Shown: positions 1 to 61,423 of the stretch, piece after piece
Numbering within the stretch: position 1 is the first letter of the stretch
Layout: every line of letters begins with the position of its first letter
Source of the DNA: an uncultured Rickettsiales bacterium
GTDB lineage: Bacteria > Pseudomonadota > Alphaproteobacteria > Rickettsiales > SXRF01
Assembly: GCA_964624555.1 (NCBI GenBank)
Contig: CAZUXB010000001.1
Coordinates: 1-61,423 of the forward strand
Direction of reading: 5' to 3'
DNA: 61,423 bases
The notes under the pieces: generated by a model
What the model saw: only the letters and a program-made list of their open reading frames with translations
What the model was told of the DNA's origin: nothing
Databases searched by the model: none
Program-made: the position numbers and the translations under genes

Positions 1-53
1 TGACGCTGTCCTCGCCTGCCTCAAAGGTGATTGAGGTAGGTCTAAAACTATAC

Positions 54-1082
54 TTATTCTGCGTCGCTCTGCGTTGCGAAATTCTTTTTTGCATTAATAA
101 CGGCTGGTGCCATTATTATTATAAAAACTGTCGGCAATATGAATAATATCATAGGTAAGGTCATAAGTGCTGGCAGGCGGGCGGCTTTATTTTCCGCACG
201 CATCATCCGCGCCTGGCGGAATTCGGTGGAAAGTACACGCAACGCCTGAGCTATGGGGGTACCGTATTTATCAGTCTGAATTAATACCGTAACGATACCA
301 CGGATTTCCTTAAGGGCACAACGCTCGGCCAGATTTAATAGTGCCTTGTTGCGATCAGGATAAAAACTTATCTCTATTGAAGTTAAGGTTAATTCTTCTG
401 CCATTTCGGGATAGGCAGCGCCAAGTTCACGTGATACCCGGTCCATAGAAGCTGGGACGCTTAAACCCGCCTCAGCACACACAGTCATAAGGTCAAGAGT
501 ATCAGATAACCCTCTCTGTAATGCTAAATAACGTTTATTACGGGCACGTTTCAGGAACATCCACGGCAACTTAAGCCCCATATATAGACCAAGTACCGGC
601 CATAAATAGCTGATAAGTTTAGAATTCAAAGTTGTAGTTGTGGACATTTTCATGGCCACAAGGCCAATAGCACCTAATATTACCGGCAACACCATGGTAA
701 CAAATGCAAAAATAGAAACTGCATCTTTCGAACGGAAACCAGCCTGTATCAACATGGCTTCACTCTGTTCCAGTTCCAGCTTTTTAACCAGCTCAAACCT
801 TTGCGAAACAGTGCGCATGAAATTTATACTGCCTTCCGGTTTCTTACGCTTTTTGGTGGCAAGCAGTCCGCTGTAAAGTTCCTTACGCCGCTCATGGATA
901 GCCTTGATACGGGTGGACATTTTGTTGCTCTTCTTGCCCATCATATTCCTGATAACAATGGCACAGACCACCACAAGTACGATACTAAGTCCTATATAAA
1001 AGCTATTAACACTAATACCTTTTGGCAAGTTATGCTGCAGGAATGCGGTGATAAAATCGGTTTTTCTGTTGTCGATTGCCAT
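54..1082 (-). CDS. tadC: Tad/Flp pilus assembly inner-membrane protein TadC (T2SS-F family)
   Basis: 342-aa polytopic membrane ORF with a GspF-like domain. Last gene of the cpaB-C-D-E-F-tadB-tadC run on the minus strand. Confidence 0.8.
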   Translation of the reverse strand: MAIDNRKTDFITAFLQHNLPKGISVNSFYIGLSIVLVVVCAIVIRNMMGKKSNKMSTRIKAIHERRKELYSGLLATKKRKKPEGSINFMRTVSQRFELVKKLELEQSEAMLIQAGFRSKDAVSIFAFVTMVLPVILGAIGLVAMKMSTTTTLNSKLISYLWPVLGLYMGLKLPWMFLKRARNKRYLALQRGLSDTLDLMTVCAEAGLSVPASMDRVSRELGAAYPEMAEELTLTSIEISFYPDRNKALLNLAERCALKEIRGIVTVLIQTDKYGTPIAQALRVLSTEFRQARMMRAENKAARLPALMTLPMILFILPTVFIIIMAPAVINAKKNFATQSDAE

Positions 1083-1084
1083 AA

Positions 1085-2053
1085 TTATATTTCAAACCTC
1101 GCCATACGGTTCATCGACCAAAGCCCAAAACCGAGCATCCCAAATGCCACCGCAAGCGCCTGATTTCCTCCAGGCTCATCAATTAACGGTGCAAGGTATT
1201 TTGGGCTTAGAAACGCAACTGCCCCCGCCACAATAAACGGCAGGGAACCAATAATTACTGCCGAAGCGCGGGCTTCAGAAGTTATTGCATGTATCTTCAT
1301 TTTCATCAGGAAGCGCGAGCGCAGCACCTCACCAAGGTTATTCAATATTTCTCCTAAGTTACCACCGGTCTCGCGCTGTAGAATGATACTGGTGGTAAAG
1401 AAGTGGAACTCACGCAGCTCCAGTTTTTTTGCAGTTTCCAGCAAGGCTTTTTCCAGCGGTACGCCCAGCTTCATGGTATTGGCGATATTAGTGAATATGC
1501 TCTTAATAGGTTCAGGCAGTTCGGTTGATACCTGCACCACCGACTCCGCAACCGGAAGCCCCGAACGCAGACCACGCACAATCAGATCAATAGCTTCGGG
1601 GAAAGAACGAAGGAATGCCTGGGCCTGCTTATTGATTTTGCGTTTCAGCAATTTAAATGGAAGCCAGACACCAAGCACAAGGGCAACAGGGACGGATACC
1701 ATAAATGGCTTGCCCATAATAACTGTAATGACCAGAATAATCCCTATAATGGTTACCAAACGCCGTAGGATAAATTGTTTTGGGGTCATCTTCACACCGG
1801 CATTTTCCAGCAGATTAGCTATACGCTTGGAATCAGGGAATGGCTTTAACAGCCAGTAGGAGATACCATGCACTTCGGTTTTTTTACGGCGCAGCGACAT
1901 CTCCTGGGCAGTTTTAGGCTGGGCAGAAGCATTCTTCCGGCTCTTAATGCGGTCAATGCGACGCTTCATATCGCGGGCATCAGTGATCCTTTTTGCTGAG
2001 GCCAGCCCAACCAGCAGGACGATACCGATAAAAATAATTATCTTTGTCATCAT
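1085..2053 (-). CDS. tadB: Tad/Flp pilus assembly inner-membrane protein TadB (T2SS-F family)
   Basis: 322-aa membrane ORF, paralogous in architecture to the downstream TadC. Lies directly after the CpaF ATPase gene. Confidence 0.8.
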   Translation of the reverse strand: MMTKIIIFIGIVLLVGLASAKRITDARDMKRRIDRIKSRKNASAQPKTAQEMSLRRKKTEVHGISYWLLKPFPDSKRIANLLENAGVKMTPKQFILRRLVTIIGIILVITVIMGKPFMVSVPVALVLGVWLPFKLLKRKINKQAQAFLRSFPEAIDLIVRGLRSGLPVAESVVQVSTELPEPIKSIFTNIANTMKLGVPLEKALLETAKKLELREFHFFTTSIILQRETGGNLGEILNNLGEVLRSRFLMKMKIHAITSEARASAVIIGSLPFIVAGAVAFLSPKYLAPLIDEPGGNQALAVAFGMLGFGLWSMNRMARFEI

Positions 2054-2066
2054 GGCGCTATTCCTA

Positions 2067-3575
2067 CTAATCCGGTTCTGCGGTCATGGCTTCGATAAGC
2101 TGCTTTTCCAGCCCGAAATATGCCGCCTGATGTGAGAAGTTAGGACGTATACCGGTAGAGCGAAATTCGCCAATCAGCTTGCCATCTTCGCCCTCACCCT
2201 TGAATTCAAAAGTATAGAGATCCTGGGTTACGATAACATCGCCCTCCATGCCGATAATCTCAGTAACATGGGTTACGCGGCGGCCACCATCACGCATACG
2301 GCTGATCTGCACGATAAGGTTCACGGCACCAGCTATCTGGGTGCGCACAGCGCGGCTGGGCAGGTTTACGCCAGCCATACCTATAAGGTTTTCCATACGG
2401 GTTAGCGCTTCGCGCGGGGTATTGGCGTGGAGCGTTCCCATCGAACCATCGTGGCCGGTGTTCATAGCTTGCAACAGGTCGAAGGCTTCACCGCCACGCA
2501 CCTCACCAAGGATGATACGGTCAGGGCGCATACGCAGGGCGTTCTTCACCAGGTCGCGCATGGTTATTTCACCATCGCCTTCTAAGTTGGCGATACGGGT
2601 TTCCAGCGGCACTACGTGCGGCTGTTGCAATTGTAATTCCGCAGCGTCCTCGATGGTAACGATGCGTTCACCATTATTGATCATTCGCGAAAGAGCATTA
2701 AGCATGGTGGTCTTACCAGAACCGGTACCGCCGGAGATGATGATGTTAAGACGTATCGCGCCGCAAATCTTTAAGAGTTTGCACAGGTTCGGCGATATAC
2801 TCTTAGTATCTATCATCTTGTCGAGCGTGATCTTTTTCTGAGAGAATTTACGGATGGAGATGGATGTTCCGCGGATGGCCAGCGGCATGGCGATGATGTT
2901 CACGCGGCTGCCATCAGGCAAGCGGGCATCGCATATCGGGCTGGATTCGTCAACACGGCGCCCTACCCCAGTCACAATACGGGTGGCTATGGACATAACA
3001 TGCGCGTTATCGCGGAACTTAACATCAGTAAGTTCAAGTTTACCTTTACGTTCCACATATATCTGGTAAGGGCCGTTGACCATGATATCGGTGACGAGAT
3101 CGTCACGCAGCAGCGGCTCCAAAGGCCCGAAGCCAAGCATGTCATCCACTATCTGGTTGGCAAGAAGTTGCTGCTCGGCATAGTTGAGCGGGAGTTTTTG
3201 CTCCATCACTATCTCACCGATAAGTTCGATAATCTGGCGCTTCAGCTCATCGCGCGGCAGACGCGAAGAGGTAGTTATATCTATCTGTTCAAGAAGCAGG
3301 TTATAAATCTTGTCTTTGGTGGCGGCCAGTTCATCTTCCACTTTGCTGGGCGGGGCCGGTGCAGCAAGGCTGGAATCGCTGGTACCGGCAAGGAGATCTT
3401 CCTTCTGTTTTTTTTCTTCTGGTGGTGGAGATGGCGGCTGGGCAGGTGCCAGTGCGGCTTCAGTTGGTTTTTCAACAGGAGGATTTTCAGGCATATTTTC
3501 ACCGTTACCACCTCCACCTACAACTGGCGGGGGCGGAACGGATACAGGTTCATTTGTACCACGCCTGCCGAACAT
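2067..3575 (-). CDS. cpaF: CpaF/TadA secretion ATPase
   Basis: 502 aa. Walker [21 protein letters not shown] and GEVRGGEA boxes typical of VirB11/CpaF ATPases. Pro/Gly-rich low-complexity N-terminus of about 90 aa. Confidence 0.92.
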
Positions 3576-3712
3576 TTTAAACTTTCCTTAACTGTTTATA
3601 CGCAAACGGACTTCTCCATCTTCTGTATAATAAACCAGAGGTGTTAAAATAGTGATAATATCCGCGTGTCAAAAACACACGATTTAAAGGGAGTTTAAGA
3701 GGTAAAAATATT

Positions 3713-4921
3713 CTATTTTTTCTTCTTCATGAACCCAAGAAGACCCTTATCTTTTGATTCCACCTCGAAAGAAAGACTAGGAATCAACTGTTTGGCCAAG
3801 GAATAAAGCGGTTGCATTGCCGCATGTTTTGCATTGGTAATAGAAGGGATATCATTGCCAATTACCATAAACACATCCGGCGTATAGACGATTTTTTCTA
3901 CTACCTTTGCCGTAATCCCTTTTTCAAAATCACCTACGCTCATTTCATTCTTAGGTGCTACCCCCGCCCTGTTCGCCACCACAAGAGGGGGTGACATTTT
4001 GAAGGTATCAACCAACAGGTCACTAATGCGCAACGTATCCCTGAGCGATTGCAGGGAAAGCTCGGCAACAAGTAGTATATTGTGGCATTTTTTCAGGCAT
4101 TCCCTGCCAAATTGGTCAAGATTACGGGGGATATCAAGCACCACAATATCGTATTTATTAGACAACTCACGGAGCAAAGCTTCTGCAGTAAGTTCATTAA
4201 CATGGATTTTTTCTTTAAGTTGTTCTTCTGCGCTTAGCACCCACAGATTCTCATGCGCTTTGTTCATTACCCGGTCAATAAAAAGCTGGTCGATCCTGTC
4301 CGGCTTCTCCAACGCATCACGCAACCCACGGGCTGGCTCTATATCAAGGTTAAGTGACAAAGTTCCTGCTTGGGGATCAATATCTACCAGGGCAATTTTT
4401 TTCCCGGCATGCTCCGCAAAAATCCCAGCCAGATTAAGGGCGATAGTCGACACCCCAACCCCACCACGGGCACCAACCACCCCTATTATTTTGGTAGGCT
4501 CTTTTACTTCTGCAGCGGCTGGCAAAGGCACATCAATCGACTTCAAATAGGCTTTTTCAAGCATATCTTTAGTCAGGGGACGGAGCAGGTAACTGAATAC
4601 GCCAATGTCAGTCAACCAGCAATAGAAGCTATACTCGTTTATTGTGCCGATAATAATGACCTTGGTATCAGGGTCGCAAACATTTGCCAGTGCATCAAGC
4701 AAAGAAGGAGCGGACTCGGCTGAAGGAACCTCTACCAGCAATAATACTGGTGAAGGATGGTTTTTAAAATAGTCGGTAGCGGTGCTGATATCACCCTGCA
4801 TAACACAGGATTCATCCCACTCATGCGCCCTGGCAAATCCTTTCAGGACCTCACGGTCAGCATTATCCTGGCAGAAAGAAAAGAATTTTGGTTTTTTTGC
4901 GGTATCAGCTGGTTGTGCCAT
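3713..4921 (-). CDS. cpaE: CpaE/TadZ ParA/MinD-like pilus localisation ATPase
   Basis: 402 aa. N-terminal receiver-like domain plus deviant Walker A GARGGVGVSTIALNLA. Position between cpaD and cpaF. Confidence 0.85.
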   Translation of the reverse strand: MAQPADTAKKPKFFSFCQDNADREVLKGFARAHEWDESCVMQGDISTATDYFKNHPSPVLLLVEVPSAESAPSLLDALANVCDPDTKVIIIGTINEYSFYCWLTDIGVFSYLLRPLTKDMLEKAYLKSIDVPLPAAAEVKEPTKIIGVVGARGGVGVSTIALNLAGIFAEHAGKKIALVDIDPQAGTLSLNLDIEPARGLRDALEKPDRIDQLFIDRVMNKAHENLWVLSAEEQLKEKIHVNELTAEALLRELSNKYDIVVLDIPRNLDQFGRECLKKCHNILLVAELSLQSLRDTLRISDLLVDTFKMSPPLVVANRAGVAPKNEMSVGDFEKGITAKVVEKIVYTPDVFMVIGNDIPSITNAKHAAMQPLYSLAKQLIPSLSFEVESKDKGLLGFMKKKK

Positions 4922-4941
4922 AATTTAAACATATCCTACTG

Positions 4942-5628
4942 TTATTGACCAGTGCTGGATGATGAGGAAGAAGATGATGCAGAGGAAGAGGACGACGAAG
5001 GCGTTGTCCCAGCTATAAAATCGGAAATAACTTTACCACTACGTTCAGTATTGCTCTGCCTTGAATCCCGCCCACGCACCAGATCCCTAGGGTCATCTAT
5101 CATCAGACCAAGATTAACTGCCGCCGAACAACCAAAATTGGCCGGCACCATATTACTGTAAGTGGTAACTGGTGATTTTTTCCAGTCTGGGCAGTCAGGG
5201 AAAACAACATCGACATAAGAAATATCAATTATAATCCTGCCACCTTCCAGATTCCTGTCAGACACCAATGAAACTGGCATATCCAGACCAGACTTGCGTA
5301 ACAACCCTTTTATAGAGGCTATACGCCGGACGTTGTATTTTATATCACTGGGAAAGTGTATAGAAATCCCATCCACCGCACGTTTATTGATGTTACTCAG
5401 GCTGTCTGAGAGCGAAGCACGGGCAGCATCGGATAAAACCTGCGACATACCGTCAAATTCTGCGCTAAGCAAAGCATGCCTGTTTTCCACTTTGGTCTCG
5501 ATAGGATTAGCAGCATAATATTCTTGCGGGTTATTTCCCTGTAAATCTAATTCCTGACAGGCAGAAAGAAGCGGTAAAACCGCAAATCCGATTAGCAAAA
5601 CCCTAGCATTAATTTTAGCAACCCGCAT
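4942..5628 (-). CDS. cpaD: CpaD pilus assembly lipoprotein
   Basis: 228 aa. Lipobox LLSAC. CpaD-like motif NFGCSAAVNLGLMIDDPRDLVRGR. Ser-rich C-terminal tail. Confidence 0.75.
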   Translation of the reverse strand: MRVAKINARVLLIGFAVLPLLSACQELDLQGNNPQEYYAANPIETKVENRHALLSAEFDGMSQVLSDAARASLSDSLSNINKRAVDGISIHFPSDIKYNVRRIASIKGLLRKSGLDMPVSLVSDRNLEGGRIIIDISYVDVVFPDCPDWKKSPVTTYSNMVPANFGCSAAVNLGLMIDDPRDLVRGRDSRQSNTERSGKVISDFIAGTTPSSSSSSASSSSSSSSTGQ

Positions 5629-5631
5629 ATA

Positions 5632-7146
5632 TCACTCCAGAATAAAACCGCTTTCACCGTTTAGCTTTGGTTCACCGCTACCAGCGCTTGGGGCCAGTTC
5701 CTCCAAGTTTTTTTCTTCTTTTTTATCATCTGTTTTCTCAAATATTTTATCATCCGCTTTATTATCGGCTTTATCAATCGACAGATTTTCCTTAGCTGGC
5801 ATATCCTGCTGCTGATATAAACTACCAGTCATCAAACGCTGCAAATCTGTGGCCGGTTTAAACCCATCTACAGGGGTTTGGATTTTGTGCGCATCCGAAA
5901 CCGGATGTACCACATACGGCGTAACCAGAATAACCAACTCTGTCTGGTTATTTTGGAATTTCTGGGAACGGAACAGGGCACCAAGAACCGGAAGATCGCC
6001 AACCCCTGGGAGTTTGCTGATATTATTGCTGGTATCATTACGCAAAAGCCCGGCCAATACAAAGGTCTGCCCGCTGCCCAACTCTACCGTTGCCTGCGCT
6101 TTGCGTGTATCCAGAATCGGATAGGTAAAACCGGAAATCTGGATCGGGTTGGAAAAATTCAGCGTGCTAACTTCCGGGTTTACCAATATGCTCATACGCT
6201 CATTAGACATAACAATCGGAGTAAAATTAAGGCTGACACCAAATGGCTCATACTGTACCGTGACCGTACCGTTCTGACCAGCAACAGGAATAGGATACTG
6301 GCCACCGGCAAGGAAACTGGCAGCTTTACCAGTCGAAGTAGTAAGGCTGGGCTCAGCAAGGACTGTAGCTAAACCTTGTGTTTCCAGGGCATCTATCAAA
6401 GAGGTGATACTATTTTTTCCACTGGTTATCTTGGTCATGATATTCGCATCAGCACTTACCGCACGGCTTACAAGTGCTGTAGGGTCAAGAGTACCGCTTA
6501 ACACCTGCGAAACTATCCCGCCCCCACTTACCGAAGATTGCAGGTTTATACCGAGGGTTTTTAGATCCGTGCGCGCCATTTCCACGATTTTCACCTGTAG
6601 CATCACCTGATCGCCGCCACCGGTGGTCAGCATATTCACCACCTTATCTTTATCCCCAACATAGGCCGCAACAACATTGCGTATATTCTCCGATTCCTGA
6701 ACTGAAGGTGCAGAACCATCCATAACCAGGCCGCCGTCAACTGACTTAAAATTGACCTTGGCATTAGGTGCCACGCGCCTAACTGTGCGCTCAAGGCTGC
6801 TTATATTATGGGTTACAGTGACAACAGACTGGAAAACCGGTTCATCTTTCTCATCAACCGCCGAGATAGAGGTCTCACCAATCTTCTTTCCATAAACAAA
6901 AATGGTCCGTGGAGAAACAACCTGTATATCTGCCGTGGTAGGATCAGCAACAACCACAGAGGCCGCAGCAGATGGGAATTTTACCATTTGCCCTTTGTTA
7001 ATTTCAACTGTGATAACAGAATCTCTAACCGCAAAATCTTTAAGCACAGAATCATTGGCAGGAAAATTCTCAGCCTCTGCGATAACAGGCATGGAAAAAT
7101 TTAAGCCTGCAACGATAAAACCAATCAAAAATATAATTTTTTTCAT
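5632..7146 (-). CDS. cpaC: CpaC/RcpA outer-membrane secretin
   Basis: 504 aa with a signal peptide. Secretin C-domain motif LPGVGDLPVLGALFRS...TELVILVTPYVV. Confidence 0.9.
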   Translation of the reverse strand: MKKIIFLIGFIVAGLNFSMPVIAEAENFPANDSVLKDFAVRDSVITVEINKGQMVKFPSAAASVVVADPTTADIQVVSPRTIFVYGKKIGETSISAVDEKDEPVFQSVVTVTHNISSLERTVRRVAPNAKVNFKSVDGGLVMDGSAPSVQESENIRNVVAAYVGDKDKVVNMLTTGGGDQVMLQVKIVEMARTDLKTLGINLQSSVSGGGIVSQVLSGTLDPTALVSRAVSADANIMTKITSGKNSITSLIDALETQGLATVLAEPSLTTSTGKAASFLAGGQYPIPVAGQNGTVTVQYEPFGVSLNFTPIVMSNERMSILVNPEVSTLNFSNPIQISGFTYPILDTRKAQATVELGSGQTFVLAGLLRNDTSNNISKLPGVGDLPVLGALFRSQKFQNNQTELVILVTPYVVHPVSDAHKIQTPVDGFKPATDLQRLMTGSLYQQQDMPAKENLSIDKADNKADDKIFEKTDDKKEEKNLEELAPSAGSGEPKLNGESGFILE

Positions 7147-8072
7147 TGTTTTTCCTGATAGAATTCTAGCATTTCGGTTTTATCGGCACGTATGACCTTT
7201 ACCCTGGCCATTGAACTTTCCTTTTGTTCAATCAGGCTACTGACATCGCCATCGATAGTATAGCCCTGAGCATCGGAAGGTACAGTATTTTCAGCATCCA
7301 TACCCTTATCGTCTTTAGCAACAACTGTAGGAACCCCATTACCAACAAGTGATACAGAAATTTTACCAAGTTCTGAGGCAACTGAAATTTTCTCTGCCTG
7401 GCTGGGGGTAACTTCAACAGTTATTGTTTTAGCAAGTATGGCCTTGTTGTCCGGGTTATCAAGCGACTGGTCCACCGCCAGCACCCGCACATTACTGGCA
7501 AATGTCTCCGTAGCTATAGAATCAGCCACACCGGAATCAGGATTTTTGGCATTTTTCACCCGGTAGGTAATAAGCAAATCCACCCGGTCGCCCGGCGAAA
7601 CGAAACCAGCGTTACCGGAAATAGGGTTAACGGAAATGGAAACCGCGCGCTTACCAGGCTCCAGCACGGCAGACATAAAACCGCCTTCGCCAGATTTCAT
7701 CAGCATTAAAGGAGTGATTGGCTCACCGGCGCGGATTGAGCGGCGAACCACAGCCCCGGCAAAATCCTCAATCCTGACGGAACCTTCATACTGGTAGTTA
7801 CCATTAGCAACAGGCGCTGTTGCACCAGCATCAGGGTTTTCAGTTTTTGCTTCAGTTGCATTTTCCTGTTTTGGTTCTGGCGCCCAATCAAGATCCTGCT
7901 GCACATCAATAAACGCACCGCTAACCAAATTACGTTTTGCCACCAATATGTGTTTTTCAGCTATTTCTACTTTTGGTGCCTCCGGCTCATGCGTAAAATA
8001 CTCACGCAACGACATAATGGTAAAACCAACTACAACCAATACAATCAGTAAAACAATTGCGCGACTAGACAT
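7143..8072 (-). CDS. cpaB: CpaB/RcpC Flp pilus assembly protein
   Basis: 309 aa. N-terminal TM anchor and SAF-like domain. First gene of the tad run, overlapping cpaC by 4 nt. Confidence 0.8.
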   Translation of the reverse strand: MSSRAIVLLIVLVVVGFTIMSLREYFTHEPEAPKVEIAEKHILVAKRNLVSGAFIDVQQDLDWAPEPKQENATEAKTENPDAGATAPVANGNYQYEGSVRIEDFAGAVVRRSIRAGEPITPLMLMKSGEGGFMSAVLEPGKRAVSISVNPISGNAGFVSPGDRVDLLITYRVKNAKNPDSGVADSIATETFASNVRVLAVDQSLDNPDNKAILAKTITVEVTPSQAEKISVASELGKISVSLVGNGVPTVVAKDDKGMDAENTVPSDAQGYTIDGDVSSLIEQKESSMARVKVIRADKTEMLEFYQEKQ

Positions 8073-8218
8073 TCACAACCACCTAATTTTCGGTTTAAGA
8101 CCGGTTCATATTACTTGCAATAAGCACACTCAACAACCGCAGATTCTATTCAAAAACAACTTAATAAAGTATTAAACTATGTTGTAAAAAAGCACCAGAT
8201 ACCAAATAAGCGACCAGC

Positions 8219-9238
8219 TCACCTTAATTGCGTAACCCTTAACAATTCCCTGCTACTGGCCGGTACCGCCGGAAGGTCAGAAGTTTTACATTCCAACTCG
8301 GCAGTTATCAGGAGTTTCAGGGCTTTTATTATACTTTCTATATTCCAGCTGCCAGCGTGCCTTATAAGTATCGGCTGCTGTTTAAAAAACACTGGAGGAC
8401 GCAAACCTGATACAACCATCTCGGCACTCTGCCCACTTTCCTGCATCTGTGAACGAATAGCATACAGGCGGTTAAAATAGCGCTGTAATGAACGCAAATA
8501 CATAATCGGCTGTGTCCCTTCGCGTAAATGCTGTGTGATGCTCTCCTCTAAGACAGCAATGTTGCGGTCAGCCACAGCATTTACTATATCATCAAGATTT
8601 GCATCTTGGTTGTAACCTACCAGAGCTTGCGCATCCTGCAAACTTATTTTTTTGCTGTCGACAGAATAGAGAAGTATTTTTTCCAATTCCTGGTAAGTGA
8701 CATAACGATCATTACCCAACTGCCCACTCAGGTAATCGACAACTTCACGGTCATATGCTATTCCCGCCGCATCAAATTTCTGGCGGATTATGGCCTGTAT
8801 ATCACGCATCTCATCACGGTAACAGGCGAGCGCGGCACAATCCGTTTTTTTTTCAAAAAACGCCCGCAGCGATGAGCGGCTGGAAAGCTCATCAGCAACC
8901 ACCAGCAGGAAATTATCCTTATGAAAACAACTGGCAGCGGATTCAATTATTTTAGTTAGCTTATCACCGGCATCACGAATAATGATAATTCGCTTCGGGC
9001 ACATCATGCTCACCGCCGATAATTCATCGGCAAGGCACGGCGGATCAGCCAGTATATCGGCCTCCGACAACTCCATTTTGGCAAAAGAATCTCCGGCATC
9101 CTTACCTAAAACAGCTTTTATTATTTTTTCGCAGCGTTCACGCACCAGTCCATTATCTACACCATATACAAGCACAGCGTGGTGCTCACGCTGCGGCGCT
9201 GCAAGGAATGACTCAACAGACTTTGGGGCAAGTTTCAT
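8219..9238 (-). CDS. holA: DNA polymerase III delta subunit
   Basis: 339 aa. Sits in the conserved leuS-lptE-holA order. N-terminal clamp-loader delta-like region (VLVYGVDNGLVRE). Confidence 0.75.
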   Translation of the reverse strand: MKLAPKSVESFLAAPQREHHAVLVYGVDNGLVRERCEKIIKAVLGKDAGDSFAKMELSEADILADPPCLADELSAVSMMCPKRIIIIRDAGDKLTKIIESAASCFHKDNFLLVVADELSSRSSLRAFFEKKTDCAALACYRDEMRDIQAIIRQKFDAAGIAYDREVVDYLSGQLGNDRYVTYQELEKILLYSVDSKKISLQDAQALVGYNQDANLDDIVNAVADRNIAVLEESITQHLREGTQPIMYLRSLQRYFNRLYAIRSQMQESGQSAEMVVSGLRPPVFFKQQPILIRHAGSWNIESIIKALKLLITAELECKTSDLPAVPASSRELLRVTQLR

Positions 9239-9833
9239 CTACTACCGGCGGAGTGGATAATGATGGGGTTGGAGGATATAGTTTTTCAGAGAAAGCTAGC
9301 AAACGCTGGCGATAAATTTCTACAATTTCATTGATACCGTGGCTACGTGCATCCTGTTCAGAAACATATGTAGAAAAATATTTGTTATTTGGATTGTTAT
9401 AGCTGGTCACATTACTGATAGCTCCTCTATCTACTACCTTATTATCCGATAAACGGATAAGCCTGTAATTTGAAGCTATTGACAGGTTATAACGTGTCGC
9501 TGTTCCGTCACGCGCAACCCCTACCCCGCTTATTGACTGGGCCAATTGCACTTCCAGTTTATAGGTCGGGGCATCAGATGCTCCCACAACGTCTTCCAGC
9601 TTATTTGTAAACTGCCTGACCAGAAACTTACCTGCACTATCATCTATCGTGATATTATTCTCTGATGATGCCCTGCCAGCAGCATTGGCCGCAATTTGTA
9701 TTCCCGCCCGCAAAACAGACTGCCCGGCAGTGGTTGATTCCTTGCTATACACCGCATGAAAACCGCAGGAGCTAAGGAGCAGGCAGACAACAGGCAATAG
9801 GCAACAGACCTTATATTTATGCAATAACAACAT
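9213..9833 (-). CDS. lptE: LPS-assembly lipoprotein LptE
   Basis: 206 aa. Lipobox LLSSCGF. Lies between leuS and holA with overlaps on both sides, which is the conserved synteny. Confidence 0.7.
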   Translation of the reverse strand: MLLLHKYKVCCLLPVVCLLLSSCGFHAVYSKESTTAGQSVLRAGIQIAANAAGRASSENNITIDDSAGKFLVRQFTNKLEDVVGASDAPTYKLEVQLAQSISGVGVARDGTATRYNLSIASNYRLIRLSDNKVVDRGAISNVTSYNNPNNKYFSTYVSEQDARSHGINEIVEIYRQRLLAFSEKLYPPTPSLSTPPVVDETCPKVC

Positions 9834-12369
9834 TCACAATCCTGTTCGGTACAACGATGACCTTGTTTATGGTTTTGCCTTTGAGCAGTTCGCTGATGGC
9901 AGGAACAGCAAGCGCCTCTTCCTCCGCCAGTTTCTTATCTGCATCTTTAGGCAATTCGACAGTCGCCCGTAATTTTCCATTTATTTGTATAGCAATCGTG
10001 ATGCTATCGTCAACGAGCCATTTGCTATCAGCTACCGGCCACGGCCTGTCAGCTATCATATCCTTGTTACCAAGCCGCTGCCATAATTCTTCGGAAATAT
10101 GTGGCATAAAAGGATTTATAAGATGGATAGCGGCGATGATAGCTTCAAGGCGCACCTCTTTCGTAGCGGCAGTAAGCGGAGTATCTTCCACCATGTTGGT
10201 AAGTTCGCGGATACGGGCGATGGCCTTGTTGAAATGGAATTTTTGCAAGTCATCGGTAACGGCAGCGATGGTTTTGTTTGTTGCTTTACGTAAGTTATCA
10301 GTCGTCGGTTGTCGGTTGTCGGTTTTTTCTTCTGACAACTGACCACTGACCACTGACGACTGAACTAAGCGCCACAGACGATTGATATACCGCCACGCCC
10401 CTTCAATACCAGCATCGGTCCATTCCAGATCACGCTCTGGCGGGCTGTCGGAAAGCATGAACAGGCGCGCAGCATCCACACCATAGGTTTCGATGATGTG
10501 GCGCGGGTCGATGGTATTTTTCTTCGACTTGCTCATCTTCTCAATGCGGCCAACAACCACTTCCTTACCGGTAGAAATTTCTACCAGCTTGCCCATATCA
10601 TTTTTAGTAATCTCGTCCGGCGTTACCCATTTGCCTTCGGCATTTTTATAAGTCTCATGCGAGATCATGCCCTGTGTTTCAAGGCGTTTGAACGGTTCTT
10701 CGAGCGCAAGCAAACCACATTTTTTCAGGGCACGGGTGAAGAAGCGCGAATAAAGCAGATGCAACACCGCATGCTCAATGCCGCCGATATAGCAATCCAC
10801 GCCATCTTTGAGCCAGTAATCAAGAACGGTTTTCTCCAGTGGCTCTGCACTCGGCAATGTCGCATAGCGCAGAAAATACCATGATGATTCGAAGAAGGTA
10901 TCGAACGTGTCGGTTTCGCGGCGCGCGGCTTTACTACATTTCGGGCAGCTTACATTTTTCCAGGTCGGGTGATGCTCCAGAGGATTTCCCGGCTTGTCGA
11001 ATTTCACATCTTTCGGCAGCTCGACCGGCAAATCTTTTTCCGGTACCGGAACGGTTCCGCAAGTTTCGCAGTGGATAATAGGTATCGGACAACCCCAGTA
11101 GCGCTGGCGGGAAATACCCCAGTCGCGCAGGCGGTAATTTATTTTTTCCTTGCCAGCGCCAATTTTTTCCAGTTCGACAATGGCTTTTTTCTTTGCAGCG
11201 TCAACCGGCAAACCATTTAGGAAATGCGAGTTAATGGCAACGCCATCGCCGGTATAAGGCAGCGGCTCATCGGTGTTGCCTGCACTCACTACCGGAAGTA
11301 TCGGCAGGTGATATTTGCTGGCAAAATCAAAGTCGCGCTGGTCATGCGCCGGGCAGCCGAATATCGCGCCGGTACCGTAATCCATCAACACGAAATTAGC
11401 AATGAACAGCGGCACTTCGCGCTCTTCAAATGGATGCTTTATTTTGAGCCCGGTATCGAAACCTTTTTTCTCGGCCTTTTCGATGGCTTCCTCGCTGGTG
11501 CCGAGTTGGTTGCATTCAGCAATGAAAGTTGCTAGTTGCTGGTTGCCAGTTGCTAGTGAAGTAGATATCGGATGGTTCGCGGCAATGGCGCAGAATGACA
11601 TGCCGAAGATGGTATCTGGTCGCGTGGTATAGATATCCAGATATTCTTCTTTGCCGGAAATTTTAAGGCGCAAACTCGCACCACTGGATTTCCCTATCCA
11701 GCGATCCTGCATAATGCGCACTTTATCCGGCCATTCTTTGAGCGTGTTGAGTCCGGCGAGCAAGTCGTCAGCGAAATCAGAAATGCGCAGGAACCACTGC
11801 GAAAGCTTGCGGCGCTCGACCAGTGCGCCACTGCGCCAGCCCCTGCCCTCTATCACCTGCTCATTGGCGAGCACGGTTTGGTCGACCGGGTCCCAGTTCA
11901 CTTCCGCTTCTTTGCGATAGGCCAAACCATTCTGCAGAAATTTCAGGAAGAATAATTGTTCGTGCTTGTAATATTCGGGCAGGCAGGTGGCCAGTTCGCG
12001 CGACCAGTCATAAGAAAGTCCGATAAGCTTTAATTGCTCACGCATGGTATCGATGTTGGCCAGTGTCCAGGTTTCCGGATGGGAATTATTCTGGATAGCC
12101 GCATTTTCAGCAGGAAGGCCAAAAGCATCCCAGCCCATCGGATGCAACACATTATAGCCCTGTGCGCGCTTGCTACGGGCTACCACATCACCCAGCGTAT
12201 AGTTGCGCACATGCCCCATATGGATGTTGCCCGATGGATAGGGAAACATCTCCAGCACATAGTATTTAGGCTTTTTGCTTTCCGAGGTTGCGGCAAAGGT
12301 TTTGTTTTTCTGCCAATAATCCTGCCATTTGGCTTCGGTTTCGCGGAAATTATAGCGGGTTGGTTCCAT
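9817..12369 (-). CDS. leuS: Leucyl-tRNA synthetase
   Basis: 850 aa. HIGH-type motif GNIHMGHVRNY, KMSKSKKN, and an editing-domain insertion. Confidence 0.97.
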   Translation of the reverse strand: MEPTRYNFRETEAKWQDYWQKNKTFAATSESKKPKYYVLEMFPYPSGNIHMGHVRNYTLGDVVARSKRAQGYNVLHPMGWDAFGLPAENAAIQNNSHPETWTLANIDTMREQLKLIGLSYDWSRELATCLPEYYKHEQLFFLKFLQNGLAYRKEAEVNWDPVDQTVLANEQVIEGRGWRSGALVERRKLSQWFLRISDFADDLLAGLNTLKEWPDKVRIMQDRWIGKSSGASLRLKISGKEEYLDIYTTRPDTIFGMSFCAIAANHPISTSLATGNQQLATFIAECNQLGTSEEAIEKAEKKGFDTGLKIKHPFEEREVPLFIANFVLMDYGTGAIFGCPAHDQRDFDFASKYHLPILPVVSAGNTDEPLPYTGDGVAINSHFLNGLPVDAAKKKAIVELEKIGAGKEKINYRLRDWGISRQRYWGCPIPIIHCETCGTVPVPEKDLPVELPKDVKFDKPGNPLEHHPTWKNVSCPKCSKAARRETDTFDTFFESSWYFLRYATLPSAEPLEKTVLDYWLKDGVDCYIGGIEHAVLHLLYSRFFTRALKKCGLLALEEPFKRLETQGMISHETYKNAEGKWVTPDEITKNDMGKLVEISTGKEVVVGRIEKMSKSKKNTIDPRHIIETYGVDAARLFMLSDSPPERDLEWTDAGIEGAWRYINRLWRLVQSSVVSGQLSEEKTDNRQPTTDNLRKATNKTIAAVTDDLQKFHFNKAIARIRELTNMVEDTPLTAATKEVRLEAIIAAIHLINPFMPHISEELWQRLGNKDMIADRPWPVADSKWLVDDSITIAIQINGKLRATVELPKDADKKLAEEEALAVPAISELLKGKTINKVIVVPNRIVNVVIA
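10298..10363. repeat. Short-period hairpin element, in frame inside leuS
   Basis: Left arm TCAGTCGTC(GGTTGTC)x2GGTT, 8-nt loop, right arm TGACAACTGACCACTGACCACTGACGACTGA. The outer 9 bp pair perfectly and the rest pairs with G:T wobbles. Translated as SSVVSGQLSEEKTDNRQPTTDN. Confidence 0.85.
11528..11558. repeat. Four tandem degenerate heptamers (GTTGCNN) inside leuS
   Basis: GTTGCTA GTTGCTG GTTGCCA GTTGCTA GTG, translated on the minus strand as LATGNQQLAT. Resembles the arm of the 27185-27250 hairpin. No inverted partner seen nearby. Confidence 0.7.
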
Positions 12370-12371
12370 AG

Positions 12372-12448
12372 TTAGTGGTGAGTGGTGAGTGGCAAGTGGT
12401 GAGTAATTAAATTTTTCTAATCACTTATCACTCGCTACTTACCACTAC
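12372..12448. repeat. Short-period hairpin element filling the DUF3576-leuS intergenic gap
   Basis: Left arm (AGTGGTG)x2 AGTGGCA AGTGGTG AGT. Reverse complement of the right arm is AGTGGTA AGTAGCG AGTGATA AGTGA. About 21/28 positions pair (more with G:T) around a loop of about 21 nt. Confidence 0.85.
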
Positions 12449-12951
12449 TTTCCTTGGTTTATCTTCAGTTCACGCGCACGGGTAAGAATGGTATCCTCGA
12501 TCTTGCGGGAATCCGCCGAATCAGATTTTTTATCGCGCCATACTCCCTTGCCATCCAGAGCCTGCTTGAACAAGGTTATTTTTATACCGTCAGCACGCAA
12601 CGTCTTATCAAGAATCAAAGCATTAACTTTGTAGCGCTCGCCCTTTACCTTGGGGTCTTCATACCAGTCGGTGATGATAACTCCGCCAAATGGGTCCGCC
12701 GAGGCCAGCGGCATGAAAGACAGGGTATCCAGCGTCGCACGCCACAAAAAACTGTTTACACCAAGCGGCGAAGAGCTGGCAGCATCTTCTTTCCTTGGGC
12801 CACCGAAAGAAATACCATCATCTCCAGTGAGTTTCCCACGCGAATCCCTGCGGCCTTCTTCCGCACTCGTTGTACTGGGAGCTTTTGTTTCAACTCCAGA
12901 ACAGGCGGTTATAATCAATACAGAGGCAATAGCAAGCAGTAGCTTTTTCAT
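12445..12951 (-). CDS. DUF3576-like lipoprotein
   Basis: 168 aa. Lipobox IITACSG. Conserved alphaproteobacterial motif FLWRATLDTLSFMPLASADPFGGVIITDWY. Confidence 0.65.
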   Translation of the reverse strand: MKKLLLAIASVLIITACSGVETKAPSTTSAEEGRRDSRGKLTGDDGISFGGPRKEDAASSSPLGVNSFLWRATLDTLSFMPLASADPFGGVIITDWYEDPKVKGERYKVNALILDKTLRADGIKITLFKQALDGKGVWRDKKSDSADSRKIEDTILTRARELKINQGK

Positions 12952-12964
12952 GGGTTTTCCTTCT

Positions 12965-13034
12965 TGTCATCCCCGCGAAGGCGGGGATCTTGAGCTAATT
13001 TATAGAGGAGATTCCCGCCTGCGCGGGAATGACA
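12965..13034. repeat. Composite palindromic element (TGTCATCCCCGCGAAGGCGGGGATC ... GATTCCCGCCTGCGCGGGAATGACA)
   Basis: Two GC-clamp hairpins in inverted orientation with outer TGTCAT/ATGACA ends. Lies just upstream of the DUF3576 gene start. Confidence 0.75.
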
Positions 13035-13048
13035 AAACCTTATAGCAC

Positions 13049-13087
13049 AAAAAAAGGGCGGTGCAAGCACCGCCCTTAATTTTTTTG
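13049..13087 (-). terminator. Rho-independent terminator downstream of the porin gene (looks bidirectional)
   Basis: A-run, stem GGGCGGTG, loop CAAG, stem CACCGCCC, then TTAATTTTTTT. Starts 14 nt beyond the porin stop codon. Confidence 0.8.
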
Positions 13088-13100
13088 CTAACTTTCTAAA

Positions 13101-14318
13101 TTAGAAAGCGAGCTGAGTACCGAGCACGAATACAGTAGACTTGTTATCAAGACCAGTATTCACAATTTCGCTCTGGTTGTTGTCAACGAAGTTAACTTCA
13201 GCATATGGAGTCAGACCAGCTGCGAGCTTGTAGTCAACACCAACAGAAACGTTGCTGAAAGTATTGTTTCCGTTACTAGCACCTAAATCAAATTGGCTCT
13301 TCAGGTAAGTTACGCTAGCACCGAACGGACCAGTTTCATAAGCAGCACCAACGGTCCAGAAGTAGTTTGAACTATCGTTAGTATCTGATTTCAGACGCAA
13401 GCTGTCACCATAGTTACCATAAGAACCAGCAAGGCTGAAGCCCATATAGTCAACTTTAGCACCAAACTGGTAAGTGCGGAGGTCATTAACCTCGTTACCA
13501 GCAGTAAGGTCCTGAACAGCAGCACCATATTCACCAGTAGCACCAACAGCTACGCCAACGTTGCTGAATTTGCCTTCATAGTTCAAAGCACCCACAAGAA
13601 CGTTTTTAACAATAGCAGGGCTTGAAGCACCACCGTTGTTATTGTTGGTACGGCTGATAACCTGACCTTTAGAAGAAGAATCAGGAACATAGCTCACACC
13701 AGCCTGGAAACCAGAGAAACGTGGGGTGTAGTAGCTGATTTTGTTAGCAGCCTGAGTGCTTTCATCGCCATAAGAAGAAGAGCCGAAGTAAGCATCACCA
13801 TAGTCCAGAGCCAGATCAGGAGTTGCTATAACAGCAGCTTCGTTGATACCGCTAACAACATGAGAAGGAGCAGTTGCGAAGTAAGTGAAGTCACCATCAA
13901 TACCGCCAGTAGCGCGAGCGATGCTGGAAGCGTCAACTTTCATGGTTTTAGCAACACCGAGGTCAGAACCGCCCTGGAGCTTACCCCATTTACCATCAAC
14001 ATATACGAAGGTACGTTCAGCATTCACGCCAGAGCTATCAGCGTTTTCTGAAGTATCAGCTTCGAGATCGATACCAGCACCATAACCAAGACCCATGTCG
14101 CTTTTACCAGCAACACGAACAGTGATTACGTTATCAGTGCGGAATGCACCTGGGCGCAGACCATCAGCAGGTTTCTGATCGTTGCTGCTTTCGAAGCCAC
14201 CTTCAAAATTAGAGAAACCACCAAGAGTGATTTTTGGAGTTTCAGCAGCGTTTGCAGCACCCGCGAACAGGGCAGCAGCACCGATGAGGGCAGATGTACC
14301 GAGAAGATTTTTTTTCAT
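13101..14318 (-). CDS. Outer-membrane porin
   Basis: 405 aa. Signal peptide ending AANA-AE. Alternating beta-strand pattern, Gly/Ser/Asn-rich loops, C-terminal ...VLGTQLAF. Confidence 0.8.
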   Translation of the reverse strand: MKKNLLGTSALIGAAALFAGAANAAETPKITLGGFSNFEGGFESSNDQKPADGLRPGAFRTDNVITVRVAGKSDMGLGYGAGIDLEADTSENADSSGVNAERTFVYVDGKWGKLQGGSDLGVAKTMKVDASSIARATGGIDGDFTYFATAPSHVVSGINEAAVIATPDLALDYGDAYFGSSSYGDESTQAANKISYYTPRFSGFQAGVSYVPDSSSKGQVISRTNNNNGGASSPAIVKNVLVGALNYEGKFSNVGVAVGATGEYGAAVQDLTAGNEVNDLRTYQFGAKVDYMGFSLAGSYGNYGDSLRLKSDTNDSSNYFWTVGAAYETGPFGASVTYLKSQFDLGASNGNNTFSNVSVGVDYKLAAGLTPYAEVNFVDNNQSEIVNTGLDNKSTVFVLGTQLAF

Positions 14319-14582
14319 AAGTATTTCCTTAGTTAAGGGTTTTAAAAAGTCTGTGACTAGAAGAACAATCTAGGCTACATAAAGCAATATACAAGTTATT
14401 GGCTTCATGATTTTACCTAGGGCTAGTTATTGTGCAAACATACCTCCCTTGCAAGCCGTAACGGCAATTATTAGTATCAAAAGGGGTGTTTTCACCTAAT
14501 CTGTGGCAATATGGCAACAACATTGCGGCCAAAAACGCCAAAATTTAATAGTTTTTTAATGATTACCGCATGATGGGCATAT

Positions 14583-15260
14583 ATGGACAACAATATAAGT
14601 ATAGAAAAAAGTCTATCAATTCTCTCTACTAACATAGAGAAAGCGCGTAAGTCATCCCCAATAGCCGCAAATGGGGTTGCCTTACTTGCCGCAAGCAAGG
14701 CACAGCCAATTGCCGTTATAGAGGAAGCAATAGGCGCTGGGGTTAGCTGTTTCGGGGAAAACCGGGTACAGGAAGCGCAGGAAAAATGGCCGGAACTGAA
14801 AAAGCGCCACCCCAGCATAACTCTACATCTAATAGGGCCGTTACAAACCAACAAGGTAAAACAGGCCCTTTCCCTGTTCGATGTTATACAGACTTTGGAC
14901 AGGCCACAGCTTGCCGAAGAGATAGCAAGGCTTGAGGCTTTAGGAATGAGCCTTGAGGGAAAGAAGTTCTTTATTCAAATAAATACCGGCAAAGAACCAC
15001 AGAAATCGGGAGTTTTCCCAGAAAATGCCGACTCCTTTATACATATGTGCAGGGAGCTTAAATTACCGGTAGTTGGTTTAATGTGCGTCCCCCCAGTGGA
15101 TCAGCCACCTGCCCCGCATTTTGCCCTGCTGCGCGAAATTGCCCTGAAAAACAACCTTAGCGAACTGAGCATGGGTATGAGCAGTGATTTTGAAACAGCG
15201 GTACGCATGGGCTCAAGCTGTGTACGCATCGGCACGGCACTGTTTGGCGACAGAAAATAA
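14583..15260 (+). CDS. yggS: YggS-family PLP-binding homeostasis protein
   Basis: 225 aa. Motifs LLAASKAQP, GENRVQEA, HLIGPLQTNKVK, SMGMSSDFETAVRMGSSCVRIGTALFG. Confidence 0.9.
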   Translation: MDNNISIEKSLSILSTNIEKARKSSPIAANGVALLAASKAQPIAVIEEAIGAGVSCFGENRVQEAQEKWPELKKRHPSITLHLIGPLQTNKVKQALSLFDVIQTLDRPQLAEEIARLEALGMSLEGKKFFIQINTGKEPQKSGVFPENADSFIHMCRELKLPVVGLMCVPPVDQPPAPHFALLREIALKNNLSELSMGMSSDFETAVRMGSSCVRIGTALFGDRK

Positions 15261-15427
15261 TAATTGTTATATTTCATAATATTAGCCATAGGAAAAAGTA
15301 GTTACTGGCCAATTGTCATAAAAATTTAATATTAGCGCCCTCATTATCATGCTATAAATAACCTTATCAGACGCTTGTAAAGGGCGCGGTATATCTTGCA
15401 ACTATATAAACAAAACGGGATAGTTTT

Positions 15428-15886
15428 ATGGCAGATAAAGATTATAAAGCAGAGTTGCAGTCAAGTAATTCTAATGTTTCCTATACACTTGTGGGTAAGG
15501 TGGGAGGTAAGCCCAATACTGCGTATATTGATACCATAGTTATGCATGGGGTTGATGGCCAAGACGTAACTTATGCACCGGATAAGCCTTTCAAAGTAGA
15601 AATTACAGGTTCTGGCTTGGCACATGAAAGCGCAGATGCAGTAAACAGGCTGATGGCATTAAAAACCAATGCTAAAACGAAATATATGCCAGTCAGGTTA
15701 GTTAAGGCAGGGGATTCATCTCCATCTCCAGTAACTCTTACAGAAGTAAAATCAGGGGAAAAATTGGCATCAGCAGGAGTCGAGATCGACCCAAGAGACA
15801 GAGCTATGCTCGCGTCGCTCAGCGGCGGGCCGGATAGTTTGGTTGTGCCTAGCGCTGGTTCCACAGGCCCCAAGGGAAGAGCATAA
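15428..15886 (+). CDS. Hypothetical protein, paralog of the next ORF
   Basis: 152 aa with no signal peptide or TM segment. Shares YTL(V/A)G...(I/D)TIVMHG and (L/I)TE..SG...ASA blocks with the downstream ORF. Basic Pro/Gly C-terminus. Confidence 0.6.
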   Translation: MADKDYKAELQSSNSNVSYTLVGKVGGKPNTAYIDTIVMHGVDGQDVTYAPDKPFKVEITGSGLAHESADAVNRLMALKTNAKTKYMPVRLVKAGDSSPSPVTLTEVKSGEKLASAGVEIDPRDRAMLASLSGGPDSLVVPSAGSTGPKGRA

Positions 15887-15889
15887 TTT

Positions 15890-16612
15890 ATGGCTGATCT
15901 TGATGGCAAAGCTACAGCCGCTGAAGATATGAGGCAGATAAAGCTTTCCCGCCAAGGGCTGGGAGCTGGGCCTAAGATGTCCGGATTGACCTATAAAGAT
16001 GAAAAGCCACACGCTGGTGATAGTGATATGCCAACCGCCAGCCTGAAGCGTTCAGCATTCAACCACGACTATAAGATTGGTGGTATTACATATACTTTGG
16101 CTGGCGATAGTCCGGACAAGATAACCACCATAGTTATGCATGGCACCGCCCCTAAAAAATATGGCCTTGACAATAGAATATTCGTGGCTGAAAGGCCAAT
16201 TTCAATCCCTTTTAAGGACAGGGATGGCAGGGAATTAACAACTGCCGGAGAGGATCTGATCAGGCAGGCCACCAGCCCTGATGAATCTGGTGTAGCAAAA
16301 GTTAATGCTTTGGCTGGCGATAGTAGCTGGGGACGGTTTATGCAGGGTATCGCCAGCGTAATTCCTGCTGGTAACGACCTAAGACTTATTGCAAATCAGT
16401 GGGCCAAAACAGAAATAACAATAACTGAAAAAACATCATCAGGTAAGCCAGCATCTGCAGTACGCCTAGCTCCTGATGGTCCTATTCATGCCGCTATGGC
16501 ACAGGTTAGATCTGGAGATGCCAAGACCTTGGCAGATATGGCTGGGGAGGACGGGGCCGGAAACTACACGCCACAAGCAACAGCTAAAGATGTTCCGGGC
16601 ACTAGGCGCTAG
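15890..16612 (+). CDS. Hypothetical protein, longer paralog of the preceding ORF
   Basis: 240 aa. Starts 3 nt after the upstream stop codon. Both proteins begin with MAD. Conserved ITYTLAGDSPDKITTIVMHG block. No family recognised. Confidence 0.6.
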   Translation: MADLDGKATAAEDMRQIKLSRQGLGAGPKMSGLTYKDEKPHAGDSDMPTASLKRSAFNHDYKIGGITYTLAGDSPDKITTIVMHGTAPKKYGLDNRIFVAERPISIPFKDRDGRELTTAGEDLIRQATSPDESGVAKVNALAGDSSWGRFMQGIASVIPAGNDLRLIANQWAKTEITITEKTSSGKPASAVRLAPDGPIHAAMAQVRSGDAKTLADMAGEDGAGNYTPQATAKDVPGTRR

Positions 16613-16692
16613 TGGCTGCTAATGTCCCTACTGCCCCAGTAATAGTAGGAAATACGAAAATTCCGCTTTTTCTGGCTTTTCCAACAAAGCCC

Positions 16693-16721
16693 TTGATTAT
16701 ATTCCTAAAATAGCCTATAAT
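16693..16721 (+). promoter_or_regulatory. Sigma-70-like promoter for ihfA
   Basis: TTGATT, 17-nt spacer, TATAAT. Lies about 22 nt upstream of the first ihfA ATG. Confidence 0.45.
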
Positions 16722-16743
16722 CAGCAGGACTTAACTTAAATAA

Positions 16744-17073
16744 ATGGAAAAAACTATGCCAAAAACTTTGACCCGTGCTGATCTTAGCAATTCTGTGTAT
16801 GAACAAATCGGTTTGTCATTGCAGGAGTGCAATGCTTTGGTAGACAGCGTAATTGAAGAGCTGTCAACTAGCTTGGAGCAAGGTAAATCCGTAAAAATAT
16901 CTTCTTTTGGCACATTCAATCTGCGTAAAAAGAAACAGCGTATGGGCCGCAACCCAAAGACTGGTGTCGAGGTGCCGATTACTTCGCGTACCGTACTGTC
17001 TTTCAATGCGTCAAATTTGCTGAAGGCTAAAGTGAACACTAATTTGGTTGGAAAAAATGTTAAACTAGCCTAA
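16744..17073 (+). CDS. ihfA: Integration host factor alpha subunit
   Basis: 109 aa. KTLTRADL...[34 protein letters not shown] is the HU/IHF fold signature. The true start may be the ATG at 16756. Confidence 0.9.
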
Positions 17074-17092
17074 GGGCTGGTCAGGAGGAGTC

Positions 17093-17797
17093 GTGCAACT
17101 CAATTTTCTGCAGGAAGATCTAGCCGCAACTCTGCAAAAGTCAAAAGGTTCCTCTACCTCTAAAAAAACAACTCCGGTTTCTGCCACTGCTGATCTTTTT
17201 GGCGGTCTGCCTTTGGCTATGCCTCCAGGCAAAATGCAAAAGAAAGCGGAAGAAAAATCTCCAGCGAAGGCAGAAGTAAAGCTTGAAGAAAAAGTTCCTG
17301 CTAAAATTGTTGAAAATTTAGCTGAAAAACCTGCTACAGAACCACATAAAAAAGCCGATACAGCTTTTAAGACCATCAGCGAAGCTGCGGCTATACTCGA
17401 TGTGCCGCAACACGTGCTACGCTTCTGGGAAAGCCGTTTTTCACAGATAAAGCCTCTTAAGATGGGTGGCGGCCGCCGTTACTACCGCCCGGAAGATATC
17501 GATATATTAAGCAAGATCCATAACCTGCTCTATAAGCAGGGCTACACCATCAAAGGCGCGAAGAAAGCCTTCAACATGAAAGAAGCCGCCCAGGAAGCTG
17601 AGCCTGTTACTGTTGCCAAGAAAACAGCGGCAAAACCTCATGCGGAAAAGGCTGCGGAAAAGGCTATCGAAAACACCGTAGAAAAAACCTTCGTACTAAA
17701 TGAGAGACAGAGAAAACAGGTTTCTTCGTTGCGCCATGAACTTATTGGCTTGCGCGAAACACTACGTCCCTATCTGGCTGAGAAAGTTTTTGCGTAA
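17093..17797 (+). CDS. MerR-family transcriptional regulator
   Basis: Motif [45 protein letters not shown]. Conserved partner gene downstream of ihfA in alphaproteobacteria. Lys/Glu/Ala-rich N-terminus. GTG start is uncertain. Confidence 0.8.
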
Positions 17798-17859
17798 GTC
17801 AGGATTGACTTTTCAGGCAACTGCTGTAAAGCTCCCCAACTCACTTTTAGGAATATTTC

Positions 17860-18363
17860 ATGCCGAAAAAAATAGTAAAAGACGGTGCTAAAATAGCTAT
17901 CATAATGGGTAGCACCTCGGACTGGGAAACAATGCAGCATGCTGCGACAATGCTTGACACTCTCAAGGTTGCTTATGAGGCAAAAGTTATTTCCGCACAC
18001 CGCACACCTGACCGCCTGTATGACTTCGCAAAGAACGCAGAAAAGGATGGGGTTAAGGTTATAATAGCCGGTGCCGGGGGAGCTGCCCACCTTCCCGGTA
18101 TGACCTCTTCCATGACCACCCTACCCGTCCTCGGCGTACCGGTTGAAAGTGCCGCACTAAAAGGTATGGACAGCCTCCTTTCCATCGTGCAGATGCCGGC
18201 TGGTGTTCCGGTTGGCACACTGGCAATTGGTAAAGCCGGTGCCAGCAATGCCGCCCTGCTTGCCGCCTCGATACTTGCCCTTAGCGATGAGAAACTTGCC
18301 ACGCGTCTTTCCGCATGGCGCGAAAAACAAACTAAATCAGTGGCCTTAAAACCAAATGCTTAG
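17860..18363 (+). CDS. purE: N5-CAIR mutase PurE
   Basis: 167 aa. Motifs [30 protein letters not shown]. Confidence 0.95.
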
Positions 18364-19420
18364 CCCCGGCTCCACAATCGGTATTTTAGGTGGTGGACAA
18401 CTCGGAAGAATGATGGCCATAGCCGCCGCCGAAATGGGCTATAATGTTCACATCTACTGCCCGGAAAAAGACTGCCCCGCCAGCGAAGTTGCCGCATTTA
18501 CCACTGTCGGTGCGTATGATGACGTGAAGGCTCTGGAGAAATTTGCCGGAAGCGTTGATGTCATAACCTACGAATTCGAGAACATACCTTCTGATCCTAT
18601 ATTTACCATAGCTAAGGTAAAAGATATTTTCCCATCCCCAGAAATATTGGCCGTGTCCCAGCACCGTATCCTCGAAAAACAGGCGGTGAACAAGATGGGC
18701 ATAGCGACTGCGCCATTTAAGGCTGTTTCATCACACGCCGAACTGCTTGCTGCCACTAAAACCCTAGGCTTTCCGTGCATCCTTAAAACCGCAACCATGG
18801 GCTATGATGGCAAGGGGCAATTTCTGCTGCGAGGACCCGAGGACTTTAGTACTCAAGTACTCGATTTCTCAAGTCCTCTAATTCTCGAAGGCTTCGTCAA
18901 TTTCAGCATGGAGATATCAGTCATAGTCGCGCGTGGCAGGAATGGCGATATCAAATGCTACACGCCAGTGCAGAATATCCACAAACACCATATTTTGAGC
19001 GAAACCATCGCCCCCGCGCCGATATCAGAAAAACTGGCAAATGAAGCGGAGAATATCGCAAAAAAAATCGCGCTGGAATTGGGGCTGGTCGGGTTGCTTG
19101 CGATTGAAATGTTCGTGACCAATGACGAAAAAATAATTGTGAATGAAATCGCACCGCGCCCACATAATTCCGGGCATTGGACAATAGACGCCTGCGTCAC
19201 CAGCCAGTTCGAACAAGTCATCCGCGCCGTATGTGGCCTCAAACTGGGAAATCCTGCCCGCCTTTGTGATGCGCGTATGCTGAACCTGATTGGTGATGAC
19301 ATAAATGACTGGGAAAAATACACCAAAACGGAAAACGCAAAATTACATCTCTACGGCAAAAAAGAAACAAAACCCGGCCGCAAGATGGGGCATGTCACAT
19401 TTTTAGGCAGTAGTGAATAG
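18356..19420 (+). CDS. purK: N5-CAIR synthetase PurK
   Basis: 354 aa ATP-grasp protein. Motifs [28 protein letters not shown]. Overlaps purE by 8 nt. Confidence 0.93.
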
Positions 19421-19480
19421 GCATTAGGCCATAGTGATTTTATCTTTACCAATGCCTACTGCCCACTGCCTATTGCCTAA
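19403..19480. repeat. Short-period hairpin element between convergent purK and cobS
   Basis: Left arm TTAGGCA GTAGTGA ATAGGCA TTAGGCC ATAGTG. Reverse complement of the right arm is TTAGGCA ATAGGCA GTGGGCA GTAGGCA TTGG. About 21/30 positions match. The arms cover both stop codons. Confidence 0.8.
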
Positions 19481-20529
19481 ATCTCATTCAAATTCTTATT
19501 GAAACAACGCTGGTAATATTCGTTTATTATCGGGCGTTCGCTCTCATCGCATTTATTGTAGAAGGTCATAATGAATGAGCTGTGCACATCATCGAATATC
19601 ACCAGGTTTTCGGCCCAGTTGATAACGGTGCGTGGCGACATGACGGTGGAAAGGTCGCCAGCCATGAAGCCTTCGCGAGTGAGATTGGCCATCGCCACCA
19701 TGCTGCCTAAATATTCGCGCTGTTTCGGTGTCATGCCTTTAACGCGTGAATTGATAATTTTAAACTCAACATCCTTGGTCAGGTAATTGAGACTGGTCAC
19801 GATATTCCAGCGGTCCATCTGGCCCTGGTTTATCGGCTGGGTACCGTGATAGAGACCAGTGGAATCACCCAAACCGATAGTATTGGAAGTCGCAAAAATA
19901 CGGAAATAAGGGTGCGGGGTGATAACCTTGTTCTGGTCAAGCAGTGTGAGCTTGCCCTGCGCTTCAAGCACGCGCTGGATAACAAACATCACGTCCGCCC
20001 TGCCCGCATCGTACTCATCGAATACCAGCGCCATCGGCCGTCCCAGTGCCCACGGCAGGATGCCTTCCTGGAAATGGGTTATCTGCTTGTCGTCTTTAAG
20101 GCTTATCACATCGCGGCCGATAAGGTCGGTACGGCTGATATGGCTATCAAGGTTAATACGCACCAGCGGCCAGTTCAGACGCGCCGCCACCTGCTCGATA
20201 TGTGTCGATTTACCGGTACCGTGGAAACCCTGCACCAGCACGCGACGATTATGCACGAAACCGGCGAGAATCGCGCGCGTAGCATTAGGCTCGAAATAAT
20301 AATCGGGATCCATATCGGGAACATGCTCGGTCCTATGGGAAAATGCCGGTATCGCACCGTTCCACTTAACACCGAAAACCTTCTCGGCAGAAACTGTCTT
20401 GTCCGGGGTTTCCGCAGCAAATCGTTCAATCATCATCGTTTTTGTCATTGGTTTGGTACTGGTCATCTTACAATAGCTTATATTGGTTAAGGAAGCCTTG
20501 CAGGATACACATTTTTGCTCACTCTGCAA
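19477..20529 (-). CDS. cobS: CobS-like AAA+ ATPase
   Basis: Motifs VLVQGFHGTGKSTHIEQVAARLNWPLVRINLDSH...LVFDEYDAGR. The true start is probably the internal ATG near 20466 (MTSTKP...). Confidence 0.85.
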   Translation of the reverse strand: MQSEQKCVSCKASLTNISYCKMTSTKPMTKTMMIERFAAETPDKTVSAEKVFGVKWNGAIPAFSHRTEHVPDMDPDYYFEPNATRAILAGFVHNRRVLVQGFHGTGKSTHIEQVAARLNWPLVRINLDSHISRTDLIGRDVISLKDDKQITHFQEGILPWALGRPMALVFDEYDAGRADVMFVIQRVLEAQGKLTLLDQNKVITPHPYFRIFATSNTIGLGDSTGLYHGTQPINQGQMDRWNIVTSLNYLTKDVEFKIINSRVKGMTPKQREYLGSMVAMANLTREGFMAGDLSTVMSPRTVINWAENLVIFDDVHSSFIMTFYNKCDESERPIINEYYQRCFNKNLNEI

Positions 20530-20619
20530 TTAGAGAAGATGACAAGCATCAAAAAATGTTGTAAAATGCGCGTCCTTTGTTGTTTTTTGTTAATAAATTA
20601 CTGAAAGATAAAGATTATT

Positions 20620-21654
20620 ATGAGTTACAAAGTTGCCGTTGTCGGCGCTACCGGAAATGTCGGCCGCGCCATGCTTTCCATCCTCGCTGATCGCCGCTTC
20701 CCTGCGCGCGAAGTGGTTGCCCTTGCGTCTAAACGCTCGCTTGGCAAGGAAGTAAGCTACGGAGAAACCGAAATTTTGAAAGTCCAGGCGCTGGAAGATT
20801 ACGATTTCTCGGACACCGACATCGCCCTGTTCTCGCCCGGCTCTGCTGTATCAAAAATATATGCCCCTGTCGCCGCAGCGGCGGGTTGCGTGGTAATCGA
20901 CAATACCTCGTATTTCCGCATGGACCCGACCATCGCGCTGGTGATACCGGAAGTAAATGCTGACGCGCTTAAAGATTTCCGCAAAACCAATATCATTGCA
21001 AATCCTAACTGCTCGACCATGCAGATGCTGGTAGCACTGAAACCACTGCATGATGCAGCGACAATCAAGCGCATCGTGGTTGCGACCTATCAATCGGTGA
21101 GCGGCGCAGGCAAACCGGCGATGGATGAGCTGTTCGACCAGACCAAAGCCCTGTTCGTGAATGACAAGAAAGAGGCTTCGGTGTTCACCAAACCTATTGC
21201 GTTCAACGTGATCCCGCATATCGATTCATTCATTGATAACGGCTCGACCAAAGAAGAGCAGAAAATGGTGAATGAAACCAAAAAAATTCTCGACCCGAAT
21301 ATCGAGGTGATCGCCACCTGCGTGCGCGTGCCGGTGTTTGTCGGCCACTCGGAAGCGGTTTATGTCGAGTTTGAAAAAGCCATCAGCGTGGATGAAGCAC
21401 GCGGCCTGCTGGAAAATGCGCCTGGCGTGGTGGTGTATGACGAGCTGCGCGATGGCGGTTATTCCACGCCGCTGGAATGTGCCGGGGAAGACGCGGTGTT
21501 CGTGTCACGCCTACGTGCTGACCCGACGGTGAAACATGGTCTGGCTATGTGGATCGTGTCCGACAATTTGCGCAAAGGTGCGGCGCTGAATACCATTCAG
21601 ATCGCCGAAGAACTCATCGAGAATTATGGGCTGGCGCCGAAGAAGCTGAATTAG
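20620..21654 (+). CDS. asd: Aspartate-semialdehyde dehydrogenase
   Basis: 344 aa. Motifs VAVVGATGNVGR, IANPNCSTMQ, SVSGAG. Confidence 0.95.
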   Translation: MSYKVAVVGATGNVGRAMLSILADRRFPAREVVALASKRSLGKEVSYGETEILKVQALEDYDFSDTDIALFSPGSAVSKIYAPVAAAAGCVVIDNTSYFRMDPTIALVIPEVNADALKDFRKTNIIANPNCSTMQMLVALKPLHDAATIKRIVVATYQSVSGAGKPAMDELFDQTKALFVNDKKEASVFTKPIAFNVIPHIDSFIDNGSTKEEQKMVNETKKILDPNIEVIATCVRVPVFVGHSEAVYVEFEKAISVDEARGLLENAPGVVVYDELRDGGYSTPLECAGEDAVFVSRLRADPTVKHGLAMWIVSDNLRKGAALNTIQIAEELIENYGLAPKKLN

Positions 21655-21655
21655 T

Positions 21656-21745
21656 CACCCCTCCCTAACCCTCCCCACTACGTGGAGAGGGAACTCTTCT
21701 TAATCCTCTCTCCCGCTTGCGGGGGAGAGTTAGAGAGGGGGATTA
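21656..21745. repeat. CCCTCCC/GGGAGGG-type composite palindromic element
   Basis: CCCCTCCCTAACCCTCCCC-ACTACGT-GGAGAGGGAA ... CTCTCTCCCGCTTGCGGGGGAGAGTTAGAGAGGGGGATTA. Same family as 45950-46084 and the queG internal segment. Confidence 0.8.
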
Positions 21746-21799
21746 TCTATCTATTTCTCCAAACACTACGTCCATGGTGCCGATGATGGCAAGCACACA
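21743..21799 (-). pseudogene. Ghost copy of the nuoD 3' end (last ~17 codons plus stop)
   Basis: Minus-strand reading gives ..[16 protein letters not shown], matching the live nuoD end [16 protein letters not shown] (22957-23004). An in-frame stop lies just upstream, so it is not part of a gene. Confidence 0.85.
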
Positions 21800-21842
21800 T
21801 ATTTACTGATTTTTCATATTTATCCGCCATAATGAGCACATT

Positions 21843-22880
21843 ATGATAAAAATGAGGAACATCCAATTGGATAAACTTGCCCCCCCGTCAACTTTAGGTT
21901 GCAGTGCCAAGGGCGTCATTGCGAGGCGTAGCCGAAGCAATCCATTACCAGAATGCGGCAGCACCTGGATTGCTTCACCTGCGGTTCGCAATGACGGAAG
22001 CAATGGTTTTACACTCATAGAGTTAAGTATAGTGCTGGTTATCATCGGCCTGATAGTGGGTGGCGTACTGGTTGGCAGGGATCTCATAGCCAGCTCATCT
22101 CTTAGAGCACAAATTGGACAGCTTGAAAAATACACAACTGCCATAATGGCTTTTCAATCTAAGTATAATGGCTTACCCGGAGATATCAAAAATGCTACTG
22201 ATTTTGGCTTTAAAAATAGAGGGACAAGCCGTGGTCAGGGTGACGGAAATGGTATTTTGGAAGGCGATAGCACAGCAGGTTTTGGCAACACTGGCTATGC
22301 ACAATTTATAGGCCTGACATCTGAAAATGTACTTGTATGGACTGATCTTTCAGATGCTAAGTTAATAGATGGAGCTTTCTCTAACCCGACAAATGTTTAC
22401 ACCACAATGCCTGGAACCTATCTCCCGACGGCAAAAATAGGCAACAATAATTTTATATACACTTTCAGTGGTGGTTATAATTCATCAGCACCCAATGGAT
22501 TAAATTACTTCGGGCTCGGCAGAATTAACTATATGGATAGTGGTGTTGATTTTACCGCAACGGCAGGTTTAAGTGTATATCAAGCTTCATATCTTGATGA
22601 AAAAATAGATGATGGGCTTCCACAATCAGGAAAAACCATGGCTTTTCATGTTGTACTGGGTTCACCTAAATGGGCTAATGGCAGCAAAACAATCGTAGGC
22701 CCGATGACATGGCAAAGCACATCCGGTGCAAATAATGCCGCAGATAATGGCCCCACAACTACCGCTACCCCATCCTCAACTACAACATGCTATGATAATA
22801 ATAATGTGGTGGCTAACCAACAATATTCAAAAACCGCTGGTCTTAATTTGATAAACTGCGCATTATCATTTAGATTCTGA
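21843..22880 (+). CDS. Prepilin-type N-terminal cleavage/methylation domain protein (pseudopilin or type IV pilin-like)
   Basis: Motif G-FTLIELSIVLVIIGLIVGGVL (Gly-1, Phe+1, Glu+5) at residues 54-76. Only the far-upstream ATG is in frame, giving an unusually long leader. The start is uncertain. Confidence 0.7.
   Translation: MIKMRNIQLDKLAPPSTLGCSAKGVIARRSRSNPLPECGSTWIASPAVRNDGSNGFTLIELSIVLVIIGLIVGGVLVGRDLIASSSLRAQIGQLEKYTTAIMAFQSKYNGLPGDIKNATDFGFKNRGTSRGQGDGNGILEGDSTAGFGNTGYAQFIGLTSENVLVWTDLSDAKLIDGAFSNPTNVYTTMPGTYLPTAKIGNNNFIYTFSGGYNSSAPNGLNYFGLGRINYMDSGVDFTATAGLSVYQASYLDEKIDDGLPQSGKTMAFHVVLGSPKWANGSKTIVGPMTWQSTSGANNAADNGPTTTATPSSTTTCYDNNNVVANQQYSKTAGLNLINCALSFRF
21914..21996. repeat. Palindromic element (CGTCATTGCGA...GAAGCAATCC / GGATTGCTTC...TCGCAATGACG) within the prepilin leader region
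   Basis: 30-nt arms match at the outer 11 and inner 10 positions around a 23-nt centre. Read through in frame as VIARRSRSNPLPECGSTWIASPAVRNDG. Confidence 0.8.
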
Positions 22881-22928
22881 TAACAATTCTGATGATGGCT
22901 CTACTTACATAGGCGAAACGATAAAGTT

Positions 22929-22953
22929 CCTGTTCAGCCTTACGGCTCACAGG
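22929..22953. terminator. Possible hairpin terminator between the convergent prepilin gene and nuoD
   Basis: CCTGTTCAGCC-TTAC-GGCTCACAGG followed by ATTTTA. The T-tract is weak. Confidence 0.3.
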
Positions 22954-22956
22954 ATT

Positions 22957-24141
22957 TTACCTATCAATCTCCCCAAACACCACGTCCATGGTGCCGATGA
23001 TGGCGACCACATCGGCAAGCATGTGGCCTTTGCTCATCATTTCCAGTGCCTGTAAGTGCGCGAAGCCGGGAGCTTTTATCTTGCAGCGGTAGGGTTTGTT
23101 GGTGCCGTCAGCCACTAAGTACACACCGAACTCGCCTTTCGGCGCTTCCACGGCAGTGTAGGTTTCGCCGACCGGCACGTGGTAGCCTTCGCTGTAGAGT
23201 TTGAAATGGTGGATGAGCGCTTCCATCGATTGCTTCATGAGGGCGCGTTTCGGCGGCGCGATCTTCGGGTCGCCGGTAACCACCGGCCCTTCCGGCATCT
23301 GCTCCACGCACTGGCGGATTATTTTCATGGACTGGCGCATTTCTTCCATGCGCACGAGGTAGCGGTCATAACAGTCGCCATTCTTGCCGATGGGTATGTC
23401 GAAATCTAGCTTATCATAGCAATCATAAGGCTGGGCCTTGCGCAAATCCCACGCTATGCCGGAACCACGCAGCATTGCGCCGGAAAAACCCCAATCCTGC
23501 GCCTGTTTGGCGGTAACCACGCCGATATCCACGAGGCGCTGTTTGAAGATGCGGTTCTCGGACAGGAGGTCGTCCACGTCATCGACATATTTCTTAAAAC
23601 CATCGACAAATTTGAGCACGTCTTCATTGAGGCCGCGCGGTATATCCTGATGCACCCCACCCGGGCGGATGTACGCCGAGTGGAAGCGCGCGCCCGATGC
23701 GCGCTCATAAAATTCGATGATCTTTTCGCGCTCTTCAAAGAGCCATAATAGCGGTGTCATTGCCCCAATATCAAGAGCTTGCGTGGTGATGTTAAGAATA
23801 TGGTTTAAGAGCCGGGTGAGCTCGCAGAACATCACGCGGATGTATTGGGCACGCAGAGGCACCTCGCAACCAAGCAGCTTTTCCACCGCCAGCGAGTAGC
23901 AATGTTCCTGCGCCATGGGGGACACGTAATCAAGCCGGTCGAAATAGGGCAGCGCCTGCAAATAGGTCTTATGTTCTATTAACTTTTCGGTGCCGCGATG
24001 GAGCAGGCCGACATGCGGGTCGGCGCGTTCGATCACCTCCCCGTCCATCTCAAGCACAAGGCGAAGTACGCCATGCGCCGCAGGGTGCTGGGGGCCGAAG
24101 TTTAATGTTGTGGTGGTTTTTTGGTTTGCTTCTTGGGTCAT
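22957..24141 (-). CDS. nuoD: NADH-quinone oxidoreductase subunit D
   Basis: 394 aa. Motifs [15 protein letters not shown], and the C-terminal end ...DVVFGEIDR. Confidence 0.97.
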
Positions 24142-24143
24142 AG

Positions 24144-24551
24144 TTAAACTGGTGTTAGTGTGGGTGTGAGTGTTGGTGTATAAGTATCTAATTTCTTCTC
24201 AAGGGCATTAAATAATCCGCCCAGCAGCCTTCCAATTTCATTACTTACGTCCATAATAGATAAATACGTCGCTTCGTCAATATAACCAAGTCGTTTTGCT
24301 ATAATAATTTGCGTCTCGACTTCAGCAAGTGAGCCTTGAGATATGCCTACAAAGCGCATGTACTCTTTAGTGGTGTGCCTTTTACTACCCTCTGCTATAT
24401 TGGAAGGGACAGATATAACTGCTCTACATAGCTGGTCTATCAGCCTGTATTGCTCTTTTTTAGGAAAGTTATCAGTAATTCTATAAATCATTTCTACCAA
24501 AACCATCGACTGCTGCCAAACTTTCAAATCCTGATAACTTTTTACCATCAC
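24144..24551 (-). CDS. Four-helix-bundle protein, 23S rRNA intervening-sequence protein family (Avd-like)
   Basis: Motifs [49 protein letters not shown]. The likely ATG start is at 24548. The C-terminal [11 protein letters not shown] tail is encoded by the repeat arm. Confidence 0.85.
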
Positions 24552-24579
24552 TCACACCCCCACCAGCACTCACACTACC
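24151..24579. repeat. Inverted-repeat-bounded cassette carrying a four-helix-bundle gene (cassette 1)
   Basis: Left arm 24151-24180 is G/T-only, built of about 6-nt units. Right arm 24549-24579 is CACTCA CACCCC CACCAG CACTCA CACTAC C. Positions 24165-24179 pair with 24561-24575 at 14/15. Confidence 0.8.
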
Positions 24580-25124
24580 TAAAGAAACCTATGCATTATA
24601 TAAACATCGACCAGACCCTCGCTGATATGGTCGAAGCCTTTAGGGATGGTACCTACGATCTTGAAACCAATGGATTTCCACAGATCGACCGCGACCTTGT
24701 TGATGCTCACCACAAAGTTAAACTGCATGGCGAGGTAGCCTTTGGAGCGGGCGAAATCAAGCGCGGCATGGCCGAGCGCGCGGGCGATGCCCATGCGCCG
24801 GCAATCAGGATGCACAAGGAAGGAGGCATTGGCGACATGGTGACCACGGCCAGTGCGGTTCGGGCGAACAGCAGCTATCCCTGCCACTTTCCCGTCAATA
24901 TCCGCAACCAGACAATGGGTTCCAGGCGCCGTCATCAGGTAGGCCATCGAACGGTCCGGAGTCATTTCCTCCAGCGTGTAGGAATAGGTTTTGCCTTCGA
25001 TAAGGACATTGCGGAAAATATCGTATATCTCCTCGAAATCCTCCAGACGCGCCGGACGTATGTTGTAAGATGGGTGCGGTTTGGAATTGGGATTCTGGAT
25101 AAAGAATTTGGCAAGCTTCATCAT
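24579..25124 (-). CDS. GNAT-family N-acetyltransferase
   Basis: 181 aa. Acetyl-CoA site motif RRMGIARALGHAALDFARSKGY. Block NFVVSINKVAVDLWKSIGFKIVGTIP resembles phosphinothricin/MSX-type GNATs. Confidence 0.8.
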   Translation of the reverse strand: MMKLAKFFIQNPNSKPHPSYNIRPARLEDFEEIYDIFRNVLIEGKTYSYTLEEMTPDRSMAYLMTAPGTHCLVADIDGKVAGIAAVRPNRTGRGHHVANASFLVHPDCRRMGIARALGHAALDFARSKGYLAMQFNFVVSINKVAVDLWKSIGFKIVGTIPKGFDHISEGLVDVYIMHRFL

Positions 25125-25697
25125 TTAACTGGCCTTCTCATCACCGGGCAGATGGGTCATGCCTTCCCACGGGCTCATATAATCAAAACTGCGGTAAGCC
25201 TGGTTGAGCTTTACCGGCTCATAGACCACGCGCTTCTGCTCCACGTCATAGCGCATTTCGACGTAACCGGTAAGTGGGAAATCCTTGCGCTGCGGATGGC
25301 CTTCAAAACCGTAATCGGTAAGGATACGGCGCAAATCGGGATGCTCGGAAAATAAGATGCCGTACATGTCCCACGCCTCGCGCTCATACCAACCAGCCGA
25401 AGAAAATATACCAACCACCGAAGGTATTGGGGTTTTCTCATCGGTGCAAACACGTACCCGCACACGCATATTCTGTCTTAAACTAAGAAGTAAATAAACT
25501 GCTTCAAACCTTTGTTCTCGCTCAGGAAAATCAACTCCGGCAATGTCGACAAGCTGGGTGAACTGAGTATCCTGCGAATCGCGCAAAGCAGTAAGCAAAG
25601 GCAACAGTTTGTCACCTTTCACGTTTATCACCTGCTCGTCCCGGATGGTCTCGACAGTAGCGCCAAAACCTTCCAGCCATTTATCTTCAAATATCAT
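25125..25697 (-). CDS. nuoC: NADH-quinone oxidoreductase subunit C
   Basis: 190 aa. Motifs [40 protein letters not shown]. Confidence 0.93.
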
Positions 25698-25703
25698 ATA
25701 ACC

Positions 25704-26294
25704 TCACATCTTTTTTAATTGCCACCGCCCGTTCTCGCTTCCGGGAGTGATGAATTCATACAAACCGCAATTGGCGATCTTTTCCTTGTCTGTGCCTTTA
25801 GCAGAGGCCAGTTCCAGCATCCGGCGGATATTGCCGCCGTGGGTGATGAACAGCGGAACCCCATCCCTAATTTCAAGGTGGTTTGCAATGGCCAGTACCG
25901 TGCGCATACGCAAACTTTCCTTCGATTCCTCACCTTCAATAACCCCACCCGAATTTAGTATCCTGCTCCTTTCAACATCTGCCATTCCTTCGGCCGCACC
26001 ATAAGCCCGCTCGTTGATACCGCTTTCTACAAAATGCGGCAAATCACGCAGCGAACTACAGTCGCATATCAGCTTCGCCGTCTCGATGGTTCTGCGCATT
26101 TCGCTGGTAACCACGTAGGAGATGGCTGGCATTATACCAGCCAGCACGGGCTGCATCAACTGCGCCTGCCTTCTGCCCTCAGTGGTAAGCATGGTATCGC
26201 TCCCTTTACCGCTGACCACCTTGTTTTTATTATCCTCAGTTTCCGCGTGGCGCAGCATGTAAAAATTACGCCCGTGAGGAAATGTAAGGCTCAT
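25704..26294 (-). CDS. Histidine phosphatase superfamily protein (phosphoglycerate-mutase-like)
   Basis: 196 aa. Catalytic RHAET motif near the N-terminus and ITHGG near the C-terminus. Its ATG overlaps the nuoB TGA (ATGA). Confidence 0.8.
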
Positions 26295-26833
26295 CTGATT
26301 ATCGTCCCGGTACGGCGGATCTTCTTCTGCAATTGCAGGATGCCATACATCAGCGCCTCAGCAGTTGGCGGGCAGCCGGGAACATAGATATCAACGGGGA
26401 CGATGCGGTCACAACCGCGCACCACCGAATAGGAATAATGGTAATAACCACCGCCATTGGCGCAGCTTCCCATCGAGATCACGTAGCGCGGTTCGGCCAT
26501 CTGGTCATAAACTTTGCGCAGCGCTGGTGCCATTTTGTTGCACAGCGTTCCAGCGACAATCATCACGTCGGCCTGGCGCGGGCTGGGGCGGAATACCACA
26601 CCCAGATGGTCCATGTCATAACGCGAAGCGGCGGCCTGCATCATCTCTACCGCGCAGCAGGCCAGGCCGAAAGTCATCGGCCACAAGCTGCCAGCACGCG
26701 CCCAGTTAGCCAGAGCATCAAACTTGGTAACGACAAAGCCTTTGTCGCTGTATTCTTCCATCACGTCCTTCAGCAAGGCATCCTGATCGGTAGATTTCAA
26801 TGCTACTCCCATTCCAGAGCTCCTTTTTTCCAC
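26291..26833 (-). CDS. nuoB: NADH-quinone oxidoreductase subunit B
   Basis: Motifs [25 protein letters not shown]. The true start is probably the internal ATG near 26812. Confidence 0.95.
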
Positions 26834-27168
26834 TCATAGATAAAGCCGATGGTAAGCACGCCGAGGAAAACCATCATCGACCAGAAACCAGCTATGCCTA
26901 TCTGTTTGAGCGCGATGGCCCACGGGAATAAAAACGCTACTTCAAGGTCGAAGATGATGAACAATATCGCCACCAGGTAAAAGCGCACATCGAACTTGCC
27001 GCGCGCATCACCAAACGCTTCAAAGCCGCACTCATAGGGCGATACCTTCTCCACGTCAGGCTTCTGGCGGCCTATTACCATCGGCGCAAAAAGCATGATA
27101 AGCGCCAGCCCCACCGCGATGGCAATGAACACTAGAATAGGGAAATACTGGGTTACGACTGCGTCCAT
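26803..27168 (-). CDS. nuoA: NADH-quinone oxidoreductase subunit A
   Basis: 121 aa with three TM segments. Motifs YECGFE and [14 protein letters not shown]. Confidence 0.93.
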
Positions 27169-27184
27169 ATTTTTTCTTTATTTA

Positions 27185-27250
27185 ATTACTTAGTTACTTG
27201 TTACCAGTTGCCAGTGTTATATAACCGGTAACTAGTATCCAGTAACTAAT
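27185..27250. repeat. Short-period hairpin element in the nuoA/queG divergent intergenic region
   Basis: Left arm ..CTTAGTTAC TTGTTAC CAGTTGC CAGTG. Reverse complement of the right arm is ATTAGTTAC TGGATAC TAGTTAC CGG. Pairing needs register slips and is the weakest in the family. Confidence 0.55.
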
Positions 27251-27260
27251 AGCTTTTTTC

Positions 27261-28313
27261 ATGTCTGATGCAATAAAAAAATTGATAATTTCCAAGGCAA
27301 AAGCGGTTGGTTTTGACACGGTTGGCTTCTGCGCCGCCGAGTTACCTCTGGAAACCTCGGAAAACCTGCATAATTTCCTGAACCAGGGCTACCACGGCGA
27401 TATGGGTTGGCTCAAAGACCGCGCCGAGCTGCGCGCAAACCCTGGGAGCCTGTGGCCGGAAGCGAAGTCGGTGATCATGCTCGGGCATAATTACGCGCCG
27501 CCGCAAAACCCGCTGGAAAAACTGGCGGAAAAAACTATCGGCAATATATCCTGCTACGCCCAGAATGAAGATTATCACGATGTCATCAAGAAAAAACTCA
27601 AGGAACTGGCGGGTTTCATAGCGACAGAATATAACTGCGAGGTGAAGGTATTTGTCGATACCGCGCCGGTCATGGAAAAACCTCTGGCCGCCCTGTCAGG
27701 CATAGGCTGGCAAGGCAAACACACCTGCATGGTCAGCCGCGAATTCGGTGCGTGGTTGTTCCTTGGCGCGATATTTACGACACTCCCCCTCCCTAGCCCT
27801 CCCCCGCAAGCGGGAGAGGGAATTGATCATTGTGGTTCCTGCACAAAATGCTTGGACATCTGCCCAACGGGTGCTTTTACAGCGGAACGCCAGATTGATG
27901 CGCGCAGGTGCATATCCTATCTCACCATTGAACATAAAGGACAGATAGATGTGGAATACCGCAAAGCCATTGGCAACCGTATTTACGGCTGCGACGACTG
28001 CCTCGCCATCTGCCCGTGGAATAAATTTGCGCAAACCGCGCAGGAAGCAGCCTATCACGCACGTAGCGAACTTAAGTCCCCTGCCCTGCACAATTTAGTC
28101 ACACTTGACGATGCCGCTTTCCGCACCATGTTCCGCAAGTCGCCGGTAAAGCGCATCGGTCGCGATCGCTTCATCCGCAACGTACTGATAGCGGTTGGTA
28201 ACAGTGAAGATATATCGCTAATTCCAATAATTATCCCTCTACTTAACGATAATTCAGCGCTGGTTTCAGAAATGGCTGATTGGGCACTAAAACAGCTTGA
28301 TGGCCACGCTTAA
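27261..28313 (+). CDS. queG: Epoxyqueuosine reductase
   Basis: 350 aa. Fe-S motifs CGSCTKCLDICPTGA and CDDCLAICPWNKF. HEAT-like C-terminus. Confidence 0.9.
   Translation: MSDAIKKLIISKAKAVGFDTVGFCAAELPLETSENLHNFLNQGYHGDMGWLKDRAELRANPGSLWPEAKSVIMLGHNYAPPQNPLEKLAEKTIGNISCYAQNEDYHDVIKKKLKELAGFIATEYNCEVKVFVDTAPVMEKPLAALSGIGWQGKHTCMVSREFGAWLFLGAIFTTLPLPSPPPQAGEGIDHCGSCTKCLDICPTGAFTAERQIDARRCISYLTIEHKGQIDVEYRKAIGNRIYGCDDCLAICPWNKFAQTAQEAAYHARSELKSPALHNLVTLDDAAFRTMFRKSPVKRIGRDRFIRNVLIAVGNSEDISLIPIIIPLLNDNSALVSEMADWALKQLDGHA
27785..27822. repeat. CCCTCCC/GGGAGGG-type repeat half-element, in frame inside queG
   Basis: CCCTCCCTAGCCCTCCCC-CGCAAGC-GGGAGAGGGAA closely matches CCCTCCCTAACCCTCCCC-ACTACGT-GGAGAGGGAA at 21658-21695. 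Translated as PLPSPPPQAGEG. Confidence 0.8.
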
Positions 28314-28943
28314 TCCCTCTTTAGTGGGGATTATCGTTGCGTTATATTTGCTTTTATCGGCGAGCCTCTCATTGAATTTGCGCATATTCGCCCAGGTGGT
28401 GGGGGCATAGTCTTTTGGTGGCGAGGCTTCAAACACCACACCACCAATGAAGCTGTTATCAGCCACGATAAGCCCGCCTTTGCGCACATTTTTTTCTGCC
28501 CAGTCAAGATAATCCACATAGCTTATTTTATCGGCATCAATGAACACCATATCGAACTGGGCTTTGGCCGAGAGCGTGGGCAACACATTATGCGCATTGC
28601 CCTCAAGCTGGGTGATTTTATCAGTGCATTCGCACCGAGCGAAAAAACCGGCGGCCATCTGCACATGCGCCGGGTCTTTGTTGATGGTGTATATATGCCC
28701 ATCCTTAGGCAGCGCCCGCGCCATCCAGATGGTGGAATAGCCTGCTAAAGTTCCAATTTCCACGATATTCTTCGCGTTATGCAGGGCGATGAGAAGCTGC
28801 AACATGCGCCCCTCCTCCGCACCGATTTGTATGGCGATGTTACGCCGTTCCAGTTCCGTAACAATGCTTTCTAGCAAGGCATCTTGCGTAGCGTAAAGGT
28901 TGCGGATATATTCGATGGCAGGAGTGGGAGTATTACGGGACAT
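28287..28943 (-). CDS. Class I SAM-dependent O-methyltransferase (caffeoyl-CoA OMT-like)
   Basis: 218 aa. Motifs VEIGTLAGYSTIWMA and FDMVFIDADK. 27-nt convergent overlap with queG. Confidence 0.85.
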   Translation of the reverse strand: MSRNTPTPAIEYIRNLYATQDALLESIVTELERRNIAIQIGAEEGRMLQLLIALHNAKNIVEIGTLAGYSTIWMARALPKDGHIYTINKDPAHVQMAAGFFARCECTDKITQLEGNAHNVLPTLSAKAQFDMVFIDADKISYVDYLDWAEKNVRKGGLIVADNSFIGGVVFEASPPKDYAPTTWANMRKFNERLADKSKYNATIIPTKEGLSVAIKLF

Positions 28944-28948
28944 ACGTT

Positions 28949-29060
28949 AGATGACGAGATTACAAGATGATAAGATGACGAGATTATTAATAGTATATTT
29001 TAAAGAAAAAACACCTATAATTTACTCATTATGTCTAGTCATCCTGTCATCTCGTCATCC
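28949..29060. repeat. Inverted repeat of 8-nt units bracketing the OMT/recJ divergent control region
   Basis: AGATGACGAGATTACAAGATGATAAGA (28949-28975) matches the reverse complement of 29034-29060 (GGATGACGAGATGACAGGATGACTAGA) at about 22/27. AGATGACGAGATTA also occurs twice in direct orientation. Confidence 0.8.
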
Positions 29061-30809
29061 AGTCAGCCGCTTTCCGCGACTGGTCGCCTGTGGCAACTGC
29101 GCGAAGTCGATGAACGACTTGTTGCCGCTATCGCCCGCGAACATGAGTTGCCGGAAATAATCGCACGGGTGCTGGTAGCGCGTGGGATTGACAGCGAAAA
29201 TGTCGAGGATTTTTTACACCCGACCTTACGTAGCGCATTGCCCGATCCATCGCATCTACTGGATATGGACAAAGGCGTGAAACGCATCGCCGATGCGATA
29301 ATTAAAAAGGAAAAGATCGCGATATTCGGTGATTACGATGTGGACGGGGCGACCTCCGCCGCCCTCCTTGCCCGCTATTTCCGGACGGTTGGTGTAAATC
29401 CGGTTTTATATATTCCCGACCGCATGAAGGAAGGTTACGGCCCCAACACCAAGGCGCTGCTGGAATTGCGCAAGCAAGGTGTAAGTGTGGCCATCACCGT
29501 GGATTGCGGCACGCTGGCGTTTGAACCTCTCGCCGAAGCAAAAAAAGCTGGCCTTGACATGATCGTGGTTGACCACCATCTCGGCGAAGCGAAAAAGCCG
29601 GAAGCGGTTGCTATAATAAATCCTAACCGCCTTGACGAAACATCGCAACACCCGCAACTGGCAGCCGTTGGCGTTGCGTTTTTGCTTTTAATCGCCATAA
29701 ATCGTGAGCTAAGAAATCGCCACTTTTTTACCAGCTTACCGGAGCCGGGTATAATGGAATGGCTGGATATTGTGGCTCTGGGAACAATTTGCGATGTAGT
29801 GCCGCTAACCGGTGTCAACCGCGCACTTGTTGCACAAGGTTTAAAAATCATGGCAGGCAGGCGCAACGTAGGAATTGCAACCGTGCTTGATATGGCGAAG
29901 TCGGAAGAAAAACCCAATGTCTATAGCTGCGGATTCATCATCGGCCCGCGCATCAATGCCGGTGGGCGTGTTGGCAAATCGGATCTGGGAGTCAGGTTGC
30001 TTTCCACCGAAGACCCAGAAGAAGCAAAAAATTTAGCAACGGAACTGGAACAATATAACGCCGAGCGCAAAGCCATAGAGGCGATGGTTCTGGAACAGGC
30101 GATGAGCAAAGCCGAAAGCATGGAGGAGAATCTACCGCTGCTGGTTGTCGCTGGACAAGGCTGGCACCCGGGCGTTATCGGTATTGTAGCAGGGCGCTTG
30201 AAAGACAGGTTCCACAAACCGGTAGCGGTGGTTGCGGTGAATGATGGTGTGGGTAAGGCCTCGGCACGCTCGGTAACCGGGGTTGACCTAGGGGCAGCGG
30301 TTATCGCCGCGCTCGAAGAAGGATTGCTGGTAGCCGGTGGTGGACACGCAATGGCAGCAGGATTTACCGTGGAGGAAGGAAAAATTCCAGCACTCACCGA
30401 GTTCCTCAAAACAAAAATGGACGCAAGCATCCAGCAGATAAACGTGCAGAAAAAATTCATGCTTGATGGAGTGGTGAGTATCGGCGGCGCGAATGTGGAA
30501 CTGCTCGCTCATATGGAAAAGCTCGCACCGTTCGGGCAGGCCAACCCTAATTTGCGCCTATGGATTAAACAGGTGGTGAATCTGCGCTCGGATATTGTCG
30601 GCGAGAACCACATAAAAACCCTGCTCATCGACAAGGTGAGCAATACCAAACTCTCCGCGATATCGTTCCGCAGTGTGGGCACAAAACTCGGCGACGCGCT
30701 GCTTGCATCCTACGGCAAAACCATCGACGTGGCCGGGCAACTGCGCCTCAATGAATGGAATGGAAAACAAAGTGTGGATTTGACTATCGAGGATGTGGTA
30801 ATTGCGTAA
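29031..30809 (+). CDS. recJ: Single-stranded-DNA-specific exonuclease RecJ
   Basis: 592 aa. DHH motifs IFGDYDVDGATS, VDCG, VVDHH, and DHHA1 motif GGGHAMAAG. Confidence 0.93.
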   Translation: MSSHPVISSSSQPLSATGRLWQLREVDERLVAAIAREHELPEIIARVLVARGIDSENVEDFLHPTLRSALPDPSHLLDMDKGVKRIADAIIKKEKIAIFGDYDVDGATSAALLARYFRTVGVNPVLYIPDRMKEGYGPNTKALLELRKQGVSVAITVDCGTLAFEPLAEAKKAGLDMIVVDHHLGEAKKPEAVAIINPNRLDETSQHPQLAAVGVAFLLLIAINRELRNRHFFTSLPEPGIMEWLDIVALGTICDVVPLTGVNRALVAQGLKIMAGRRNVGIATVLDMAKSEEKPNVYSCGFIIGPRINAGGRVGKSDLGVRLLSTEDPEEAKNLATELEQYNAERKAIEAMVLEQAMSKAESMEENLPLLVVAGQGWHPGVIGIVAGRLKDRFHKPVAVVAVNDGVGKASARSVTGVDLGAAVIAALEEGLLVAGGGHAMAAGFTVEEGKIPALTEFLKTKMDASIQQINVQKKFMLDGVVSIGGANVELLAHMEKLAPFGQANPNLRLWIKQVVNLRSDIVGENHIKTLLIDKVSNTKLSAISFRSVGTKLGDALLASYGKTIDVAGQLRLNEWNGKQSVDLTIEDVVIA

Positions 30810-31230
30810 GACGTAAATCGTAAGACGTATTAAGAATCTTTTTCCGTTAAAGAATTTCTTAAGCGATAAAGCATACGGCTGATATCTTCTGCCAAGTTAA
30901 GCATCTCCTGATAAATATTTTCAGCCATATAATTGCGTTGATATGCTAAAATGATCTGCGTCTCCAGCTCTGCCAGAGAGCCGTGCGCAATTTCACAGAA
31001 ACGCCTATAATCGGCTTTACTGCCACGAATACTTCCTTCAGCTATATTTGATGCAATAGACACAGCCGCCCCTTGCATCTGATTAGCCAGTGCATAAACT
31101 TCATTTTTGGGGAACTGTGACGTAGCATCGTAAATTTTATTAGCAAGCAGAATGGCTTTATTCCAGACATCGAGTTGCCGATAATTTTTAAAAGCCATAT
31201 TTTAGCCGCCTTACGTCTTACGATTTACGT
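30806..31230. repeat. Inverted-repeat-bounded cassette carrying a four-helix-bundle gene (cassette 2)
   Basis: Left arm is GTAAGAC GTAAATC GTAAGAC GTA (30806-30829). ACGTAAATCGTAAGACGTA is the perfect 19-nt reverse complement of TACGTCTTACGATTTACGT in the right arm (31210-31230). Confidence 0.9.
30830..31198 (-). CDS. Four-helix-bundle protein, 23S rRNA intervening-sequence protein family (Avd-like)
   Basis: 122 aa. Motifs YRQLDVWNKA, FPKNEVYALANQMQGAAVSIASNIAEGS, GSLAELETQIILA. I estimate roughly one third identity to the 24144-24551 protein. Confidence 0.85.
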   Translation of the reverse strand: MAFKNYRQLDVWNKAILLANKIYDATSQFPKNEVYALANQMQGAAVSIASNIAEGSIRGSKADYRRFCEIAHGSLAELETQIILAYQRNYMAENIYQEMLNLAEDISRMLYRLRNSLTEKDS

Positions 31231-31240
31231 TCTACATCCC

Positions 31241-32026
31241 TTACTGCGCTGTCCAGCCGCCATCCATGGTGATGATCTCACCGGTCATGGAATCGCCGTT
31301 ATCACCACAGAGGAACGCGATCATCGCGCCGATATTTTCTGGCTTGATAAAACGCTTGTTAGGCTGTTTTTCACCGAGAAGCCTGGCGGTTGATTCCTCA
31401 ACGCTGATATTCTGGGCTTTGGCTTTGTCTTCAATTTGCTTCTGCACCAACGGCGTGTGTACCCAGCCCGGGCAGATGGCATTGCAGGTAATGCCCGACT
31501 CCGCCGTTTCCAGCGCCACCACCTTGGTCATACCCACGATGCCATGTTTTGCAGCAACATAGGCTACCTTGTTAGTGGAAGCGACGAGGCCATGCACCGA
31601 GGCGATGTTTATGATGCGCCCGAATTTATTTTTACGCATCACCGGTATCGCCGCTTTGCTGGCGTGGAAGGCTGCAGAAAGGTTGATGGCGATGATAGAA
31701 TCCCATTTATCTTCGGGGAATTCCTCCACCGCAGCGGTAAACTGGATACCGGCGTTATTGACCAGAATATCCACGCTGCCGAGCTTGCTTTCGCAATCAG
31801 AGACCATCTGTTTGATGTCGGCGGGCTTGCTCATATCGGCACCATTATAAAACACTTTCACACCGTATTTCTGGGCAAGATTGTCGACTTCGGCATCTAT
31901 CGCCGCCTTGTCGCCCATGCCGTTCACCAGTATGTTGCAGCCTTCACCCGCCAGTACGTTGGCAATGGCGAGCCCTATGCCGCTGGTTGAACCGGTAACG
32001 ATCGCGTTTTTTCCTTTAAGTGCCAT
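31241..32026 (-). CDS. bdhA: 3-hydroxybutyrate dehydrogenase (SDR family)
   Basis: 261 aa. Motifs TGSTSGIGLAIA, NNAGIQ, S...YVAAKHG. The substrate assignment rests on overall resemblance only. Confidence 0.75.
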   Translation of the reverse strand: MALKGKNAIVTGSTSGIGLAIANVLAGEGCNILVNGMGDKAAIDAEVDNLAQKYGVKVFYNGADMSKPADIKQMVSDCESKLGSVDILVNNAGIQFTAAVEEFPEDKWDSIIAINLSAAFHASKAAIPVMRKNKFGRIINIASVHGLVASTNKVAYVAAKHGIVGMTKVVALETAESGITCNAICPGWVHTPLVQKQIEDKAKAQNISVEESTARLLGEKQPNKRFIKPENIGAMIAFLCGDNGDSMTGEIITMDGGWTAQ

Positions 32027-32132
32027 GGTAGTGCCTCCTTACGTTGGTTTTACTTTTCACATTAATATATACATGCCGGGTTTGTGTCCAGTATAGTATC
32101 CGGACATATAGACTTAAACACCTAATGAAACC

Positions 32133-33035
32133 ATGCGTATTTACATTTTATCATGCCTATGCTTACTAATATTTGCCAGCACGGCAAAAGCAGAAACCTA
32201 TGAAATAAATGGCGACGTGACAGGTAAAATCCAGCATTATGTCGTAAAGAAAAAAGATAACCTGTATTGGATAGCCCGCCATTTTGATATTGGTATTGTC
32301 GAACTTTTGTCAGCCAATCCCAAAGTGAATGTTTGGAAACCCAAGGAAGGCACTAAATTAATTATCCCCACCATGTATGTTCTTCCGGAAACAACGCATG
32401 AAAATATTGTTGTAAATCTTTCAGAATTACGCCTGTTCTATTTTACGGATGACGGCAAGGTTATGACATTTCCAATCGCCATCGGACGGGAAGACTGGGA
32501 AACACAACAGGGAACAACAATAATTACCAGCAAACGTGAGCACCCAACCTGGACACCGCCTGACTCTATCCGGGAGGAGAACCCGGAGTTACCTGATATA
32601 GTACCGGCGGGAAAGGATAACCCGCTGGGTGACTATGCCATGCATCTGGGCTGGCCGAATTACGTTATCCACGGCACCAATAAACCATATAGCGTAGGGA
32701 AACGTTCAAGCCACGGCTGTATCCGCCTTTACCCCGAAGATATCGAGAAATTATTTGCGGCGGTAAAAACCGGGACAAAAGTTACGGTAATTGATACACC
32801 CTATAAACTCGGCTGGCAGGGCGATAATTTATTCCTGGAAGTTATGCCAAACCAGCGCCAATCAGATATTGTAGCCAGATCCCAAATACCGCCACCGCTT
32901 GCTATTCCTGAAATCCATGCGGCGGTTATTAAACAATCTGCAGAAAACGTGATTATAGACTGGCACGCAGTGGATGAACTAATACAAAAAAGGAGTGGTG
33001 TACCGGCGGTAATTGCCTCGAAAAACAACTTTTAG
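32133..33035 (+). CDS. L,D-transpeptidase with N-terminal LysM domain
   Basis: 300 aa with a signal peptide. LysM-like YVVKKKDNLYWIARHF. YkuD catalytic motif IHGTNKPYSVGKRSSHGCIRL. Confidence 0.85.
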   Translation: MRIYILSCLCLLIFASTAKAETYEINGDVTGKIQHYVVKKKDNLYWIARHFDIGIVELLSANPKVNVWKPKEGTKLIIPTMYVLPETTHENIVVNLSELRLFYFTDDGKVMTFPIAIGREDWETQQGTTIITSKREHPTWTPPDSIREENPELPDIVPAGKDNPLGDYAMHLGWPNYVIHGTNKPYSVGKRSSHGCIRLYPEDIEKLFAAVKTGTKVTVIDTPYKLGWQGDNLFLEVMPNQRQSDIVARSQIPPPLAIPEIHAAVIKQSAENVIIDWHAVDELIQKRSGVPAVIASKNNF

Positions 33036-33047
33036 GGCGTTTTTGCT

Positions 33048-33347
33048 CTAGGTGCAATCCATACCACCGGCGCTTATATTACTGACCATTATACTGGCCT
33101 CCATAACCAGTGCACCACCAGCAATATGAATAATCGCTATTCCCCATGTCATCTTATTAAGTAGCGCGGCCACAGCCACTACCAACATACCTATAGTAAC
33201 CAGTGCCTTACCAGTCTTTCCGCTCATCCAGCCAACTGCATTGCATAACGAGTCACCGATAACCTCATTAGTTGCAAAACCAGCGCTGGGAAGCAACAAA
33301 GCAAATACTACAGCAAAGATAAATACTGGTAACAATTTTGTTGGCAT
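33048..33347 (-). CDS. TrbC/VirB2-family type IV secretion pilin-like protein
   Basis: 99 aa. Signal peptide ending AGFA-TNE, then two hydrophobic helices around a KTGKA loop (LCNAVGWMSGKTGKALVTIGMLVVAVAAL). Confidence 0.6.
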   Translation of the reverse strand: MPTKLLPVFIFAVVFALLLPSAGFATNEVIGDSLCNAVGWMSGKTGKALVTIGMLVVAVAALLNKMTWGIAIIHIAGGALVMEASIMVSNISAGGMDCT

Positions 33348-33463
33348 TCTTATTTTTCTTTCAAATACATAAATATTTCACAATAATACTTTAACTTTTT
33401 TAATAACAAAATAAAAGTGAAAATTTGATAACAAAATACATGATACCAATCCAACCGATTGAT

Positions 33464-34759
33464 TTATATAGCTATATGCAGTAATTTCGAGAGATCGTTA
33501 AGAAATTCCTGACCATTTTTATATAGCTCTGGATTGCGCAGCCCTTGCGGTATAAGGCTTTGTGGGTAATATTTCTCTATCAACCCCTCCAGAATGATGA
33601 GCATTTTTTCATTAAATAACACCCTGGTATTATTGTTTAGCGCAGAAACTTGCCCATAGGTCATGGGAACACGCAAGCGCAGGCAGGCCGGTCCGCCACC
33701 ATTTTGCATACTTTCCCTGAGGTCGATATAGGATATTTCATCAATAGCTGTGTCACCGACTGCGCAAATTTTCTCCATGAGCTTTGCCGCCTTGCCATTA
33801 TACAAGGTTTTAAGTTCCGTGGGGGCGAGTATTGCCATTTTACCGTCTGGCCGGGTTACTATCTGGCTGTTAAATAAATAACAACCTACCGCCTCCTCAA
33901 CTGTTAATTCATCATCGGAAACAACCACTAATTGCAAATTATTACCCGGATATAATTTTGTATAGGCTTCGCTGATACGATCAATATCAGCCATACCATT
34001 TTTGTAAGCACGGGCATGGAGCAAAAGCAGGTTTTCATTGCCAACGGCAATAACATCGTTATGGAATACCCCTTTGTTTATTACCCCAGGGTTCTGTTCC
34101 AAAAATAAAATCCGGTCTTGGGGGATATTATGTTTTTTTGCCAGCTCTTGCGATGCTGCCAGATTTTGCCTCTTGCCATAGACAAACACATTCAGGCCAG
34201 CCATATCATGGCATGGTGATAGGCGCATGTGATTGGCCGCCCCTTCATCCAGAAACCCCTGTTCAAACTGTAGCGGGGCATGAATAACAGTATCAGGTAC
34301 ACCAGCAAATATTTGTTTTATTATGTTATAAGTTGCCTGTGCCTCTATCCGCCGGTGCTGGTTGGTATGCAGGTTGGCAATGGTTATATGGAGATTTCCA
34401 TCGTTACTGTCCATTACCGGAGTTACCGTTGCAGCATTTGCCGCCCACATGAATGATGAGGACGAGGCTTTTTCCAATATCTCAAGCGGGGCATTATCCA
34501 GCGTAAATCCGGCTTCGTCCAAGGCTGGAAGGTATGTCCGCAACTGCGGCGGCAGGATACCTACTACAATTCCAAGGGAAAGCAAATAGCGCACCATAGC
34601 AATAACTTGCAAAGCCGCCTGCCTTGGACTAGATTCCCTACCACGATTCTGGTCAGAGGCTATATTATCCGGTGACAGTCCGCCATAATGATGAGTAAGC
34701 CCCGGCAGGCCAACAAATATAACTTCTTGGACAGATTTATTTTTAGGGTTAACATACAT
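33464..34759 (-). CDS. astB: N-succinylarginine dihydrolase
   Basis: 431 aa. Motifs GLPGLTHHYGGLS, WAANAATV, DEGAANHMRL, GVFHNDVIAV, DLRESMQNGGGPACLRLRV. Confidence 0.88.
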   Translation of the reverse strand: MYVNPKNKSVQEVIFVGLPGLTHHYGGLSPDNIASDQNRGRESSPRQAALQVIAMVRYLLSLGIVVGILPPQLRTYLPALDEAGFTLDNAPLEILEKASSSSFMWAANAATVTPVMDSNDGNLHITIANLHTNQHRRIEAQATYNIIKQIFAGVPDTVIHAPLQFEQGFLDEGAANHMRLSPCHDMAGLNVFVYGKRQNLAASQELAKKHNIPQDRILFLEQNPGVINKGVFHNDVIAVGNENLLLLHARAYKNGMADIDRISEAYTKLYPGNNLQLVVVSDDELTVEEAVGCYLFNSQIVTRPDGKMAILAPTELKTLYNGKAAKLMEKICAVGDTAIDEISYIDLRESMQNGGGPACLRLRVPMTYGQVSALNNNTRVLFNEKMLIILEGLIEKYYPQSLIPQGLRNPELYKNGQEFLNDLSKLLHIAI

Positions 34760-34761
34760 AA

Positions 34762-35979
34762 ATGCCTCTGAAAACTATATATAACTATAATTTTGCAAAA
34801 GCACCTAATAATAACGTTTTCCGTGAGCAATTTTTTGCCCGAACCCTGACGCTGGCTGACCTCAAAATCATCCATGATTATCTACAACAAAAAAGCATAA
34901 ATATCGCCGGGTATAATATTCCCGCCGCTATTCACCTTAAAAGCCACGAACAAAGCAACCTGATGCCGCTTGTTGTGCTGGCGCAGCTACATGGTAACGA
35001 ACCGGCTGGCCTTGCCGGTATTGCCCTCGCCATCGCACTGTCTGAAGCGGGCCTGCTGAAGCGTGACGTTATCGGGATTATTGGCAATCCTCTGGCCGCA
35101 AAACAATATTTCACAGCATGGGAAAAAGCTCCAACCGCAAGGCAGGAAACACGCGATGCTTTCCGCTGCGGCCTGGACGAAAACGGGAATCTGCTGCCCG
35201 ATGGCAACCGTATTCCCATTGATTTCATGACACGTACCGACAACAGCGCACATACCATGCGCGCACGCGAATTATGGCATCTCGGCCAGAATATTTCCGG
35301 GATACTGGATATACATTCTGCCCGCGGCAACATGACCTGCATCACCGACCATAAAAATGACCGCGACCTGCAATACAGCCCAATAAGGGCCGTCCTTACC
35401 GAGCTTGCTGAAGCAATTTCTGCCAATTCTTCGGGAAACGTAACTGTACAAACCTTAAAAACCATTCTCCACCCGCTGCCCAACCTCGCCTGCCAGACCG
35501 GCATTGAAGCTGGCCGCCATGAAGACCCGAATGCGCCATATATGGCCGCTGCCTTCACGCTCGCCACCTTATATAAGCAGGGCATAACCGATATAAAACC
35601 ACTCGCAAGCAATGATGATGGAGTTTTTAAACGCTATAGCGTACAGCCGCGGATAACCTATGCTGATTTAATTCATGATGGTGTGTTGCAACCGGGCGAT
35701 GAAATATACATGGCACATGAAAACAACGGGAAGATAGAAAATTACCAGTATGATGAAATGCAGGAAATCAGCAAAGGACAGGTAGTCGCAATTGCAAGGC
35801 CGTCCGGTGTTGTGTTTCGCGCCCCTTCAGATTTTTCCGGGATATTTTTCAGTAAGCCCGGCGCCCTTTACGATAAAGACCCAGCAGTAGGTCCATGGCC
35901 CTTTTACGCCGAAAAGCTTCAAACTGTGAAATTCTGTTATCCATGCCTGGTAACAGATATGAAGGTTGATTTTTCCTGA
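34762..35979 (+). CDS. Succinylglutamate desuccinylase/aspartoacylase-family zinc hydrolase (AstE-like, long form)
   Basis: 405 aa. M14-type LHGNEPAG zinc motif and DIHSA. Start codon lies 2 bp from the divergent astB start. Confidence 0.65.
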   Translation: MPLKTIYNYNFAKAPNNNVFREQFFARTLTLADLKIIHDYLQQKSINIAGYNIPAAIHLKSHEQSNLMPLVVLAQLHGNEPAGLAGIALAIALSEAGLLKRDVIGIIGNPLAAKQYFTAWEKAPTARQETRDAFRCGLDENGNLLPDGNRIPIDFMTRTDNSAHTMRARELWHLGQNISGILDIHSARGNMTCITDHKNDRDLQYSPIRAVLTELAEAISANSSGNVTVQTLKTILHPLPNLACQTGIEAGRHEDPNAPYMAAAFTLATLYKQGITDIKPLASNDDGVFKRYSVQPRITYADLIHDGVLQPGDEIYMAHENNGKIENYQYDEMQEISKGQVVAIARPSGVVFRAPSDFSGIFFSKPGALYDKDPAVGPWPFYAEKLQTVKFCYPCLVTDMKVDFS

Positions 35980-37501
35980 TGTAAACCGTTGCCACTTCAT
36001 CATGGTAGACCTGCATCCAGCTATCGCGGTACAAACCTTTATCGTAATCTTTGACAAAACCACGGCCATTACCCAGCAGAAGCACATCAATATGATATGG
36101 CTCTAAAATTTTTTGCCAGTCTTTCTCAAGCTCAACGAAGGCAAGATAATCAATCATGATATTTTCGGTGTAAACGGTACCGGCACGCCCATCCAGGAAC
36201 ACAGGAAAACTTCCCCTGGTTTCATAAATTATCCGGCCGCCAAAATTCCAGTCATTCAGAACGTGTGCTCCACGATAGCGATCCTTAACATAATTAACTG
36301 CCGGCATTGGTGATTCTTTGGCATGTTCCAGATAATGCTCTGTCCCCAGAACAGGAAGTAAAAAATAACTGCCGAGCAAAACTACAGGAGCCAAAACAGC
36401 TGCGGCCGGGGAAAATTTTTTATTGTTGATCCAGACAGATATCTTACGGGTATTGCTGTCTTTCTGGTTATCTGCCGGTAAATTCAATGCAATGTAGGGA
36501 GCGCCCAGAACCGAGAGGAATCCTATATTCCTTACGGAAAAAAACATGGCAACCAAACAGATAACGGCCAGCACCTTATCAGCGACCAGTATTCTGCTGT
36601 CCCTGAAATTACCGAAAATCACAAACACCAGCAACCACAGCGAAGGCCCCATGAAACTACCAAAAACAAATGGCTGCCATTCAAAAACATATTTAACTAT
36701 AACACTACCCATAGTTCGTAAAACCCCGGTAATAACATGTAGACCGTAGGGATTTACCAGTATTGCCAGAGCACATAAAATGCTAATCTGAAAGAGTTTT
36801 ATAAACCATTCATTGCCAGCAAGTTCTTTAATCAACAAAACGGCAGTAATTTTATTTTCCCCGGCACGTAATTTCAGCGCAGTAATAGTGCTATAAATTA
36901 CTTCTACCCCATAGGCACCGATAACTATAAAACCCACAAAGAAGCTGCCATGAATATTCACCCATAACATCATCAAGAATGGTAAGGCACCAATTTTCCA
37001 CGTCATATGATCACTACGGCTGGTATAAAGGATATTATAAAAGAAAAATGCCAGGAACATGGCAATTATCTGCGGCCTTCCGGTAGCAAATTCCAGCATG
37101 CTGTAAGTAGCTATCATCCCGGTAAAAATAAGCGCATTTATACCGATGCCACCACGTTTTTGCAGACCAGCAATGAGCAACGCCACCAGTAAAGCCGGTA
37201 GTGCGTTGGCAAACACAAATAGCCCCTGAATCCCAACCTTATCATGCACATAAGATAGGACAATATCCCATAGCCAGGATAGATTGTACCATGTCTGGTC
37301 GCTACCGGAAAAAGACCAGACATCGCGTGCGGGAATACCGCCAATATTGCGGATCAAGTCGCCAGCCGCAATATGCCAGCCCATGTCCGGGTCTTGCAAA
37401 ATAGGCGCCCCATTACTGTAAACAGTGATAAAGCTGACTATAAATGCTAACAGGACCAAAGGTGTCGGCAGGTATTTTTGCAATTTTTCCATTTTATTCA
37501 A
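35849..37501 (-). CDS. Polytopic membrane protein of unknown function (GT-C-like topology)
   Basis: 550 aa. About 11 hydrophobic segments followed by a soluble C-terminal domain of about 150 aa. N-terminal DPDMGWHIAAGD loop. No family assigned with confidence. Confidence 0.55.
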   Translation of the reverse strand: MNKMEKLQKYLPTPLVLLAFIVSFITVYSNGAPILQDPDMGWHIAAGDLIRNIGGIPARDVWSFSGSDQTWYNLSWLWDIVLSYVHDKVGIQGLFVFANALPALLVALLIAGLQKRGGIGINALIFTGMIATYSMLEFATGRPQIIAMFLAFFFYNILYTSRSDHMTWKIGALPFLMMLWVNIHGSFFVGFIVIGAYGVEVIYSTITALKLRAGENKITAVLLIKELAGNEWFIKLFQISILCALAILVNPYGLHVITGVLRTMGSVIVKYVFEWQPFVFGSFMGPSLWLLVFVIFGNFRDSRILVADKVLAVICLVAMFFSVRNIGFLSVLGAPYIALNLPADNQKDSNTRKISVWINNKKFSPAAAVLAPVVLLGSYFLLPVLGTEHYLEHAKESPMPAVNYVKDRYRGAHVLNDWNFGGRIIYETRGSFPVFLDGRAGTVYTENIMIDYLAFVELEKDWQKILEPYHIDVLLLGNGRGFVKDYDKGLYRDSWMQVYHDEVATVYIRKNQPSYLLPGMDNRISQFEAFRRKRAMDLLLGLYRKGRRAY

Positions 37502-39090
37502 AACTTATTGGTTATTGGGTAACGACGGTCTTTGCCAAACAGCATATGGGATATTTTCACCCCGGGGCAGGACTGGCGGCGTTTATATTCCGACAGGCGT
37601 ACCAGACGCAATACTTTATCCACAGTTTTAGCATCATGTCCAGTGGCAATGATCTCCTGCGCACAAAACCTCATATCTATATGTTTTTCAAGGATATCAT
37701 CAAGGATATCATAGGGCGGCAGGTTATCTTCATCCTTCTGCCCGGGTTTGAGTTCAGCACTTGGTGCCTTGCTGATACTACGCTTGGGTATAACAACCTC
37801 CTGCGTATTGCGCCACTTTGCCAGCTCATAAACCTGCATTTTATAAATATCTTTAAGCACATTGTAACTACCGCAGCTATCACCATAAAGGGTCGAATAA
37901 CCAACCGCTATCTCCGATTTATTGCCAGTGGAAAGCAGCAAGGCACCGCTGCTGTTGGAAAGCCCCATCAATATTATTCCGCGCAGGCGTGCCTGTAAAT
38001 TTCCGCCTATTTCCGGCTGCTCCATCCAATCTTTTTTGCCAAATTCCGTGGAGAGCAGTTTATCGAACATTTCCATACCGGGAGTTATAGGAATAGTTTT
38101 TGTCTCAATACCCAAAAGCTGCGCGCTTTCCATGGCATCGTCGATACTATGCTGCGCCGTATATGGTGATGGAAGCAGCACACCGAGAACATTTTTGGCA
38201 CCCAACGCATCCACCGCGCAGGCAGCAGTGAGAGCCGAATCTATACCGCCGGAAAGACCGAGCAGAACCTTGGAAAAACCGTTCTTACGGACATAGTCGG
38301 CAAGGCCTAGTTTCATCGCGTTCCATATCTGCCAGTTGTCATCATGGACAACATGCTGCATGTTTCCGCTGTTTTGTAATGCTTCCTTGAATTGAGGAAG
38401 TTCGCCAGTCAATTGCCCCTGTGCAGTGACTGCAAATGAACCGCCATCAAATACGATATCATCCTGCCCGCCGACAGTGTTTACATAAAATAACGGCGCA
38501 TTCGCAGCTGCGGCGGCTTTTTTTGCCACTGCTAGCCTCTGCTTGTATTTTCCGGTCTCAAATGGCGAAGCATTTATTACAAAAACCGCCTGCAAATCCT
38601 GATTTTTAAGCTGGTAAATAATTTCATCGTGCCATACATCTTCACAGATTAGTATGGCAATTTTATGCCCGCGCCAACCTATGATAGTTGTTCCGCTTCC
38701 GGAACTGAACAAACGTTTTTCATCAAATATCCCGAAATTGGGGAGCATGGTTTTAGGCTGCATATGTACAATTTTACCACCGTCAAGCAGCAACGCAGCA
38801 TTGTGTATTCTGCCTTCGACTTCCCACACACAGCCTATTATCAGCGCCGCACCATTTGCAGTTTTTTTTGCAATATCGGCCACCGCCGCCATAGCTTGCT
38901 TACGAAATTCTGGCATCAGCACCAAGTCTTCAGGGGGGTATCCGGTCACGCATAGCTCAGGAAACACCACCAGCTGCGCGTCATCCTTACCGGCTTTTTC
39001 CCATGCCTGCAAAATTTTTGCGCTGTTACCAGCAATATCACCAACGGTGGAGTTTATCTGGGCAAGGGCTATTTGTGGAAACGTGGTCAT
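37498..39090 (-). CDS. nadE: Glutamine-dependent NAD+ synthetase
   Basis: 530 aa. N-terminal CN-hydrolase domain (FPELCVTGY, CED) plus synthetase domain SGGIDSAL. Confidence 0.92.
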   Translation of the reverse strand: MTTFPQIALAQINSTVGDIAGNSAKILQAWEKAGKDDAQLVVFPELCVTGYPPEDLVLMPEFRKQAMAAVADIAKKTANGAALIIGCVWEVEGRIHNAALLLDGGKIVHMQPKTMLPNFGIFDEKRLFSSGSGTTIIGWRGHKIAILICEDVWHDEIIYQLKNQDLQAVFVINASPFETGKYKQRLAVAKKAAAAANAPLFYVNTVGGQDDIVFDGGSFAVTAQGQLTGELPQFKEALQNSGNMQHVVHDDNWQIWNAMKLGLADYVRKNGFSKVLLGLSGGIDSALTAACAVDALGAKNVLGVLLPSPYTAQHSIDDAMESAQLLGIETKTIPITPGMEMFDKLLSTEFGKKDWMEQPEIGGNLQARLRGIILMGLSNSSGALLLSTGNKSEIAVGYSTLYGDSCGSYNVLKDIYKMQVYELAKWRNTQEVVIPKRSISKAPSAELKPGQKDEDNLPPYDILDDILEKHIDMRFCAQEIIATGHDAKTVDKVLRLVRLSEYKRRQSCPGVKISHMLFGKDRRYPITNKF

Positions 39091-39102
39091 GCTAGACTTT
39101 TC

Positions 39103-39230
39103 TTATAAAATCATTTTGGCAAAAAAGCGCGAAGCGATGGACACCGAAAAGTATGAGCGTACTCTTAGTACGTGACTTGCTTTGAGGAGGCTCCATCGCA
39201 AGCAGATTTGAAGCTAAAATGGTTTTATAC
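39103..39230. repeat. Long (~128 bp) nested imperfect palindrome between etfA stop and nadE start
   Basis: Outer arms TTATAAAATCATTTTGGC / GCTAAAATGGTTTTATAC. Inner arms GCGATGGA / TCCATCGC. Central hairpin CGTACT-CTT-AGTACG. Confidence 0.75.
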
Positions 39231-39236
39231 AAAAGT

Positions 39237-40169
39237 CTACAGTTTTAACATCTGCTCTAACTCAGGTAAAGCAGTTTGCCACTCGGCGACAAGGCCATAA
39301 TCGGCAATTTCGAATATAGGAGCGTTCTCGTCTTTGTTTATGGCTACTATAACCTTGCTGTCTTTCATCCCGGCAAGATGCTGAATCGCCCCGGAAATAC
39401 CAATGGCTATATAGAGATCAGGCGCAACCACCTTCCCGGTCTGCCCCACCTGGTAGTCGTTGGAAACATAACCGGCATCCACCGCCGCACGCGATGCACC
39501 GATACCAGCTCCCAGAATATCAGCCAGTGCTTCTATTTTCTTGAAATTCTCCGCCGAGCCAAAACCGCGCCCGCCGGAAACCACGATACGCGCCGAAGTA
39601 AGCTCCGGACGCTCGGATTTATTTTCCTGAATCGAAACAAAGCTGGAAAGTTTTCCATCAGGCAGCGAAGCGATAGATTCTATGGATGCACTACCGCCAA
39701 TGGCCGCCGCCGGGAAAGCCGTCTGGCGCACGGTAATGACTTTGACCGCGTCCGTTGCCTGCACCGTTTCCAGCGCATTGCCAGCATATATAGGGCGCAT
39801 GAAAGTATCAGGCGAAATCACTTTTATTATTTCAGATACCTGTGAAACATCCAGCAAGGCTGCCGCACGCGGCATTATATCTTTTCCGGTAGTAGTGGCA
39901 GTGGCAACGATATGCGAATAATTATTGCCTATGCTTGCTATTAGCGGAGCCATATTTTCAGCAAGAGGATAAGCATAATGCGGAGCTTCCGCGTGCAACA
40001 CCTTGCTTACTCCTGCAACCGCTGCCGCCTGCTTAGCCGCTTCGGAAGCATCGGTGCCAGCTACCAGCACATGGATATCGCCACCAAGCTGCCCAGCCGC
40101 CGTTACTGCATGCAGCGTAGCAGTGTTGAGCTTGCTATTGTTATGTTCGGCGAGTACGAGAATGGTCAT
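39237..40169 (-). CDS. etfA: Electron transfer flavoprotein alpha subunit
   Basis: 310 aa. FAD-binding C-terminal motif [21 protein letters not shown]. Overlaps etfB by 4 nt. Confidence 0.93.
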
Positions 40170-40915
40170 ATGACTTTTGCCTCGTTCCTCAGTTTATCGA
40201 CCAGTTCGGCAACGTCTTTGACCTTACCACCGCCGGTGCGTTTTTTCGGTTCTTCAAATTTCAGGTGGTTCTGGCGCGGCGTGGTATCAATTCCCAACTC
40301 GGCGACAGCAATTTTAGCAAGCGGCTTGCTGCGCGCTTTCATGATGTTGGGCAGCGTGGCATAGCGCGGTTCATTAAGGCGCAAATCGGTGCTTATTACT
40401 GCCGGAAGCGGTAATTTAACCGTCATCAGGCCGCCGTCAATTTCGCGGGTAACAATGGCAGCACCATTTTCTATAACTATTTTGGAAGCAAAAGTCCCCT
40501 GCCCCCAACCGAGAAGCCCGGCGAGCATCTGGCCGGTCTGGTTGGCGTCATCATCAATGGCCTGTTTGCCGATAATGACCAAATCAGGCTTTTCCTGCTC
40601 CACTAATTTTGCAAGAATTTTCGTGGCACCAAGAGGCTGGATTTCAACTTCGCTGGTAACCAATATCGCCCGGTCGGCGCCCATAGCTATGGCACTACGC
40701 AGAACTTCCTGCGCGGCATCCACGCCCAGGGAAACGGCGATAACCTCAGTGGCTATGCCTTTTTCCTTCAGCCGCACCGCTTCTTCCACGGCAATTTCAT
40801 CAAATGGGTTCATCGACATTTTAACGCCAGCGGTTTCCACGCCGCTGCCATCGGCTTTCACGCGAATGCGCACGTTATAATCAACGACTCGTTTTACGGG
40901 AACTAAGACTTTCAT
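40166..40915 (-). CDS. etfB: Electron transfer flavoprotein beta subunit
   Basis: 249 aa. Motifs [19 protein letters not shown] and [11 protein letters not shown]. Confidence 0.93.
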
Positions 40916-40955
40916 GTTGCTATACTAACAGCAAGTCTTTAATAAATAATTAATT

Positions 40956-41897
40956 TTACACTTTTGAGAAATAAGCTATTGCTTTATCAAGACCTCTATC
41001 CAACGCTATTTTAGGCTCCCAGCCTAACAATTCCCTAGCCAGTCGTATATCCGGCTGGCGCTGCTCGGGGTCATCCTGCGGCAGTGGTTTATAGGAAAGC
41101 GGCGATTTACTTCCGGTTTTTTCCAGTATCTTTTCGGCCAGTTCTTCCATGGTAAATTCATCAGGGTTGCCGAGATTTATTGGTCCGGTTATGCCCGCCT
41201 TACTTTCCATCATGCGAATGATTCCATCAACCATATCGTCAATGTAACAGAAGGAACGGGTCTGGGTACCGTCACCATAAATGGTGAGCGGCTGGCCGGA
41301 GAGAGCCTGGCAGATAAAATTGGAGATGACCCGGCCATCATCACGGCGCATCAGCGGGCCATAGGTGTTGAAGATGCGAACTATCTTTATGTCGACACCA
41401 TACTGGCGGTGGTAATCGAAACACAGGGTTTCGGCGGCGCGTTTGCCCTCGTCATAACAGGCACGCGGGCCAATGGTATTGACATTACCCAGATAACTCT
41501 CCGGCTGCGGATGTACCTCCGGGTTGCCGTAAACTTCGCTTGTGGAAGTTTGCAGTATCCGCGCCTTATGTTCGCGAGCGAGATCAAGCAGGTTCTTCAT
41601 GCCCAGTATATTTATCAGCATGGTGCGCACCGGGTCGGGCTGGTAATGCACCGGCGAGGCCGGGCAGGCAAGATTATATATCTCATCGAATTTTTGTCCA
41701 TTCGCCGCTATGAACGGAACCGTCACGTCATGCTCGATAATAGAAAATTTTCCACTGCCATGCAGTGCTTCAAGATTTTTGCGCGTACCAGTAAAAAAAT
41801 TATCGAAAGCAACTACATTATGCCCCCTCTGAACCAGAGCAGAACATAAATGTGAACCAATAAAACCAGCTCCACCGGCAACTAAAATATTCTTCAT
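40956..41897 (-). CDS. UDP-glucuronate decarboxylase (UDP-xylose synthase-like SDR)
   Basis: 313 aa. Motifs [23 protein letters not shown]. Confidence 0.85.
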
Positions 41898-41964
41898 CGG
41901 GCTGTTATATAACGGAAAATCCTACTTGTCACCCCTGGTTTTTGCTTATTTTCAGCAAAATAAC

Positions 41965-43617
41965 CTAGCTATTCCTTACATTGGCAAGGAATTTATCAAC
42001 TTCACTGCGCAAAGTTTCAGATTGCTTCGATAACTCACTGGATGCATTCATCATTTCCGATGCAGCTACTCCGGTATCCTGCGATGCCCTGGATACATCA
42101 GCAGTATTCTTTATCACCTGTTCGCTACTATCAGCCGCTTGTTGCACGTTACTTGCAATATCCTTGGTTGCAGCCCCCTGCTCTTCTACCGCCGCAGCAA
42201 TGGTGTTGGATATTGAATTTATTTCATATATCTTGCTACTGATGGTCTTGATAACACCGACAGTATCCGCAGTTGCACCCTGAATAGCGCTGATATATTG
42301 GGAAATTTCCTCAGTGGCCTTGGTGGTCTGCCCGGCAAGGTTTTTAACTTCGCTGGCCACCACAGCAAAGCCTTTACCGGCATCCCCAGCACGGGCAGCT
42401 TCTATAGTCGCATTAAGTGCCAACAGGTTAATCTGTGAAGCAATAGAATTGATCATTTCGACCACTTCACCGATCTTCTGCGAAGCACTGCTTAAACCCT
42501 GCGCGGTCTTGTCGGCACTTTCAGCATCATGCACGGCACTGGAAGTAATGTGGGTGGCTTTAGATATCTGGCTACTTATTTCATTTATCGCCGCCGATAG
42601 TTCATTGGTAGCTCCAGATACCATATTTATATTGCTGCTGGTACCGCCAATCTGGGTGGAAAGTATGCTAAGTTTCATTTTGCTGGATTCAGCATTCTGG
42701 GCAACAGATTTTGATGATGCCTCCATTTCATTTGCGGCCGATGCCACCATATCCACTACGCTTTTCACCGCTGATTCAAAATTATCAGCCAACTCAAGGC
42801 GAGCAATGCGGCGCTCTTCCGAAGCTTTCTTTTCACTTTGCACTTTTTCTTCGTTTAACCTGGATACACGAAGAGAATTTTCTTTAAACACCTGTACCGA
42901 ACGTGCCATCTCACCCATTTCGTCCTTGCGTCCCAGATAGGGAATTTCGACAGAATTATTGCCACCAGCCAATTCTGTCATTGCCTTCATTGATTTATCG
43001 AGAGGAACAAATATAGAAAATCTGGTAAATAAAGGTATGAATATAGCTACAACCATCAAAAAACCTAACGCTATCTGCGAATAGGTATTATAGACACCTG
43101 ATTCCTTACTAATTTTATCTGACCAGGCCATTATCATATCGTCGGCTTTTCTCTGGTCTTCTTCAAGTACGCTAAAAACTCTGTTAAACTCAGGAAGCAT
43201 TGTAAGCGCCTTGTCGTAATTACCAGCTTCACCAACAATTCTATTGCTATAATCAGCATACTCAGCCACCGACAGCTTAACTTTCTCAAGTTGCTTCTTT
43301 ATATCATCAGGGATTTTTTCGGTAAGATTTTTGTCGACAATCTTCGCGAATTCCTCCGACATATCTTTTACTTCTTCCCGTGATGATTTTAGCAACTCAC
43401 CATCACCGGTTTTGGCTGCTACCAATGCACTATAGACATTGCCGCGTATCCCATCATGCTTCATATCCCCATCCATATGGCGCTGAACGACTTGGAACGC
43501 AATATCCTGTGCATCGGATATTTGTTCGTCCATATAAATCAGATATTTTGAGAGGCCAACTACGCTTACTAATACTATGCCAAGAATAATAAATTTGGTT
43601 TTAAGAGAGAGAGGCAT
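41965..43617 (-). CDS. Methyl-accepting chemotaxis protein
   Basis: 550 aa. Two TM segments flank a sensor domain of about 170 aa, followed by HAMP and the signalling hairpin [32 protein letters not shown]. Confidence 0.88.
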
Positions 43618-43716
43618 GTATTCACTTCCTGTGATATGTTATAGTTATAACGACTAGTATCATTTTAGCACAGGTTAATTAAAAATTAGTTAAACAGATG
43701 ATGGGTTTTACGTCAC

Positions 43717-45924
43717 CTACGCCATATAATCCGGCAGCCAGCTTTCGTTAACCTTTCTGAGTTCTCTAACCTCTACCGAACTTCCAGCAACGCTAAGTTT
43801 TCCGGCTTCGGTTTTACCAATAACAACTGCTGTAACACCAACAGTTTTTGCAGCCTTAATTATATCCGAAGCATCTTTAGCGGTTAGAATATAGCGGCCC
43901 TGATCTTCACCAAACCAAAAAGCGACATCTCCAGTAACAGTTATATTTGCTCCTATTCCATCCCGGTATGTCATCTCAGCAATGGCGACAAGCAGGCCAC
44001 CATCGGACACATCATGGCAGGCAGTTATTTTGCCAGCCTGAATCAGCGAGCGCACGAAATCGCCATTGGCACGTTCGGCTTTTAGGTCAACCGGTGGCGG
44101 AGCGCCCTCTTCACGGCCTAAGATTTCGCGCAGGTAAAGGGATGCTCCCAAATGGCCTTTAGTTTCGCCAATAACGATGATATCTTCACCAGTAGCAACA
44201 AAGCTGTTTCCGACACGTTTTGTAACATCTTTGAGAATTCCCACGCCGCCGATGGCCGGAGTCGGGAAAATCGCTACACCATTGGTTTCGTTATAGAGCG
44301 ACACATTGCCAGAGATAATCGGGTAATCCAGCGCCCGGCACGCTTCCGCCATACCCTGCAAACACCCTACTATCTGACCCATAATTTCCGGCTTCTGCGG
44401 GTTGCCGAAATTCAGGCAGTTGGTGATGGCCAGTGGCGTGCCACCCACGGCGGTGATGTTGCGCCATGTTTCGGCTACAGCCTGCTTGCCGCCTTCGATG
44501 GGGTCGGCGTAGCAATAGCGTGGTGTGCAGTCGGTAGTTATCGCAAGCGCCTTGTTCGTGCCATGCACACGCACTATTGCACTGTCACCACCGCTACGCG
44601 CAACCGTATCATTACCAACCTGAGAATCATACTGTTCGTATATCCAACGCTTCGATGCGAGGTCGGGACATTGGATTAAGGTTAACAATGCAGTTGTCAG
44701 CGGTCGGTTGTCAGCGGTCAGGAAAGCTTTTTCTGATCGCTGATCGCTGACCGCTGACCGCTTAATTTCATACGGCCTGTCATACACCGGTGCGTCGGTG
44801 GATACTGGCGCTATCGGCATGTCGGCAACCGTTTCGCCATTCATTTTCAGCACAATATTTCCGGTGTCGGTGATTTTTCCGATGGTGGCAAAGGCCAGTT
44901 CCCATTTTTCAAACACCTTGCGTGCAATATGCTCTTTTTCCGGTTTTATTACCATGAGCATGCGTTCCTGCGATTCGGAAAGCATGATTTCATACGGCGT
45001 CATTCCGGTTTCGCGCATCGGCACTTTATCAAGCCACATCTCAATGCCGGTGCCGCCCTTCCCCGCCATTTCCAACGACGATGAAGTGAGGCCCGCCGCG
45101 CCCATATCCTGAATGGCGAGAATAGTGTCTGTCTGCATCAGTTCGAGGCAGGCTTCGATGAGAAGTTTTTCTGTGAATGGATCGCCCACCTGCACGGTCG
45201 GGCGTTTTTCTTCCGACGCATCGTCGAATTCAGCGGAGGCCATGGTCGCACCGTGAATACCGTCGCGCCCGGTCTTGGAACCGACATAGACCACGCTGTT
45301 GCCAACACCGGCAGCTGCCGAGTAAAATATCTTGTCCGTCTGCGCGATACCAACGGTCATGGCGTTGACCAGAATATTTCCGTTATAGGAGGAATGGAAA
45401 TTGCACTCGCCACCAACGGTTGGAACACCAACGCAATTACCGTAGCTGCCAATTCCAGCAACCACGCCGGAGAGCAGATGTTTGGTTTTCGGGTGCGATG
45501 GGTCGCCAAATCGCAGCGCGTTCATATTCGCAATAGGGCGCGCGCCCATAGTGAACACGTCGCGCAGAATTCCGCCCACGCCGGTAGCAGCACCCTGGAA
45601 CGGTTCGATGTAGGATGGGTGATTGTGCGATTCCATTTTAAATATCGCCGCCTGCCCGTCACCGATATCAATGACACCAGCATTTTCACCGGGGCCGCAA
45701 ATGACCCACGGCGCTTCGGTAGGCAGGCCGCGCAGGAGCTCGTGCGCGATTGTATAGGAGCAATGCTCACTCCACATCACCGAGAAAATACCAAGCTCGA
45801 CAAGGTTCGGTTCGCGACCCAATGTTTTCAGCACACGCTGGTATTCCTCGGGCGTTAATCCATGTTGGGCAACGATTTCATCAGTGATTTTTTGTGTGGT
45901 TTTTTTTGCAGTAGCGCTTTGCAT
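43717..45924 (-). CDS. purL: Phosphoribosylformylglycinamidine synthase subunit PurL
   Basis: 735 aa. Motifs SEHCSY, ESHNHPS, and duplicated AIR-synthase-like domains. Confidence 0.95.
44691..44761. repeat. Short-period hairpin element, in frame inside purL
   Basis: Left arm GTTGTCA GCGGTCG GTTGTCA GCGGTCA GG. Reverse complement of the right arm is (GCGGTCA)x2 (GCGATCA)x2 G. Several pairing registers are possible. Translated as [22 protein letters not shown]. Confidence 0.85.
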
Positions 45925-45949
45925 TTTTTATGTTTTCCTTGCTTATTTT

Positions 45950-46084
45950 AGTTCCCTCTCCCTCTGGGAGAAGGTTAGGATGAGGGCTGCTATCGTTAGT
46001 AAAGAAAAAGCCCCCATCCCCCTACGCCAAGTGGCTTCGTGGGACGCAGCCCCGGCCATCTCCCAAAGGGAGAGGGAGAATTAT
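45950..46084. repeat. CCCTCTCCC/GGGAGAGGG-type composite palindromic element (~135 bp)
   Basis: Left end TTCCCTCTCCCTCTGGGAGAAGGTTAGGATGAGGG, right end TCTCCCAAAGGGAGAGGGAGAATTATCTAT. Fills the purL-start/bcp-stop gap. Shares the TTATCTAT terminus with 21656-21745. Confidence 0.8.
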
Positions 46085-46570
46085 CTATAGTCCTTTAACA
46101 GCTTCCAAAACTTCGGTAACGTGGCCCTCTACTTTTACTTTGCGCCATATCTGGCGGATAATTCCCTTTTTATCAATCAAAAAAGTGCTGCGTTCTATCC
46201 CCAGAAAAGTTTTTCCATAGTTGAATTTTTCCTTCCATACACCGTAATCATCAAGGGTGCTGGTATTTTCTGCCGAAGCAAGGGGGAACGGCAGGCAGTA
46301 TTTCTCCTGGAATTTCTCATGGCTTTTCACCGAATCCTTGGAAACACCGATAATTACCGTATCAAGCCTTTCAAATTCCTTGATATTATCGCGAAAATCC
46401 TTGGCTTCAATGGTACAACCCGGCGTATCATCCTTGGGGTAGAAATAAAGCACTATATTCTTATTTCCCTCTGCGGTAAAAATGATTTCACCCTGGTTGG
46501 ATGGCATTTTAAAATGCGGGGCCTTAGCGCCAACCGCTAGATTTTCCTTAACTTTTGCCGGTGATGACAT
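46085..46570 (-). CDS. bcp: Thioredoxin-dependent peroxiredoxin Bcp
   Basis: 161 aa. Motif YFYPKDDTPGCTIEA. Confidence 0.9.
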   Translation of the reverse strand: MSSPAKVKENLAVGAKAPHFKMPSNQGEIIFTAEGNKNIVLYFYPKDDTPGCTIEAKDFRDNIKEFERLDTVIIGVSKDSVKSHEKFQEKYCLPFPLASAENTSTLDDYGVWKEKFNYGKTFLGIERSTFLIDKKGIIRQIWRKVKVEGHVTEVLEAVKGL

Positions 46571-46636
46571 GACTAAACTCCCTTATTTGGTTAATTTTGG
46601 TGGGTTTTAATTAATAGTTATGCTAGTTTATTAGGT

Positions 46637-47389
46637 ATGACAGACGAAGAGTTATATAACGCTATCCGCAAGGAAGCAACAGAAAGCAATTACTACGATG
46701 GCAAGTCCGTAGGCAAGGATACGCTGCTCTATAAATTCGTCGCCGAGCAGGCGAGAGAAGTTAGCGTTGATATAAATGAAATTCATATTCATGTTCTAAA
46801 AAACAATAGCAGTTCCGCCTCTATGCTCTTGGATAATTTAATTATTGGAGATGGCAACTTTAAGAAGGGTAATCTCAAGACGCTAAGAGGCGCTATAAAA
46901 CATGAACTTCAACATAAAAAACAAGGCATGCTTTCAACGGCAATAGACAATATTTTTTCCGGATTCAATATGCACGGAATGGGGAGAAAATCAGAATGCG
47001 AAGCTGATTTTGCTGCAGGAAAAGATATTGTAGATTGGTTAGACCTACATCTTGGCCCTCCTAGCGCATATTTTGAAGCAGACGAAATACACCCATCTCA
47101 TAGAGATAGGATGAAATCTGGGCTTATTAAATCTTATATTGAAGATAAGACGGGCGTAATACTTAAGCCGGAGGATGTAAAAATAGCTGCTGATTGCAGC
47201 TTTGAAATTACCAACGCGGAAAAAGCAAAAGCCATTCCAGCAAAAATTATAGAAGACGCAAGGAAAAATGCCGAAGTGGTTGCTGCTGAGATTGATAAGG
47301 CGTTTAAGCTACAACTAGAAAACCCATCTTCCCCTACCCCTAAAATTCCTGGTATTGCTAAAACCAACGATAGGCCTGCAAGTAGATAA
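46637..47389 (+). CDS. Hypothetical soluble zinc metalloprotease-like protein (M48-like motif set)
   Basis: 250 aa with no signal peptide or TM segment. HELQH (HExxH), then ECEADFAAG, then IHPSHRDRM. The order resembles the M48 pattern HExxH...ExxAD...HPxxxxR. Confidence 0.5.
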   Translation: MTDEELYNAIRKEATESNYYDGKSVGKDTLLYKFVAEQAREVSVDINEIHIHVLKNNSSSASMLLDNLIIGDGNFKKGNLKTLRGAIKHELQHKKQGMLSTAIDNIFSGFNMHGMGRKSECEADFAAGKDIVDWLDLHLGPPSAYFEADEIHPSHRDRMKSGLIKSYIEDKTGVILKPEDVKIAADCSFEITNAEKAKAIPAKIIEDARKNAEVVAAEIDKAFKLQLENPSSPTPKIPGIAKTNDRPASR

Positions 47390-47390
47390 T

Positions 47391-47432
47391 ATGAACGACA
47401 CAGAGCTGTATAACGCCAGCAAGCGGCGTTAA
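47391..47432 (+). pseudogene. Truncated stub paralogous to the 5' end of the preceding gene
   Basis: ATG AAC GAC ACA GAG CTG TAT AAC GCC... gives MNDTELYNASKRR*, compared with MTDEELYNAIRK at 46637. It ends 10 nt before the glnE stop codon. Confidence 0.6.
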
Positions 47433-47441
47433 GAGATAGCC

Positions 47442-50213
47442 TTAGTTAAGTAATTTCTGATAATACCCAAACACCATTTTCTCGGTTTCTAAAAGTCGCG
47501 CGCTTAAGCTTTCAAAATCTTTTTCATGCACGGTTTCCACCAGCAGTTTTTTGAGTCCCGCCGGGGCGGTATTTTCTTCAAACTGGTGGCTGACACAAAT
47601 ACGCAGCATATTGAACAGCTGGCCTAAGAACTGGTAAGCTGCGCTCAACTCATCAACAGTTTTAGTATCAAGGCAGCCAGCCTGTTTGAGCATGGCAAAA
47701 ATATCCTGGGCGCCACCTGGCTTTATACCAAGTAAATTTGGGGCATAGCGCAACATAAGATACTGGGCTATGAAATCAATATCGGTAAGCCCGCCGCGGA
47801 TATATTTTATGTCCCACGGATTGCTGGTAACATGGCTGGCGGCAATGCGTTCGCGCATATCGGCGACATCTGCGCGGAGCTTTTCATCATCCCGGTCTTT
47901 ATGTATCTGCCTGGCAATGAATATTCCCAATTCCTCCCGCAGCGATTCGTCACCGGCTACCACCCGCGCCTTAGTTAAGGCCATATATTCAAAAGTCCAG
48001 GCCAGTTCTGCAAAATAATGGGTAAGCGCCTGGAAGCTCACCGCCAGCAACCCTTGCTTGCCGGAAGGGCGCAGGCGTGTATCAACCTCATAAAGCCTGC
48101 CATCACGCCCCATGCCGGACAGCGCGCTTAACAAACGCTGGGAGAGGCGGTTATAATACACGCTGGCCGTGAATGATTTTTCCCCATCGGATGCCGCCTC
48201 GAAATCCGGTGTGGTATAGATAAACACCAAGTCTATATCAGAGCTGAAAGTCATTTCACGACTGCCAAGCTTGCCCAGCGCGATAATGGCAAAGCGGCTT
48301 CCGGCTATTTTACCATAAGTTTTTTCAAAATCGGCAAGCACTGCTTTAAGTGATTGCTGGACCATTATCTCGGCCAGATTGCTGAGAAAAAAACCTGTCT
48401 GTTCAACATCGACCATGTGTTTTAAAAATTGCACCCCGGCCTGGAACTGTTTCTCATTACGGAACTGGCGCAGCTTATCCATCTGGTCTTCAAAATATTC
48501 GATATGCCGCATCTGCTCGTAAAGCTGCTCCTCAAGATAAACCGGCGATGGCAGTTTCTGATAAAAATCCTCATAAAGCACGGCATCAAGCAACTCTGGC
48601 ATTGTGCTAAGTGTCGTAGCCAGCGTTGGCGCACTACCCATGATATCGGCGATAAGGCCGAGTAACCCCGGGTTCATCTGGAACAGGGAAAATATCTGGG
48701 TGGAGGCAGGAAGTTTTTTCAGAAACTCATTGAACTTTAGAAAAGCACTATCGGGACTTACTGTTTCCGACAGGCGTTTTAAAATTGCCGGCATCATTTC
48801 AGTAAGCAGTTCGCGGGCTTTTTTAGTGCGCGTTGCGCGACACGAGCCGTGGTGCCAGCCCATGATTATTTCCGAGACTACCTCAGGGTTTTCATAGCCC
48901 ATTGCGCGAATGGTTTTCAGTGTTTCCTCATCGTGGGTAACGCCGGTAAAGACAAGGTTTCCGCTATCGCCCAGCTTCTCCGCGCCACGGAAGGATGAGG
49001 CATAAATTGCATGCACCGCATGAAGGTGCCGAAGCAGGTCACTGGTAAACAATTCTATATTTTCATAGCCCATGAATTCGGAGATGTTTTTAAACTCCGC
49101 ATCTCCTTCCGGCAGGTCATGGGTCTGCTCGTCATTCACCATCTGGATACGGTGTTCCAGAGTGCGCAGGAAACCATAGGCAGTGCGCATGGTAGTTTCT
49201 TTTTCGGCGGTGATTATTCCCATATCGCGCAGCACTGCCAGTGTATTACAGGTCGCACGCAGACGTAAGGATGCTTCACGCCCACCCCAGATAAGCTGGT
49301 GTATCTGCACAAAAAACTCTATTTCGCGGATGCCGCCGAGGCCGAGTTTTATATTGTGGCCTTTGGCTTGTATATCGCGGTTCTGGCGGCTGTCCATCTG
49401 GCGCTTGATGGAATGGATATCATTAATCGCAGCAAAATCAAGGTGGCGGCGCCACATAAAAGGCGTAAGACCTTTAATGAATTTTTCCCCGGCTTCAATG
49501 TCTCCGGCCATAGGCCGCGCTTTTATCATCGCCGCACGTTCCCAGTTCTGACCGACTCCTTCGTAATAATAGTAAGCAGCTTCAATAGTTACCGCTGGTG
49601 GAGTCGATGCCGGGTCGGGGCGGAGCCTTAAGTCAGTGCGGAAAACATAGCCGTCGGCAGTGCGTTCCTGCATAACGAATACCAAGTCCTGCGCCAGCTT
49701 ATTCATGAATTTCTGCTCGTTGCTGCGGCCCTTGTAACCAAGTTTACCCGGCTCATAAAATATGATGAGGTCGATGTCGCTGGAATAATTTAGTTCGCGC
49801 CCGCCGAGCTTTCCCATACCGAGGATTATCAAACCGCTGCCTTTGCTCTGCCCATGTTCTATCTCATCGCGTTTTTTCGCAGATTGCAGCAAATGGTTGG
49901 TGGTTATATTCAAACAAGCCTGCGCAAAATCGGAAAGTGCGGCGGTAATTTTTTCCAACGGCCACACCTGCGCGATATCGGCAAGGGCGGTAAGCAGCGC
50001 AAGCTTTCCCTTGGCGCTACGCAGCTCGCGCATGAGCGCCGCCTGCTCCCAGTCCTTGTCGGAAAGCTCGCCTAAACATTTGCTGAATTCTGCATATACG
50101 CTATCGGCACCCCTGCCCCCGATATCCGCAACAAAATCCGGGTAAAGCTCGATAAGGCGCTTAAGAAACGGCGAGTGGGCCTGTGCTTTGAGTATAGCTT
50201 CCTGAGTATCCAT
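47442..50213 (-). CDS. glnE: Bifunctional glutamine synthetase adenylyltransferase/deadenylase
   Basis: 923 aa. Two nucleotidyltransferase domains (GKLGGRELNYSSDIDLIIFY and GKLGSREMTFSSDIDLVFIY). Confidence 0.9.
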   Translation of the reverse strand: MDTQEAILKAQAHSPFLKRLIELYPDFVADIGGRGADSVYAEFSKCLGELSDKDWEQAALMRELRSAKGKLALLTALADIAQVWPLEKITAALSDFAQACLNITTNHLLQSAKKRDEIEHGQSKGSGLIILGMGKLGGRELNYSSDIDLIIFYEPGKLGYKGRSNEQKFMNKLAQDLVFVMQERTADGYVFRTDLRLRPDPASTPPAVTIEAAYYYYEGVGQNWERAAMIKARPMAGDIEAGEKFIKGLTPFMWRRHLDFAAINDIHSIKRQMDSRQNRDIQAKGHNIKLGLGGIREIEFFVQIHQLIWGGREASLRLRATCNTLAVLRDMGIITAEKETTMRTAYGFLRTLEHRIQMVNDEQTHDLPEGDAEFKNISEFMGYENIELFTSDLLRHLHAVHAIYASSFRGAEKLGDSGNLVFTGVTHDEETLKTIRAMGYENPEVVSEIIMGWHHGSCRATRTKKARELLTEMMPAILKRLSETVSPDSAFLKFNEFLKKLPASTQIFSLFQMNPGLLGLIADIMGSAPTLATTLSTMPELLDAVLYEDFYQKLPSPVYLEEQLYEQMRHIEYFEDQMDKLRQFRNEKQFQAGVQFLKHMVDVEQTGFFLSNLAEIMVQQSLKAVLADFEKTYGKIAGSRFAIIALGKLGSREMTFSSDIDLVFIYTTPDFEAASDGEKSFTASVYYNRLSQRLLSALSGMGRDGRLYEVDTRLRPSGKQGLLAVSFQALTHYFAELAWTFEYMALTKARVVAGDESLREELGIFIARQIHKDRDDEKLRADVADMRERIAASHVTSNPWDIKYIRGGLTDIDFIAQYLMLRYAPNLLGIKPGGAQDIFAMLKQAGCLDTKTVDELSAAYQFLGQLFNMLRICVSHQFEENTAPAGLKKLLVETVHEKDFESLSARLLETEKMVFGYYQKLLN

Positions 50214-50321
50214 AGACTATTACAGTACGCGGAATATAGTTTTATGCAATAACTTGCTAAATATTCCCAATTTTAAAAAACTTGATTGTTGCCGCTACAG
50301 CTTTATGGCATGGTGCTATCC

Positions 50322-53300
50322 ATGCGTACTATAATAAAAAAAATCTGGCACAGTGAGATATTCAAATTCCTGCTGGGCATTGTGCTGATGCTGGTGGTAT
50401 CGGCGCTTATAGCTTTCAACGCCCTGCTGCTATGGGTGGCAACCGGACCGCGCTCGCTCGATGCGGTAACGCCATATATCGAAAGCGCACTTTCCGACAC
50501 AGACGGCAATTTTAATGTCAAGATCGGGGAAACCCGCCTCATCTGGGATGGCTGGCGGCATCCGGTCGATATCCGCCTGAAGGATGTATCGGTGCTGACC
50601 GGGGAAGGTAAAACCTTTACGGTCTTCCCTGAGATAGAACTGGGTATAGACGTATTATACCTGCCGCTGGGGCGAATAATGCCAACATCGCTGGTAATTA
50701 CCTCACCCACAATGAACATAGTACAAAACGATGACCATTCCTTTGGCTTTGGTTTCAAACAGGAAAATGAGGAGACTACTACTGTTCCCCTACCTGCGGT
50801 ACTAGCGCCGTTACTCTCTCAGAGCGATGACAGCAATTTCCGCCGCCTGCATACTGTTATAATAAAAGATGCCGGCGTTAACGTCCTGAATAGCAGACAG
50901 AAAGTATTCTTTAATGCCCATGATTTTAACCTCGTATTCAACCGCAACAGGCGCGGTGCAGTTAAAGTTGGATGTATTGCGTCTATTGATTACGAGGACA
51001 ACAGCTCGGTAATACGCAGTGAATTTTCCTTAAAACCCAACCAACCGACCATAGATGGCCTTCTGGAATTTTCTGAGGTAAAGCCGGACATACTGGCCGG
51101 GTTATTTACCAGCAACCCGGAGTGGAAGTCATTTGCCGTTCCGGTCAGTGGCAAAGTCAGTATGGCGCTTGATACCGGCGGAACGCTGCAATCTTTTGAA
51201 TTTGCGATAAGGGGCAGCAAAGGATCTATTGCTTCTGACAAACTGGTTGCTCCCCTTCCGGTTAATTCCTTGGATATAACCGGCGCAGTCGGCAACGGCC
51301 TCAGCGAGATACGCCTTGACGCTCTGAATGCTGATATAGATGGGATGCAGCTTTCTGCAAGCGGCAGGGCCAAATTTTTTGATAGCACCTCAGAACCAGA
51401 CTCCAGCCCGGAAATAAGCGCGAATATTTTATTAAAGGATATTCCGGTTGGGAAGGTCAAGATGTTGTGGCCACCTTCCCTGTCACCAATGACCAGGGAG
51501 TGGGTAACAGAGAATATAACCGAAGGTATAGTTGTACAGGATCAGGTGATAATTGACCTAAAAAAAGGTGACCTGAAGAAGCCGGTGTTGCCCAAGGAAT
51601 CAATAGATGCCACCATTGACGCAGAGGGCCTGAAAATCCGCTACCTGCCTGAGCACCCACAGGCAACCAATGTAAAAAGCAAAATCCACATTGATGGCGT
51701 GTCCCTGGCCGCTGACATCGAGTCCGCTGATTTCCTGGAAAAAACAAAACTGAGCAACGGTCATGTCACTATAGATGACCTTAACGTTGATAATCCTTAT
51801 ATAAATGTTGAGCTGCACGCAGAAGCCCCCGCCAGAGACATGGTGCATTTCCTAGGGTTGCCACGCTTAAAGCACTCTGGCCACCTTGGATTAGATGAAG
51901 GAAATATCACCGGCAATGTAAACGGCGAGGCAAAGGTTGGTTTTAATTTTTTTGCCCCAAAGGGCCAGAAAGCTGAAGATGTTATCAGCTATGCGGTGAA
52001 AGCCGAAATTGAAAATATTTCACAGAAAGATTTCCTGCATAAATTTGACGTGGTAAATGCGAATGGAACAGTAAATGTTGATAATAGCGGCGTTGAGTTT
52101 ACAGGTTCCGGGGAAGTAAACGGCGCCAAGGCCAACAACAGCAAAGTCAGGTATTTATTCAAACCGGAAAAAGGTGTGGATACTTTTCTGGAATTCACTG
52201 CCAGCATAGCTGCAGAAAACCTCAAACGTTTCGGCTATCCTGAATTTCCTTTCCTGAAAGGTAATCTTGATGCAAGTGCCAAAGTCAAGCTGGGCAACAA
52301 TCTTGAACAAACAGATGCAAACATTAACCTGACCGGTGCCGATATAAATTTTGATAAAATCGCCTGGAAGAAACCGGTAGGTGAACCTGTAAAGCTTGCT
52401 ATCACAACCGAAAAGAAAGATGGTGTACTAAAAATAAATTCTTTCAATATAAGTGGAAGCAAAGTTGCGGCCAAAGGCTCTGCCACACTGGCCAATAACT
52501 ATAGCGATTTCACGGATATACACCTCAGCGAATTTACGCTGGGCAATAATGATATAGCAAATTTATCTTACGAACAGAAAGATGACATTACCAATCTTAA
52601 CATCAGAGCAGACAGCTTGGACTTAACCAATATCATGGAAAAAAACAGCGATGGATTTTCCTTCCAGAATTTCCCGCCGGTAAAATTAAAGGCTGATATT
52701 GGCAAACTCATAATTGGTAACGAACGGATAGTAAGCAATTTTAATGGTGAGATAAGTTGTGATAAAACCATTTGCAATAGTGCCGACCTGACTGGCAAAA
52801 GCGGTGATGGCAAAGCGTTTTCCATAAAAATATTCAATGATGCCAGACAAGAAAGAAAAATAGCGGTGCGTGCCGATGACGCCGGTTCGTTCCTGCATGA
52901 TTTTGGAATACTTGACGGAATGAACGGTGGTGGATTGGTTCTATACGGAATATACCAGGAAAACGGTTCAGGCAGCACCCTGAACGCAAAACTCACTATC
53001 AGTGAACATACAATAAAAAATGCACCAATACTGGGCAAGATTTTGGCTCTTGCCTCGCTCACTGGGTTAATAGATACGCTTCAGGGCAACGGCATACGTT
53101 TCAAGGCACTTAACATTCCCTTCACACTGCATAATGATGTAGCAACTTTGGAAAAAGGAAAGACCTATGGTTCGGCCATTGGCATAACTGTTGATGGCAC
53201 CATAACCTTCCCCAAAAAAATTCTGGACCTGCAGGGAACAGTAGTTCCATCTTATACGTTGAATAACTTCTTCGGCAAGGTACCGCTTCTGGGAGAGATG

Positions 53301-53474
53301 TTAACTGGCGGTGACGGTCAGGGAGTATTCGCTGCCCGTTACAGCATTAAAGGCCCAGAAAGTAAAGCCGATGTCAGCGTAAACCCACTGTCCATACTTA
53401 CCCCCGGCTTCCTGCGCGGCTTGTTTGATATATTTGATGACCAGAAAGAAGAAGGCCAGAATACTGGCAACTAA
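50322..53474 (+). CDS. AsmA-like/YhdP-like large envelope protein (DUF3971-type)
   Basis: About 1050 aa. Single N-terminal TM segment, long beta-rich body, C-terminal VSVNPLSILTPGFLRGLFDIF. The ORF opens at 50286 (TTG); the ATG at 50322 is preferred. Confidence 0.7.
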   Translation: MRTIIKKIWHSEIFKFLLGIVLMLVVSALIAFNALLLWVATGPRSLDAVTPYIESALSDTDGNFNVKIGETRLIWDGWRHPVDIRLKDVSVLTGEGKTFTVFPEIELGIDVLYLPLGRIMPTSLVITSPTMNIVQNDDHSFGFGFKQENEETTTVPLPAVLAPLLSQSDDSNFRRLHTVIIKDAGVNVLNSRQKVFFNAHDFNLVFNRNRRGAVKVGCIASIDYEDNSSVIRSEFSLKPNQPTIDGLLEFSEVKPDILAGLFTSNPEWKSFAVPVSGKVSMALDTGGTLQSFEFAIRGSKGSIASDKLVAPLPVNSLDITGAVGNGLSEIRLDALNADIDGMQLSASGRAKFFDSTSEPDSSPEISANILLKDIPVGKVKMLWPPSLSPMTREWVTENITEGIVVQDQVIIDLKKGDLKKPVLPKESIDATIDAEGLKIRYLPEHPQATNVKSKIHIDGVSLAADIESADFLEKTKLSNGHVTIDDLNVDNPYINVELHAEAPARDMVHFLGLPRLKHSGHLGLDEGNITGNVNGEAKVGFNFFAPKGQKAEDVISYAVKAEIENISQKDFLHKFDVVNANGTVNVDNSGVEFTGSGEVNGAKANNSKVRYLFKPEKGVDTFLEFTASIAAENLKRFGYPEFPFLKGNLDASAKVKLGNNLEQTDANINLTGADINFDKIAWKKPVGEPVKLAITTEKKDGVLKINSFNISGSKVAAKGSATLANNYSDFTDIHLSEFTLGNNDIANLSYEQKDDITNLNIRADSLDLTNIMEKNSDGFSFQNFPPVKLKADIGKLIIGNERIVSNFNGEISCDKTICNSADLTGKSGDGKAFSIKIFNDARQERKIAVRADDAGSFLHDFGILDGMNGGGLVLYGIYQENGSGSTLNAKLTISEHTIKNAPILGKILALASLTGLIDTLQGNGIRFKALNIPFTLHNDVATLEKGKTYGSAIGITVDGTITFPKKILDLQGTVVPSYTLNNFFGKVPLLGEMLTGGDGQGVFAARYSIKGPESKADVSVNPLSILTPGFLRGLFDIFDDQKEEGQNTGN

Positions 53475-53475
53475 C

Positions 53476-53664
53476 CTAATGCGCCGCAACTCTCCGGCTG
53501 GTTGTTTCCTGCGACAGTATATATGTCCTGCTGCAATAAGGACAAACAACACGTCCTGTTTCCTGTTCTATTTGCAGATACACCTTGGGATGGCCAACAG
53601 CGCCACCTCCCCCATCGCAAGAAACTTCTTTAGAATCAACTGAGATTTCTTCAAACTTATCCAT
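53476..53664 (-). CDS. Zinc-finger (zf-CHCC, NDUFS6-like) small protein
   Basis: 62 aa. Motif VSCDGGGGAVGHPKVYL...VVCPYCSRTY. Confidence 0.75.
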   Translation of the reverse strand: MDKFEEISVDSKEVSCDGGGGAVGHPKVYLQIEQETGRVVCPYCSRTYILSQETTSRRVAAH

Positions 53665-53678
53665 AACGTCTTTATTGA

Positions 53679-54767
53679 TTAATCATTGAAAATAAAATTA
53701 GGGCCAGACTTCTTGATGATATCAGTGTTTACCGGACGCCTGTCAGCTAGCTTGTTATCAAGACGGATAATTTTTGCCTGCGAAACAGGATCAGCAACAA
53801 CTGCTGTATTTGACGGCTGGCTGCCGCTAGATGGAGCCAGATCCAGTAAACTCTGCTTGGCAGTAACCGGAGTGGCATCAGCCATCACCATAGGCTCAGG
53901 TGGAAGGTTTTTATCAGGAATCTGGGTATTGCCATTTGCTACTCTTATTTCCGGATGCACTATAATAACCCCGCTCTCACGTTTTTTTGCTCCCATATTT
54001 TGCGAAACAACACCGTTAGAACTGATTTTTATAGTCCGCATATGCCGGACGGCAGCATCACTATTTTCTGCCTTGGCTACGCTTATATATTTAGGTGCAG
54101 GCGCAACTGGTTTAGCCGGGGCAGCATCAGCCTGCTGCATATCATGCAAGCCATTTACTGAACTATTTGGCACGCTAAGGCGGGCTGAACGCAACTTATC
54201 CACTATCTTAATCCAGCTATCATAGACTAACCCTACATATTTCCTGCCAAGCTGCGGGGTTTTGGAATGATAGTCACTGGCGGCCTTTTTCCATGAGCCT
54301 TCATCCTGATACAGGTTGCGCAGGAAGCTGGCAGCATAGGCAACGTTGGTCTCCGGATCAAAAGCCTGTGAAAGCGATGAGAAAGCCCCAGCGTGATGGT
54401 GGAGATTCACCTGCATACAGCCAACATCCATACTTTCCACACCACGGTCATAGAGCTTGTGGGCAGCGGCCATAGCCTCTTCCTTGGTATCAAAGTAATA
54501 ACCCTTACCTTCAGCATTGATAGTCCACGGCCACGGTAATTTTATTTTCAGGCCATCATGGTAACGCCCGGACTCAGTGGAAGCTATCGCAGATAGTAAA
54601 TGCGCAGGAATCCCATATTGGGTTTCATAACGCTGCAGGTTGCGGGTACACAGTTTAGCGCCCTCAATAAGCGGATCAACACTATCGGCACTAGCCGAAG
54701 CAGGCTGCACACCCGCAATGACCACAAAGGCGAGCCAACCGCATAAATTATTTTTTCCTATGACCAT
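53679..54767 (-). CDS. Lytic transglycosylase (SLT domain)
   Basis: 362 aa with a signal peptide. Motif LLSAIASTESGRY with the catalytic Glu, plus GCMQVN. Pro/Ala-rich linker and a C-terminal extension. Confidence 0.8.
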   Translation of the reverse strand: MVIGKNNLCGWLAFVVIAGVQPASASADSVDPLIEGAKLCTRNLQRYETQYGIPAHLLSAIASTESGRYHDGLKIKLPWPWTINAEGKGYYFDTKEEAMAAAHKLYDRGVESMDVGCMQVNLHHHAGAFSSLSQAFDPETNVAYAASFLRNLYQDEGSWKKAASDYHSKTPQLGRKYVGLVYDSWIKIVDKLRSARLSVPNSSVNGLHDMQQADAAPAKPVAPAPKYISVAKAENSDAAVRHMRTIKISSNGVVSQNMGAKKRESGVIIVHPEIRVANGNTQIPDKNLPPEPMVMADATPVTAKQSLLDLAPSSGSQPSNTAVVADPVSQAKIIRLDNKLADRRPVNTDIIKKSGPNFIFND

Positions 54768-54911
54768 GTCCGGACTTTATGACATATTAATTAATACTTA
54801 CTTAATAGAGCTTATTATAAAAACCAAGCAAAGGCAAGAAATAACACAAAACTCTTTAATATCAGCTTATTATTAAATTCAAAACGACACCTGCCACAAA
54901 GTGCTGAACAA

Positions 54912-55670
54912 TTATTTGTGGTTATCATAAGCTGTTGATTCAACAACAGATGTTTGCACAAATCCGGCTTCACCAGACGTATCATCCTCTTTCTTAGCAT
55001 CCGGATGAACAGTAAGTTTCAGGGCTGGAGGGGTTATGAAACCAATCTCATGATCAACGTTAGGGATAATCATTTTATTAGGATTTTTAATTCCCTTGGC
55101 AAAATCAGCTACATATTGTTCGTAAAAAGCTATATTCGCTTTCGCCTGTTCTTCCGTCATATCAAGCAGATTGATTTTGGTAGCCTTGGCATGTTGCCCG
55201 GATATTCCATAGGCTAATGCAAGATTATGATGCACTATCTTACTTTGAGAAACATTATCGGTTTTTATATGCATTAGTGATTCCAGCAACATGATTGCCT
55301 GGGAAAGCTGGTGATTAAGGATAAGCGACATTGCCAGGTTGTTTTTTACAGGCAGGGAATCAGGGGAAAAAGAGAGAGCGGTTTTGTAAAGCTCCTGGGC
55401 TGCCAGATGGTTTCCACTATAATCGAAGGCTACAGCCTTGCTATTATAGGCCAAAGAATTTGCAGGATCCGTAGCGATCAATTTATCAAAAACAACGATT
55501 GCCTCCGGCAAATTACCACTTTCAACTAAAGCATTGCCATTCTTGCGTAATATCTCCGATTCAGCACTAAGCGTCTGGTCATCCCCCGCCATATCCTGCG
55601 TGCAACCAGCAAGCATAGCCAAGCCAAAACCAGCAAGCAGGTAATATCTGTACATCCTGTATTGTATCAT
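54912..55670 (-). CDS. TPR-repeat lipoprotein, TadD-like
   Basis: 252 aa. Lipobox LAGCTQ and several TPR units. Lies immediately downstream of tadG/E/F-like genes. Confidence 0.55.
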   Translation of the reverse strand: MIQYRMYRYYLLAGFGLAMLAGCTQDMAGDDQTLSAESEILRKNGNALVESGNLPEAIVVFDKLIATDPANSLAYNSKAVAFDYSGNHLAAQELYKTALSFSPDSLPVKNNLAMSLILNHQLSQAIMLLESLMHIKTDNVSQSKIVHHNLALAYGISGQHAKATKINLLDMTEEQAKANIAFYEQYVADFAKGIKNPNKMIIPNVDHEIGFITPPALKLTVHPDAKKEDDTSGEAGFVQTSVVESTAYDNHK

Positions 55671-55680
55671 GCGGGAGATA

Positions 55681-57108
55681 CTACTTACTTATTCTCAAAT
55701 TAGCAAGCGAGTCTCCAATCTGGCTAAATACACCATCCAAATCATTAGTGGTCGGGCTTTCAAAATAATATTCCGGCTTACTGGCACAACCTAATAACAT
55801 ATTTTTTGCCGTGGTGCCAATACTGCTTCCAAGAGCAATAGTATATATTATCACGTTACTATTATTGGCCTTGATATTATTACAAACCGAACTGGTCCTG
55901 GTATTAAGCTCAGTTTCACCATTACTGCAATCATACCCCCACCACCACGATGAAACGCAGGCATTTGGCCCAAGCTGCCCGGCACTGGGATAGCCATAGC
56001 CAGAATAGCGGCCATAGCTTAGGGTATTATCACCATCGGTCATGAGAACTATTGCCTTGTTCATGAGCGGTGAATTATAGTCAAGCGGTAGGCTGTTGGT
56101 ATTCATCTCCCCACCCCACAAAGTTCGCCATCTTGGCGAAATCATTCGCCATCCCCATACCAACCCAAGGTCTATATGGGTATTGCCGCCAGTAGACATG
56201 GAATTAATAGCATTTATCATGGTGGTTTTACTTGCTGTCATTGGAGTTACTGCCTGCGGACAGTTGACATTAGGACCGTGACTACTGGTAATACTGTAAC
56301 TGCCATAGCTTATCCAGTTATTGTAGCTGTCATCTGGTGCATAATATTGCGGGAACAAACGCACGGATGGAGGATCATCGGTAATGTCGTACTGTGGTGT
56401 GAGAGTACCATTACTGCGCGATTCCACGCAACCGCCCCAGCTGGTTGTCCCCCAGTTATAGGTATTGGTTGCTGTCCAACTGGAATGTCCGGTTCCGACA
56501 TTAACAGCCATTGAGAACGGAACTAACCCGATCCACAAATTAGGCACAGTACTGTTGCTGCCGTAGAGAATATTGACAAGAGATGTAGCAGCACTCTTAG
56601 CTGCAGTTATCTTGCTTACCCCACCACCGGCAGAATCATCCATAGAACCGGTAGTATCCATAACCAGAACCACTTCCAGCCCCTTACTGCCACGCGTAAC
56701 CTGTGAGGTAGCAGAAATTGCAATAGAATTTATACCAACTACCTTCATCACAGTTGTAGGCACAGTACCGCTTATCGAAAGGTTGATAACGCTGTTATCT
56801 TCATTGGGTGTTACTACCAGCGTATCCAAAGTTGTCCCCATATATCCCGATGGGAAATTAGCGTTAAAATATTTGGATGCTTCACTATTTATGTTAGTAG
56901 TACTGACAGTCGCTGCAGCAGCAAGTCCAGCATTGTCCAGAGCGCTGCTCATGCGCGCCTGCACCAGTTGCGCCCGCGACATATCAACGGATGCGCCAAG
57001 GGCAGACATCATGGCAAATATTCCAAGTGCGACCATCGGTATGGCAGAACCACTCTGTTCACCAATTATCAGGCGCACGAAACGTGGCCACATCATCAAC
57101 TTATACAT
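55681..57108 (-). CDS. tadG: TadG-like pilus assembly protein with vWA domain
   Basis: 475 aa. TadE/G-like N-terminal hydrophobic segment, and MIDAS-like VLVMDTTGSM. Confidence 0.8.
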   Translation of the reverse strand: MYKLMMWPRFVRLIIGEQSGSAIPMVALGIFAMMSALGASVDMSRAQLVQARMSSALDNAGLAAAATVSTTNINSEASKYFNANFPSGYMGTTLDTLVVTPNEDNSVINLSISGTVPTTVMKVVGINSIAISATSQVTRGSKGLEVVLVMDTTGSMDDSAGGGVSKITAAKSAATSLVNILYGSNSTVPNLWIGLVPFSMAVNVGTGHSSWTATNTYNWGTTSWGGCVESRSNGTLTPQYDITDDPPSVRLFPQYYAPDDSYNNWISYGSYSITSSHGPNVNCPQAVTPMTASKTTMINAINSMSTGGNTHIDLGLVWGWRMISPRWRTLWGGEMNTNSLPLDYNSPLMNKAIVLMTDGDNTLSYGRYSGYGYPSAGQLGPNACVSSWWWGYDCSNGETELNTRTSSVCNNIKANNSNVIIYTIALGSSIGTTAKNMLLGCASKPEYYFESPTTNDLDGVFSQIGDSLANLRISK

Positions 57109-57695
57109 AAAGTTTCCTCCACTCTCATATCTGGGAAAAGCAAACCAAGAACAGTTAAATCACCAAGCCGTGGCTTGAATATGCTGTAGCGGTACATGGT
57201 GCTGTTACTGTAGATAGTCCCGGACAATATTGGTTTGTAGTTATAGAACACTTCCGTAATTATGACTGCGTCCCCCGCTACCATGGTAAAACCTGTAGGC
57301 AGAGTCGCTACGCCACCGTTAACACCAATACGGCTGGTTTGTGCTGTTCCGGTACTATTATATTGCCATGTTATTACCGGGTTACTGGTTCCAGTTTTTT
57401 TAACCGAAGAGATAATAGCATAACCATCATTGGCAAAACTGTAAGGCAGCAATATCTGCCCCGCCGCTGGGATAATCTGGTTTAATTGCGCAGTAGTTAT
57501 GGATGACGATTGTGTTACCAGATCCGATAAGGTTATAGACACCCTTTCCAGCTTCTGTGAAATAAGCACATAACGTGTCACCTCAGTTGTGCCGAAAGCA
57601 AGGGTAATGAGTAGTGGCAGCGCCACGGCAAACTCCATGGCAGCCAATCCATGATTAGCATAAAATAGCTTACGTAATATATCCATTCTTATCAT
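57096..57695 (-). CDS. tadE: TadE-like pseudopilin
   Basis: 199 aa. N-terminal GLAAMEFAVALPLLITLAFGTTEV TadE-family motif. Confidence 0.8.
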   Translation of the reverse strand: MIRMDILRKLFYANHGLAAMEFAVALPLLITLAFGTTEVTRYVLISQKLERVSITLSDLVTQSSSITTAQLNQIIPAAGQILLPYSFANDGYAIISSVKKTGTSNPVITWQYNSTGTAQTSRIGVNGGVATLPTGFTMVAGDAVIITEVFYNYKPILSGTIYSNSTMYRYSIFKPRLGDLTVLGLLFPDMRVEETLCIS

Positions 57696-57717
57696 ATAGC
57701 TATAGCGTCAAATATAT

Positions 57718-58302
57718 TTAATAAGGCTCATTCTTAACAACCGTGCGGCTGGAGAGCCACATAGTGCCACCAAGAAAATTAGCAATTATCGGGGTATAGA
57801 CTGTCCACGGGTAATTCACTGTATACACCACAACATCATTGGCATTGCCAAGACCGGCAACACCGGTGCTGTCCCACTGGCTATTATGGTTGATATCGGT
57901 ATACGATTCACCAACATTATAAGTGCCATTATGGTTTGAATCAATATATGGCTCCTCCTGGCTAATGGAATTAAAAGATGGATAAACCGTAGTAGTCACC
58001 GTTATTTTAGTTGGATCCAGCAATCCTGCGCTACGGGTGGAAACAGCAGAGATAATCTGCTGCTGGCGAGTGCTGCCAGAAGCTGTGTATCCAGTTTTTC
58101 CGTAACGAGCGCTATATGCCGTTGCCCCTTCAATTACGCTGCTGGCAAACATAACTAAAGAAAATTCAATAATGCCAGTAAGCATCAAAATAAAGACCGG
58201 TGCAATCAAGGCAAACTCCAAGGCCGCAATCCCCTGAGAGTCACGAATAAAAGATTTTCTGAATCGCCTTGGTAAAAAAAACACGGCCATTACCCACCCC
58301 AA
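57718..58302 (-). CDS. tadF: TadE/TadF-like pseudopilin
   Basis: 194 aa. N-terminal GIAALEFALIAPVFILMLTGIIEF motif. Confidence 0.75.
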   Translation of the reverse strand: MGWVMAVFFLPRRFRKSFIRDSQGIAALEFALIAPVFILMLTGIIEFSLVMFASSVIEGATAYSARYGKTGYTASGSTRQQQIISAVSTRSAGLLDPTKITVTTTVYPSFNSISQEEPYIDSNHNGTYNVGESYTDINHNSQWDSTGVAGLGNANDVVVYTVNYPWTVYTPIIANFLGGTMWLSSRTVVKNEPY

Positions 58303-58423
58303 AATGGATTCTTATGTTTAAATCCTAGCACATATCAATTAAAACAAAGTGAACTATGCAAGGCAATTGGCCAAATATTATGGATAATTTATACGATATT
58401 TTAGTGAATTATTATTACAAAAG

Positions 58424-59116
58424 TTAATTTGCAGGCTGCTGGTTCCTCTGGATTAACAACCTGTTAACAACATCCAATCTCCAGCGCAGACCAGCGTCCA
58501 CAGCCCTGTACATGCCTTCTATCATAAAGGCAACACCGCTTGCATTAGGATGATAGCCATCACCAATGGTAAGATCAGGATTGCCGGCAATCCCTCCCAA
58601 GGTTTCTGGGTAAACCTGCGAAAGCTTGCCGATTGCACTAATAGCCTCACCTAGCCTATAACGATAGTTACCATCTTTGGATGCTGGGGCCGATGACATC
58701 ATTGCTATAGTATATATGCTACGCTGCTTCATACCACTTAACATCCAAACCATATTATCCTTTAATATCTGTGGGTCAAGGCCACGCCTTATATCAGTTT
58801 CCGCCACCTGTAAAATCACCATATCTGGTGACCTGGCCAATATGGAATCAATTTTTTTCTTGGCATCGGCACTGGTCATCTCGACTTGGCTAATAGATTC
58901 AACTTTTACAAAAAAACCACCATCCCTCAGCCTTTTTTCAAGCTGGGCAGCAAATCTTTTTTCAGGGGGAAGATTAGGATTTCCGGTTATTTCATCACCC
59001 AATACTATTATCAACATATCAGGAGTAGCTATAGATGCCGCCGACACCGGAGGTACAACTAACAACAAACAGAAAAATAATAGTATTTTAAGAATTTTCA
59101 TTATACGATTATACAT
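58424..59116 (-). CDS. SGNH/GDSL-fold protein (arylesterase-like) with substituted catalytic residues
   Basis: 230 aa with a signal peptide. Block I reads VLGDEIT instead of GDS(L). Block III reads AETD instead of GGND. Block V DGYHPN is retained. Confidence 0.6.
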   Translation of the reverse strand: MYNRIMKILKILLFFCLLLVVPPVSAASIATPDMLIIVLGDEITGNPNLPPEKRFAAQLEKRLRDGGFFVKVESISQVEMTSADAKKKIDSILARSPDMVILQVAETDIRRGLDPQILKDNMVWMLSGMKQRSIYTIAMMSSAPASKDGNYRYRLGEAISAIGKLSQVYPETLGGIAGNPDLTIGDGYHPNASGVAFMIEGMYRAVDAGLRWRLDVVNRLLIQRNQQPAN

Positions 59117-59160
59117 TAAATATCGAATTTTTCAAGTATAATAGAGCCTCAATTATTCTC

Positions 59161-60144
59161 TTAACTATTTTCTATAAATCTAACATCCTGTATTAATGTG
59201 GCAATTCCATCACGCAGGCCTATTTTGGCTTTCCAGCCAATCCCTGACATTATACTTATATCCAATAATTTGCGCATTGTACCGTCAGGTTTTGAAGTAT
59301 CAAACACTATATTACCGGAAAAGCCGGTAATTTCCTTCATCAGTTCGGCAAGTTCTTTGATACTAATATCCTTGCCGACCCCGACATTGACCAGTGGCGG
59401 ACGGAAATCAAGGCTTTCCGGATCATTATCGCCGAGGAGTTTTTCATATTCCATATCAGGTAGGTTCATCAGGAAAACGCAGGCATCGGCGAGATCACTG
59501 TTGTGCATGAATTCGCGTTTCGGTGCGCCACTACCCCAGATCACCACTTCACTGTCACCGCGTTTTTTTGCCTCGCAGAATTTGCGTATCAGCGCTGGAA
59601 TAACATGCGAATTTTCCGGGTGATAATTATCGCCCTTGCCATACATGTTGGTTGGCATCACGCTCAGAAATTTTGTTCCATATTGCCTGTTATAGCTCCA
59701 GCACATCTCAATACCGGCAACCTTGGCAAGGGCATAGGGACGATTGGAAGGTTCCAGTGGACCGGAGAGCAGGTAGCTTTCCTTCATCGGCTGTGGCGCC
59801 ATTTTGGGATAGATGCAACTGGAGCCAAGGAACAGCAGGCGTCTTACCTTATTCTTCCACGCGTTGTGAATAACATTGGTCTGTATCGCGATATTATCGT
59901 AGAAAAATTCGGCCGGATAATGGCTGTTGGCATGGATACCGCCTACCTTCGCCGCCGCCATGAAAACATATTCCGGTTTTTCCTCCGCGAAGAATTTTTC
60001 CACCGCAAGCTGATTGGTAAGATCAAGTTCGCTACGGCTTCTAAGCAACAGATTGTTATAACCCAGCGATCCGAGATGCTCTGTTATCGCCGAACCTACC
60101 AGCCCACGATGCCCTGCTACAAATATCTTTGCGTTTTTTTCCAT
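59161..60144 (-). CDS. fcl: GDP-L-fucose synthase
   Basis: 327 aa. Motifs VAGHRGLVGSA, SSCIYP, YALAK. Confidence 0.93.
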   Translation of the reverse strand: MEKNAKIFVAGHRGLVGSAITEHLGSLGYNNLLLRSRSELDLTNQLAVEKFFAEEKPEYVFMAAAKVGGIHANSHYPAEFFYDNIAIQTNVIHNAWKNKVRRLLFLGSSCIYPKMAPQPMKESYLLSGPLEPSNRPYALAKVAGIEMCWSYNRQYGTKFLSVMPTNMYGKGDNYHPENSHVIPALIRKFCEAKKRGDSEVVIWGSGAPKREFMHNSDLADACVFLMNLPDMEYEKLLGDNDPESLDFRPPLVNVGVGKDISIKELAELMKEITGFSGNIVFDTSKPDGTMRKLLDISIMSGIGWKAKIGLRDGIATLIQDVRFIENS

Positions 60145-60146
60145 CG

Positions 60147-61235
60147 TTACTCACGGAAATTATAGGTGGCATAGCCATGTTTTTTGACCAGTTCGTCACG
60201 CTGCGCTTCCTTGTAATCGTCTTCCACCATTTCTTTTACCAACTCGGCAAAAGTTGTTTTAGCGGTCCAGCCAAGTTTCTGTTTGGCTTTGGTCGCATCG
60301 CCAAGCAGAGTTTCCACTTCGGTGGGGCGGAAGTAACGGCTATCGACGCGAACGATGACCTTACCGTTCTGGTCAGTTCCGGTTTCATCCACCCCCTTCC
60401 CGCTCCATTTTATTTTTATGTCGAGAAGTTCGGCAGCGGCGCTGACAAATTCGCGTACGCTATATTGCACACCAGATGCTATCACAAAATCTTCCGGCTT
60501 ATCCTGCTGCAACATCAACCACTGCGCCTCCACATAATCGCGGGCATGGCCCCAATCACGTTTGGAATCCATGTTGCCGAGATAGAGGCAATCCTGTATG
60601 CCCAGTTTTATTCGGGCAAGAGCGCGGGTAATTTTGCGGGTCACAAACGTTTCACCACGTACTGGCGATTCATGATTAAAGAGAATTCCGTTGCAAGCAT
60701 AAATGCCATATGCCTCACGGTAATTCACCGTTATCCAGTAGGCATAGAGTTTCGCAGCGGCATAGGGACTGCGTGGGTAGAAGGGCGTGGTTTCCTTCTG
60801 CGGTATCTCCTGCACCAGCCCATAAAGTTCCGAGGTGCTGGCCTGATAGAATTTGCAGGTTTTTTCCATGCCGAGGATACGGATCGCTTCAAGAAGGCGC
60901 AGCACACCCAGCGCATCAGAATTGGCGGTATATTCCGGTTCTTCGAACGATACAGCAACATGGCTCTGCGCGGCAAGGTTATAGACCTCGTCTGGTTTTA
61001 CCTGCTGCATGATACGGATGAGGCTGGAGCTGTCGGTCATATCGCCGTGGTGCAAAATAAAATGGCGATCATTAACATGCGGGTCTTCATAGAGGTGGTC
61101 TATACGCCCGGTATTGAACATAGAAGTGCGACGCTTGATACCGTGCACTTCGTAATTCTTTTTCAGCAGGAACTCGGCAAGGTAGGAACCATCCTGTCCG
61201 GTAACGCCAGTTATCAACGCAATTTTCTTTTTCAT
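60147..61235 (-). CDS. gmd: GDP-mannose 4,6-dehydratase
   Basis: 362 aa. Motifs [31 protein letters not shown]. Confidence 0.95.
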
Positions 61236-61249
61236 TACATCCGCTTTCT

Positions 61250-61357
61250 AGAACACTTATGCTTTTGTTCTGTGCTAGGCAGCCGAGGCGACGTGTACAA
61301 AAAACCCGTACACGAGCCGAAGGCTAACGACGCACAGGACGAAATGATAAGTGTTCT
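61250..61357. repeat. Long (~108 bp) nested imperfect palindrome between the partial manC stop and gmd start
   Basis: Outer arms AGAACACTTATGCTTTTGTTCTGTGC / GCACAGGACGAAATGATAAGTGTTCT. Inner arms CAGCCGAGGCGACGTGTAC / GTACACGAGCCGAAGGCT. Confidence 0.8.
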
Positions 61358-61423
61358 CATTTTTTTCGCCCGTAAATATCTTCTAATCTTACTATGTCAT
61401 CCTCGCCCAGATAACTGCCCGAC
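61357..61423 (-). CDS. manC: Mannose-1-phosphate guanylyltransferase/isomerase, C-terminal fragment (runs off the window)
   Basis: Minus-strand reading gives ..SGSYLGEDDIVRLEDIYGRKK*, which is the characteristic ManC/XanB C-terminus. Position upstream of gmd-fcl fits. Confidence 0.6.
   Translation of the reverse strand, partial: SGSYLGEDDIVRLEDIYGRKK

Follow-up and report, generated by a model that had tools for sequence, protein, structure and literature searches.

Heptamer-armed DNA hairpins, with and without an S23p gene, in an uncultured Rickettsiales bacterium

A 61,423-nt stretch of DNA from an uncultured Rickettsiales bacterium (hereafter the window) harbors a genuine family of DNA hairpins, their arms built from 7-base tandem repeats. 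They occupy either stop-to-start-codon spacers or permissive loops of proteins. High heptamer-hairpin abundance is a mark of the whole uncultured alphaproteobacterial clade, where such elements occur at ~1 per 10 kb, compared with ~0.09 in other alphaproteobacteria. We lean towards reading the loci as palindromic cassettes resembling the short tandemly repeated repetitive (STRR) heptamers of cyanobacteria, with or without an S23p gene, maintained by slippage and arm-to-arm homogenisation.

All nine loci listed in a preliminary description of the window are present where it placed them. TRF reported period 7 at 10304, 10332, 11527, 12374, 19453, 30805 and 44733; the period was 6/12 at 24151 and 8 at 27178, 28949 and 29037. 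Seven of the nine loci rank among the 11 longest inverted repeats (≤600 nt) of the window (I1, I2, I5, I6, I7, I8 and I11). Strict period-7 arrays numbered 6, against a mean of 0.025 and a maximum of 1 in 200 dinucleotide shuffles, while every other lag from 4 to 11 gave at most 1. The shuffle comparison proposed in the preliminary description, made here on the window with a full detector (a periodic arm plus a reverse-complement partner no more than 700 nt away), also puts the hairpins beyond chance: 7 paired loci were found versus 0 in 100 shuffles. RNA folding of seven hairpins gave z-scores of -2.8 to -6.5.

Across the clade, a 5’ arm with G>C is coupled to a 3’ arm with C>G in 40 cases versus 2. 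In the window, C exceeds G in all 3’ arms and G exceeds C in all 5’ arms except that at 27185, where G = C. The polarity first described as a C-poor 5’ arm and a G-poor 3’ arm stands as a tendency, and the poverty is relative (5 C in the 27-nt 5’ arm at 10298). The units fall into related families (heptameric CAGTKGT, AGTGGTG, AGTTGCY, TAGGCAK and TTCGTAR; octameric GAATTGAR and AGATGAYN). These are found repeatedly across genomes, show concerted evolution and grade into a continuum common to several loci, genomes and even phyla; the claim that each locus has a private sequence was thus overstated. GAATTGAR 8-mer hairpins were found as 8 near-identical copies in 4 genomes. The words earlier seen to recur between loci (CGGTTGTC, CCAGTTGC and GTGAGTG) were found where they had been placed, and the evidence supports a single architectural family with fixed polarity, unlike the consensus-defined REP and RPE.

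Three loci lie in or next to leuS, on the minus strand. An in-frame hairpin at 10298-10363 (codons 669-691; arms 10298-10324 and 10337-10363, 12-nt loop; units CAGTSGT/GGTTGTC; z -3.7) maps to a variable LeuS linker, and at the matching alignment columns most members of the clade have a heptamer hairpin with other units. At 11523-11557 (codons 271-283) TRF detected a heptamer array, AGTTGCY x4.4, whose partner arm is gone: the best candidate scored 15, inside the null range, which bears out the earlier call of a single arm here. Its homologs in six relatives (L004, L005, L009, L014, L020 and L024) are paired with an arm ~100 nt upstream, and the paired arms span a conserved TTRPDT segment. Neither the linker nor the 11523-11557 array shows a net change in length relative to outgroups, which resembles in-place conversion rather than insertion and counts against the cassette reading. 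The third hairpin (12370-12447; units AGTGGTG; z -6.5) takes up the entire spacer between DUF3576, whose stop codon (12445-12447) falls within the arm, and the leuS ATG (12369), with no Shine-Dalgarno sequence ahead of leuS; in relatives this spacer holds a CAGTTGT hairpin (L004) or an S23p cassette (L005).

Elsewhere the hairpins occupy both spacers and genes. The convergent spacer between purK and a CobS-like AAA gene holds a hairpin of TAGGCAK units (19402-19481; I7; z -5.2), on whose arm TAGs both genes terminate (19418-19420 and 19477-19479); its 5’ arm has three TAGs, one per reading frame. Between the divergent nuoA and queG lies a hairpin of AGTTRCY units (27185-27250; arms 27190-27215 and 27224-27249; I11; z -5.0), a family to which the 11523-11557 array and hairpins of L003, L009 and L016 also belong. 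The hairpin between an O-methyltransferase gene and recJ (28949-29065; arms 28949-28984 and 29034-29065, loop ~50 nt; I6; z -4.9) is made of 8-nt AGATGAYN units, a type shared with an S23p cassette of L004, and its right arm spans the first ~12, non-conserved, codons of the annotated recJ ORF, the product of which shows RecJ homology from residue 15 onward. Finally, purL carries an in-frame hairpin on the minus strand (44687-44767, codons 388-412; units CAGYKGT/GCGGTCA; I1; z -5.9) with a unit family in common with leuS 10298-10363.

Both gene-carrying members of the window encode S23p (PF05635/TIGR02436), the Avd-like four-helix-bundle protein of ORF-bearing 23S rRNA intervening sequences (PMC4990558, PMC10053308). 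Cassette 1 (24147-24569, minus strand; I2) interrupts the nuo operon, separating a GNAT gene from nuoD, with arms at 24152-24188 and 24533-24569 (units GTGTGR/GTGAGTG) and an S23p gene at ~24147-24545 (PF05635, E 1e-38; also TIGR02436). The C-terminal tail of this S23p is the translated 3’ arm, and its stop codon is followed after 2 nt by the nuoD ATG. Cassette 2 (30806-31235, minus strand; I5) lies downstream of an SDR gene, with the recJ stop codon (30807-30809) inside its outer arm; arms at 30806-30829 and 31212-31235, 92% complementary and made of GTAAGAC/GTAAATC units, enclose an S23p gene at 30830-31198 (PF05635, E 3.6e-37; PDB 2GSC, E 7e-20). The orthologous cassette of L141 likewise follows an SDR gene and has GTAAGTG arms. 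Empty hairpins and cassettes have unit types in common, in keeping with the earlier suggestion that the two are akin.

The association of S23p with such arms extends well beyond the window. Inverted heptamer arrays of matching polarity bracket about 25 of 32 S23p genes, which were sampled from the clade, from cyanobacteria, from Bacteroidota and elsewhere; these counts are not independent, because the sample consists of the best homologues of one query, related cassettes included. Within the clade, inverted periodic arms flank all nine S23p genes, as they also do in L124 and L130, and all true long-loop hairpins contain S23p. For plasmid-borne S23p genes, 14 of 20 outscore every shuffle and an array adjoins 19 of 20, while a GGGAATC array lies at the start of XCC0516, a crystallised S23p. 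Cassettes of other phyla likewise place the G-rich arm first, and in 25 of 28 cases S23p reads in the same direction as its host operon. Divergence of the arm units tracks that of the protein (Mantel r -0.37, p<0.0002): one S23p subfamily occurs at four different sites with TTCGTAR-type arms throughout, and orthologous cassettes have changed both arms in compensation (TTAGTAG/CTACTAA in L120 vs TTCGTAG/CTACGAA in L142). Strains sharing an identical S23p gene differ in having 5 or 4 units, which fits the earlier proposal of slippage as a contributor. Counting against the cassette reading, empty hairpins outnumber S23p genes ~10:1, and no cognate S23p was found within the 61 kb for most unit families of the window.

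Comparison of orthologous sites, another check put forward in the preliminary description, revealed rapid turnover. Hairpins are wholly replaced between genomes 94-97% identical, and at 95% identity the same site can hold non-homologous elements, including a whole S23p cassette gained with different arms. In close relatives the hairpins are absent or give way to unrelated palindromic elements, and heptamer elements alternate at sites with a consensus RPE-like palindrome. This distribution and replacement suggest that the elements are mobile; the lack of a recombinase, RT or transposase in the window and of visible target-site duplications counts against the cassette reading.

These observations suggest a class of palindromes whose arms hold 3-8 imperfect 7-nt units (at times 6 or 8) and whose G-rich arm comes first whichever strand is read; in this class the window loci would be the alphaproteobacterial counterpart of cyanobacterial STRR hairpins and of the convergent GGGAATC pairs of Xanthomonas. 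The complete element would be a promoter-less cassette, with arms around a ~120-codon gene for S23p (PF05635/TIGR02436), a relative of the DGR accessory protein Avd, and may be the same module as the ORF-bearing 23S rRNA intervening sequences; empty hairpins would be solo copies of its arms or gene-less derivatives. Replication slippage may keep the arrays periodic, and hairpin-templated correction or selection may keep the arms complementary. The cassette would be transcribed along with its host operon, the stem drawing the flanking cistrons together. By analogy with rRNA intervening sequences, the hairpins, once transcribed with an operon, are probably stems of the RNase III type, and cleavage of the cassette stem would set the S23p mRNA free at little cost to the operon. 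G-first polarity and the stop codons of the entering arm could be the residue of selection for elements that are harmless when transcribed and translated from either side. In RNA duplex energy the sense strand has no clear advantage (11 vs 6), so that selection at the RNA level is not demonstrated; moreover, RNase III cleavage inside the leuS, purL and purK mRNAs would be harmful, a point against the cassette reading.

The preliminary description drew no link to cyanobacterial STRR, Xanthomonas heptamer repeats or 23S rRNA intervening sequences. Like the window elements, the STRR heptamers of heterocystous cyanobacteria (e.g. in the hupS-hupL spacer) are 7-nt tandem units; they form hairpins inside Nostoc operons, differ among close relatives and are without a known function (PMC2670836, PMC2408588). 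Nostoc PCC 7120 carries ~44 copies of the window's CAGTTGT unit, there the ‘ttgtcagttgtcag’ repeat, and pNPUN01 of N. punctiforme has the same architecture, with empty hairpins (one at 960-1089) and an S23p cassette (1555-2003) of common unit type. STRR belong to another phylum, whereas the window elements also lie in frame inside housekeeping genes and span stop-to-start spacers; no description of an S23p link for STRR was found in the literature searched. In Xanthomonas, G-rich GGGAATC arrays are strongly over-represented, as here (Rehm et al. 2015, PMC4692102). Their 70-75 pairs in ‘convergent orientation’ match the polarity of the window, lie chiefly between co-oriented genes and differ between Xcc and Xac in both length and sequence (PMC4692102); it is one of these arrays that adjoins XCC0516. 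They have one dominant unit with G-quadruplex potential, in contrast to the many unit families of the window, whose units hold 1-3 G, so that G4 formation is not expected.

The 23S rRNA intervening sequences of Leptospira and Coxiella enclose an S23p ORF in terminal inverted repeats that pair into a long stem, as do the window cassettes, but sit in helix 25 or 45 of 23S rRNA rather than in a protein-coding operon or gene. They ride in the host transcript, and excision of the S23p-bearing stem-loop by RNase III has been shown in Coxiella and is cited for Leptospira (PMC4990558). TAACTGA arrays of Beggiatoaceae, Cyanobacteria and Bacteroidetes are also heptameric, stop a few nt short of start codons lacking a ribosome-binding site, carry stops in all three frames and overlap the ends of upstream genes (MacGregor 2015, PMC4679880). 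Unlike the window elements, nearly all are direct repeats of a single dominant unit without an inverted partner; NNACTGA is the 3’-arm unit of several of the present hairpins. REP/REPIN-RAYT systems and Rickettsia palindromic elements (RPE) resemble the family as abundant palindromes. RAYT is a single-copy gene flanked by repeats in inverted orientation, and RPEs insert in frame into alphaproteobacterial protein-coding genes. REP and RPE are, however, consensus-defined and lack tandem substructure, and S23p is a small helical bundle without known nuclease or transposase motifs.

Could the hairpins instead be a by-product of mutation in place? Here a lineage-specific replication bias, combining 7-nt slippage with intrastrand template switching, would make periodic quasi-palindromes from any unconstrained DNA; nothing would move, and S23p would survive best in such spacers or be an unrelated passenger. 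[quoted passage not shown] We nevertheless consider it unlikely, given the non-homologous elements (one a gained S23p cassette) at the same site in 95% identical genomes, the single arm type that one S23p subfamily keeps at four unrelated sites, and the S23p-arm association in distant phyla; bias alone gives no reason for finding S23p in particular in the loops. Host-selected regulatory RNAs, evolved operon by operon as translational-coupling bridges, mRNA stabilisers or processing sites, or terminators, would account for the exact stop-to-start span before a gene without a Shine-Dalgarno sequence. Beggiatoaceae TAACTGA heptamers likewise adjoin start codons lacking ribosome-binding sites (PMC4679880), and roles in coupling and stability have been suggested for STRR hairpins (PMC2670836). 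Such an origin is distinctly improbable, since hairpins also lie in divergent and convergent spacers and within coding regions, pair without sense-strand bias and carry no T-tract (a canonical terminator is found at 13054-13077 instead), and since their absence or replacement by unrelated palindromes in close relatives argues against a site-specific requirement.

Two further accounts invoke an enzyme encoded elsewhere in the genome, although no RT, transposase or integrase/recombinase is present in the window; the origins proposed earlier, cassette excision scars and templated rewriting, receive no support. Classical non-autonomous elements of MITE/REPIN type, moved by a transposase such as a RAYT or a hairpin-recognising IS200/IS605-like enzyme, would explain the same-site replacement, the alternation with a consensus RPE-like palindrome and the near-identical copies of some unit families (the GAATTGAR 8-mers, 8 in 4 genomes). 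We regard this as very improbable: the families share no terminal consensus, no target-site duplications are visible, no transposase lies in the 61 kb or beside the cassettes, and the arms are too divergent for a sequence-specific transposase to recognise. It is scarcely probable that S23p serves an RT as Avd-like cofactor and directs it to add G-rich heptamers to both 3’ ends of a break or hairpin, which would yield head-to-head geometry. Symmetric 3’-end extension does predict the arrangement seen, a G-rich strand running 5’ to 3’ toward the centre from either side, and S23p is homologous to DGR Avd (PMC10053308), but its match to the Avd model NF033474 is weak and far below the cut-off, neither an RT nor a template/variable repeat pair was found in the window or beside any examined cassette, and the many unit sequences would demand many templates.

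Three loci were overlooked in the preliminary description. A single period-7 array, CAGGCAA (9783-9809, minus strand; TRF), lies in the signal-peptide-coding part of a lipoprotein gene that overlaps the end of leuS; no partner arm was found for it, and its membership is uncertain. Within purK, a loopless palindrome of 8-nt GAGGACYY / AGTACTCA units (18827-18890, plus strand; I4; TRF period 8/16) is probably a further member, with 32-nt arms that are 72% complementary and the weakest z-score of the folded set (-2.8). A degenerate period-7 array, AGGCTTG (14928-14958, plus strand; TRF, 66% matches), in a YggS-like gene is weak alone, but L011 carries a complete in-gene GAATTGAG hairpin at its position.

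Direct reading of the sequence located all nine of the hairpin loci that a preliminary description had listed, and its observation of a family of hairpins with periodic arms is confirmed as a whole. Tandem Repeats Finder gave period 7 for most arms in the window, period 8 at 27178, 28949 and 29037, and period 6/12 at 24151; two loci are built of 8-nt units and one of 6-nt units. When the window's inverted repeats with spacings of up to 600 nt were ranked by length, seven of the top eleven were these loci. A strict scan found six arrays of period 7 where 200 dinucleotide shuffles predict 0.025, and only 0–1 arrays for each of the lags 4–6 and 8–11. A detector requiring both a periodic arm and a reverse-complement partner found seven loci in the window and none in 100 shuffles. 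Seven window hairpins folded with z-scores of -2.8 to -6.5, and the mismatches inside them are evenly spaced, about one per unit. The reported polarity also holds, with G exceeding C in the 5' arms and C exceeding G in the 3' arms. Three further members are likely or possible: 8-nt units form a palindrome within purK (18827-18890), a YggS-like gene carries a degenerate array (14928-14958), and a single array lies at 9783-9809. In an Rfam search of the window the hairpins matched no family, and no rRNA was found either.

The loci lie in or beside ordinary housekeeping genes: leuS, a DUF3576 lipoprotein gene, purE/purK, a CobS-like ATPase gene, the nuo operon, queG, an O-methyltransferase gene, recJ, an SDR gene and purL. 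Intergenic hairpins occupy their spacers completely, and the placement of stop and start codons relative to the arms could be read directly from the sequence. At 12370-12447 the DUF3576 stop codon falls inside the first unit and the leuS ATG directly follows the last, with no Shine-Dalgarno sequence in this spacer between hairpin and ATG. Both purK and the convergent CobS-like gene terminate on TAG triplets within TAGGCA units, the three TAGs of the arm covering all three frames, and the outer arm of the gene-carrying locus at 30806..31235 (minus strand) contains the recJ stop. Other hairpins lie inside leuS, purL and purK, in frame. In a LeuS alignment three regions hold heptamer arrays in many members of the clade, with different units in each: a pair around the conserved TTRPDT segment, columns 704–732, and the linker before the anticodon-binding domain. 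The window arrays at 10298 and 11523 entail no net length change relative to the outgroups. A reading of the hairpins as terminators was rejected because every one of them lacks a T-tract; none is among 20 terminator-like sites. A canonical bidirectional terminator is present at 13054-13077.

Two loci enclose a gene: cassette 1 (24147..24569, minus strand), between a GNAT gene and nuoD, and cassette 2 (30806..31235, minus strand), between the SDR gene and recJ. Both loop ORFs belong to PF05635/TIGR02436 (E 1e-38 and 4e-37), whose names are '23S rRNA intervening sequence protein' and four-helix-bundle protein (S23p). The cassette arms form the long inverted repeats I2 (37 nt, 76% complementary) and I5 (24 nt, 92% complementary). 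The S23p family is very large and structurally characterised, and to our knowledge no role has been established for it; among solved structures, XCC0516 of Xanthomonas campestris (PDB 2GSC) comes closest. The window proteins scored weakly against the Avd model of diversity-generating retroelements (31–40 bits; cut-off 80). As a side observation, the nuo operon (22957-27168) has three extra genes between its core subunits: a histidine-phosphatase-family gene (25704-26294) between nuoB and nuoC, and a GNAT acetyltransferase gene (24579-25124) together with the S23p cassette between nuoC and nuoD.

By its LeuS, the window belongs to an uncultured alphaproteobacterial clade; the best relatives share ~80% amino acid identity, and their MAGs carry the label 'Rickettsiales bacterium' or 'Alphaproteobacteria bacterium'. 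The window and 25 clade loci together contain 49 periodic-arm hairpins in 463 kb (1.06 per 10 kb), while 55 other alphaproteobacteria (1.05 Mb) gave nine detector matches, all of them GC-rich low-complexity sequence. Polarity in the clade is nearly uniform: G exceeds C in the 5' arm and C exceeds G in the 3' arm in 40 cases, with the reverse in two, both of which are neighbouring hairpins wrongly paired. Deamination of C to T on an exposed 5' arm was ruled out as the cause, since the AT skew of the arms shows no polarity (20 vs 19). Every true long-loop hairpin in the clade encloses S23p, and two relatives of the window, L004 and L005, have one S23p gene each with periodic inverted arms at either side. 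Candidate long-loop hairpins with other genes (three in L011, others in L001 and L004) proved to be mis-paired neighbouring hairpins or in-gene pairs.

Elsewhere, the S23p homologues whose genomic context was retrieved are embedded in conserved operons: between flgF and flgG, between two PAPS-reductase genes, downstream of an SDR gene (orthologous to cassette 2), between guaB and guaA, and between cas1 and cas2. Beside them lie arrays, for instance (TTCGTAR)n, (TAGCTAG)n, (GTTGAGR)n or (GAGTTGC)n, with the complementary array opposite. A tblastn search of 72,556 plasmids yielded 31 S23p records, 24 of them cyanobacterial and mostly from Nostocales, the home of the STRR repeats (short tandemly repeated repetitive heptamers). 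Inverted periodic arms beat all 100 shuffles for 14 of 20 plasmid S23p genes, and in 19 of the 20 an array adjoins the gene on one side or both. Examples are (TAGGGAG)8 ... (CTCCCTA)5 in Nostoc edaphicum, (CAGGAGT)n in N. punctiforme, (GGGTGTA)n in Calothrix brevissima and (GGGAAAA)n in Nostoc ATCC 53789; Azospirillum, Riemerella and a Picosynechococcus cmr2-cmr3 spacer supplied further plasmid cassettes with inverted periodic arms. The 5' arm is always the G-rich one in S23p cassettes elsewhere, and of 28 annotated S23p genes 25 have the same orientation as the gene upstream; such counts are indicative rather than independent, because the sample is skewed to relatives of one query and includes related cassettes.

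Two of the plasmid exceptions have the 5' side replaced by an ISL3 transposase gene. In these (L155/L157, from the Nostoc PCC 7120 gamma plasmid and a Nostoc HK-01 plasmid) the ISL3-family gene lies immediately upstream of S23p, only the 3' (CTYCTGCC)n array is kept, and ACTTCAAACTT direct repeats stand in place of the 5' arm. On plasmids of Pseudanabaena galeata (L137) and Gemmatirosa (L138) the arrays flanking S23p are direct, not inverted, and are exceptions to the palindromic rule; those of Pseudanabaena, (AAAGCTA)n upstream and (AAAGCCA)n downstream, extend over >100 nt. Four S23p genes lie inside CRISPR-cas operons (L122 5001-5354, L134, L137 and L159), at cas1-cas2, twice at cas6-cas4, and at cmr2-cmr3, all with heptamer or octamer arrays alongside. 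S23p genes within cas operons were noticed earlier, without explanation (PMC3936711); a promiscuous, operon-riding cassette fits them better than a Cas function.

A metagenome scan with RecJ found no strain-level relative of the window (none above 73% amino acid identity), so turnover and polymorphism were studied in the pairs L004/L005 and L015/L016 rather than at the window's own loci. Orthologous sites are occupied in relatives, with variable length and sequence. L004 and L005 share 95.5% identity over 6.9 kb, yet the DUF3576-leuS spacer is occupied by a CAGTTGT hairpin in L004 and by an S23p cassette with CGTGTTT arms in L005; in the window that spacer has an AGTGGTG hairpin. In the leuS linker, a different palindrome replaces the L004 hairpin in L005. 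L015 and L016 are 94–97% identical and differ in about eleven segments, nearly all of them palindromic elements; at these sites, the leuS interior included, heptamer hairpins alternate with a consensus element resembling the Rickettsia palindromic elements. This element is a double hairpin with the consensus CGTCATCCTGTGG..CACAGGATC..GATCCTGCG..CGCAGGATGAC; copies lie in spacers and in frame within leuS (L015 1209-1325, 4400-4531, 10045-10142 and 10719-10820; L005 3336-3420), at sites that hold heptamer hairpins in close relatives.

The arms themselves change by slippage and by homogenisation within and between arms. Six contigs with identical S23p gene and flanks differ in having five or four TAGCTAG units; the orthologous cassettes of L120 and L142 carry TTAGTAG/CTACTAA and TTCGTAG/CTACGAA, respectively, in most units of both arms, and cassette 2 has GTAAGAC where its L141 orthologue has GTAAGTG. 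Arms are also co-inherited with the S23p gene and are rapidly replaced. One S23p subfamily (50–76% identical) has TTCGTRR-type arms in all copies at four different sites, more distant S23p proteins have other units, and across 17 cassettes protein identity correlated with unit distance (Mantel r -0.37, p<0.0002).

The interpretation offered in the preliminary description is partly supported by these comparisons. Its notion of a private sequence at each locus does not survive, as one AGTGGTN-like continuum took in 18 hairpins of 13 genomes when consensus units were clustered; a GAATTGAR octamer hairpin likewise recurred in eight copies in four genomes. The proposed kinship between empty hairpins and gene-carrying members does stand, the units at window position 28949 being those of the L004 cassette. 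N. punctiforme plasmid pNPUN01 carries an empty (CAGGAGT)n hairpin at a distance of 500 nt from an S23p cassette built of that unit, as well as an empty (GGCAGRR)n hairpin whose unit is that of another S23p subfamily.

Repeats of this kind are not new: the STRR heptamers of cyanobacteria have been on record since about 1990, and heptamer repeats of Xanthomonas and Beggiatoaceae since 2015. STRRs form hairpins within Nostoc operons, for example hupS-hupL, with no known function but suggested parts in stability or translational coupling (PMC2670836); CAGTTGT, also a unit of the window, is a 44-copy repeat in Nostoc PCC 7120 (PMC2408588). Xanthomonas has ~185 GGGAATC arrays, 70–75 of them as 'convergent' inverted pairs, which vary between Xcc and Xac; the authors who described them cite the idea of polymerase slippage favouring 7-nt units (PMC4692102). 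In the supplementary table of that paper, one array falls between bccP (XCC0517) and XCC0516 and overlaps the start of XCC0516, which encodes the crystallised S23p, a point passed without comment (PMC4692102). TAACTGA arrays of Beggiatoaceae adjoin start codons that lack ribosome-binding sites and supply stops in all three frames (PMC4679880), and in 23S rRNA the intervening sequences that carry S23p form stem-loops which RNase III cleaves, their origin being unknown (PMC4990558).

The window hairpins resemble STRR and other heptameric palindromes in having arms of tandem 7-nt units with period 7 specifically over-represented, convergent paired arrays that put the G-rich strand first and can fold into a stem-loop, and filled orthologous sites of variable length and sequence, but those families were defined in Nostocales or Xanthomonas and the present host belongs to an alphaproteobacterial clade. 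The cassettes share with the rRNA intervening sequences a PF05635/TIGR02436 ORF inside a long inverted-repeat stem, but do not lie in helix 25 or 45 of a 23S rRNA gene. REP/REPIN elements have one extragenic 20–40 nt consensus associated with RAYT, whereas here there are several unit families and in-gene copies. Rickettsia palindromic elements share the in-frame location in genes, but have a consensus element of ~100–150 bp that the window hairpins lack; a distinct consensus-type palindrome, CGTCATCCTGTGG...CGCAGGATGAC, occupies heptamer-hairpin sites in relatives. As in a MITE, inverted arms are present; at the junctions read, no flanking direct duplication was seen, and there was no clean empty-versus-filled heptamer hairpin pair among them. 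Unlike a diversity-generating retroelement, the window has no RT, and its S23p falls below the Avd cut-off. No RT, transposase, RAYT or integrase was found among all window ORFs >100 aa.

The reading with the best support takes the loci as STRR-like palindromic cassettes that carry S23p when complete, the empty hairpins being gene-less relatives. Its main rival is generation in place by mutational bias, which accounts for in-gene arrays without length change, yet leaves both the association with S23p and the replacement of whole cassettes unexplained. Selection of the RNA sense strand through the asymmetry of G·U and A·C pairs was also tried: duplex energies did not favour the sense strand significantly (11 vs 6, with generous windows extending past the arms), and the constraint on the hairpins may therefore act at the DNA level or on both strands. 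For STRR-like cassettes, likeness to the rRNA intervening sequences suggests that RNase III could process the hairpin stems in transcripts, a role that for the cassettes would follow by analogy. We infer that the stem would bring the flanking cistrons together for translation and that polarity may have a selective origin: either the C-rich arm would never be exposed single-stranded when the G-rich arm is transcribed first, or the arm first met by the ribosome would need C-free stop codons. A more speculative extension, which we regard as rather improbable, is that S23p acts in trans as a (probably pentameric) heptamer binder, each subfamily matched to its unit, that creates, spreads or maintains the arrays, S23p and palindromes together forming an undescribed mobile or self-maintaining class.

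If S23p were such a partner, this would account for cyanobacterial STRRs, the GGGAATC repeats of Xanthomonas and the origin of ORF-bearing rRNA intervening sequences. A search of open-access text, with subscription papers outside its scope, found no published link between S23p and heptamers, and the general link appears to be undescribed. Novel features are the occurrence in this phylum, the large number of unit families within one genome and copies that sit in frame inside housekeeping genes. The S23p-heptamer link makes old questions testable: if STRRs, S23p and rRNA intervening sequences are one element, the origin and function of heptamer repeats, the role of S23p and the source of the intervening sequences could all be addressed in culturable Nostoc and Xanthomonas. 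For annotation, the hairpins provide stop codons and remove ribosome-binding sites; they lengthen housekeeping proteins or interrupt them in frame, and through them intergenic regions turn over faster than the surrounding genes do.

The window also contains long ORFs without a Pfam match, at 34762-35979 (plus strand), the overlapping 35849-37501 (minus) and 8219-9238 (minus), with others at 15428-15886 and 15890-16612 (both plus). A consensus-type palindrome at 21914-21996, CGTCATTGCGAGG...GCAATCCA / TGGATTGC...CGCAATGACG, has 31-nt arms that are 84% complementary; it lies just upstream of an N-methyl (pilin-like) motif in ORF 21843-22880, and a similar copy occurs at the start of L005 (50-150). 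An inverted repeat at 45953-46077, TCCCTCTCCCTCTGGGAGAAGG / CCATCTCCCAAAGGGAGAGGGA (22 nt, 91% complementary, 81-nt loop), lies between purL and an AhpC/TSA gene and is resembled by the GGGAGAGGG palindrome in the leuS of L016 (11088-11168). Finally, a non-periodic inverted repeat at 61250-61357 (26 nt, 85% complementary, 56-nt loop) lies just upstream of a GDP-mannose dehydratase gene and may be a leader structure.

Follow-up and report, generated by a model that had tools for sequence, protein, structure and literature searches.

A synonymously diverged copy of the nuoD 3' end beyond an orphan prepilin-type gene in an uncultured Rickettsiales-like bacterium

The window, i.e., the whole stretch of 61,423 nucleotides that was analysed, belongs to an uncultured Rickettsiales-like wastewater bacterium, and the locus considered here lies where two gene blocks meet (Table 1). 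To the left, the conserved cobS-asd block ends with asd; its synteny is preserved in L084, with an Asd identity of 90%. To the right, nuoD is the last gene of a nuoA-B-(His phosphatase)-C-(GNAT)-(IVP)-D block. The NuoD protein is 95% identical to those of L001 and L002, and its C-terminus matches the one that is invariant in relatives. In 14 of the 14 distinct relatives examined, nuoD is followed by a gene for a small secreted protein (X), nuoE, nuoF and nuoG, while other genes lie downstream of asd in its close relatives, which argues that the asd/nuoD site is a lineage-specific synteny breakpoint. A first-pass annotation, made from the letters, had taken the succession of asd, repeat element and nuoD end for the older junction and had proposed to look for it in related genomes. 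The junction was absent from the relatives examined, where nuoD-X-nuoE-nuoF is kept and the neighbours of asd differ, and this claim was thus left without comparative support. When NuoE was searched for to locate the opposite side of the breakpoint, the operon was intact in all the relatives retrieved. The nuoD-nuoE spacer of relatives holds a NucS-like gene in L004 and extra ORFs in L008 and L011, which indicates that it is an insertion hotspot in these organisms.

Table 1. Features of the asd/nuoD locus, with positions counted from the first letter of the window.
Feature	Position	Strand	Remarks
asd (aspartate-semialdehyde dehydrogenase)	20620..21654	+	Pfam Semialdhyde_dh, Semialdhyde_dhC
REP/MITE-like palindromic element, 84 bp, multi-copy	21658..21741		fold -46.9 kcal/mol, z = -4.5
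ghost nuoD tail	21743..21797	-	15 codons + stop (21743-21790), then 7 nt of weaker similarity
AT-rich unique segment, 82 nt	21798..21879	+	supplies ATG (21843) and first 12 codons of the extended cargo ORF
cargo ORF, 345 aa, prepilin-type protein	21843..22880	+	Pfam N_methyl (PF07963), E = 1.8e-6
multi-copy palindrome (core 21914-21997)	21880..22004	+	read in frame through the prepilin leader; 31-nt inverted-repeat arms
spacer between convergent cargo and nuoD	22881..22956		REP-like hairpin at 22928-22955 (fold)
live nuoD tail	22957..23011	-	distal 22957-22981: 5 differences vs ghost; proximal 22982-23004 identical
candidate crossover segment ATGGACGT	22982..22989	-	sole interval compatible with the window's ghost/live switch as well as with the identical/divergent switch in X2
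nuoD, 394 aa, intact	22957..24141	-	Pfam Complex1_49kDa, E = 5.9e-128

Between asd and the prepilin-type gene stands a second copy of the nuoD 3' end, hereafter the ghost, which is followed by the repeat element and asd instead of the genes (X, nuoE) that follow nuoD in relatives. On the minus strand, 21743-21790 reads GCC ATC ATC GGC ACC ATG GAC GTA GTG TTT GGA GAA ATA GAT AGA TAA, and the 15 residues it specifies are those of the NuoD C-terminus encoded at 22957-23004. Alignment of these two stretches gave 43 identities in 48 nt, and the five differing codon pairs (ghost/live GTA/GTG, GGA/GGG, GAA/GAG, ATA/ATT and AGA/AGG) are all synonymous third-position differences. The ghost has no start codon, and an in-frame TAA lies 4 codons upstream (MKNQ-stop-ICVLAIIG...). 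The last 15 NuoD residues, the five synonymous differences and the upstream TAA had all been announced by the first-pass annotation, and translation and alignment confirmed them. It had also described a collapse of homology upstream of the 15 codons: the in-frame TAA is there, but a weaker similarity continues, since the pair reached 55 nt in the repeat search (87% identity; 21743-21797 / 22957-23011), with an extra codon pair, CTT/GTC, at the outermost edge that would be a replacement (L/V). All five synonymous differences between ghost and live tail fall within the stop-proximal 22 nt, where the ghost base is A each time, and the first 23 nt are identical. On the 3' side, the similarity ends precisely at the stop codon, as expected if the coding part alone needed supplying. 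When the whole 61-kb window was searched, this pair was its strongest internal repeat and is therefore not due to chance; it forms a direct repeat of the nuoD 3' end that brackets the insert, with copies 1214 nt apart. No further nuoD fragment was found within the window, and no second nuoD tail or ghost in 80 nuoD loci of relatives, among which the window's ghost is unique.

Both copies were aligned with the nuoD genes of relatives, as had been proposed, but this did not reveal which one is native: relatives are scattered at the five variable sites, and their identity to the live tail and to the ghost differs by at most 4 nt in 48. Tail identities to relatives' nuoD (27-42/48) are lower than that between ghost and live tail (43/48), whole-gene DNA identity being only 75-80%, and both source alleles probably came from one narrow lineage. 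The distal codons of the ghost are mostly A-ending, 1 of 8 ending in G/C. Against a GC3 of 0.69 for nuoD, this bias has a binomial probability of about 0.002 and is unusual for a resident piece; the distal codon usage resembles that of the cargo gene.

The purely synonymous pattern was evaluated by simulation. With uniform substitution, all of five random changes proved synonymous in 0.03% of trials, and with AT-biased substitution in 0.24%. In-place decay of a local duplicate is thus excluded (p about 0.0003-0.0024), from which it follows that the tails diverged as parts of working nuoD genes, in line with the earlier reading of the pattern as divergence under coding selection. Changes confined to the live copy are unlikely, since an unconstrained ghost of 48 nt should have received most of the substitutions.

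Small palindromic repeats are found on both sides of the ghost. The 84-bp element takes up all the sequence from the asd stop to the ghost stop. It is short, palindromic, multi-copy and intergenic beside stop codons, as REP/MITE-like elements are; its depth in metagenome run X1 is 100-250, versus about 8 for its flanks, and a partial copy lies at 27784-27818. The other X1 copies diverge before 21658 and directly after 21741, so that the 8-mer TTATCTAT, which occurs at 21743 and 46081, is flanking sequence, not the terminus of the element. It had been described as a repeat-element terminus shared with the bcp stop. The 8-mer is indeed present at both places, but bcp ends in KGL with its TAG at 46085-46087, and TTATCTAT overlaps this stop in a different register. 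The segment 21798-21879 had no blast match elsewhere and no consensus promoter, and promoter and terminator scans at the locus remained at chance level. The leader palindrome that follows it is also strongly folded (-52.3 kcal/mol, z = -4.8) and reaches a depth of about 170 in X1; the peptide it encodes also precedes G/FTL in P0002, the closest homologue. Against Rfam, both palindromes gave only sub-threshold miRNA-model noise and no match. The hairpin of the spacer matches at 93% the segment L006:3134-3161, where this relative has a cluster of palindromic repeats. Another in-frame palindrome was seen inside queG; short palindromes abound in this genome, and it also has orphan pilin genes at scattered places.

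The cargo gene itself encodes a prepilin-type protein. Its N_methyl match scores 27.7 bits (cut-off 21.2), and the cleavage/methylation motif G/FTLIELS at 22005-22028 (G/FTLIELSIVLVIIGLIVGG) conforms to the G/F-x-x-x-E pattern. In the family, F2, T3, L4 and E6 are invariant (49 homologues), as are C262 and C285 (homologue alignment); 5282 homologues were found, with an identity of about 45-50%. Modelling of the mature part (~290 aa) gave a large type-IV-pilin-like protein: the AF2 model (pLDDT 86) consists of a helix over residues 4-54 and a beta-rich head, and its best PDB matches, although weak, are the type IVb pilins 9iuf and CofA (probability 0.96, E = 0.01, TM 0.36-0.47). A PDB sequence search gave only marginal pilin N-terminus matches, and a plasmid collection only prepilin proteins about 30% identical. 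The leader comprises 54 residues, translated palindrome included, and is not a short one; those of family members have 3-17 residues (e.g., MQKGFTL), and downstream of the palindrome no in-frame start codon precedes G/F. Within the window, pilus genes are limited to the Tad/Flp type (CpaF, CpaC, CpaB, TadE and TadG), a different pilin class. The cargo gene is the sole real ORF of the 1.2-kb insert, with N_methyl as only Pfam match, and no recombinase or integrase was found there. No ghosts were seen beside two solitary family members in L083. A comparison of composition and codon usage with the flanks had been recommended previously; set against other genes of the window, low GC turned out not to be diagnostic in this genome: the GC3 of the cargo (0.34) lies within the genome's own range (0.34-0.69) and is matched by other genes of the window, so that composition was rejected as a sign of foreign origin. 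The five ghost/live codon pairs, GTG/GTA excepted, also discriminate poorly between core and cargo usage.

Metagenome runs provided independent views of the locus. Logan contigs of X1 (about 8x) reproduce 21712-21942, from the repeat element through the ghost to the cargo leader, and 21968-23955, from cargo to nuoD, with 0 differences in each case. These contigs being independent and error-free, the ghost is real DNA and not a MAG join. Over 22792-22989, which comprises the distal tail with the stop, the spacer and the end of the cargo, a contig of X2 matches the window without a single difference; from there into nuoD, it departs from the window at every third position (22990, 22993, 22996, 22999 and 23002). 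This mosaic is a single 242-nt contig at 2.8x depth in a k=31 graph, which could be a chimera if another strain shares at least 30 nt of the distal tail. The import of a nuoD 3' end together with the cargo, as proposed by the first-pass annotation, is supported by this identity up to 22989 and divergence from 22990. X2 is also identical to the window over 21880-22131. The shared block thus begins at 21880 and not at the ghost, with 82 nt (21798-21879, holding the ATG) outside; left of 21880, X2 reads AGGAGAATAACA-GTG CAA TGC GAT A, an alternative flank that was found nowhere in the relatives' loci examined. The earlier view that everything between the two copies was inserted is therefore in agreement with X2 from 21880 onward, but not for these 82 nt. 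Cargo k-mers reached 0.29-0.33 in X2 and X3, where k-mers of this nuoD were at 0.04 or none and housekeeping pieces were 85-98% identical. The cargo and the distal live tail thus appear to be common to different nuoD backgrounds, which suggests that they travelled together. The proximal tail behaves differently: it is of G-type in the window's live copy, as in the ghost, versus A-type in X2, where the codons are GCG ATA ATA GGA ACG. No joint skipping the insert and no insert-free allele was detected in X1-X4 and X7 (assembled low-depth contigs; no relative with >90% DNA identity), and X7, which has nuoD words and no cargo, gave only tails of other organisms. With the exception of the fragmentary X2 strain, no relative has the prepilin gene at the nuoD site, with or without a ghost.

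The explanation we favour, although we give it only about an even chance, is that the ghost is the displaced resident nuoD 3' end and that the pilin gene was imported with a replacement nuoD end. A segment of ~1.1-1.2 kb from a closely related lineage, which bore the orphan type-IV-pilin-like gene and had the last nuoD codons of that lineage at its far end, would have recombined into the nuoD terminus, with a crossover inside the 23-nt identical stretch. The last codons of the working nuoD, its stop, and the spacer and cargo beyond would thus all be imports, and the old nuoD end would have been pushed 1.2 kb downstream, beside the palindromic repeat element and asd. As the 15 residues specified by the imported tail are the same, NuoD itself would be unchanged. 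We hypothesise that ATGGACGT is the crossover segment: ghost/live differences start at 22981 and run downstream, and X2 differs only from 22990 upstream. As the insert holds no recombinase, homologous or homology-facilitated recombination is most likely, either by a Campbell-type single crossover or by a homologous crossover plus an illegitimate end-join, and the route may be the entry of DNA taken up from a sister strain. We infer the direction of the exchange (live distal tail imported, ghost resident), as well as crossover position and enzymology. Since the repeat element and asd, instead of X/nuoE, come after the ghost, at least one further rearrangement is needed; since the live proximal tail is of G-type and that of X2 of A-type, a one-event model also requires an extra short gene conversion, or else independent events. 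Candidates for the left junction are 21797/21798 and 21879/21880.

The synonymous-only divergence would also fit two once-functional alleles if the ghost were the last remnant of a second nuoD: serial nuoD genes, arising from the rearrangement that split the nuo operon or from a further nuoABCD block that had been taken up from a sister strain, would have undergone a deletion that spared 55 nt, the pilin gene merely lying between them. The site, a cobS-asd/nuoABCD breakpoint found in no relative, and the abundant palindromic repeats, which can drive rearrangement, speak for such a history. It is nevertheless unlikely, as the deletion must end by chance just 17 codons before the stop, no other nuoD fragment is present in the window, and the sharing by X2 of cargo and distal live tail without the nuoD body is left unexplained. 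The X2 mosaic is equally unexplained by a local 55-bp duplication, target-site-like or due to slippage at cargo insertion, followed by ordinary divergence in place. A direct repeat would bracket the insert in that case as a target duplication does, and the change of all five ghost variants to A is what AT-biased decay gives. The all-synonymous pattern is, however, hardly compatible with neutral decay at the p values given above, zero changes in the first 23 nt and zero indels are needed, and 55 bp far exceeds the usual target duplications, all of which makes a local duplication very improbable. A chimeric join in the metagenome-assembled contig is scarcely credible. The asd-ghost link does cross the 84-bp multi-copy repeat, and its only k=31 graph support is a 72-nt unitig at depth 16; but a read is longer than this repeat, single error-free Logan contigs at the organism's depth contain the ghost-cargo join and the cargo-nuoD join, and a misjoin could alter what adjoins the repeat element (asd), not the ghost.

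Site-specific movement deserves separate consideration. The insert might be a non-autonomous mini integrative element (cis-mobilisable and attL/attR-flanked), dependent for its movement on a tyrosine or serine recombinase whose gene lies elsewhere, with ATGGACGT as core in the conserved M-D-V codons of nuoD and the full 17-codon nuoD tail as attP arm. Indeed, the window's ghost (G proximal, A distal) and the live tail of X2 (A proximal, G distal) resemble reciprocal products of a crossover between all-A and all-G tails, for which the only compatible interval is 8 nt (22982-22989). The near-identity of the cargo across backgrounds agrees with this, as does an element of L081 that holds tandem cargo-family members together with MobA, TraG and two integrases. 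Such an element is all the same quite unlikely: no recombinase lies in or adjoining the insert, the 8-nt core rests on two sequences, one of them a low-depth contig, ghost or cargo occurs at nuoD in 0 of 80 relatives, neither an empty site nor a circular junction was seen in the run contigs, and X2, which differs left of 21880, does not share a left end. We are accordingly doubtful that a recombinase-less cassette of 1.1-1.2 kb, made of one orphan pilin gene and replacement nuoD codons, moves between strains site-specifically at the 8-bp ATGGACGT.

Ghost gene tails with synonymous differences only are direct footprints of foreign DNA entering an essential gene without breaking it. Those known so far belong to prophages and islands that span many kilobases and bring an integrase of their own; here, the same footprint surrounds a single 1-kb surface-protein gene, and a recombinase is absent. 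If the unit is mobile, this offers one route for an orphan pilin family (>5000 homologues, several per genome) into housekeeping operons. If the locus is a recombination scar only, it constitutes a clean marker of strain-to-strain exchange at the breakpoint that split the nuo operon. Should the site-specific cassette be true, it would represent a minimal 'gene-tail-mimicking' mobile unit, smaller, to our knowledge, than any described protein-gene-targeting island.

Several known systems share part of these features. The Rickettsia palindromic elements (RPE) and REP/MITE-like repeats resemble the palindromes of this locus as short multi-copy palindromes with in-frame coding insertions and post-stop positions; this likeness is one of form, and the palindromes are accessories of the locus that leave the ghost unexplained. 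Cis-mobilisable elements (CIMEs), i.e., att-flanked islands without an integrase of their own, were reportedly described in Streptococcus thermophilus by Pavlovic et al. in 2004. As here, a direct repeat of a gene 3' end flanks a short cargo without recombination genes. By definition, a CIME has att sites in common with a resident ICE by which it is mobilised, and neither an ICE nor a shared att site of this kind was found at the locus. Homology-facilitated illegitimate recombination during natural transformation, on which de Vries and Wackernagel are said to have reported in 2002, is known from laboratory transformation assays. It similarly combines one homologous anchor in a conserved gene with one non-homologous join, and can leave a truncated recipient copy beside the insert, as the ghost may be here; unlike in these assays, neither competence nor junction microhomology is evident here.

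The closest parallel is offered by e14 and phage 21 at icd in E. coli. Prophage e14 is flanked by icd, the end of which extends into the prophage, and by icdC, a C-terminal pseudogene with mostly synonymous differences (PMC13626634, which cites Hill et al. 1989). What e14 and phage 21 share with the nuoD locus is an insert placed within the final codons of an essential metabolic gene, the ORF of which stays intact and the protein preserved, since the element brings a substitute 3' end; the two ends differ mainly synonymously. The scale is different, e14 being a 15-kb prophage with its own integrase and an icd repeat of ~50 codons, versus 1.2 kb, one gene, 15-17 codons and no recombinase here; moreover, the displaced tail lacks the gene's normal downstream neighbours at nuoD, and neither excision nor an empty site was seen. 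By analogy, the locus is best read as a miniature, recombinase-less version of e14 at icd; the event is of a known kind, and we present it as a tidy teaching example without claiming a new principle.

The strongest internal repeat in the 61-kb window is the pair formed by the end of the working nuoD (the live tail) and a leftover nuoD tail, hereafter the ghost. On the minus strand, 21743-21790 encodes the same 15 residues and stop codon as the nuoD end at 22957-23004, with 43 of 48 bases identical. Each of the five codon differences (ghost/live GTA/GTG, GGA/GGG, GAA/GAG, ATA/ATT, AGA/AGG) is a synonymous change at the third position, as the first-pass annotation had described. A repeat search lengthened the pair to 55 nt, the added bases including, at the extreme edge, a single codon that changes the residue (CTT vs GTC); beyond this the likeness is gone, and the 3' limit is exactly the stop codon. 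The five differences are confined to the stop-proximal 22 nt, the ghost carrying A at every one, and the first 23 nt (GCCATCATCGGCACCATGGACGT) are the same in both tails. This feature is real and non-random.

Features of the asd-nuoD interval, and genes found downstream of nuoD in relatives
Feature	Locus	Position	Remarks
asd	window	20620-21654	
Palindromic multi-copy element, 84 bp	window	21658-21741	depth 100-250 vs 8 in flanks; fold -47 kcal/mol
Ghost nuoD tail	window	21743-21797 (-)	
AT-rich unique segment, 82 nt	window		ATG at 21843
Second multi-copy palindrome	window	core 21914-21997	fold -52 kcal/mol; translated in frame
Prepilin motif G|FTLIELS	window	at 22005	then mature protein, about 290 residues, end at 22880
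Spacer, 76 nt	window	between cargo and nuoD	small hairpin, repeat type also present in relative L006
nuoD	window	22957-24141	convergent with cargo
NucS-C-domain protein gene	L004	3339-4070	between nuoD and X/nuoE
Two small ORFs	L008	11495-12044	between nuoD and X/nuoE
One extra ORF	L011	2135-2434	between nuoD and X/nuoE
X gene (examples; others too)	L001; L003; L076	11146-11778; 11150-11692; 11173-11817	

The 8-mer TTATCTAT, previously taken for the end of the repeat element, was ruled out as its terminus, other copies of the element diverging after 21741; at bcp it overlaps the TAG stop in a different register. At 21743-21750 and 46081-46088 this 8-mer borders, on the right-hand side, two distinct palindromic elements rich in G/C, both with ...TTAG on their left, which may reflect a target preference of such elements or coincidence. 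The right arm of the ghost-adjacent element recurs as a 35-nt copy at 27784-27818, in the part of queG (27261-28313, +) that separates the DUF1730 and 4Fe-4S domains; this, too, looks like an in-frame insertion of a palindrome.

Gene order was compared in 14 distinct relatives (L001, L003-L012, L076, L164/L165 and L166/L167; NuoD 77-95% identical). All 14 have nuoD followed by X (a small secreted protein gene, often with overlapping stop and start), nuoE and nuoF, then nuoG wherever the contig extends there, and in none of them do asd, a prepilin gene or a second nuoD tail occur in the vicinity of nuoD. Close Asd relatives retain cobS-asd with other genes downstream, never nuoD. The 1.3 kb asd-nuoD interval is therefore a synteny breakpoint specific to this lineage, where the nuo operon was cut after nuoD; the X gene is absent from the window. 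The order of operon break and insertion is unreadable from these relatives because none is close (nuoD DNA identity 75-80%), and the proposal that asd-repeat-nuoD was the older junction, possible within this lineage, draws no comparative support. The nuoD-nuoE spacer is a recurrent insertion site, with extra genes in three relatives (L004, L008 and L011).

Other features of the nuo region deserve mention. The conserved X protein (about 170-220 aa, secreted, without Pfam match) is encoded between nuoD and nuoE throughout the clade. Genes of low GC that encode a '23S rRNA intervening sequence protein' (PF05635, a four-helix bundle) are tightly packed among housekeeping genes in the window (24144-24551 and 30830-31198), the nuoD start codon coming immediately after one of them. 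Their place within the nuo operon varies in L002, L004 (two genes) and L008, which suggests that they are mobile. Two non-nuo genes within the operon (window 24579-26294) are conserved across the clade (L001, L003, L005, L006, L164, L166): one for a histidine phosphatase, placed between nuoB and nuoC, and one for a GNAT acetyltransferase, placed between nuoC and nuoD. L166/L167 also has a peroxiredoxin between nuoA and nuoB. In L007, a threefold tandem repeat of CAGTCAGATAA directly follows the nuoD stop (about 3397-3440), running into an N.

The cargo, a prepilin-type ORF between ghost and nuoD, carries the Pfam N-terminal methylation motif and belongs to a family of >5000 proteins, about 45-50% identical and often several per contig, in which a Cys pair is kept. 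Its structure model (pLDDT 86) shows a long N-terminal helix and a globular head, the closest matches, although weak, being type IVb pilins. The leader counts 54 residues, against 3-17 in normal family members, because a multi-copy palindrome (21880-22004) is translated in frame within it, immediately before the G|F cleavage site (VIARRSRSNPLPECGSTWIASPAVRNDGS), with no alternative start codon between the two. The closest homologue, P0002 (49% identical), has the same palindrome-encoded peptide at the same position, and the arrangement is similar to the in-frame palindromic insertions of Rickettsia. In a 389-kb contig from a related organism (L083), lone family members at 6416-7234 and 10001-10924 sit inside conserved housekeeping clusters (fabG-pil-acpP and yceG-pil-folD), neither with a flanking duplication, and the 'orphan' condition is therefore the normal state of this family. 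Tandem paralogues occur in L081 (6290-9774), as three called genes (7123-9774) and an unannotated ORF (6290-7129) that is a fourth copy by the family's repeat; their element also carries two integrases, MobA and a TraG-like gene, which points to a mobile source. The GC content of the cargo is low but inside the genome's own range, so that the composition check proposed earlier did not set it apart. Both window ends (54-8072 and 55681-58290) hold Tad/Flp genes of another pilus class (CpaF-type ATPase, CpaC secretin, CpaB, two TadE, TadG).

Metagenome runs indicated which tail may have arrived with the cargo. In X2 (activated sludge), contigs match the window over 21880-21943 (1 difference), 21914-21997 and 21968-22131, and one 242-nt contig is identical over 22792-22989, i.e., cargo end, spacer, stop codon and distal tail (22957-22981). 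It then differs at 22990, 22993, 22996, 22999, 23002 and two more sites up to 23033 (GCG ATA ATA GGA ACG vs GCC ATC ATC GGC ACC in the window). X2 and a further run, X3, contain 29-33% of the cargo k-mers and 4% or none of those of this nuoD, their asd and nuoD pieces being 85-98% identical to the window. These matches, with which the k-mer shares agree, suggest that cargo and live distal tail are common, nearly unchanged, to different nuoD backgrounds. As such sharing would be expected of an imported substitute end, they also suggest that the live distal tail was imported with the cargo and that the ghost is the displaced resident end, in line with the import of a nuoD 3' end suspected at first, here through a single mosaic contig at 2.8x depth. 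Left of 21880, X2 has a Shine-Dalgarno sequence and a GTG start (MQCD..., like MQCAPST... in P0002), placing the window's 82-nt segment and ATG outside the shared block. The window ghost (G-type proximal, A-type distal) and the X2 live tail (A-type proximal, G-type distal) look like reciprocal recombinants. The sole interval fitting both switches, ATGGACGT (22982-22989), is kept as a hypothetical crossover segment because it derives from that one contig in a k=31 graph.

Could the two tails have arisen otherwise? An assembly artefact is hardly credible: in X1, a wastewater metagenome where the organism is present at about 8x depth, independently built contigs match 21712-21942 and 21968-23955 with 0 differences, so that the ghost and its joins, ghost-cargo and cargo-nuoD, are real, a short unitig being the sole support for the asd link across the 84-bp repeat. 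Local duplication is very improbable. In simulations, five random tail substitutions were all synonymous in 0.03% (uniform) or 0.24% (AT-biased) of trials, which rules out a duplicate decayed in place. All changes falling in the constrained live copy is improbable as well, because none would then have hit the unconstrained 48-nt ghost, with about three times more free sites by our own arithmetic. Both tails must therefore have belonged to working genes while they diverged, confirming the first-pass annotation on coding selection. Moreover, they are far closer to each other than either is to any relative's nuoD (27-42 of 48 bases), and must be alleles of the same narrow lineage.

From a mechanistic point of view, sister-strain DNA would enter by homologous or homology-facilitated recombination at the nuoD end, a route we favour, with evenly balanced confidence, because the insert carries no recombinase among its ORFs and Pfam matches. 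Against it stand the A-ending codons of the ghost, unlike the GC3-rich nuoD, the absence after the ghost of the normal genes downstream of nuoD, and the lack of an empty, insert-free site among the assembled contigs of runs X1-X4 and X7. The window's live proximal tail (22982-23004) also agrees with the ghost, not with X2, which calls for an additional short conversion or for independent events. It is unlikely that the ghost is what remained of a second nuoD copy after the operon was split by rearrangement, and a mini-cassette with a short core, mobilised in trans, is somewhat less likely still. The feature is best read as a displaced nuoD end that marks where a recombinational insertion took place, at a synteny breakpoint. 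The same geometry is known from e14 and phage 21 at icd, where the gene end reaches into the element and the opposite side holds a C-terminal pseudogene, icdC, with mainly synonymous differences between the two (PMC13626634). Unlike these elements, the nuoD insert has no recombinase, and the locus is a small, recombinase-less version of an already known type of event.

Follow-up and report, generated by a model that had tools for sequence, protein, structure and literature searches.

A PF05635 cassette with complementary repeat arms at a nuo operon junction of a Rickettsiales bacterium resembles the intervening sequences of 23S rRNA

Why should a small four-helix-bundle gene lie inside the complex I operon of an uncultured Rickettsiales bacterium, and why should it be enclosed by an inverted repeat? 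The locus belongs to a stretch of 61,423 nt, which was analysed as a whole and is called the window here. An earlier note, made from the letters of this DNA, had seen at this place the design of the intervening sequences (IVS) of 23S rRNA, with an ORF between inverted repeats, transposed to an mRNA. The arms, the predicted stem and the protein family described below support that view. In the order of the minus strand, the locus reads as follows:

26803-27168, minus strand: nuoA, first in the order
26291-26833, minus strand: nuoB, after nuoA
25704-26294, minus strand: histidine-phosphatase gene, between nuoB and nuoC
25125-25697, minus strand: nuoC, upstream of the GNAT gene
24579-25124, minus strand: GNAT acetyltransferase gene, upstream neighbour of the cassette; stop codon 24579-24581
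24544-24578, minus strand: 5' arm of the cassette, a run of degenerate GTGNNN units that is rich in G and T on the transcript (GUAGUGUGAGUGCUGGUGGGGGUGUGAGUGAUGGU)
24144-24551 from GTG, or 24144-24548 from ATG, minus strand: four-helix-bundle ORF of the cassette (PF05635/TIGR02436)
24149-24188, minus strand: 3' arm, C/A-rich on the transcript (…ACACCAACACUCACACCCACACUAACACCAG), within the end of the ORF and complementing the 5' arm
22957-24141, minus strand: nuoD, downstream neighbour; ATG 24139-24141

The histidine-phosphatase and GNAT genes are extra genes of the nuo operon in this lineage, the latter lodged between nuoC and nuoD. The cassette ORF occupies the gap between GNAT and nuoD in the same orientation as the nuo genes, and its stop codon TAA (24144-24146) is followed on the minus strand by CT and then by the nuoD ATG, which has no recognisable Shine-Dalgarno sequence. 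These gene boundaries show the ORF to be spliced into a stop/start chain that runs from GNAT through the cassette ORF to nuoD. Scans of the nuo locus for promoters and terminators stayed at chance level, and this, together with the co-orientation, suggests that the cassette is co-transcribed with nuo. Its G+C content is 0.39-0.41, against 0.52-0.58 in the flanks. A search of the window against Rfam gave no match, rRNA included, and a reading of the cassette as a known RNA family was dropped; PADLOC gave no defence-system match, which leaves a defence-system reading without support from that tool.

The cassette protein has 135 aa when read from GTG 24551 and 134 aa from ATG 24548, the ATG being the likely start codon, as in the orthologues. 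It matches the PF05635 profile at 1e-38 (132.2 bits; cut-off 33.8) and TIGR02436 at 1.3e-35 (121.9 bits; cut-off 24), and its residues 5-118 match XCC0516 (PDB 2gsc_A), a solved four-helix bundle, at 3.2e-27. Membership in PF05635/TIGR02436 thus follows from curated cut-offs that are exceeded and from homology to a solved member, and the profile search bears out the earlier description of a 135-aa family protein filling the space between GNAT and nuoD. The named relatives of the protein come from Alphaproteobacteria and Rickettsiales MAGs. Its own protein database entry (P0001) has 120 aa (24144-24506) and starts at an internal Met, a start that was probably called too late, since the Pfam match already covers the 135-aa ORF from residue 7 onwards.

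The 5' arm begins one base past the GNAT stop codon and spans the ribosome-binding region and start codon of the cassette, and the 3' arm is translated as the last 11 residues of the protein, just as the earlier note had read it. The complementary arms have outer extents of 24149-24188 and 24533-24578; over an alignment of 37 nt (24152-24188 against 24533-24569) they are 76% complementary, and a core of 24164-24178 with 24561-24575 matches at 14/15. The earlier note had found this 14/15 pairing, with the right-hand coordinates correct and the left-hand ones (24165-24179) one base off. Its degenerate 6-nt units are recovered by Tandem Repeats Finder as a period of 6/12 at 24151-24179. Between the outer arm ends the nuo cassette measures 430 nt. 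When the minus-strand transcript was folded across 24120-24600, as the note had proposed, the minimum-energy structure paired the arms and closed a long-range stem, with a modest z-score of -2.87. Complementary termini forming a stem around the ORF are thus present in the alignment and in the predicted fold, and they recur in the orthologues presented below.

Imperfect arms (76% over 37 nt) and a modest z-score might also be expected if an ordinary small gene merely happened to be flanked by an inverted repeat, the tail of the protein then being a low-complexity linker. As chance controls, 2410 placements of the same geometry were scored along the window. The Smith-Waterman score of the true arms was 32 against a control mean of 14.2, and the fraction of placements scoring at least 32 was 0.001. 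The top-scoring control placement is probably a second cassette of the window:

30805-31235, minus strand: second cassette, flanked by the stop codon of an SDR gene and by the recJ end; PF05635-family member

The ORF of this second cassette (30830-31198, minus strand) encodes 122 aa that are 42% identical to the first (phmmer, all six frames). It is flanked by arms of CGTAAGA/CGTAAAT heptamers (period 7) at 30805-30829 and 31207-31235, whose best pairing, 30806-30829 against 31212-31235, is 92% complementary over 24 nt. Hence another family member has a private inverted repeat, a point on which the earlier note had made its proposal depend. The predicted fold of the second cassette is closed by its arms with a z-score of -4.31 (0/100 shuffles). 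Both cassettes measure 430-431 nt between outer arm ends, and their arms are unrelated to each other.

The window also contains repeat structures devoid of an ORF. Inverted tandem arrays of 7-8-nt units form hairpins, whose loops span ~10-50 nt, at 12374-12447, filling the gap between the upstream gene and leuS, at 19402-19479, adjoining the stop of a CobS-like gene, and at 28949-29065, between divergent genes. The longest recJ ORF starts within a hairpin arm (29031-29065) and its first residues, MSSHPVISSSS, are translated repeat; the true recJ start is probably further downstream. Two other heptamer hairpins are in frame, one inside leuS (10298-10363; ORF 9817-12369) and one inside purL (44693-44762; ORF 43717-45924), and the segments that they encode can be aligned with solved LeuRS and PurL either gap-free or with a single gap of 3 residues. 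This near-gapless alignment indicates that they sit in variable linkers without lengthening the proteins, so that simple insertion does not explain these two hairpins. Solo arrays with a period of 7 or 8 nt and no inverted partner nearby occur at 9784-9807, 11527-11557, 14928-14958 and 27178-27204, one of them inside leuS and one just upstream of nuoA.

Beyond the window, a scan with a family alignment over one genome per species gave 80 loci (L001-L080) from Acidobacteriota, Planctomycetota, Clostridia, CPR, Desulfobacterota, Xanthomonas, Rickettsiales and others; not one of these 80 lay within an rRNA gene. The 92 nt around each start were compared with the reverse complement of the stretch from residue 112 to 60 nt past the stop, and the same geometry slid along each locus served as control; these same-locus controls were used in place of a duplex-energy survey, which was confounded by G+C content. 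Among the 80 scored copies (78 from these loci, with enough flank, and the two of the window), 65 fell in the top 5% of their same-locus controls and 52 beat every one of them, with a mean arm score of 35.3 for the true arms against 14.5 for the controls. The same test revealed a flanking inverted repeat at 22 of 27 distinct loci on viral contigs. The repeat-arm design is general for the PF05635 family outside rRNA. The second cassette with its private arms, the controls in the window and at each locus, the viral-contig loci, and the conservation of the arms in orthologues rule out a chance inverted repeat, a reading to which we give practically no credence.

In the 60 clear cases, the arms have a median length of 32 nt, i.e., ~4-5 units, and the element a median length of 460 nt; ~22 nt separate the end of the 5' arm from the start codon, and the 3' arm usually starts around the stop codon. 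Watson-Crick pairs make up 87% of arm positions. The best repeat period is 7 in 52 of these 60 loci, a tandem heptamer design that the nuo cassette, with its period of 6/12, does not share. In the 5' arm, G outnumbers C at 55 loci and C outnumbers G at 2 (p = 2e-14), and this polarity, G-rich arm first, reads alike on either strand. Once phased, the heptamers have a common core, YYAGKRR, across phyla, with an information content of 4.90 bits against 3.79 +/- 0.13 when letters are shuffled within each heptamer. Moreover, arm similarity rises with protein similarity (Mantel r = 0.19, 0/2000 permutations) and near-identical arm types are found in different phyla, which argues that the arms travel with the gene.

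Neighbouring genes, called at 59 loci with a simple longest-ORF gene model, place these cassettes in operons. The upstream neighbour was co-oriented in 50 of the 59 loci (baseline at these loci 0.66, p = 0.001), and its stop codon lay a median of 3.5 nt before the 5' arm; co-oriented downstream genes started a median of 10.5 nt after the 3' arm, and the downstream neighbour was convergent in 13 loci. From these short distances it appears that the cassettes exactly fill intra-operon spacers, as in the window, and such filling fits a promoterless gene that depends on host transcription. Several contigs (L001, L054, L066, L080 and L081) carry two PF05635 genes within 3 kb; in the first four, the arms of the two copies differ within the contig, and in L081 GNAT lies between the two genes, which are found at 739-1131 and 1687-2046.

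The closest homologues of the cassette protein (61-70% identity) are all found at the GNAT-nuoD junction (L161, L163-L166). They share the (GTGNNN)n/(NNNCAC)n arms of the window copy, and in these five orthologues the cassette stop overlaps the nuoD start (ATGA). For the six orthologous cassettes, RNAalifold recovers the terminal stem, with 94% of stem cells paired. Pairwise identity of the arms is 0.77-0.78, compared with 0.74 and 0.82 at codon positions 1 and 2 and 0.38 at third positions, which are saturated. Because arm identity is close to that of positions 1 and 2 and far above that of position 3, the protein and the arms, the non-coding 5' arm included, are under purifying selection, which speaks for functional arms, with the caveat that repeats can be aligned in more than one register. 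Two pairs changed on both sides among the six orthologues, a covariation score reached by 43/500 shuffles, and matched arms paired no better than arms swapped between orthologues. Of the conserved, compensated pairing that the earlier note had looked to in orthologous cassettes, the stem and its conservation thus held, and compensatory change did not rise above shuffled alignments. Over the 60 loci with arms, mismatches were divided equally between G:U and A:C (61 vs 61), with no excess of G:U, a pattern more in keeping with mutational noise on a DNA-level repeat than with selection acting on a single strand of RNA.

The junction itself has a varied history. When metagenomes were scanned with the GNAT protein as query, about 25 related contigs proved to have the gene order nuoC-GNAT-nuoD, where the following states were seen at the junction:

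empty junction, GNAT stop overlapping or abutting the nuoD start (e.g., TAATG): L089, L098, L100, L102, L127
empty junction with a short spacer: L085, L110, L146
a PF05635 cassette (two in L081, flanking GNAT)
arm-only remnants, ORF deleted: L084, L086
3' arm and C-terminal stub behind unrelated genes: L082, L083, L101
other small genes, named by eye: a pair resembling DUF4160/DUF2442, a membrane protein, others

A comparison of relatives, as the earlier note had advised, thus uncovers a presence/absence polymorphism with empty, cassette and remnant states, and the interleaving of cassette states on a rough GNAT tree points to repeated loss and replacement at a hot spot. No target-site duplication was recognisable by comparison with the empty sites, where age may have erased it. 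In this lineage, the window copy has long resided at the GNAT-nuoD junction. Some nuoA-nuoB gaps of relatives (L081-L103) also hold varying small genes, and the ORF-less hairpins of the window look like the arm-only remnants of L084 and L086.

Where the junction is empty, the GNAT stop and the nuoD start overlap or are at most about 18 nt apart, and this proximity suggests a possible role of the stem in translation. With stop and start held at the base of one helix, terminating ribosomes would re-initiate on nuoD across the cassette and so keep a coupling of the TAATG type, which would agree with arms placed so near the flanking stop and start codons throughout the family (medians of 3.5 and 10.5 nt) and with a nuoD that has no Shine-Dalgarno sequence at the window locus. 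However, tight gaps are trivially expected of any unit inserted into a short spacer within an operon, the cassette ORF itself already provides a coupling to nuoD in this lineage (ATGA in the five orthologues), which makes the stem unneeded, and many cassettes (13/59) face a convergent downstream neighbour, so that we regard such a role as distinctly unlikely.

Weighing these observations together, we lean, with some confidence, towards a model in which the nuo cassette is a widespread, horizontally spreading, promoterless unit of the IVS type, whose arms pair on RNA and most likely form a substrate of RNase III. The unit would consist of a G-rich tandem-repeat arm, a short leader, the PF05635 gene and a complementary C-rich arm, ~420-490 nt in all, and would correspond in kind to the ORF-bearing IVS of 23S rRNA, lodged here in an operon junction. 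On transcripts free of ribosomes, the arms would pair as an imperfect duplex of ~26-37 bp closing a loop of ~345-380 nt, and this duplex would be a functional RNA element, most likely cleaved by RNase III as for the Coxiella and Leptospira IVS. Such cleavage may cut the cassette from the nuo transcript, or may tune the output of the cassette protein and nuoD. In the folded form, the upstream stop and the downstream start would come to lie at the base of one stem, and arm pairing could thereby juxtapose the flanking cistrons. The uncoupling of nuoD from nuoABC, also considered in the earlier note, is the outcome that we favour least, since nuoD, lacking a recognisable Shine-Dalgarno sequence, is stop/start coupled to the cassette ORF, which speaks for integration into the coupling chain rather than for uncoupling.

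Several observations temper this model. Because the 3' arm is translated and the 5' arm directly follows the GNAT stop, the stem should often be held open by translating ribosomes. The equal numbers of G:U and A:C mismatches count against long-term selection on sense-RNA pairing alone. The similar ORF-less hairpins in leuS and purL, where cleavage by RNase III would do harm, also weigh against it, as do the covariation in orthologues, which stayed within the range of shuffles, and the 6-nt, not 7-nt, period of the arms of the nuo cassette.

The closest known counterpart of the nuo cassette is the 23S rRNA IVS of Coxiella burnetii and Leptospira, with which it has the protein family PF05635 in common. 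In Coxiella, the IVS has 428-444 nt and a 28-bp stem and is excised by RNase III; the cleavage was demonstrated in vitro, using recombinant RNase III from Coxiella and from E. coli, and is taken to occur in vivo (PMC4990558). The nuo cassette, at 430 nt, is of the same size, has likewise a terminal inverted repeat forming a stem, and is likewise lower in G+C than its host. Co-transcription with the host RNA is established for the rRNA IVS, and co-orientation suggests it for the nuo cassette. Conversely, the nuo cassette sits between the protein-coding genes GNAT and nuoD and not in a 23S helix, and its ORF, which is under purifying selection and coupled to nuoD, differs from that of Coxiella, which is reportedly decaying and untranslated. 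The arms of the nuo cassette are tandem short repeats, here compared with the rRNA IVS by published size and stem length, and excision by RNase III, demonstrated for the Coxiella IVS, is for the nuo cassette a prediction by analogy. Published work calls the PF05635 family uncharacterised and treats the IVS as a feature of rRNA (PMC4990558, PMC11270868, PMC10053308); within the incomplete coverage of our literature search, we found no link between PF05635 outside rRNA and inverted repeat arms.

A real, if lesser, possibility is that the arms act as DNA, being the termini of a mobile element that are made or recognised by recombination or replication machinery, with RNA pairing incidental and arm-only hairpins as non-autonomous, MITE-like derivatives. 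The tracking of protein similarity by arm similarity, even across phyla, would be expected of such termini, as would the presence, absence and remnant states of one junction, the ORF-less hairpins scattered through the window, the arm mismatches without wobble bias and the occurrence of cassettes on viral contigs, and the conserved YYAGKRR core could serve as a recognition motif. Nevertheless, no transposase or integrase was found beside the cassettes and no target-site duplication was recognisable; the divergent paralogues with different arms in one genome argue against recent copy-and-paste, and long purifying selection on arms at a fixed locus would be needless for a dead transposon end. 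By the features that define transposons and MITEs, the cassette has no transposase and no recognisable target-site duplication, and the two copies in the window, far from being near-identical, share 42% identity and differ entirely in their arms. Rickettsia palindromic elements and MITE-like palindromes occur in coding regions, and the window hairpins are similarly tolerated in frame (leuS, purL) and at gene junctions; the leuS and purL hairpins are, in contrast, heptamer arrays that do not lengthen the proteins, and the likeness drawn here is one of form and placement.

The arms might instead be candidate binding sites for the protein of the cassette itself. The protein would form a pentameric barrel, as 2GSC and Avd do, and the family structure is reported as a homopentamer (PMC4990558); on RNA or DNA in single-stranded form, such a pentamer could hold the ~4-5 units of an arm (median 32 nt, period 7), in competition with the stem, for autoregulation or for packaging of its own transcript. 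A core motif conserved across phyla alongside the polar residues NIAEG and E..ETQ, which are invariant in the family proteins, and the correlation of protein and arm similarity agree with such binding. That correlation is equally explained by co-inheritance, and binding leaves the need for a complementary second arm unexplained, so that we consider this role doubtful.

Two other systems invite comparison. The Avd proteins of diversity-generating retroelements have a four-helix-bundle fold and a distant similarity to the cassette protein (PF22296, 3e-8; PHROG 3206, 1.5e-10), which nevertheless scores below the Avd cut-offs (NF033474, 39.8 vs 80; PF22296, 34.5 vs 40). GNAT and nuoD flank the nuo cassette, with neither a reverse transcriptase nor a template/variable repeat pair beside it, and direct repeats nearby are short pairs at chance level; given the scores below cut-off and the lack of a nearby reverse transcriptase, a reading as part of a diversity-generating retroelement was rejected. 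The second comparison is with tandem heptamers, among them the cyanobacterial STRR heptamers, reportedly described by Mazel et al. in 1990. The TAACTGA repeats are intergenic tandem heptamers of Beggiatoaceae, Cyanobacteria and Bacteroidetes (PMC4679880). As here, the 7-nt units of TAACTGA/STRR repeats stand in tandem where genes meet, in many cases immediately before a start codon, and TCAGTTA, the reverse complement of TAACTGA, fits the YYAGKRR core of PF05635 cassettes. They form direct arrays without an associated gene, whereas the PF05635 cassettes have inverted pairs around a gene, and the first cassette of the window differs from them in its 6-nt period.

Relative to the earlier note, our study adds the generality of the design, the heptamer arms, the hot spot of gain and loss, and the coupling to nuoD. 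Taken to its furthest, and as a speculation with only a small chance of being right, PF05635 cassettes may represent a so far unrecognised class of mobile elements, in which a pentameric protein acts on its own heptamer arms (YYAGKRR), bacterial heptamer arrays are non-autonomous offshoots and rRNA IVS are copies that landed in rRNA. If true, the STRR and TAACTGA repeats, the arm-only hairpins of junctions and the hairpins of leuS and purL would all count among these offshoots. PF05635 is a very large family, and knowledge of it comes chiefly from a few IVS of rRNA. If repeat arms are the rule outside rRNA, the rRNA IVS would become a special case of a general operon-junction cassette, heptamer arms with a common core would offer a testable cis element for the activity of the protein, and the origin of bacterial tandem heptamer repeats would become testable as well. 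At the present locus, the expression of nuoD, a core subunit of complex I, would then be threaded through a hitchhiking gene.

Follow-up and report, generated by a model that had tools for sequence, protein, structure and literature searches.

Which kind of element occupies the spacer between the convergent genes recJ and bdhA in this Rickettsiales-like genome, where a small ORF is enclosed by two complementary arms that are built of 7-nt units? The locus lies in a stretch of 61,423 nucleotides, referred to here as the window, which also holds a companion cassette in the nuo operon. A sequence-only reading of the window had placed a paralog of the companion's protein between the recJ and bdhA stop codons, co-oriented with bdhA, and a gene of the PF05635 family is indeed present at that position. 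The features concerned are as follows.

29031–30809, plus strand: recJ (TIGR00644, above the curated cut-off), convergent downstream neighbour
30806–30829, minus strand: 3' arm (downstream on the sense strand), complement of the 5' arm
30830–31198, minus strand: cassette ORF, 122 aa, PF05635/TIGR02436 family ("four helix bundle protein", IVP)
31199–31211, minus strand: leader of 13 nt (AGGCGGCUAAAAU) between the 5' arm and the start codon
31212–31235, minus strand: 5' arm (upstream on the sense strand), approximately 3.5 heptamers
31241–32026, minus strand: bdhA (3-hydroxybutyrate dehydrogenase; TIGR01963, above the curated cut-off), co-oriented upstream host gene
24144–24577, minus strand: companion cassette 1, with a 135-aa PF05635 paralog (ORF 24144–24551; E 1e-38)

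Anatomy of the cassette and its companion

Concerning the identity of the protein, the PF05635 profile matches the 122-aa ORF over model positions 1–105 of 106 (E 3.6e-37; 127.3 bits against a cut-off of 33.8) and TIGR02436 scores 118.9 bits (cut-off 24); the ORF is a full-length protein of the 23S rRNA intervening sequence (IVS)/four-helix-bundle family. An alignment of 37 sequences contains 17 invariant columns, including N51-I-A-E-G55, S74, E77 and Q81, and the closest solved structure is that of the pentameric XCC0516 (PDB 2GSC; E 7e-20), a sequence match that is unambiguous. The GC content of the ORF is approximately 41%, as opposed to approximately 53% in the flanking genes.

The whole arm-ORF-arm unit measures approximately 430 nt and is situated in the mRNA spacer between the two host stop codons. 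When read on the minus strand, the 5' arm is GTAGAAC GTAAATC GTAAGAC GTA, and each of the two arms contains GTA four times at 7-nt intervals; the claim that the arms are built of heptamers is borne out by TRF, which reports a period of 7 and 3.6 copies at 30805–30829. The arm pair (30806–30829 with 31212–31235) is 92% complementary over 24 nt and includes the perfect 19-nt inverted match, 30811–30829 with 31212–31230, that had been noted previously. It had also been remarked that the arms adjoin the neighbouring stop codons, and this is so: the recJ stop codon falls within the last heptamer of the 3' arm, which directly abuts the IVP stop codon on its other side, and 5 nt separate the 5' arm from the bdhA stop codon. 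The 13-nt leader carries a weak Shine-Dalgarno-like AAGG/GGCGG that may function as such. Rfam searches of the window returned no known RNA family and no rRNA, a scan for promoters and terminators gave no more than was expected from shuffled sequence (and no minus-strand site at all in the interval from bdhA to the ORF), and the PADLOC defence-system models produced no match.

The 19-nt arm match is the longest inverted repeat of the entire window at a spacing of 150–1500 nt, a length that was reached in none of 100 Markov shuffles, and the arm 24-mer has no other copy in the window at up to three mismatches. In the predicted fold of a 450-nt RNA the arms pair in both the MFE and the centroid structure (z = −6.3), none of 100 shuffled controls being equally stable, while the arms alone yield −30.4 kcal/mol on the sense strand (z = −6.7). 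The arm complementarity thus exceeds chance in the comparison with shuffled sequences that the sequence-only reading had proposed.

Cassette 1 interrupts the nuo operon, with nuoC and a GNAT gene on one side and nuoD on the other. Its arms (approximately 24152–24188 and 24533–24577) consist of GTGTGAG-like units, the 3' arm encoding the TLTPTLTPV tail of the protein, and they pair in the predicted fold more weakly than those at recJ-bdhA (z = −1.9). The two window proteins, previously judged by eye to be about one third identical, share 44% identity over 117 aa (BLASTP E 2e-34), together with the NIAEGS and GSLAE.ETQ motifs that had been ascribed to both. Their arm pairs, which had been described as unrelated, do differ in their units; since both are short-period, G/T-rich arrays of the type seen throughout the family, however, they are not wholly unrelated.

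ORF-less hairpins built of heptamers or octamers occur at least four times in the window, with units unlike those of either IVP cassette, and period-7 arrays number ten, compared to 0.9 in shuffles. Repeat units observed in the window include CTGACCR, TAGGCAK and AGATGACR. Some arrays lie inside coding sequence, namely that of leuS or cysN, and the leuS hairpin of the window (10304–10363) is in frame within this protein-coding gene. Concerning the possibility that the arms belong to a generic repeat which occurs irrespective of these genes, the gene-less heptamer hairpins of the window speak in its favour, but their units differ and the arm sequence itself is unique.

Conservation, age and mobility of the layout

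The same arrangement recurs in relatives. Significant flanking inverted repeats, exceeding the 99th percentile of a control with mismatched flanks, were found at 44 of 75 unrelated metagenomic loci; a chance inverted repeat is excluded by this replication together with the shuffle controls. Among the upstream arrays 39 of 43 have a period of 7, as do 39 of the 48 that lie downstream, and only 11 of 292 control windows reached the array threshold. The orientation of the arrays is constrained as well, the G-rich one lying on the upstream side of the ORF at 37 of 44 loci. The upstream neighbour is co-oriented at 56 of 61 loci, compared to 98 of 135 control gene pairs (p = 2e-4), and median gaps are approximately 50 nt. 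Relatives reside inside cys, flg, fli, nuo and acc operons; none of 80 PF05635 loci lies within rRNA according to Rfam, which detected only a few tRNAs. The layout is also present in cultured Nostoc and Calothrix, where the heptamer arms are of the STRR type, and the Xanthomonas orthologs of XCC0516 are positioned between accB and accC, flanked by inverted GGGAATC-type arrays.

The closest homolog (locus L137; 68% identity) is located directly downstream of a bdhA ortholog whose product is 70% identical to BdhA of the window, so that the IVP protein diverges about as slowly as BdhA. The arms of this homolog retain the GTAAG core, and the last two heptamer bases are changed in a complementary manner on both arms. 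Since the insertion site is shared and the arm changes are compensatory, the cassette is old and its pairing has been maintained. These changes and the 44 loci substantiate the earlier proposal that a layout kept while proteins and arms diverge reflects selection rather than recent duplication. Concerning an empty site, a genome scan employing RecJ yielded 55 loci; in the nearest genomes (RecJ identity of 79% and 62%) there is no bdhA downstream of recJ, and the nearest bdhA locus, that of L137, already holds the cassette.

One protein clade comprises seven cassettes (53–76% identity) at four different operon sites. GTA occupies heptamer positions 1–3 in all 32 units of this clade and positions 4–7 vary; as the core is invariant in close relatives at four operon sites, the arms are part of the element. 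Insertion of the ORF into a pre-existing host hairpin was rejected on the same grounds, the arms evidently travelling with the ORF. At all four of the clade loci that were checked, the IVP genes lie 7–14 GC points below their flanks.

A possible mode of action and its competitors

Based on these findings, arms and ORF most likely constitute one compact unit of approximately 430 nt that has settled in host operon spacers. We further propose, with a probability of about 0.5, that the cassette is a non-ribosomal element of the IVS family which is transcribed by read-through and cut in its stem by RNase III, and whose protein possibly binds the heptamers. According to this proposal, the promoterless cassette would be transcribed from the co-oriented bdhA, and the arms would pair in the transcript to form a 24-bp stem with the whole ORF closed in the loop. 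Dependence on host transcription agrees with the co-orientation of upstream neighbours, with the placement of relatives inside operons and with the lack of a promoter-like site ahead of the ORF. By analogy with the Coxiella IVS, host RNase III would then cut the stem and release a small mRNA from the host transcript, and the element could therefore sit between or inside host RNAs without harm. Finally, the arrays may be read by a sequence-specific factor, as suggested by the recurrence of an invariant trinucleotide every 7 nt, the best candidate being the encoded, putatively pentameric, Avd-like protein.

Several observations fit this scheme poorly. G.U mismatches in the sense RNA, which would point to selection at the RNA level, are not commoner than A.C mismatches in the stems (50 and 43, respectively; p = 0.53), and duplexes of the sense strand are no more stable or unstable than those of the antisense strand (p = 0.32), a paired comparison which alone was used because the absolute duplexfold energies look too large. 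The wobble-pair result is neutral to mildly unfavourable to an RNA-based model, and given that the mismatches lack strand asymmetry, complementarity could be kept at the DNA level. RNase III is not known to require repetition every 7 nt or a fixed trinucleotide, and the stem model consequently leaves the heptamers unexplained. Some arrays are moreover very asymmetric (for example 110 nt versus 17 nt), which goes beyond the needs of a stem and counts against the scheme. The strong conservation of the PF05635 protein is likewise difficult to reconcile with the decay and probable non-translation described for Coxiella S23p.

Complementarity at the DNA level is what would be expected of a REP/RAYT (REPIN)-like element in which the heptamer hairpins are the propagating unit and the PF05635 protein a trans-acting factor that promotes their spread, copy-number change or maintenance, the ORF-less hairpins being non-autonomous copies. 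We regard this explanation as a serious though rather unlikely competitor. The lack of strand bias among mismatches and the low GC of the IVP genes agree with it, as does a conserved core that follows the protein clade over different insertion sites. In Xanthomonas, GGGAATC arrays have been reported to be dispersed in approximately 186 copies, of which 70 form inverted pairs (PMC4692102), and it is inverted arrays of this very unit that flank the XCC0516 orthologs. A hairpin of the expected non-autonomous type was observed at a further locus (L138), one spacer downstream of its cassette, ORF-less and with the same GTA core (dG −60 kcal/mol, z = −11), and the excess of period-7 arrays and the ORF-less hairpins of the window point in the same direction, although the units of the latter resemble neither IVP cassette. 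However, no domain of a nuclease, recombinase or transposase can be recognised in the protein (Pfam and NCBIfam report PF05635 and Avd-like matches only, and PADLOC was negative), and inspection by eye of the sequence bordering the arms showed neither a target-site duplication nor a direct repeat, whether in the window, at L137 and L138 or at a third locus (L141). The seven-cassette clade is old and vertically inherited at fixed sites rather than recently mobile, and a DNA transposon does not require the strong co-orientation with host genes.

An autoregulatory operator or translational switch, in which the arrays serve as iterated binding sites or Shine-Dalgarno/anti-Shine-Dalgarno mimics and neither processing nor mobility is involved, would account for the placement of the arms 0–50 nt from start and stop codons and for a G-rich array upstream of the ORF at 37 of 44 loci. 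Many upstream arrays are Shine-Dalgarno-like (CAGGAGT, TAGGGAG, AAGGAGT), with downstream arrays as their complement, and Avd homologs bind RNA stem-loops in diversity-generating retroelements (DGRs; bioRxiv 10.1101/2023.10.23.563531). In the clade to which the window cassette belongs, in contrast, the arm units (GTAAGAC and similar heptamers) are not Shine-Dalgarno-like, and such a switch leaves the ORF-less hairpins, the arrays in leuS or cysN, the rRNA-borne copies and the function of the PF05635 protein itself unexplained; we deem it improbable. That the gene is an orphan DGR Avd, or an ordinary small gene around which an inverted repeat arose by chance, is highly improbable. Weak matches to bAvd (PF22296, 33.7 bits) and NF033474 (30.7 bits) hint at the former, but both fall below the cut-offs (40 and 80 bits), and there is no reverse transcriptase among AstB, a TrbC-like protein, YkuD, BdhA and RecJ (a 218-aa ORF being left out of this count) or among the neighbours of cassette 1 (NuoC, GNAT and NuoD), nor was any template or variable repeat found near the cassettes. 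Identity as a DGR Avd was rejected on account of these scores and of the called neighbouring genes.

Implications and relation to known systems

The IVS has until now been seen as a curiosity of a small number of 23S rRNA genes, while the far more numerous non-rRNA PF05635 genes are annotated without context or function. The cassette joins two bodies of literature with no citations between them, namely that of the S23p/IVS/Avd-like proteins, including the XCC0516 structure, and that of the heptamer repeats of Nostoc, Calothrix and Xanthomonas; a literature search whose coverage did not extend to subscription journals found nothing that links non-rRNA PF05635 genes to inverted heptamer arrays. 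The role of the protein, and the reason for the build-up of 7-nt repeats, become testable in tractable organisms. Cassettes split conserved operons (nuoC/nuoD, accB/accC, cysH/cysD and flgF/flgG), and may in doing so add RNA processing sites that affect operon stoichiometry.

The inverted heptamer layout around PF05635 genes may help to explain the Nostoc and Xanthomonas repeats. A broader notion, which we put forward tentatively and consider possible rather than probable, is that PF05635 proteins are dedicated trans-acting partners of heptamer-array hairpins, functionally analogous to RAYT/REPIN systems though mechanistically unrelated to them. If true, a widespread class of repeat-plus-gene system would occupy the spacers of operons, helices of rRNA and even protein-coding sequence, and the over-representation of heptamers (STRR in heterocystous cyanobacteria, GGGAATC in Xanthomonas, TAACTGA in Beggiatoaceae), hitherto without explanation, would be accounted for.

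Dispersed heptamers have been described in Nostoc (GGGGAYT) and Xanthomonas (GGGAATC; PMC4692102) and in Beggiatoaceae (TAACTGA; PMC4679880), in both papers without an associated gene and without mention of PF05635, S23p or IVS. Like the cassette arms, they are tandem 7-nt units in at least two to three copies and often G-rich on one strand; they are mostly intergenic and transcribed, often as convergent pairs, and in Nostoc, Calothrix and Xanthomonas such arrays flank PF05635 genes. Unlike these genome-wide consensus heptamers, the recJ-bdhA arm sequence is single-copy in the window. REP/BIME elements with RAYTs resemble the cassettes in that a gene lies between inverted short repeats which are also found as many ORF-less operon-spacer hairpins, and in that the sequence of the repeat is specific to the gene clade. 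RAYTs, however, are homologs of HUH/Y1 transposases and PF05635 proteins are four-helix bundles without a known catalytic motif, and REPs are single imperfect palindromes as opposed to tandem heptamer arrays. With Avd (bAvd), the pentameric four-helix-bundle barrel of which binds nucleic acid, the protein shares its fold family; unlike Avd of DGRs, its gene stands alone among varied neighbours, with no reverse transcriptase or TR/VR nearby. Rickettsia palindromic elements are non-tandem palindromes of 100–150 bp without an associated ORF that can sit in frame in genes, and the leuS hairpin is similar in being an in-frame hairpin of a coding gene in a Rickettsiales-like genome.

The closest parallel, which the sequence-only reading missed, is found in the classical IVS of 23S rRNA (PMC4990558), whose anatomy the cassette shares. 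Cassette and IVS (Coxiella burnetii, Leptospira) have in common a homologous PF05635 ORF in the loop between complementary terminal arms (a stem of 24–28 bp) and tandem heptamers in the 5' arm. The Coxiella IVS measures 428–444 nt, a size matched by the 430 nt of the cassette, with an S23p ORF in the loop of a 28-bp terminal stem; its 5' arm holds two to three tandem heptamers (GACAGAT, compared to GTAAGAC in the cassette) whose copy number differs among strains, and RNase III cleaves it in vitro at the first repeat (PMC4990558). An enclosing stem of at least 20 bp is among the defining features of an IVS, and that of the cassette spans 24 nt (92%) in the predicted fold. The IVS is inserted in helix 9, 25 or 45 of 23S rRNA, whereas the cassette lies between two protein-coding genes, and cleavage has been demonstrated for the former, the latter being known here from its sequence. 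S23p-bearing IVSs are regarded as selfish or horizontally acquired, and the Coxiella S23p as decaying and probably not translated (PMC4990558), in contrast to the well-conserved protein of the cassette. Since non-ribosomal copies keep the whole IVS anatomy and their arm unit follows the clade of the protein, the IVS of rRNA would represent one niche of a larger family.

The cassette between recJ and bdhA

The spacer separating the recJ stop codon from that of bdhA in the window is occupied by a single unit of 430 nt, in which two arms enclose one ORF encoding a PF05635 protein (IVP).

29031-30809, plus: recJ (TIGR00644, 543 bits, above the curated cut-off)
31241-32026, minus: bdhA (TIGR01963, 350 bits, above the curated cut-off)
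31235-31212, minus: 5' arm, 24 nt, GTAGAAC GTAAATC GTAAGAC GTA, 5 nt past the bdhA stop codon
between 5' arm and ORF, minus: leader, 13 nt, AGGCGGCTAAAAT
31198-30830, minus: IVP ORF, 122 codons, TAA stop
30829-30806, minus: 3' arm, complement of the 5' arm, directly abutting the TAA of the ORF

Over their 24 nt the arms are 92% complementary, including a core of 19 nt that pairs perfectly. The last heptamer of the 3' arm takes in the stop codon of recJ, which runs convergently. The sequence-only reading had described a cassette of this build with a 19-nt perfect inverted match, which is confirmed here: the 19-mer is the longest inverted repeat in the whole window at a spacing of 150-1500 nt, and the match withstood the shuffle control, as none of 100 Markov shuffles reached 19 nt. 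The folding energy proposed as a check likewise bore out the claim, the sense-strand arms by themselves folding at -30.4 kcal/mol (z = -6.7); in the 450-nt RNA, the MFE structure and the centroid structure each contain the arm pairing (z = -6.3). No other copy of the 24-mer arm was found in the window with up to three mismatches allowed, and Rfam detected no rRNA in the window, the cassette being situated in an mRNA spacer.

The 122-aa product matches PF05635 over its full length (E 3.6e-37) as well as TIGR02436, "four helix bundle protein". Its identity as Avd, the accessory protein of diversity-generating retroelements, was rejected on scores below the cut-offs of the Avd models. The closest solved structure is that of XCC0516 from Xanthomonas campestris (PDB 2GSC; E 7e-20), cited as a homopentamer of four-helix bundles (PMC4990558). 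The first homolog search yielded 2,661 IVP homologs, and since 17 columns, including N-I-A-E-G and S..E...Q, are invariant in an alignment of 37 of these, the gene is under purifying selection. Both IVP copies of the window have a GC content of ~40%, versus ~53% in their flanks.

Arms and ORF as one unit across the family

The nearest IVP homolog (68% identity; locus L137) likewise comes immediately after a bdhA ortholog, the product of which is 70% identical to BdhA of the window. The GTAAG core is common to the arms of L137 (GTAAGTG GTAAGTC GTAGGTG and CACCTAC CACTTAC) and of the window (GTAAGAC and GTCTTAC), with the last two heptamer bases changed complementarily on both arms; judged from these sequences and the common position, the cassette is old. 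IVPs of the same clade (53-76% identity) are found elsewhere at cysH|cysD (two MAGs), flgF|flgG (two MAGs) and fliF|fliG, always co-oriented within the operon. In the seven clade cassettes all 32 units, framed on GTA by eye, have GTA at positions 1-3, with positions 4-7 free to vary; the 7-nt spacing itself was confirmed by pattern search. Since this core is common to cassettes at different sites, arms and ORF constitute one unit, ruling out an ORF that landed in a pre-existing host hairpin, and its invariance beside varying positions 4-7 indicates a sequence constraint beyond base pairing.

The second IVP cassette of the window has GTGTGAG-type units and falls into another clade (43-50% identity), its product being 44% identical to that of the recJ/bdhA cassette over 117 residues. 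It lies in the nuoA-B-C-D operon (22957-27168, minus), which is interrupted three times by ORFs co-oriented with the operon:

25704-26294, minus: 196-aa ORF, between nuoB and nuoC
24579-25124, minus: GNAT acetyltransferase, between nuoC and nuoD
24144-24551, minus: IVP ORF of the second cassette, between nuoC and nuoD

MAG lineages with IVP cassettes also have small stand-alone GIY-YIG genes in their flg and cys operons (~4330-4650 in loci L141 and L142, 231-581 in L156), another class of small, possibly selfish genes in the operons of these genomes.

The inverted repeat-ORF-inverted repeat layout characterizes the family as a whole, not just the recJ/bdhA locus. Relatives of 39-57% identity were collected from 80 metagenomic loci, the best tblastn matches to one subfamily rather than a random PF05635 sample, of which 75 were usable for flank analysis. 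The flanking inverted repeat exceeded the 99th percentile of a control, in which the left flank of one locus was paired with the right flank of another, in 44 of 75 loci. Nearly all arms consist of a short unit repeated in tandem: among arrays above the score threshold, 39 of 43 on the upstream side and 39 of 48 on the downstream side have a period of 7. Of 292 control windows drawn from these loci, just 11 reached the threshold. The unit is locus-specific (e.g. AGGTAAC, CAAGTTG, AGTGGGC, AGTTTCG, AGTCGAG). Ungapped arm alignments may mis-register tandem units. In 37 of 44 loci the G-rich array, read on the coding strand, precedes the ORF. Elements whose arms are significant mostly measure ~400-580 nt, and median gaps to the neighbours are ~50 nt, barely enough for the arms. 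With genes called by a simple longest-ORF caller, 56 of 61 loci had an upstream neighbour pointing the same way as the ORF, versus 98 co-oriented pairs among 135 further pairs of adjacent genes in these loci (p = 2e-4).

None of the 80 loci lies within an rRNA gene. One of them, L108 (187-906), carries its cassette (443-790) between two co-oriented tRNA genes, and therefore inside a tRNA operon, representing a third kind of structured-RNA transcript to host an IVP element.

Among plasmids searched by tblastn, homologs derive chiefly from Nostoc, Calothrix and Trichormus; three of these records have the following arms.

Nostoc edaphicum pNe_5: (TAGGGAG)n and (CTCCCTA)n
Nostoc punctiforme pNPUN01: (CAGGAGT)n and complement
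Calothrix PCC 7716: (TTAGCTG)n

Heptamer arrays like these are known from the same genera as STRR repeats. Heptanucleotides of Calothrix are cited in PMC4692102. The XCC0516 orthologs of Xanthomonas (L149, L150 and L152, ~1430-1930) lie between accB and accC, co-oriented with both, and are flanked by GGGAATC GGGAGTG GAGAATC GGGAATC upstream and an inverted ATTCCC-type array downstream. Their start calls vary among records (109 or 129 aa), and in the 129-aa call the upstream array becomes part of the ORF. In X. campestris the GGGAATC heptamer was reported in 186 arrays, 70 as convergent pairs, by Rehm et al., who offer no explanation for them and do not mention the XCC0516 gene (PMC4692102).

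Heptamer arrays without an ORF

L138 (also L139 and L140) has an ORF-less hairpin of GTA-core heptamers, with 49 nt in the loop, across the cysD|cysN junction (4239-4348 in L138; dG -60 kcal/mol, z = -11). An IVP cassette that shares the GTA core lies one spacer upstream of this hairpin, the 3' arm of which falls within cysN as called. The window itself holds 10 period-7 arrays, against 0.9 (maximum 3) in dinucleotide shuffles, and several of these and of its octamer arrays form close inverted pairs without an ORF, their units being distinct from those in the arms of either IVP cassette.

10304-10363: (GTCGGTT)x3 and (CTGACCA)x4.6, -39 kcal/mol on the plus strand
44693-44762: GTCAGCG/CTGACCG units, -52 kcal/mol
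28949-29065: octamers AGATGACR, 52-nt AT-rich loop, -45 kcal/mol on the minus strand
about 19400-19480: TAGGCAG-type units

The hairpin at 10304-10363 is in frame within leuS (9817-12369, minus), encoding ...QSSVVSGQLSEEKTDNRQPTTDN... in what we take to be the LeuRS linker before the anticodon-binding domain, and resembles the in-frame palindromic elements of Rickettsia. The octamer hairpin lies just upstream of, and overlaps, the recJ start (29031). Two period-7 arrays, (AGTTGCT)x4.4 inside leuS (11527-11557; apparently ordinary LeuRS sequence, ...LATGNQQLATFIAEC...) and (AGTGGTG)x4.4 at 12374-12404, outside leuS and 5 nt from its start-codon end, have no obvious inverted partner nearby.

Proposed mode of action and likeness to rRNA intervening sequences

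By homology of anatomy, the best-supported reading is that the cassette would be transcribed by read-through from bdhA, that the paired arms would close the ORF into a loop, and that host RNase III would cut the 24-bp stem as in the homologous Coxiella element, freeing a small mRNA and rendering insertion tolerable in operons and rRNA alike. Read-through is suggested by the lack of any promoter-like or terminator-like site between bdhA and the ORF on the minus strand, together with the family-wide co-orientation. Selection for pairing in the sense RNA would be expected to leave more G.U than A.C mismatches in the stems; the numbers observed (50 versus 43; p = 0.53) lend this no support, and duplex energies did not differ between sense and antisense.

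The stem model leaves three features unaccounted for: the period of 7 nt, the invariant trinucleotide and the strong asymmetry of some arrays. These point to recognition of the heptamers by some factor. IVP is the obvious candidate, being the sole element-encoded product, having in Avd a relative that binds RNA stem-loops (bioRxiv 10.1101/2023.10.23.563531), and belonging to clades that the core motif tracks. The main rival to read-through and RNase III cutting is a system resembling REP/RAYT, dispersed palindromic repeats with their gene, in which IVP would promote the spread or maintenance of heptamer hairpins; it is kept in play by Xanthomonas, where one XCC0516-type gene is flanked by a unit dispersed ~186 times, and by the ORF-less GTA-core hairpin near the L138 cassette.

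IVS elements (23S rRNA intervening sequences) with S23p ORFs and dispersed heptamer repeats are already known, and the Coxiella heptamers have been mentioned in passing. In the literature covered, which takes in a minority of subscription journals, no statement was found that inverted heptamer arrays are the usual surroundings of non-rRNA PF05635 genes in operons, nor any that links the Nostoc, Calothrix or Xanthomonas repeats to PF05635. This family-wide association is a more interesting result than the single window cassette.

The IVS of Coxiella burnetii is a selfish element of 428-444 nt in helix 45 of 23S rRNA, the loop of which holds an S23p ORF of the same family as IVP; its 5' arm contains 2-3 tandem GACAGAT heptamers, strain-variable in number, and its stem is cut in vitro by RNase III, the 5' cut falling at the start of the first heptamer (PMC4990558). 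The 430-nt window unit is structurally alike in every respect but location, lying in an mRNA spacer rather than in 23S rRNA, and is accordingly filed as an IVS-type element located in an mRNA spacer.
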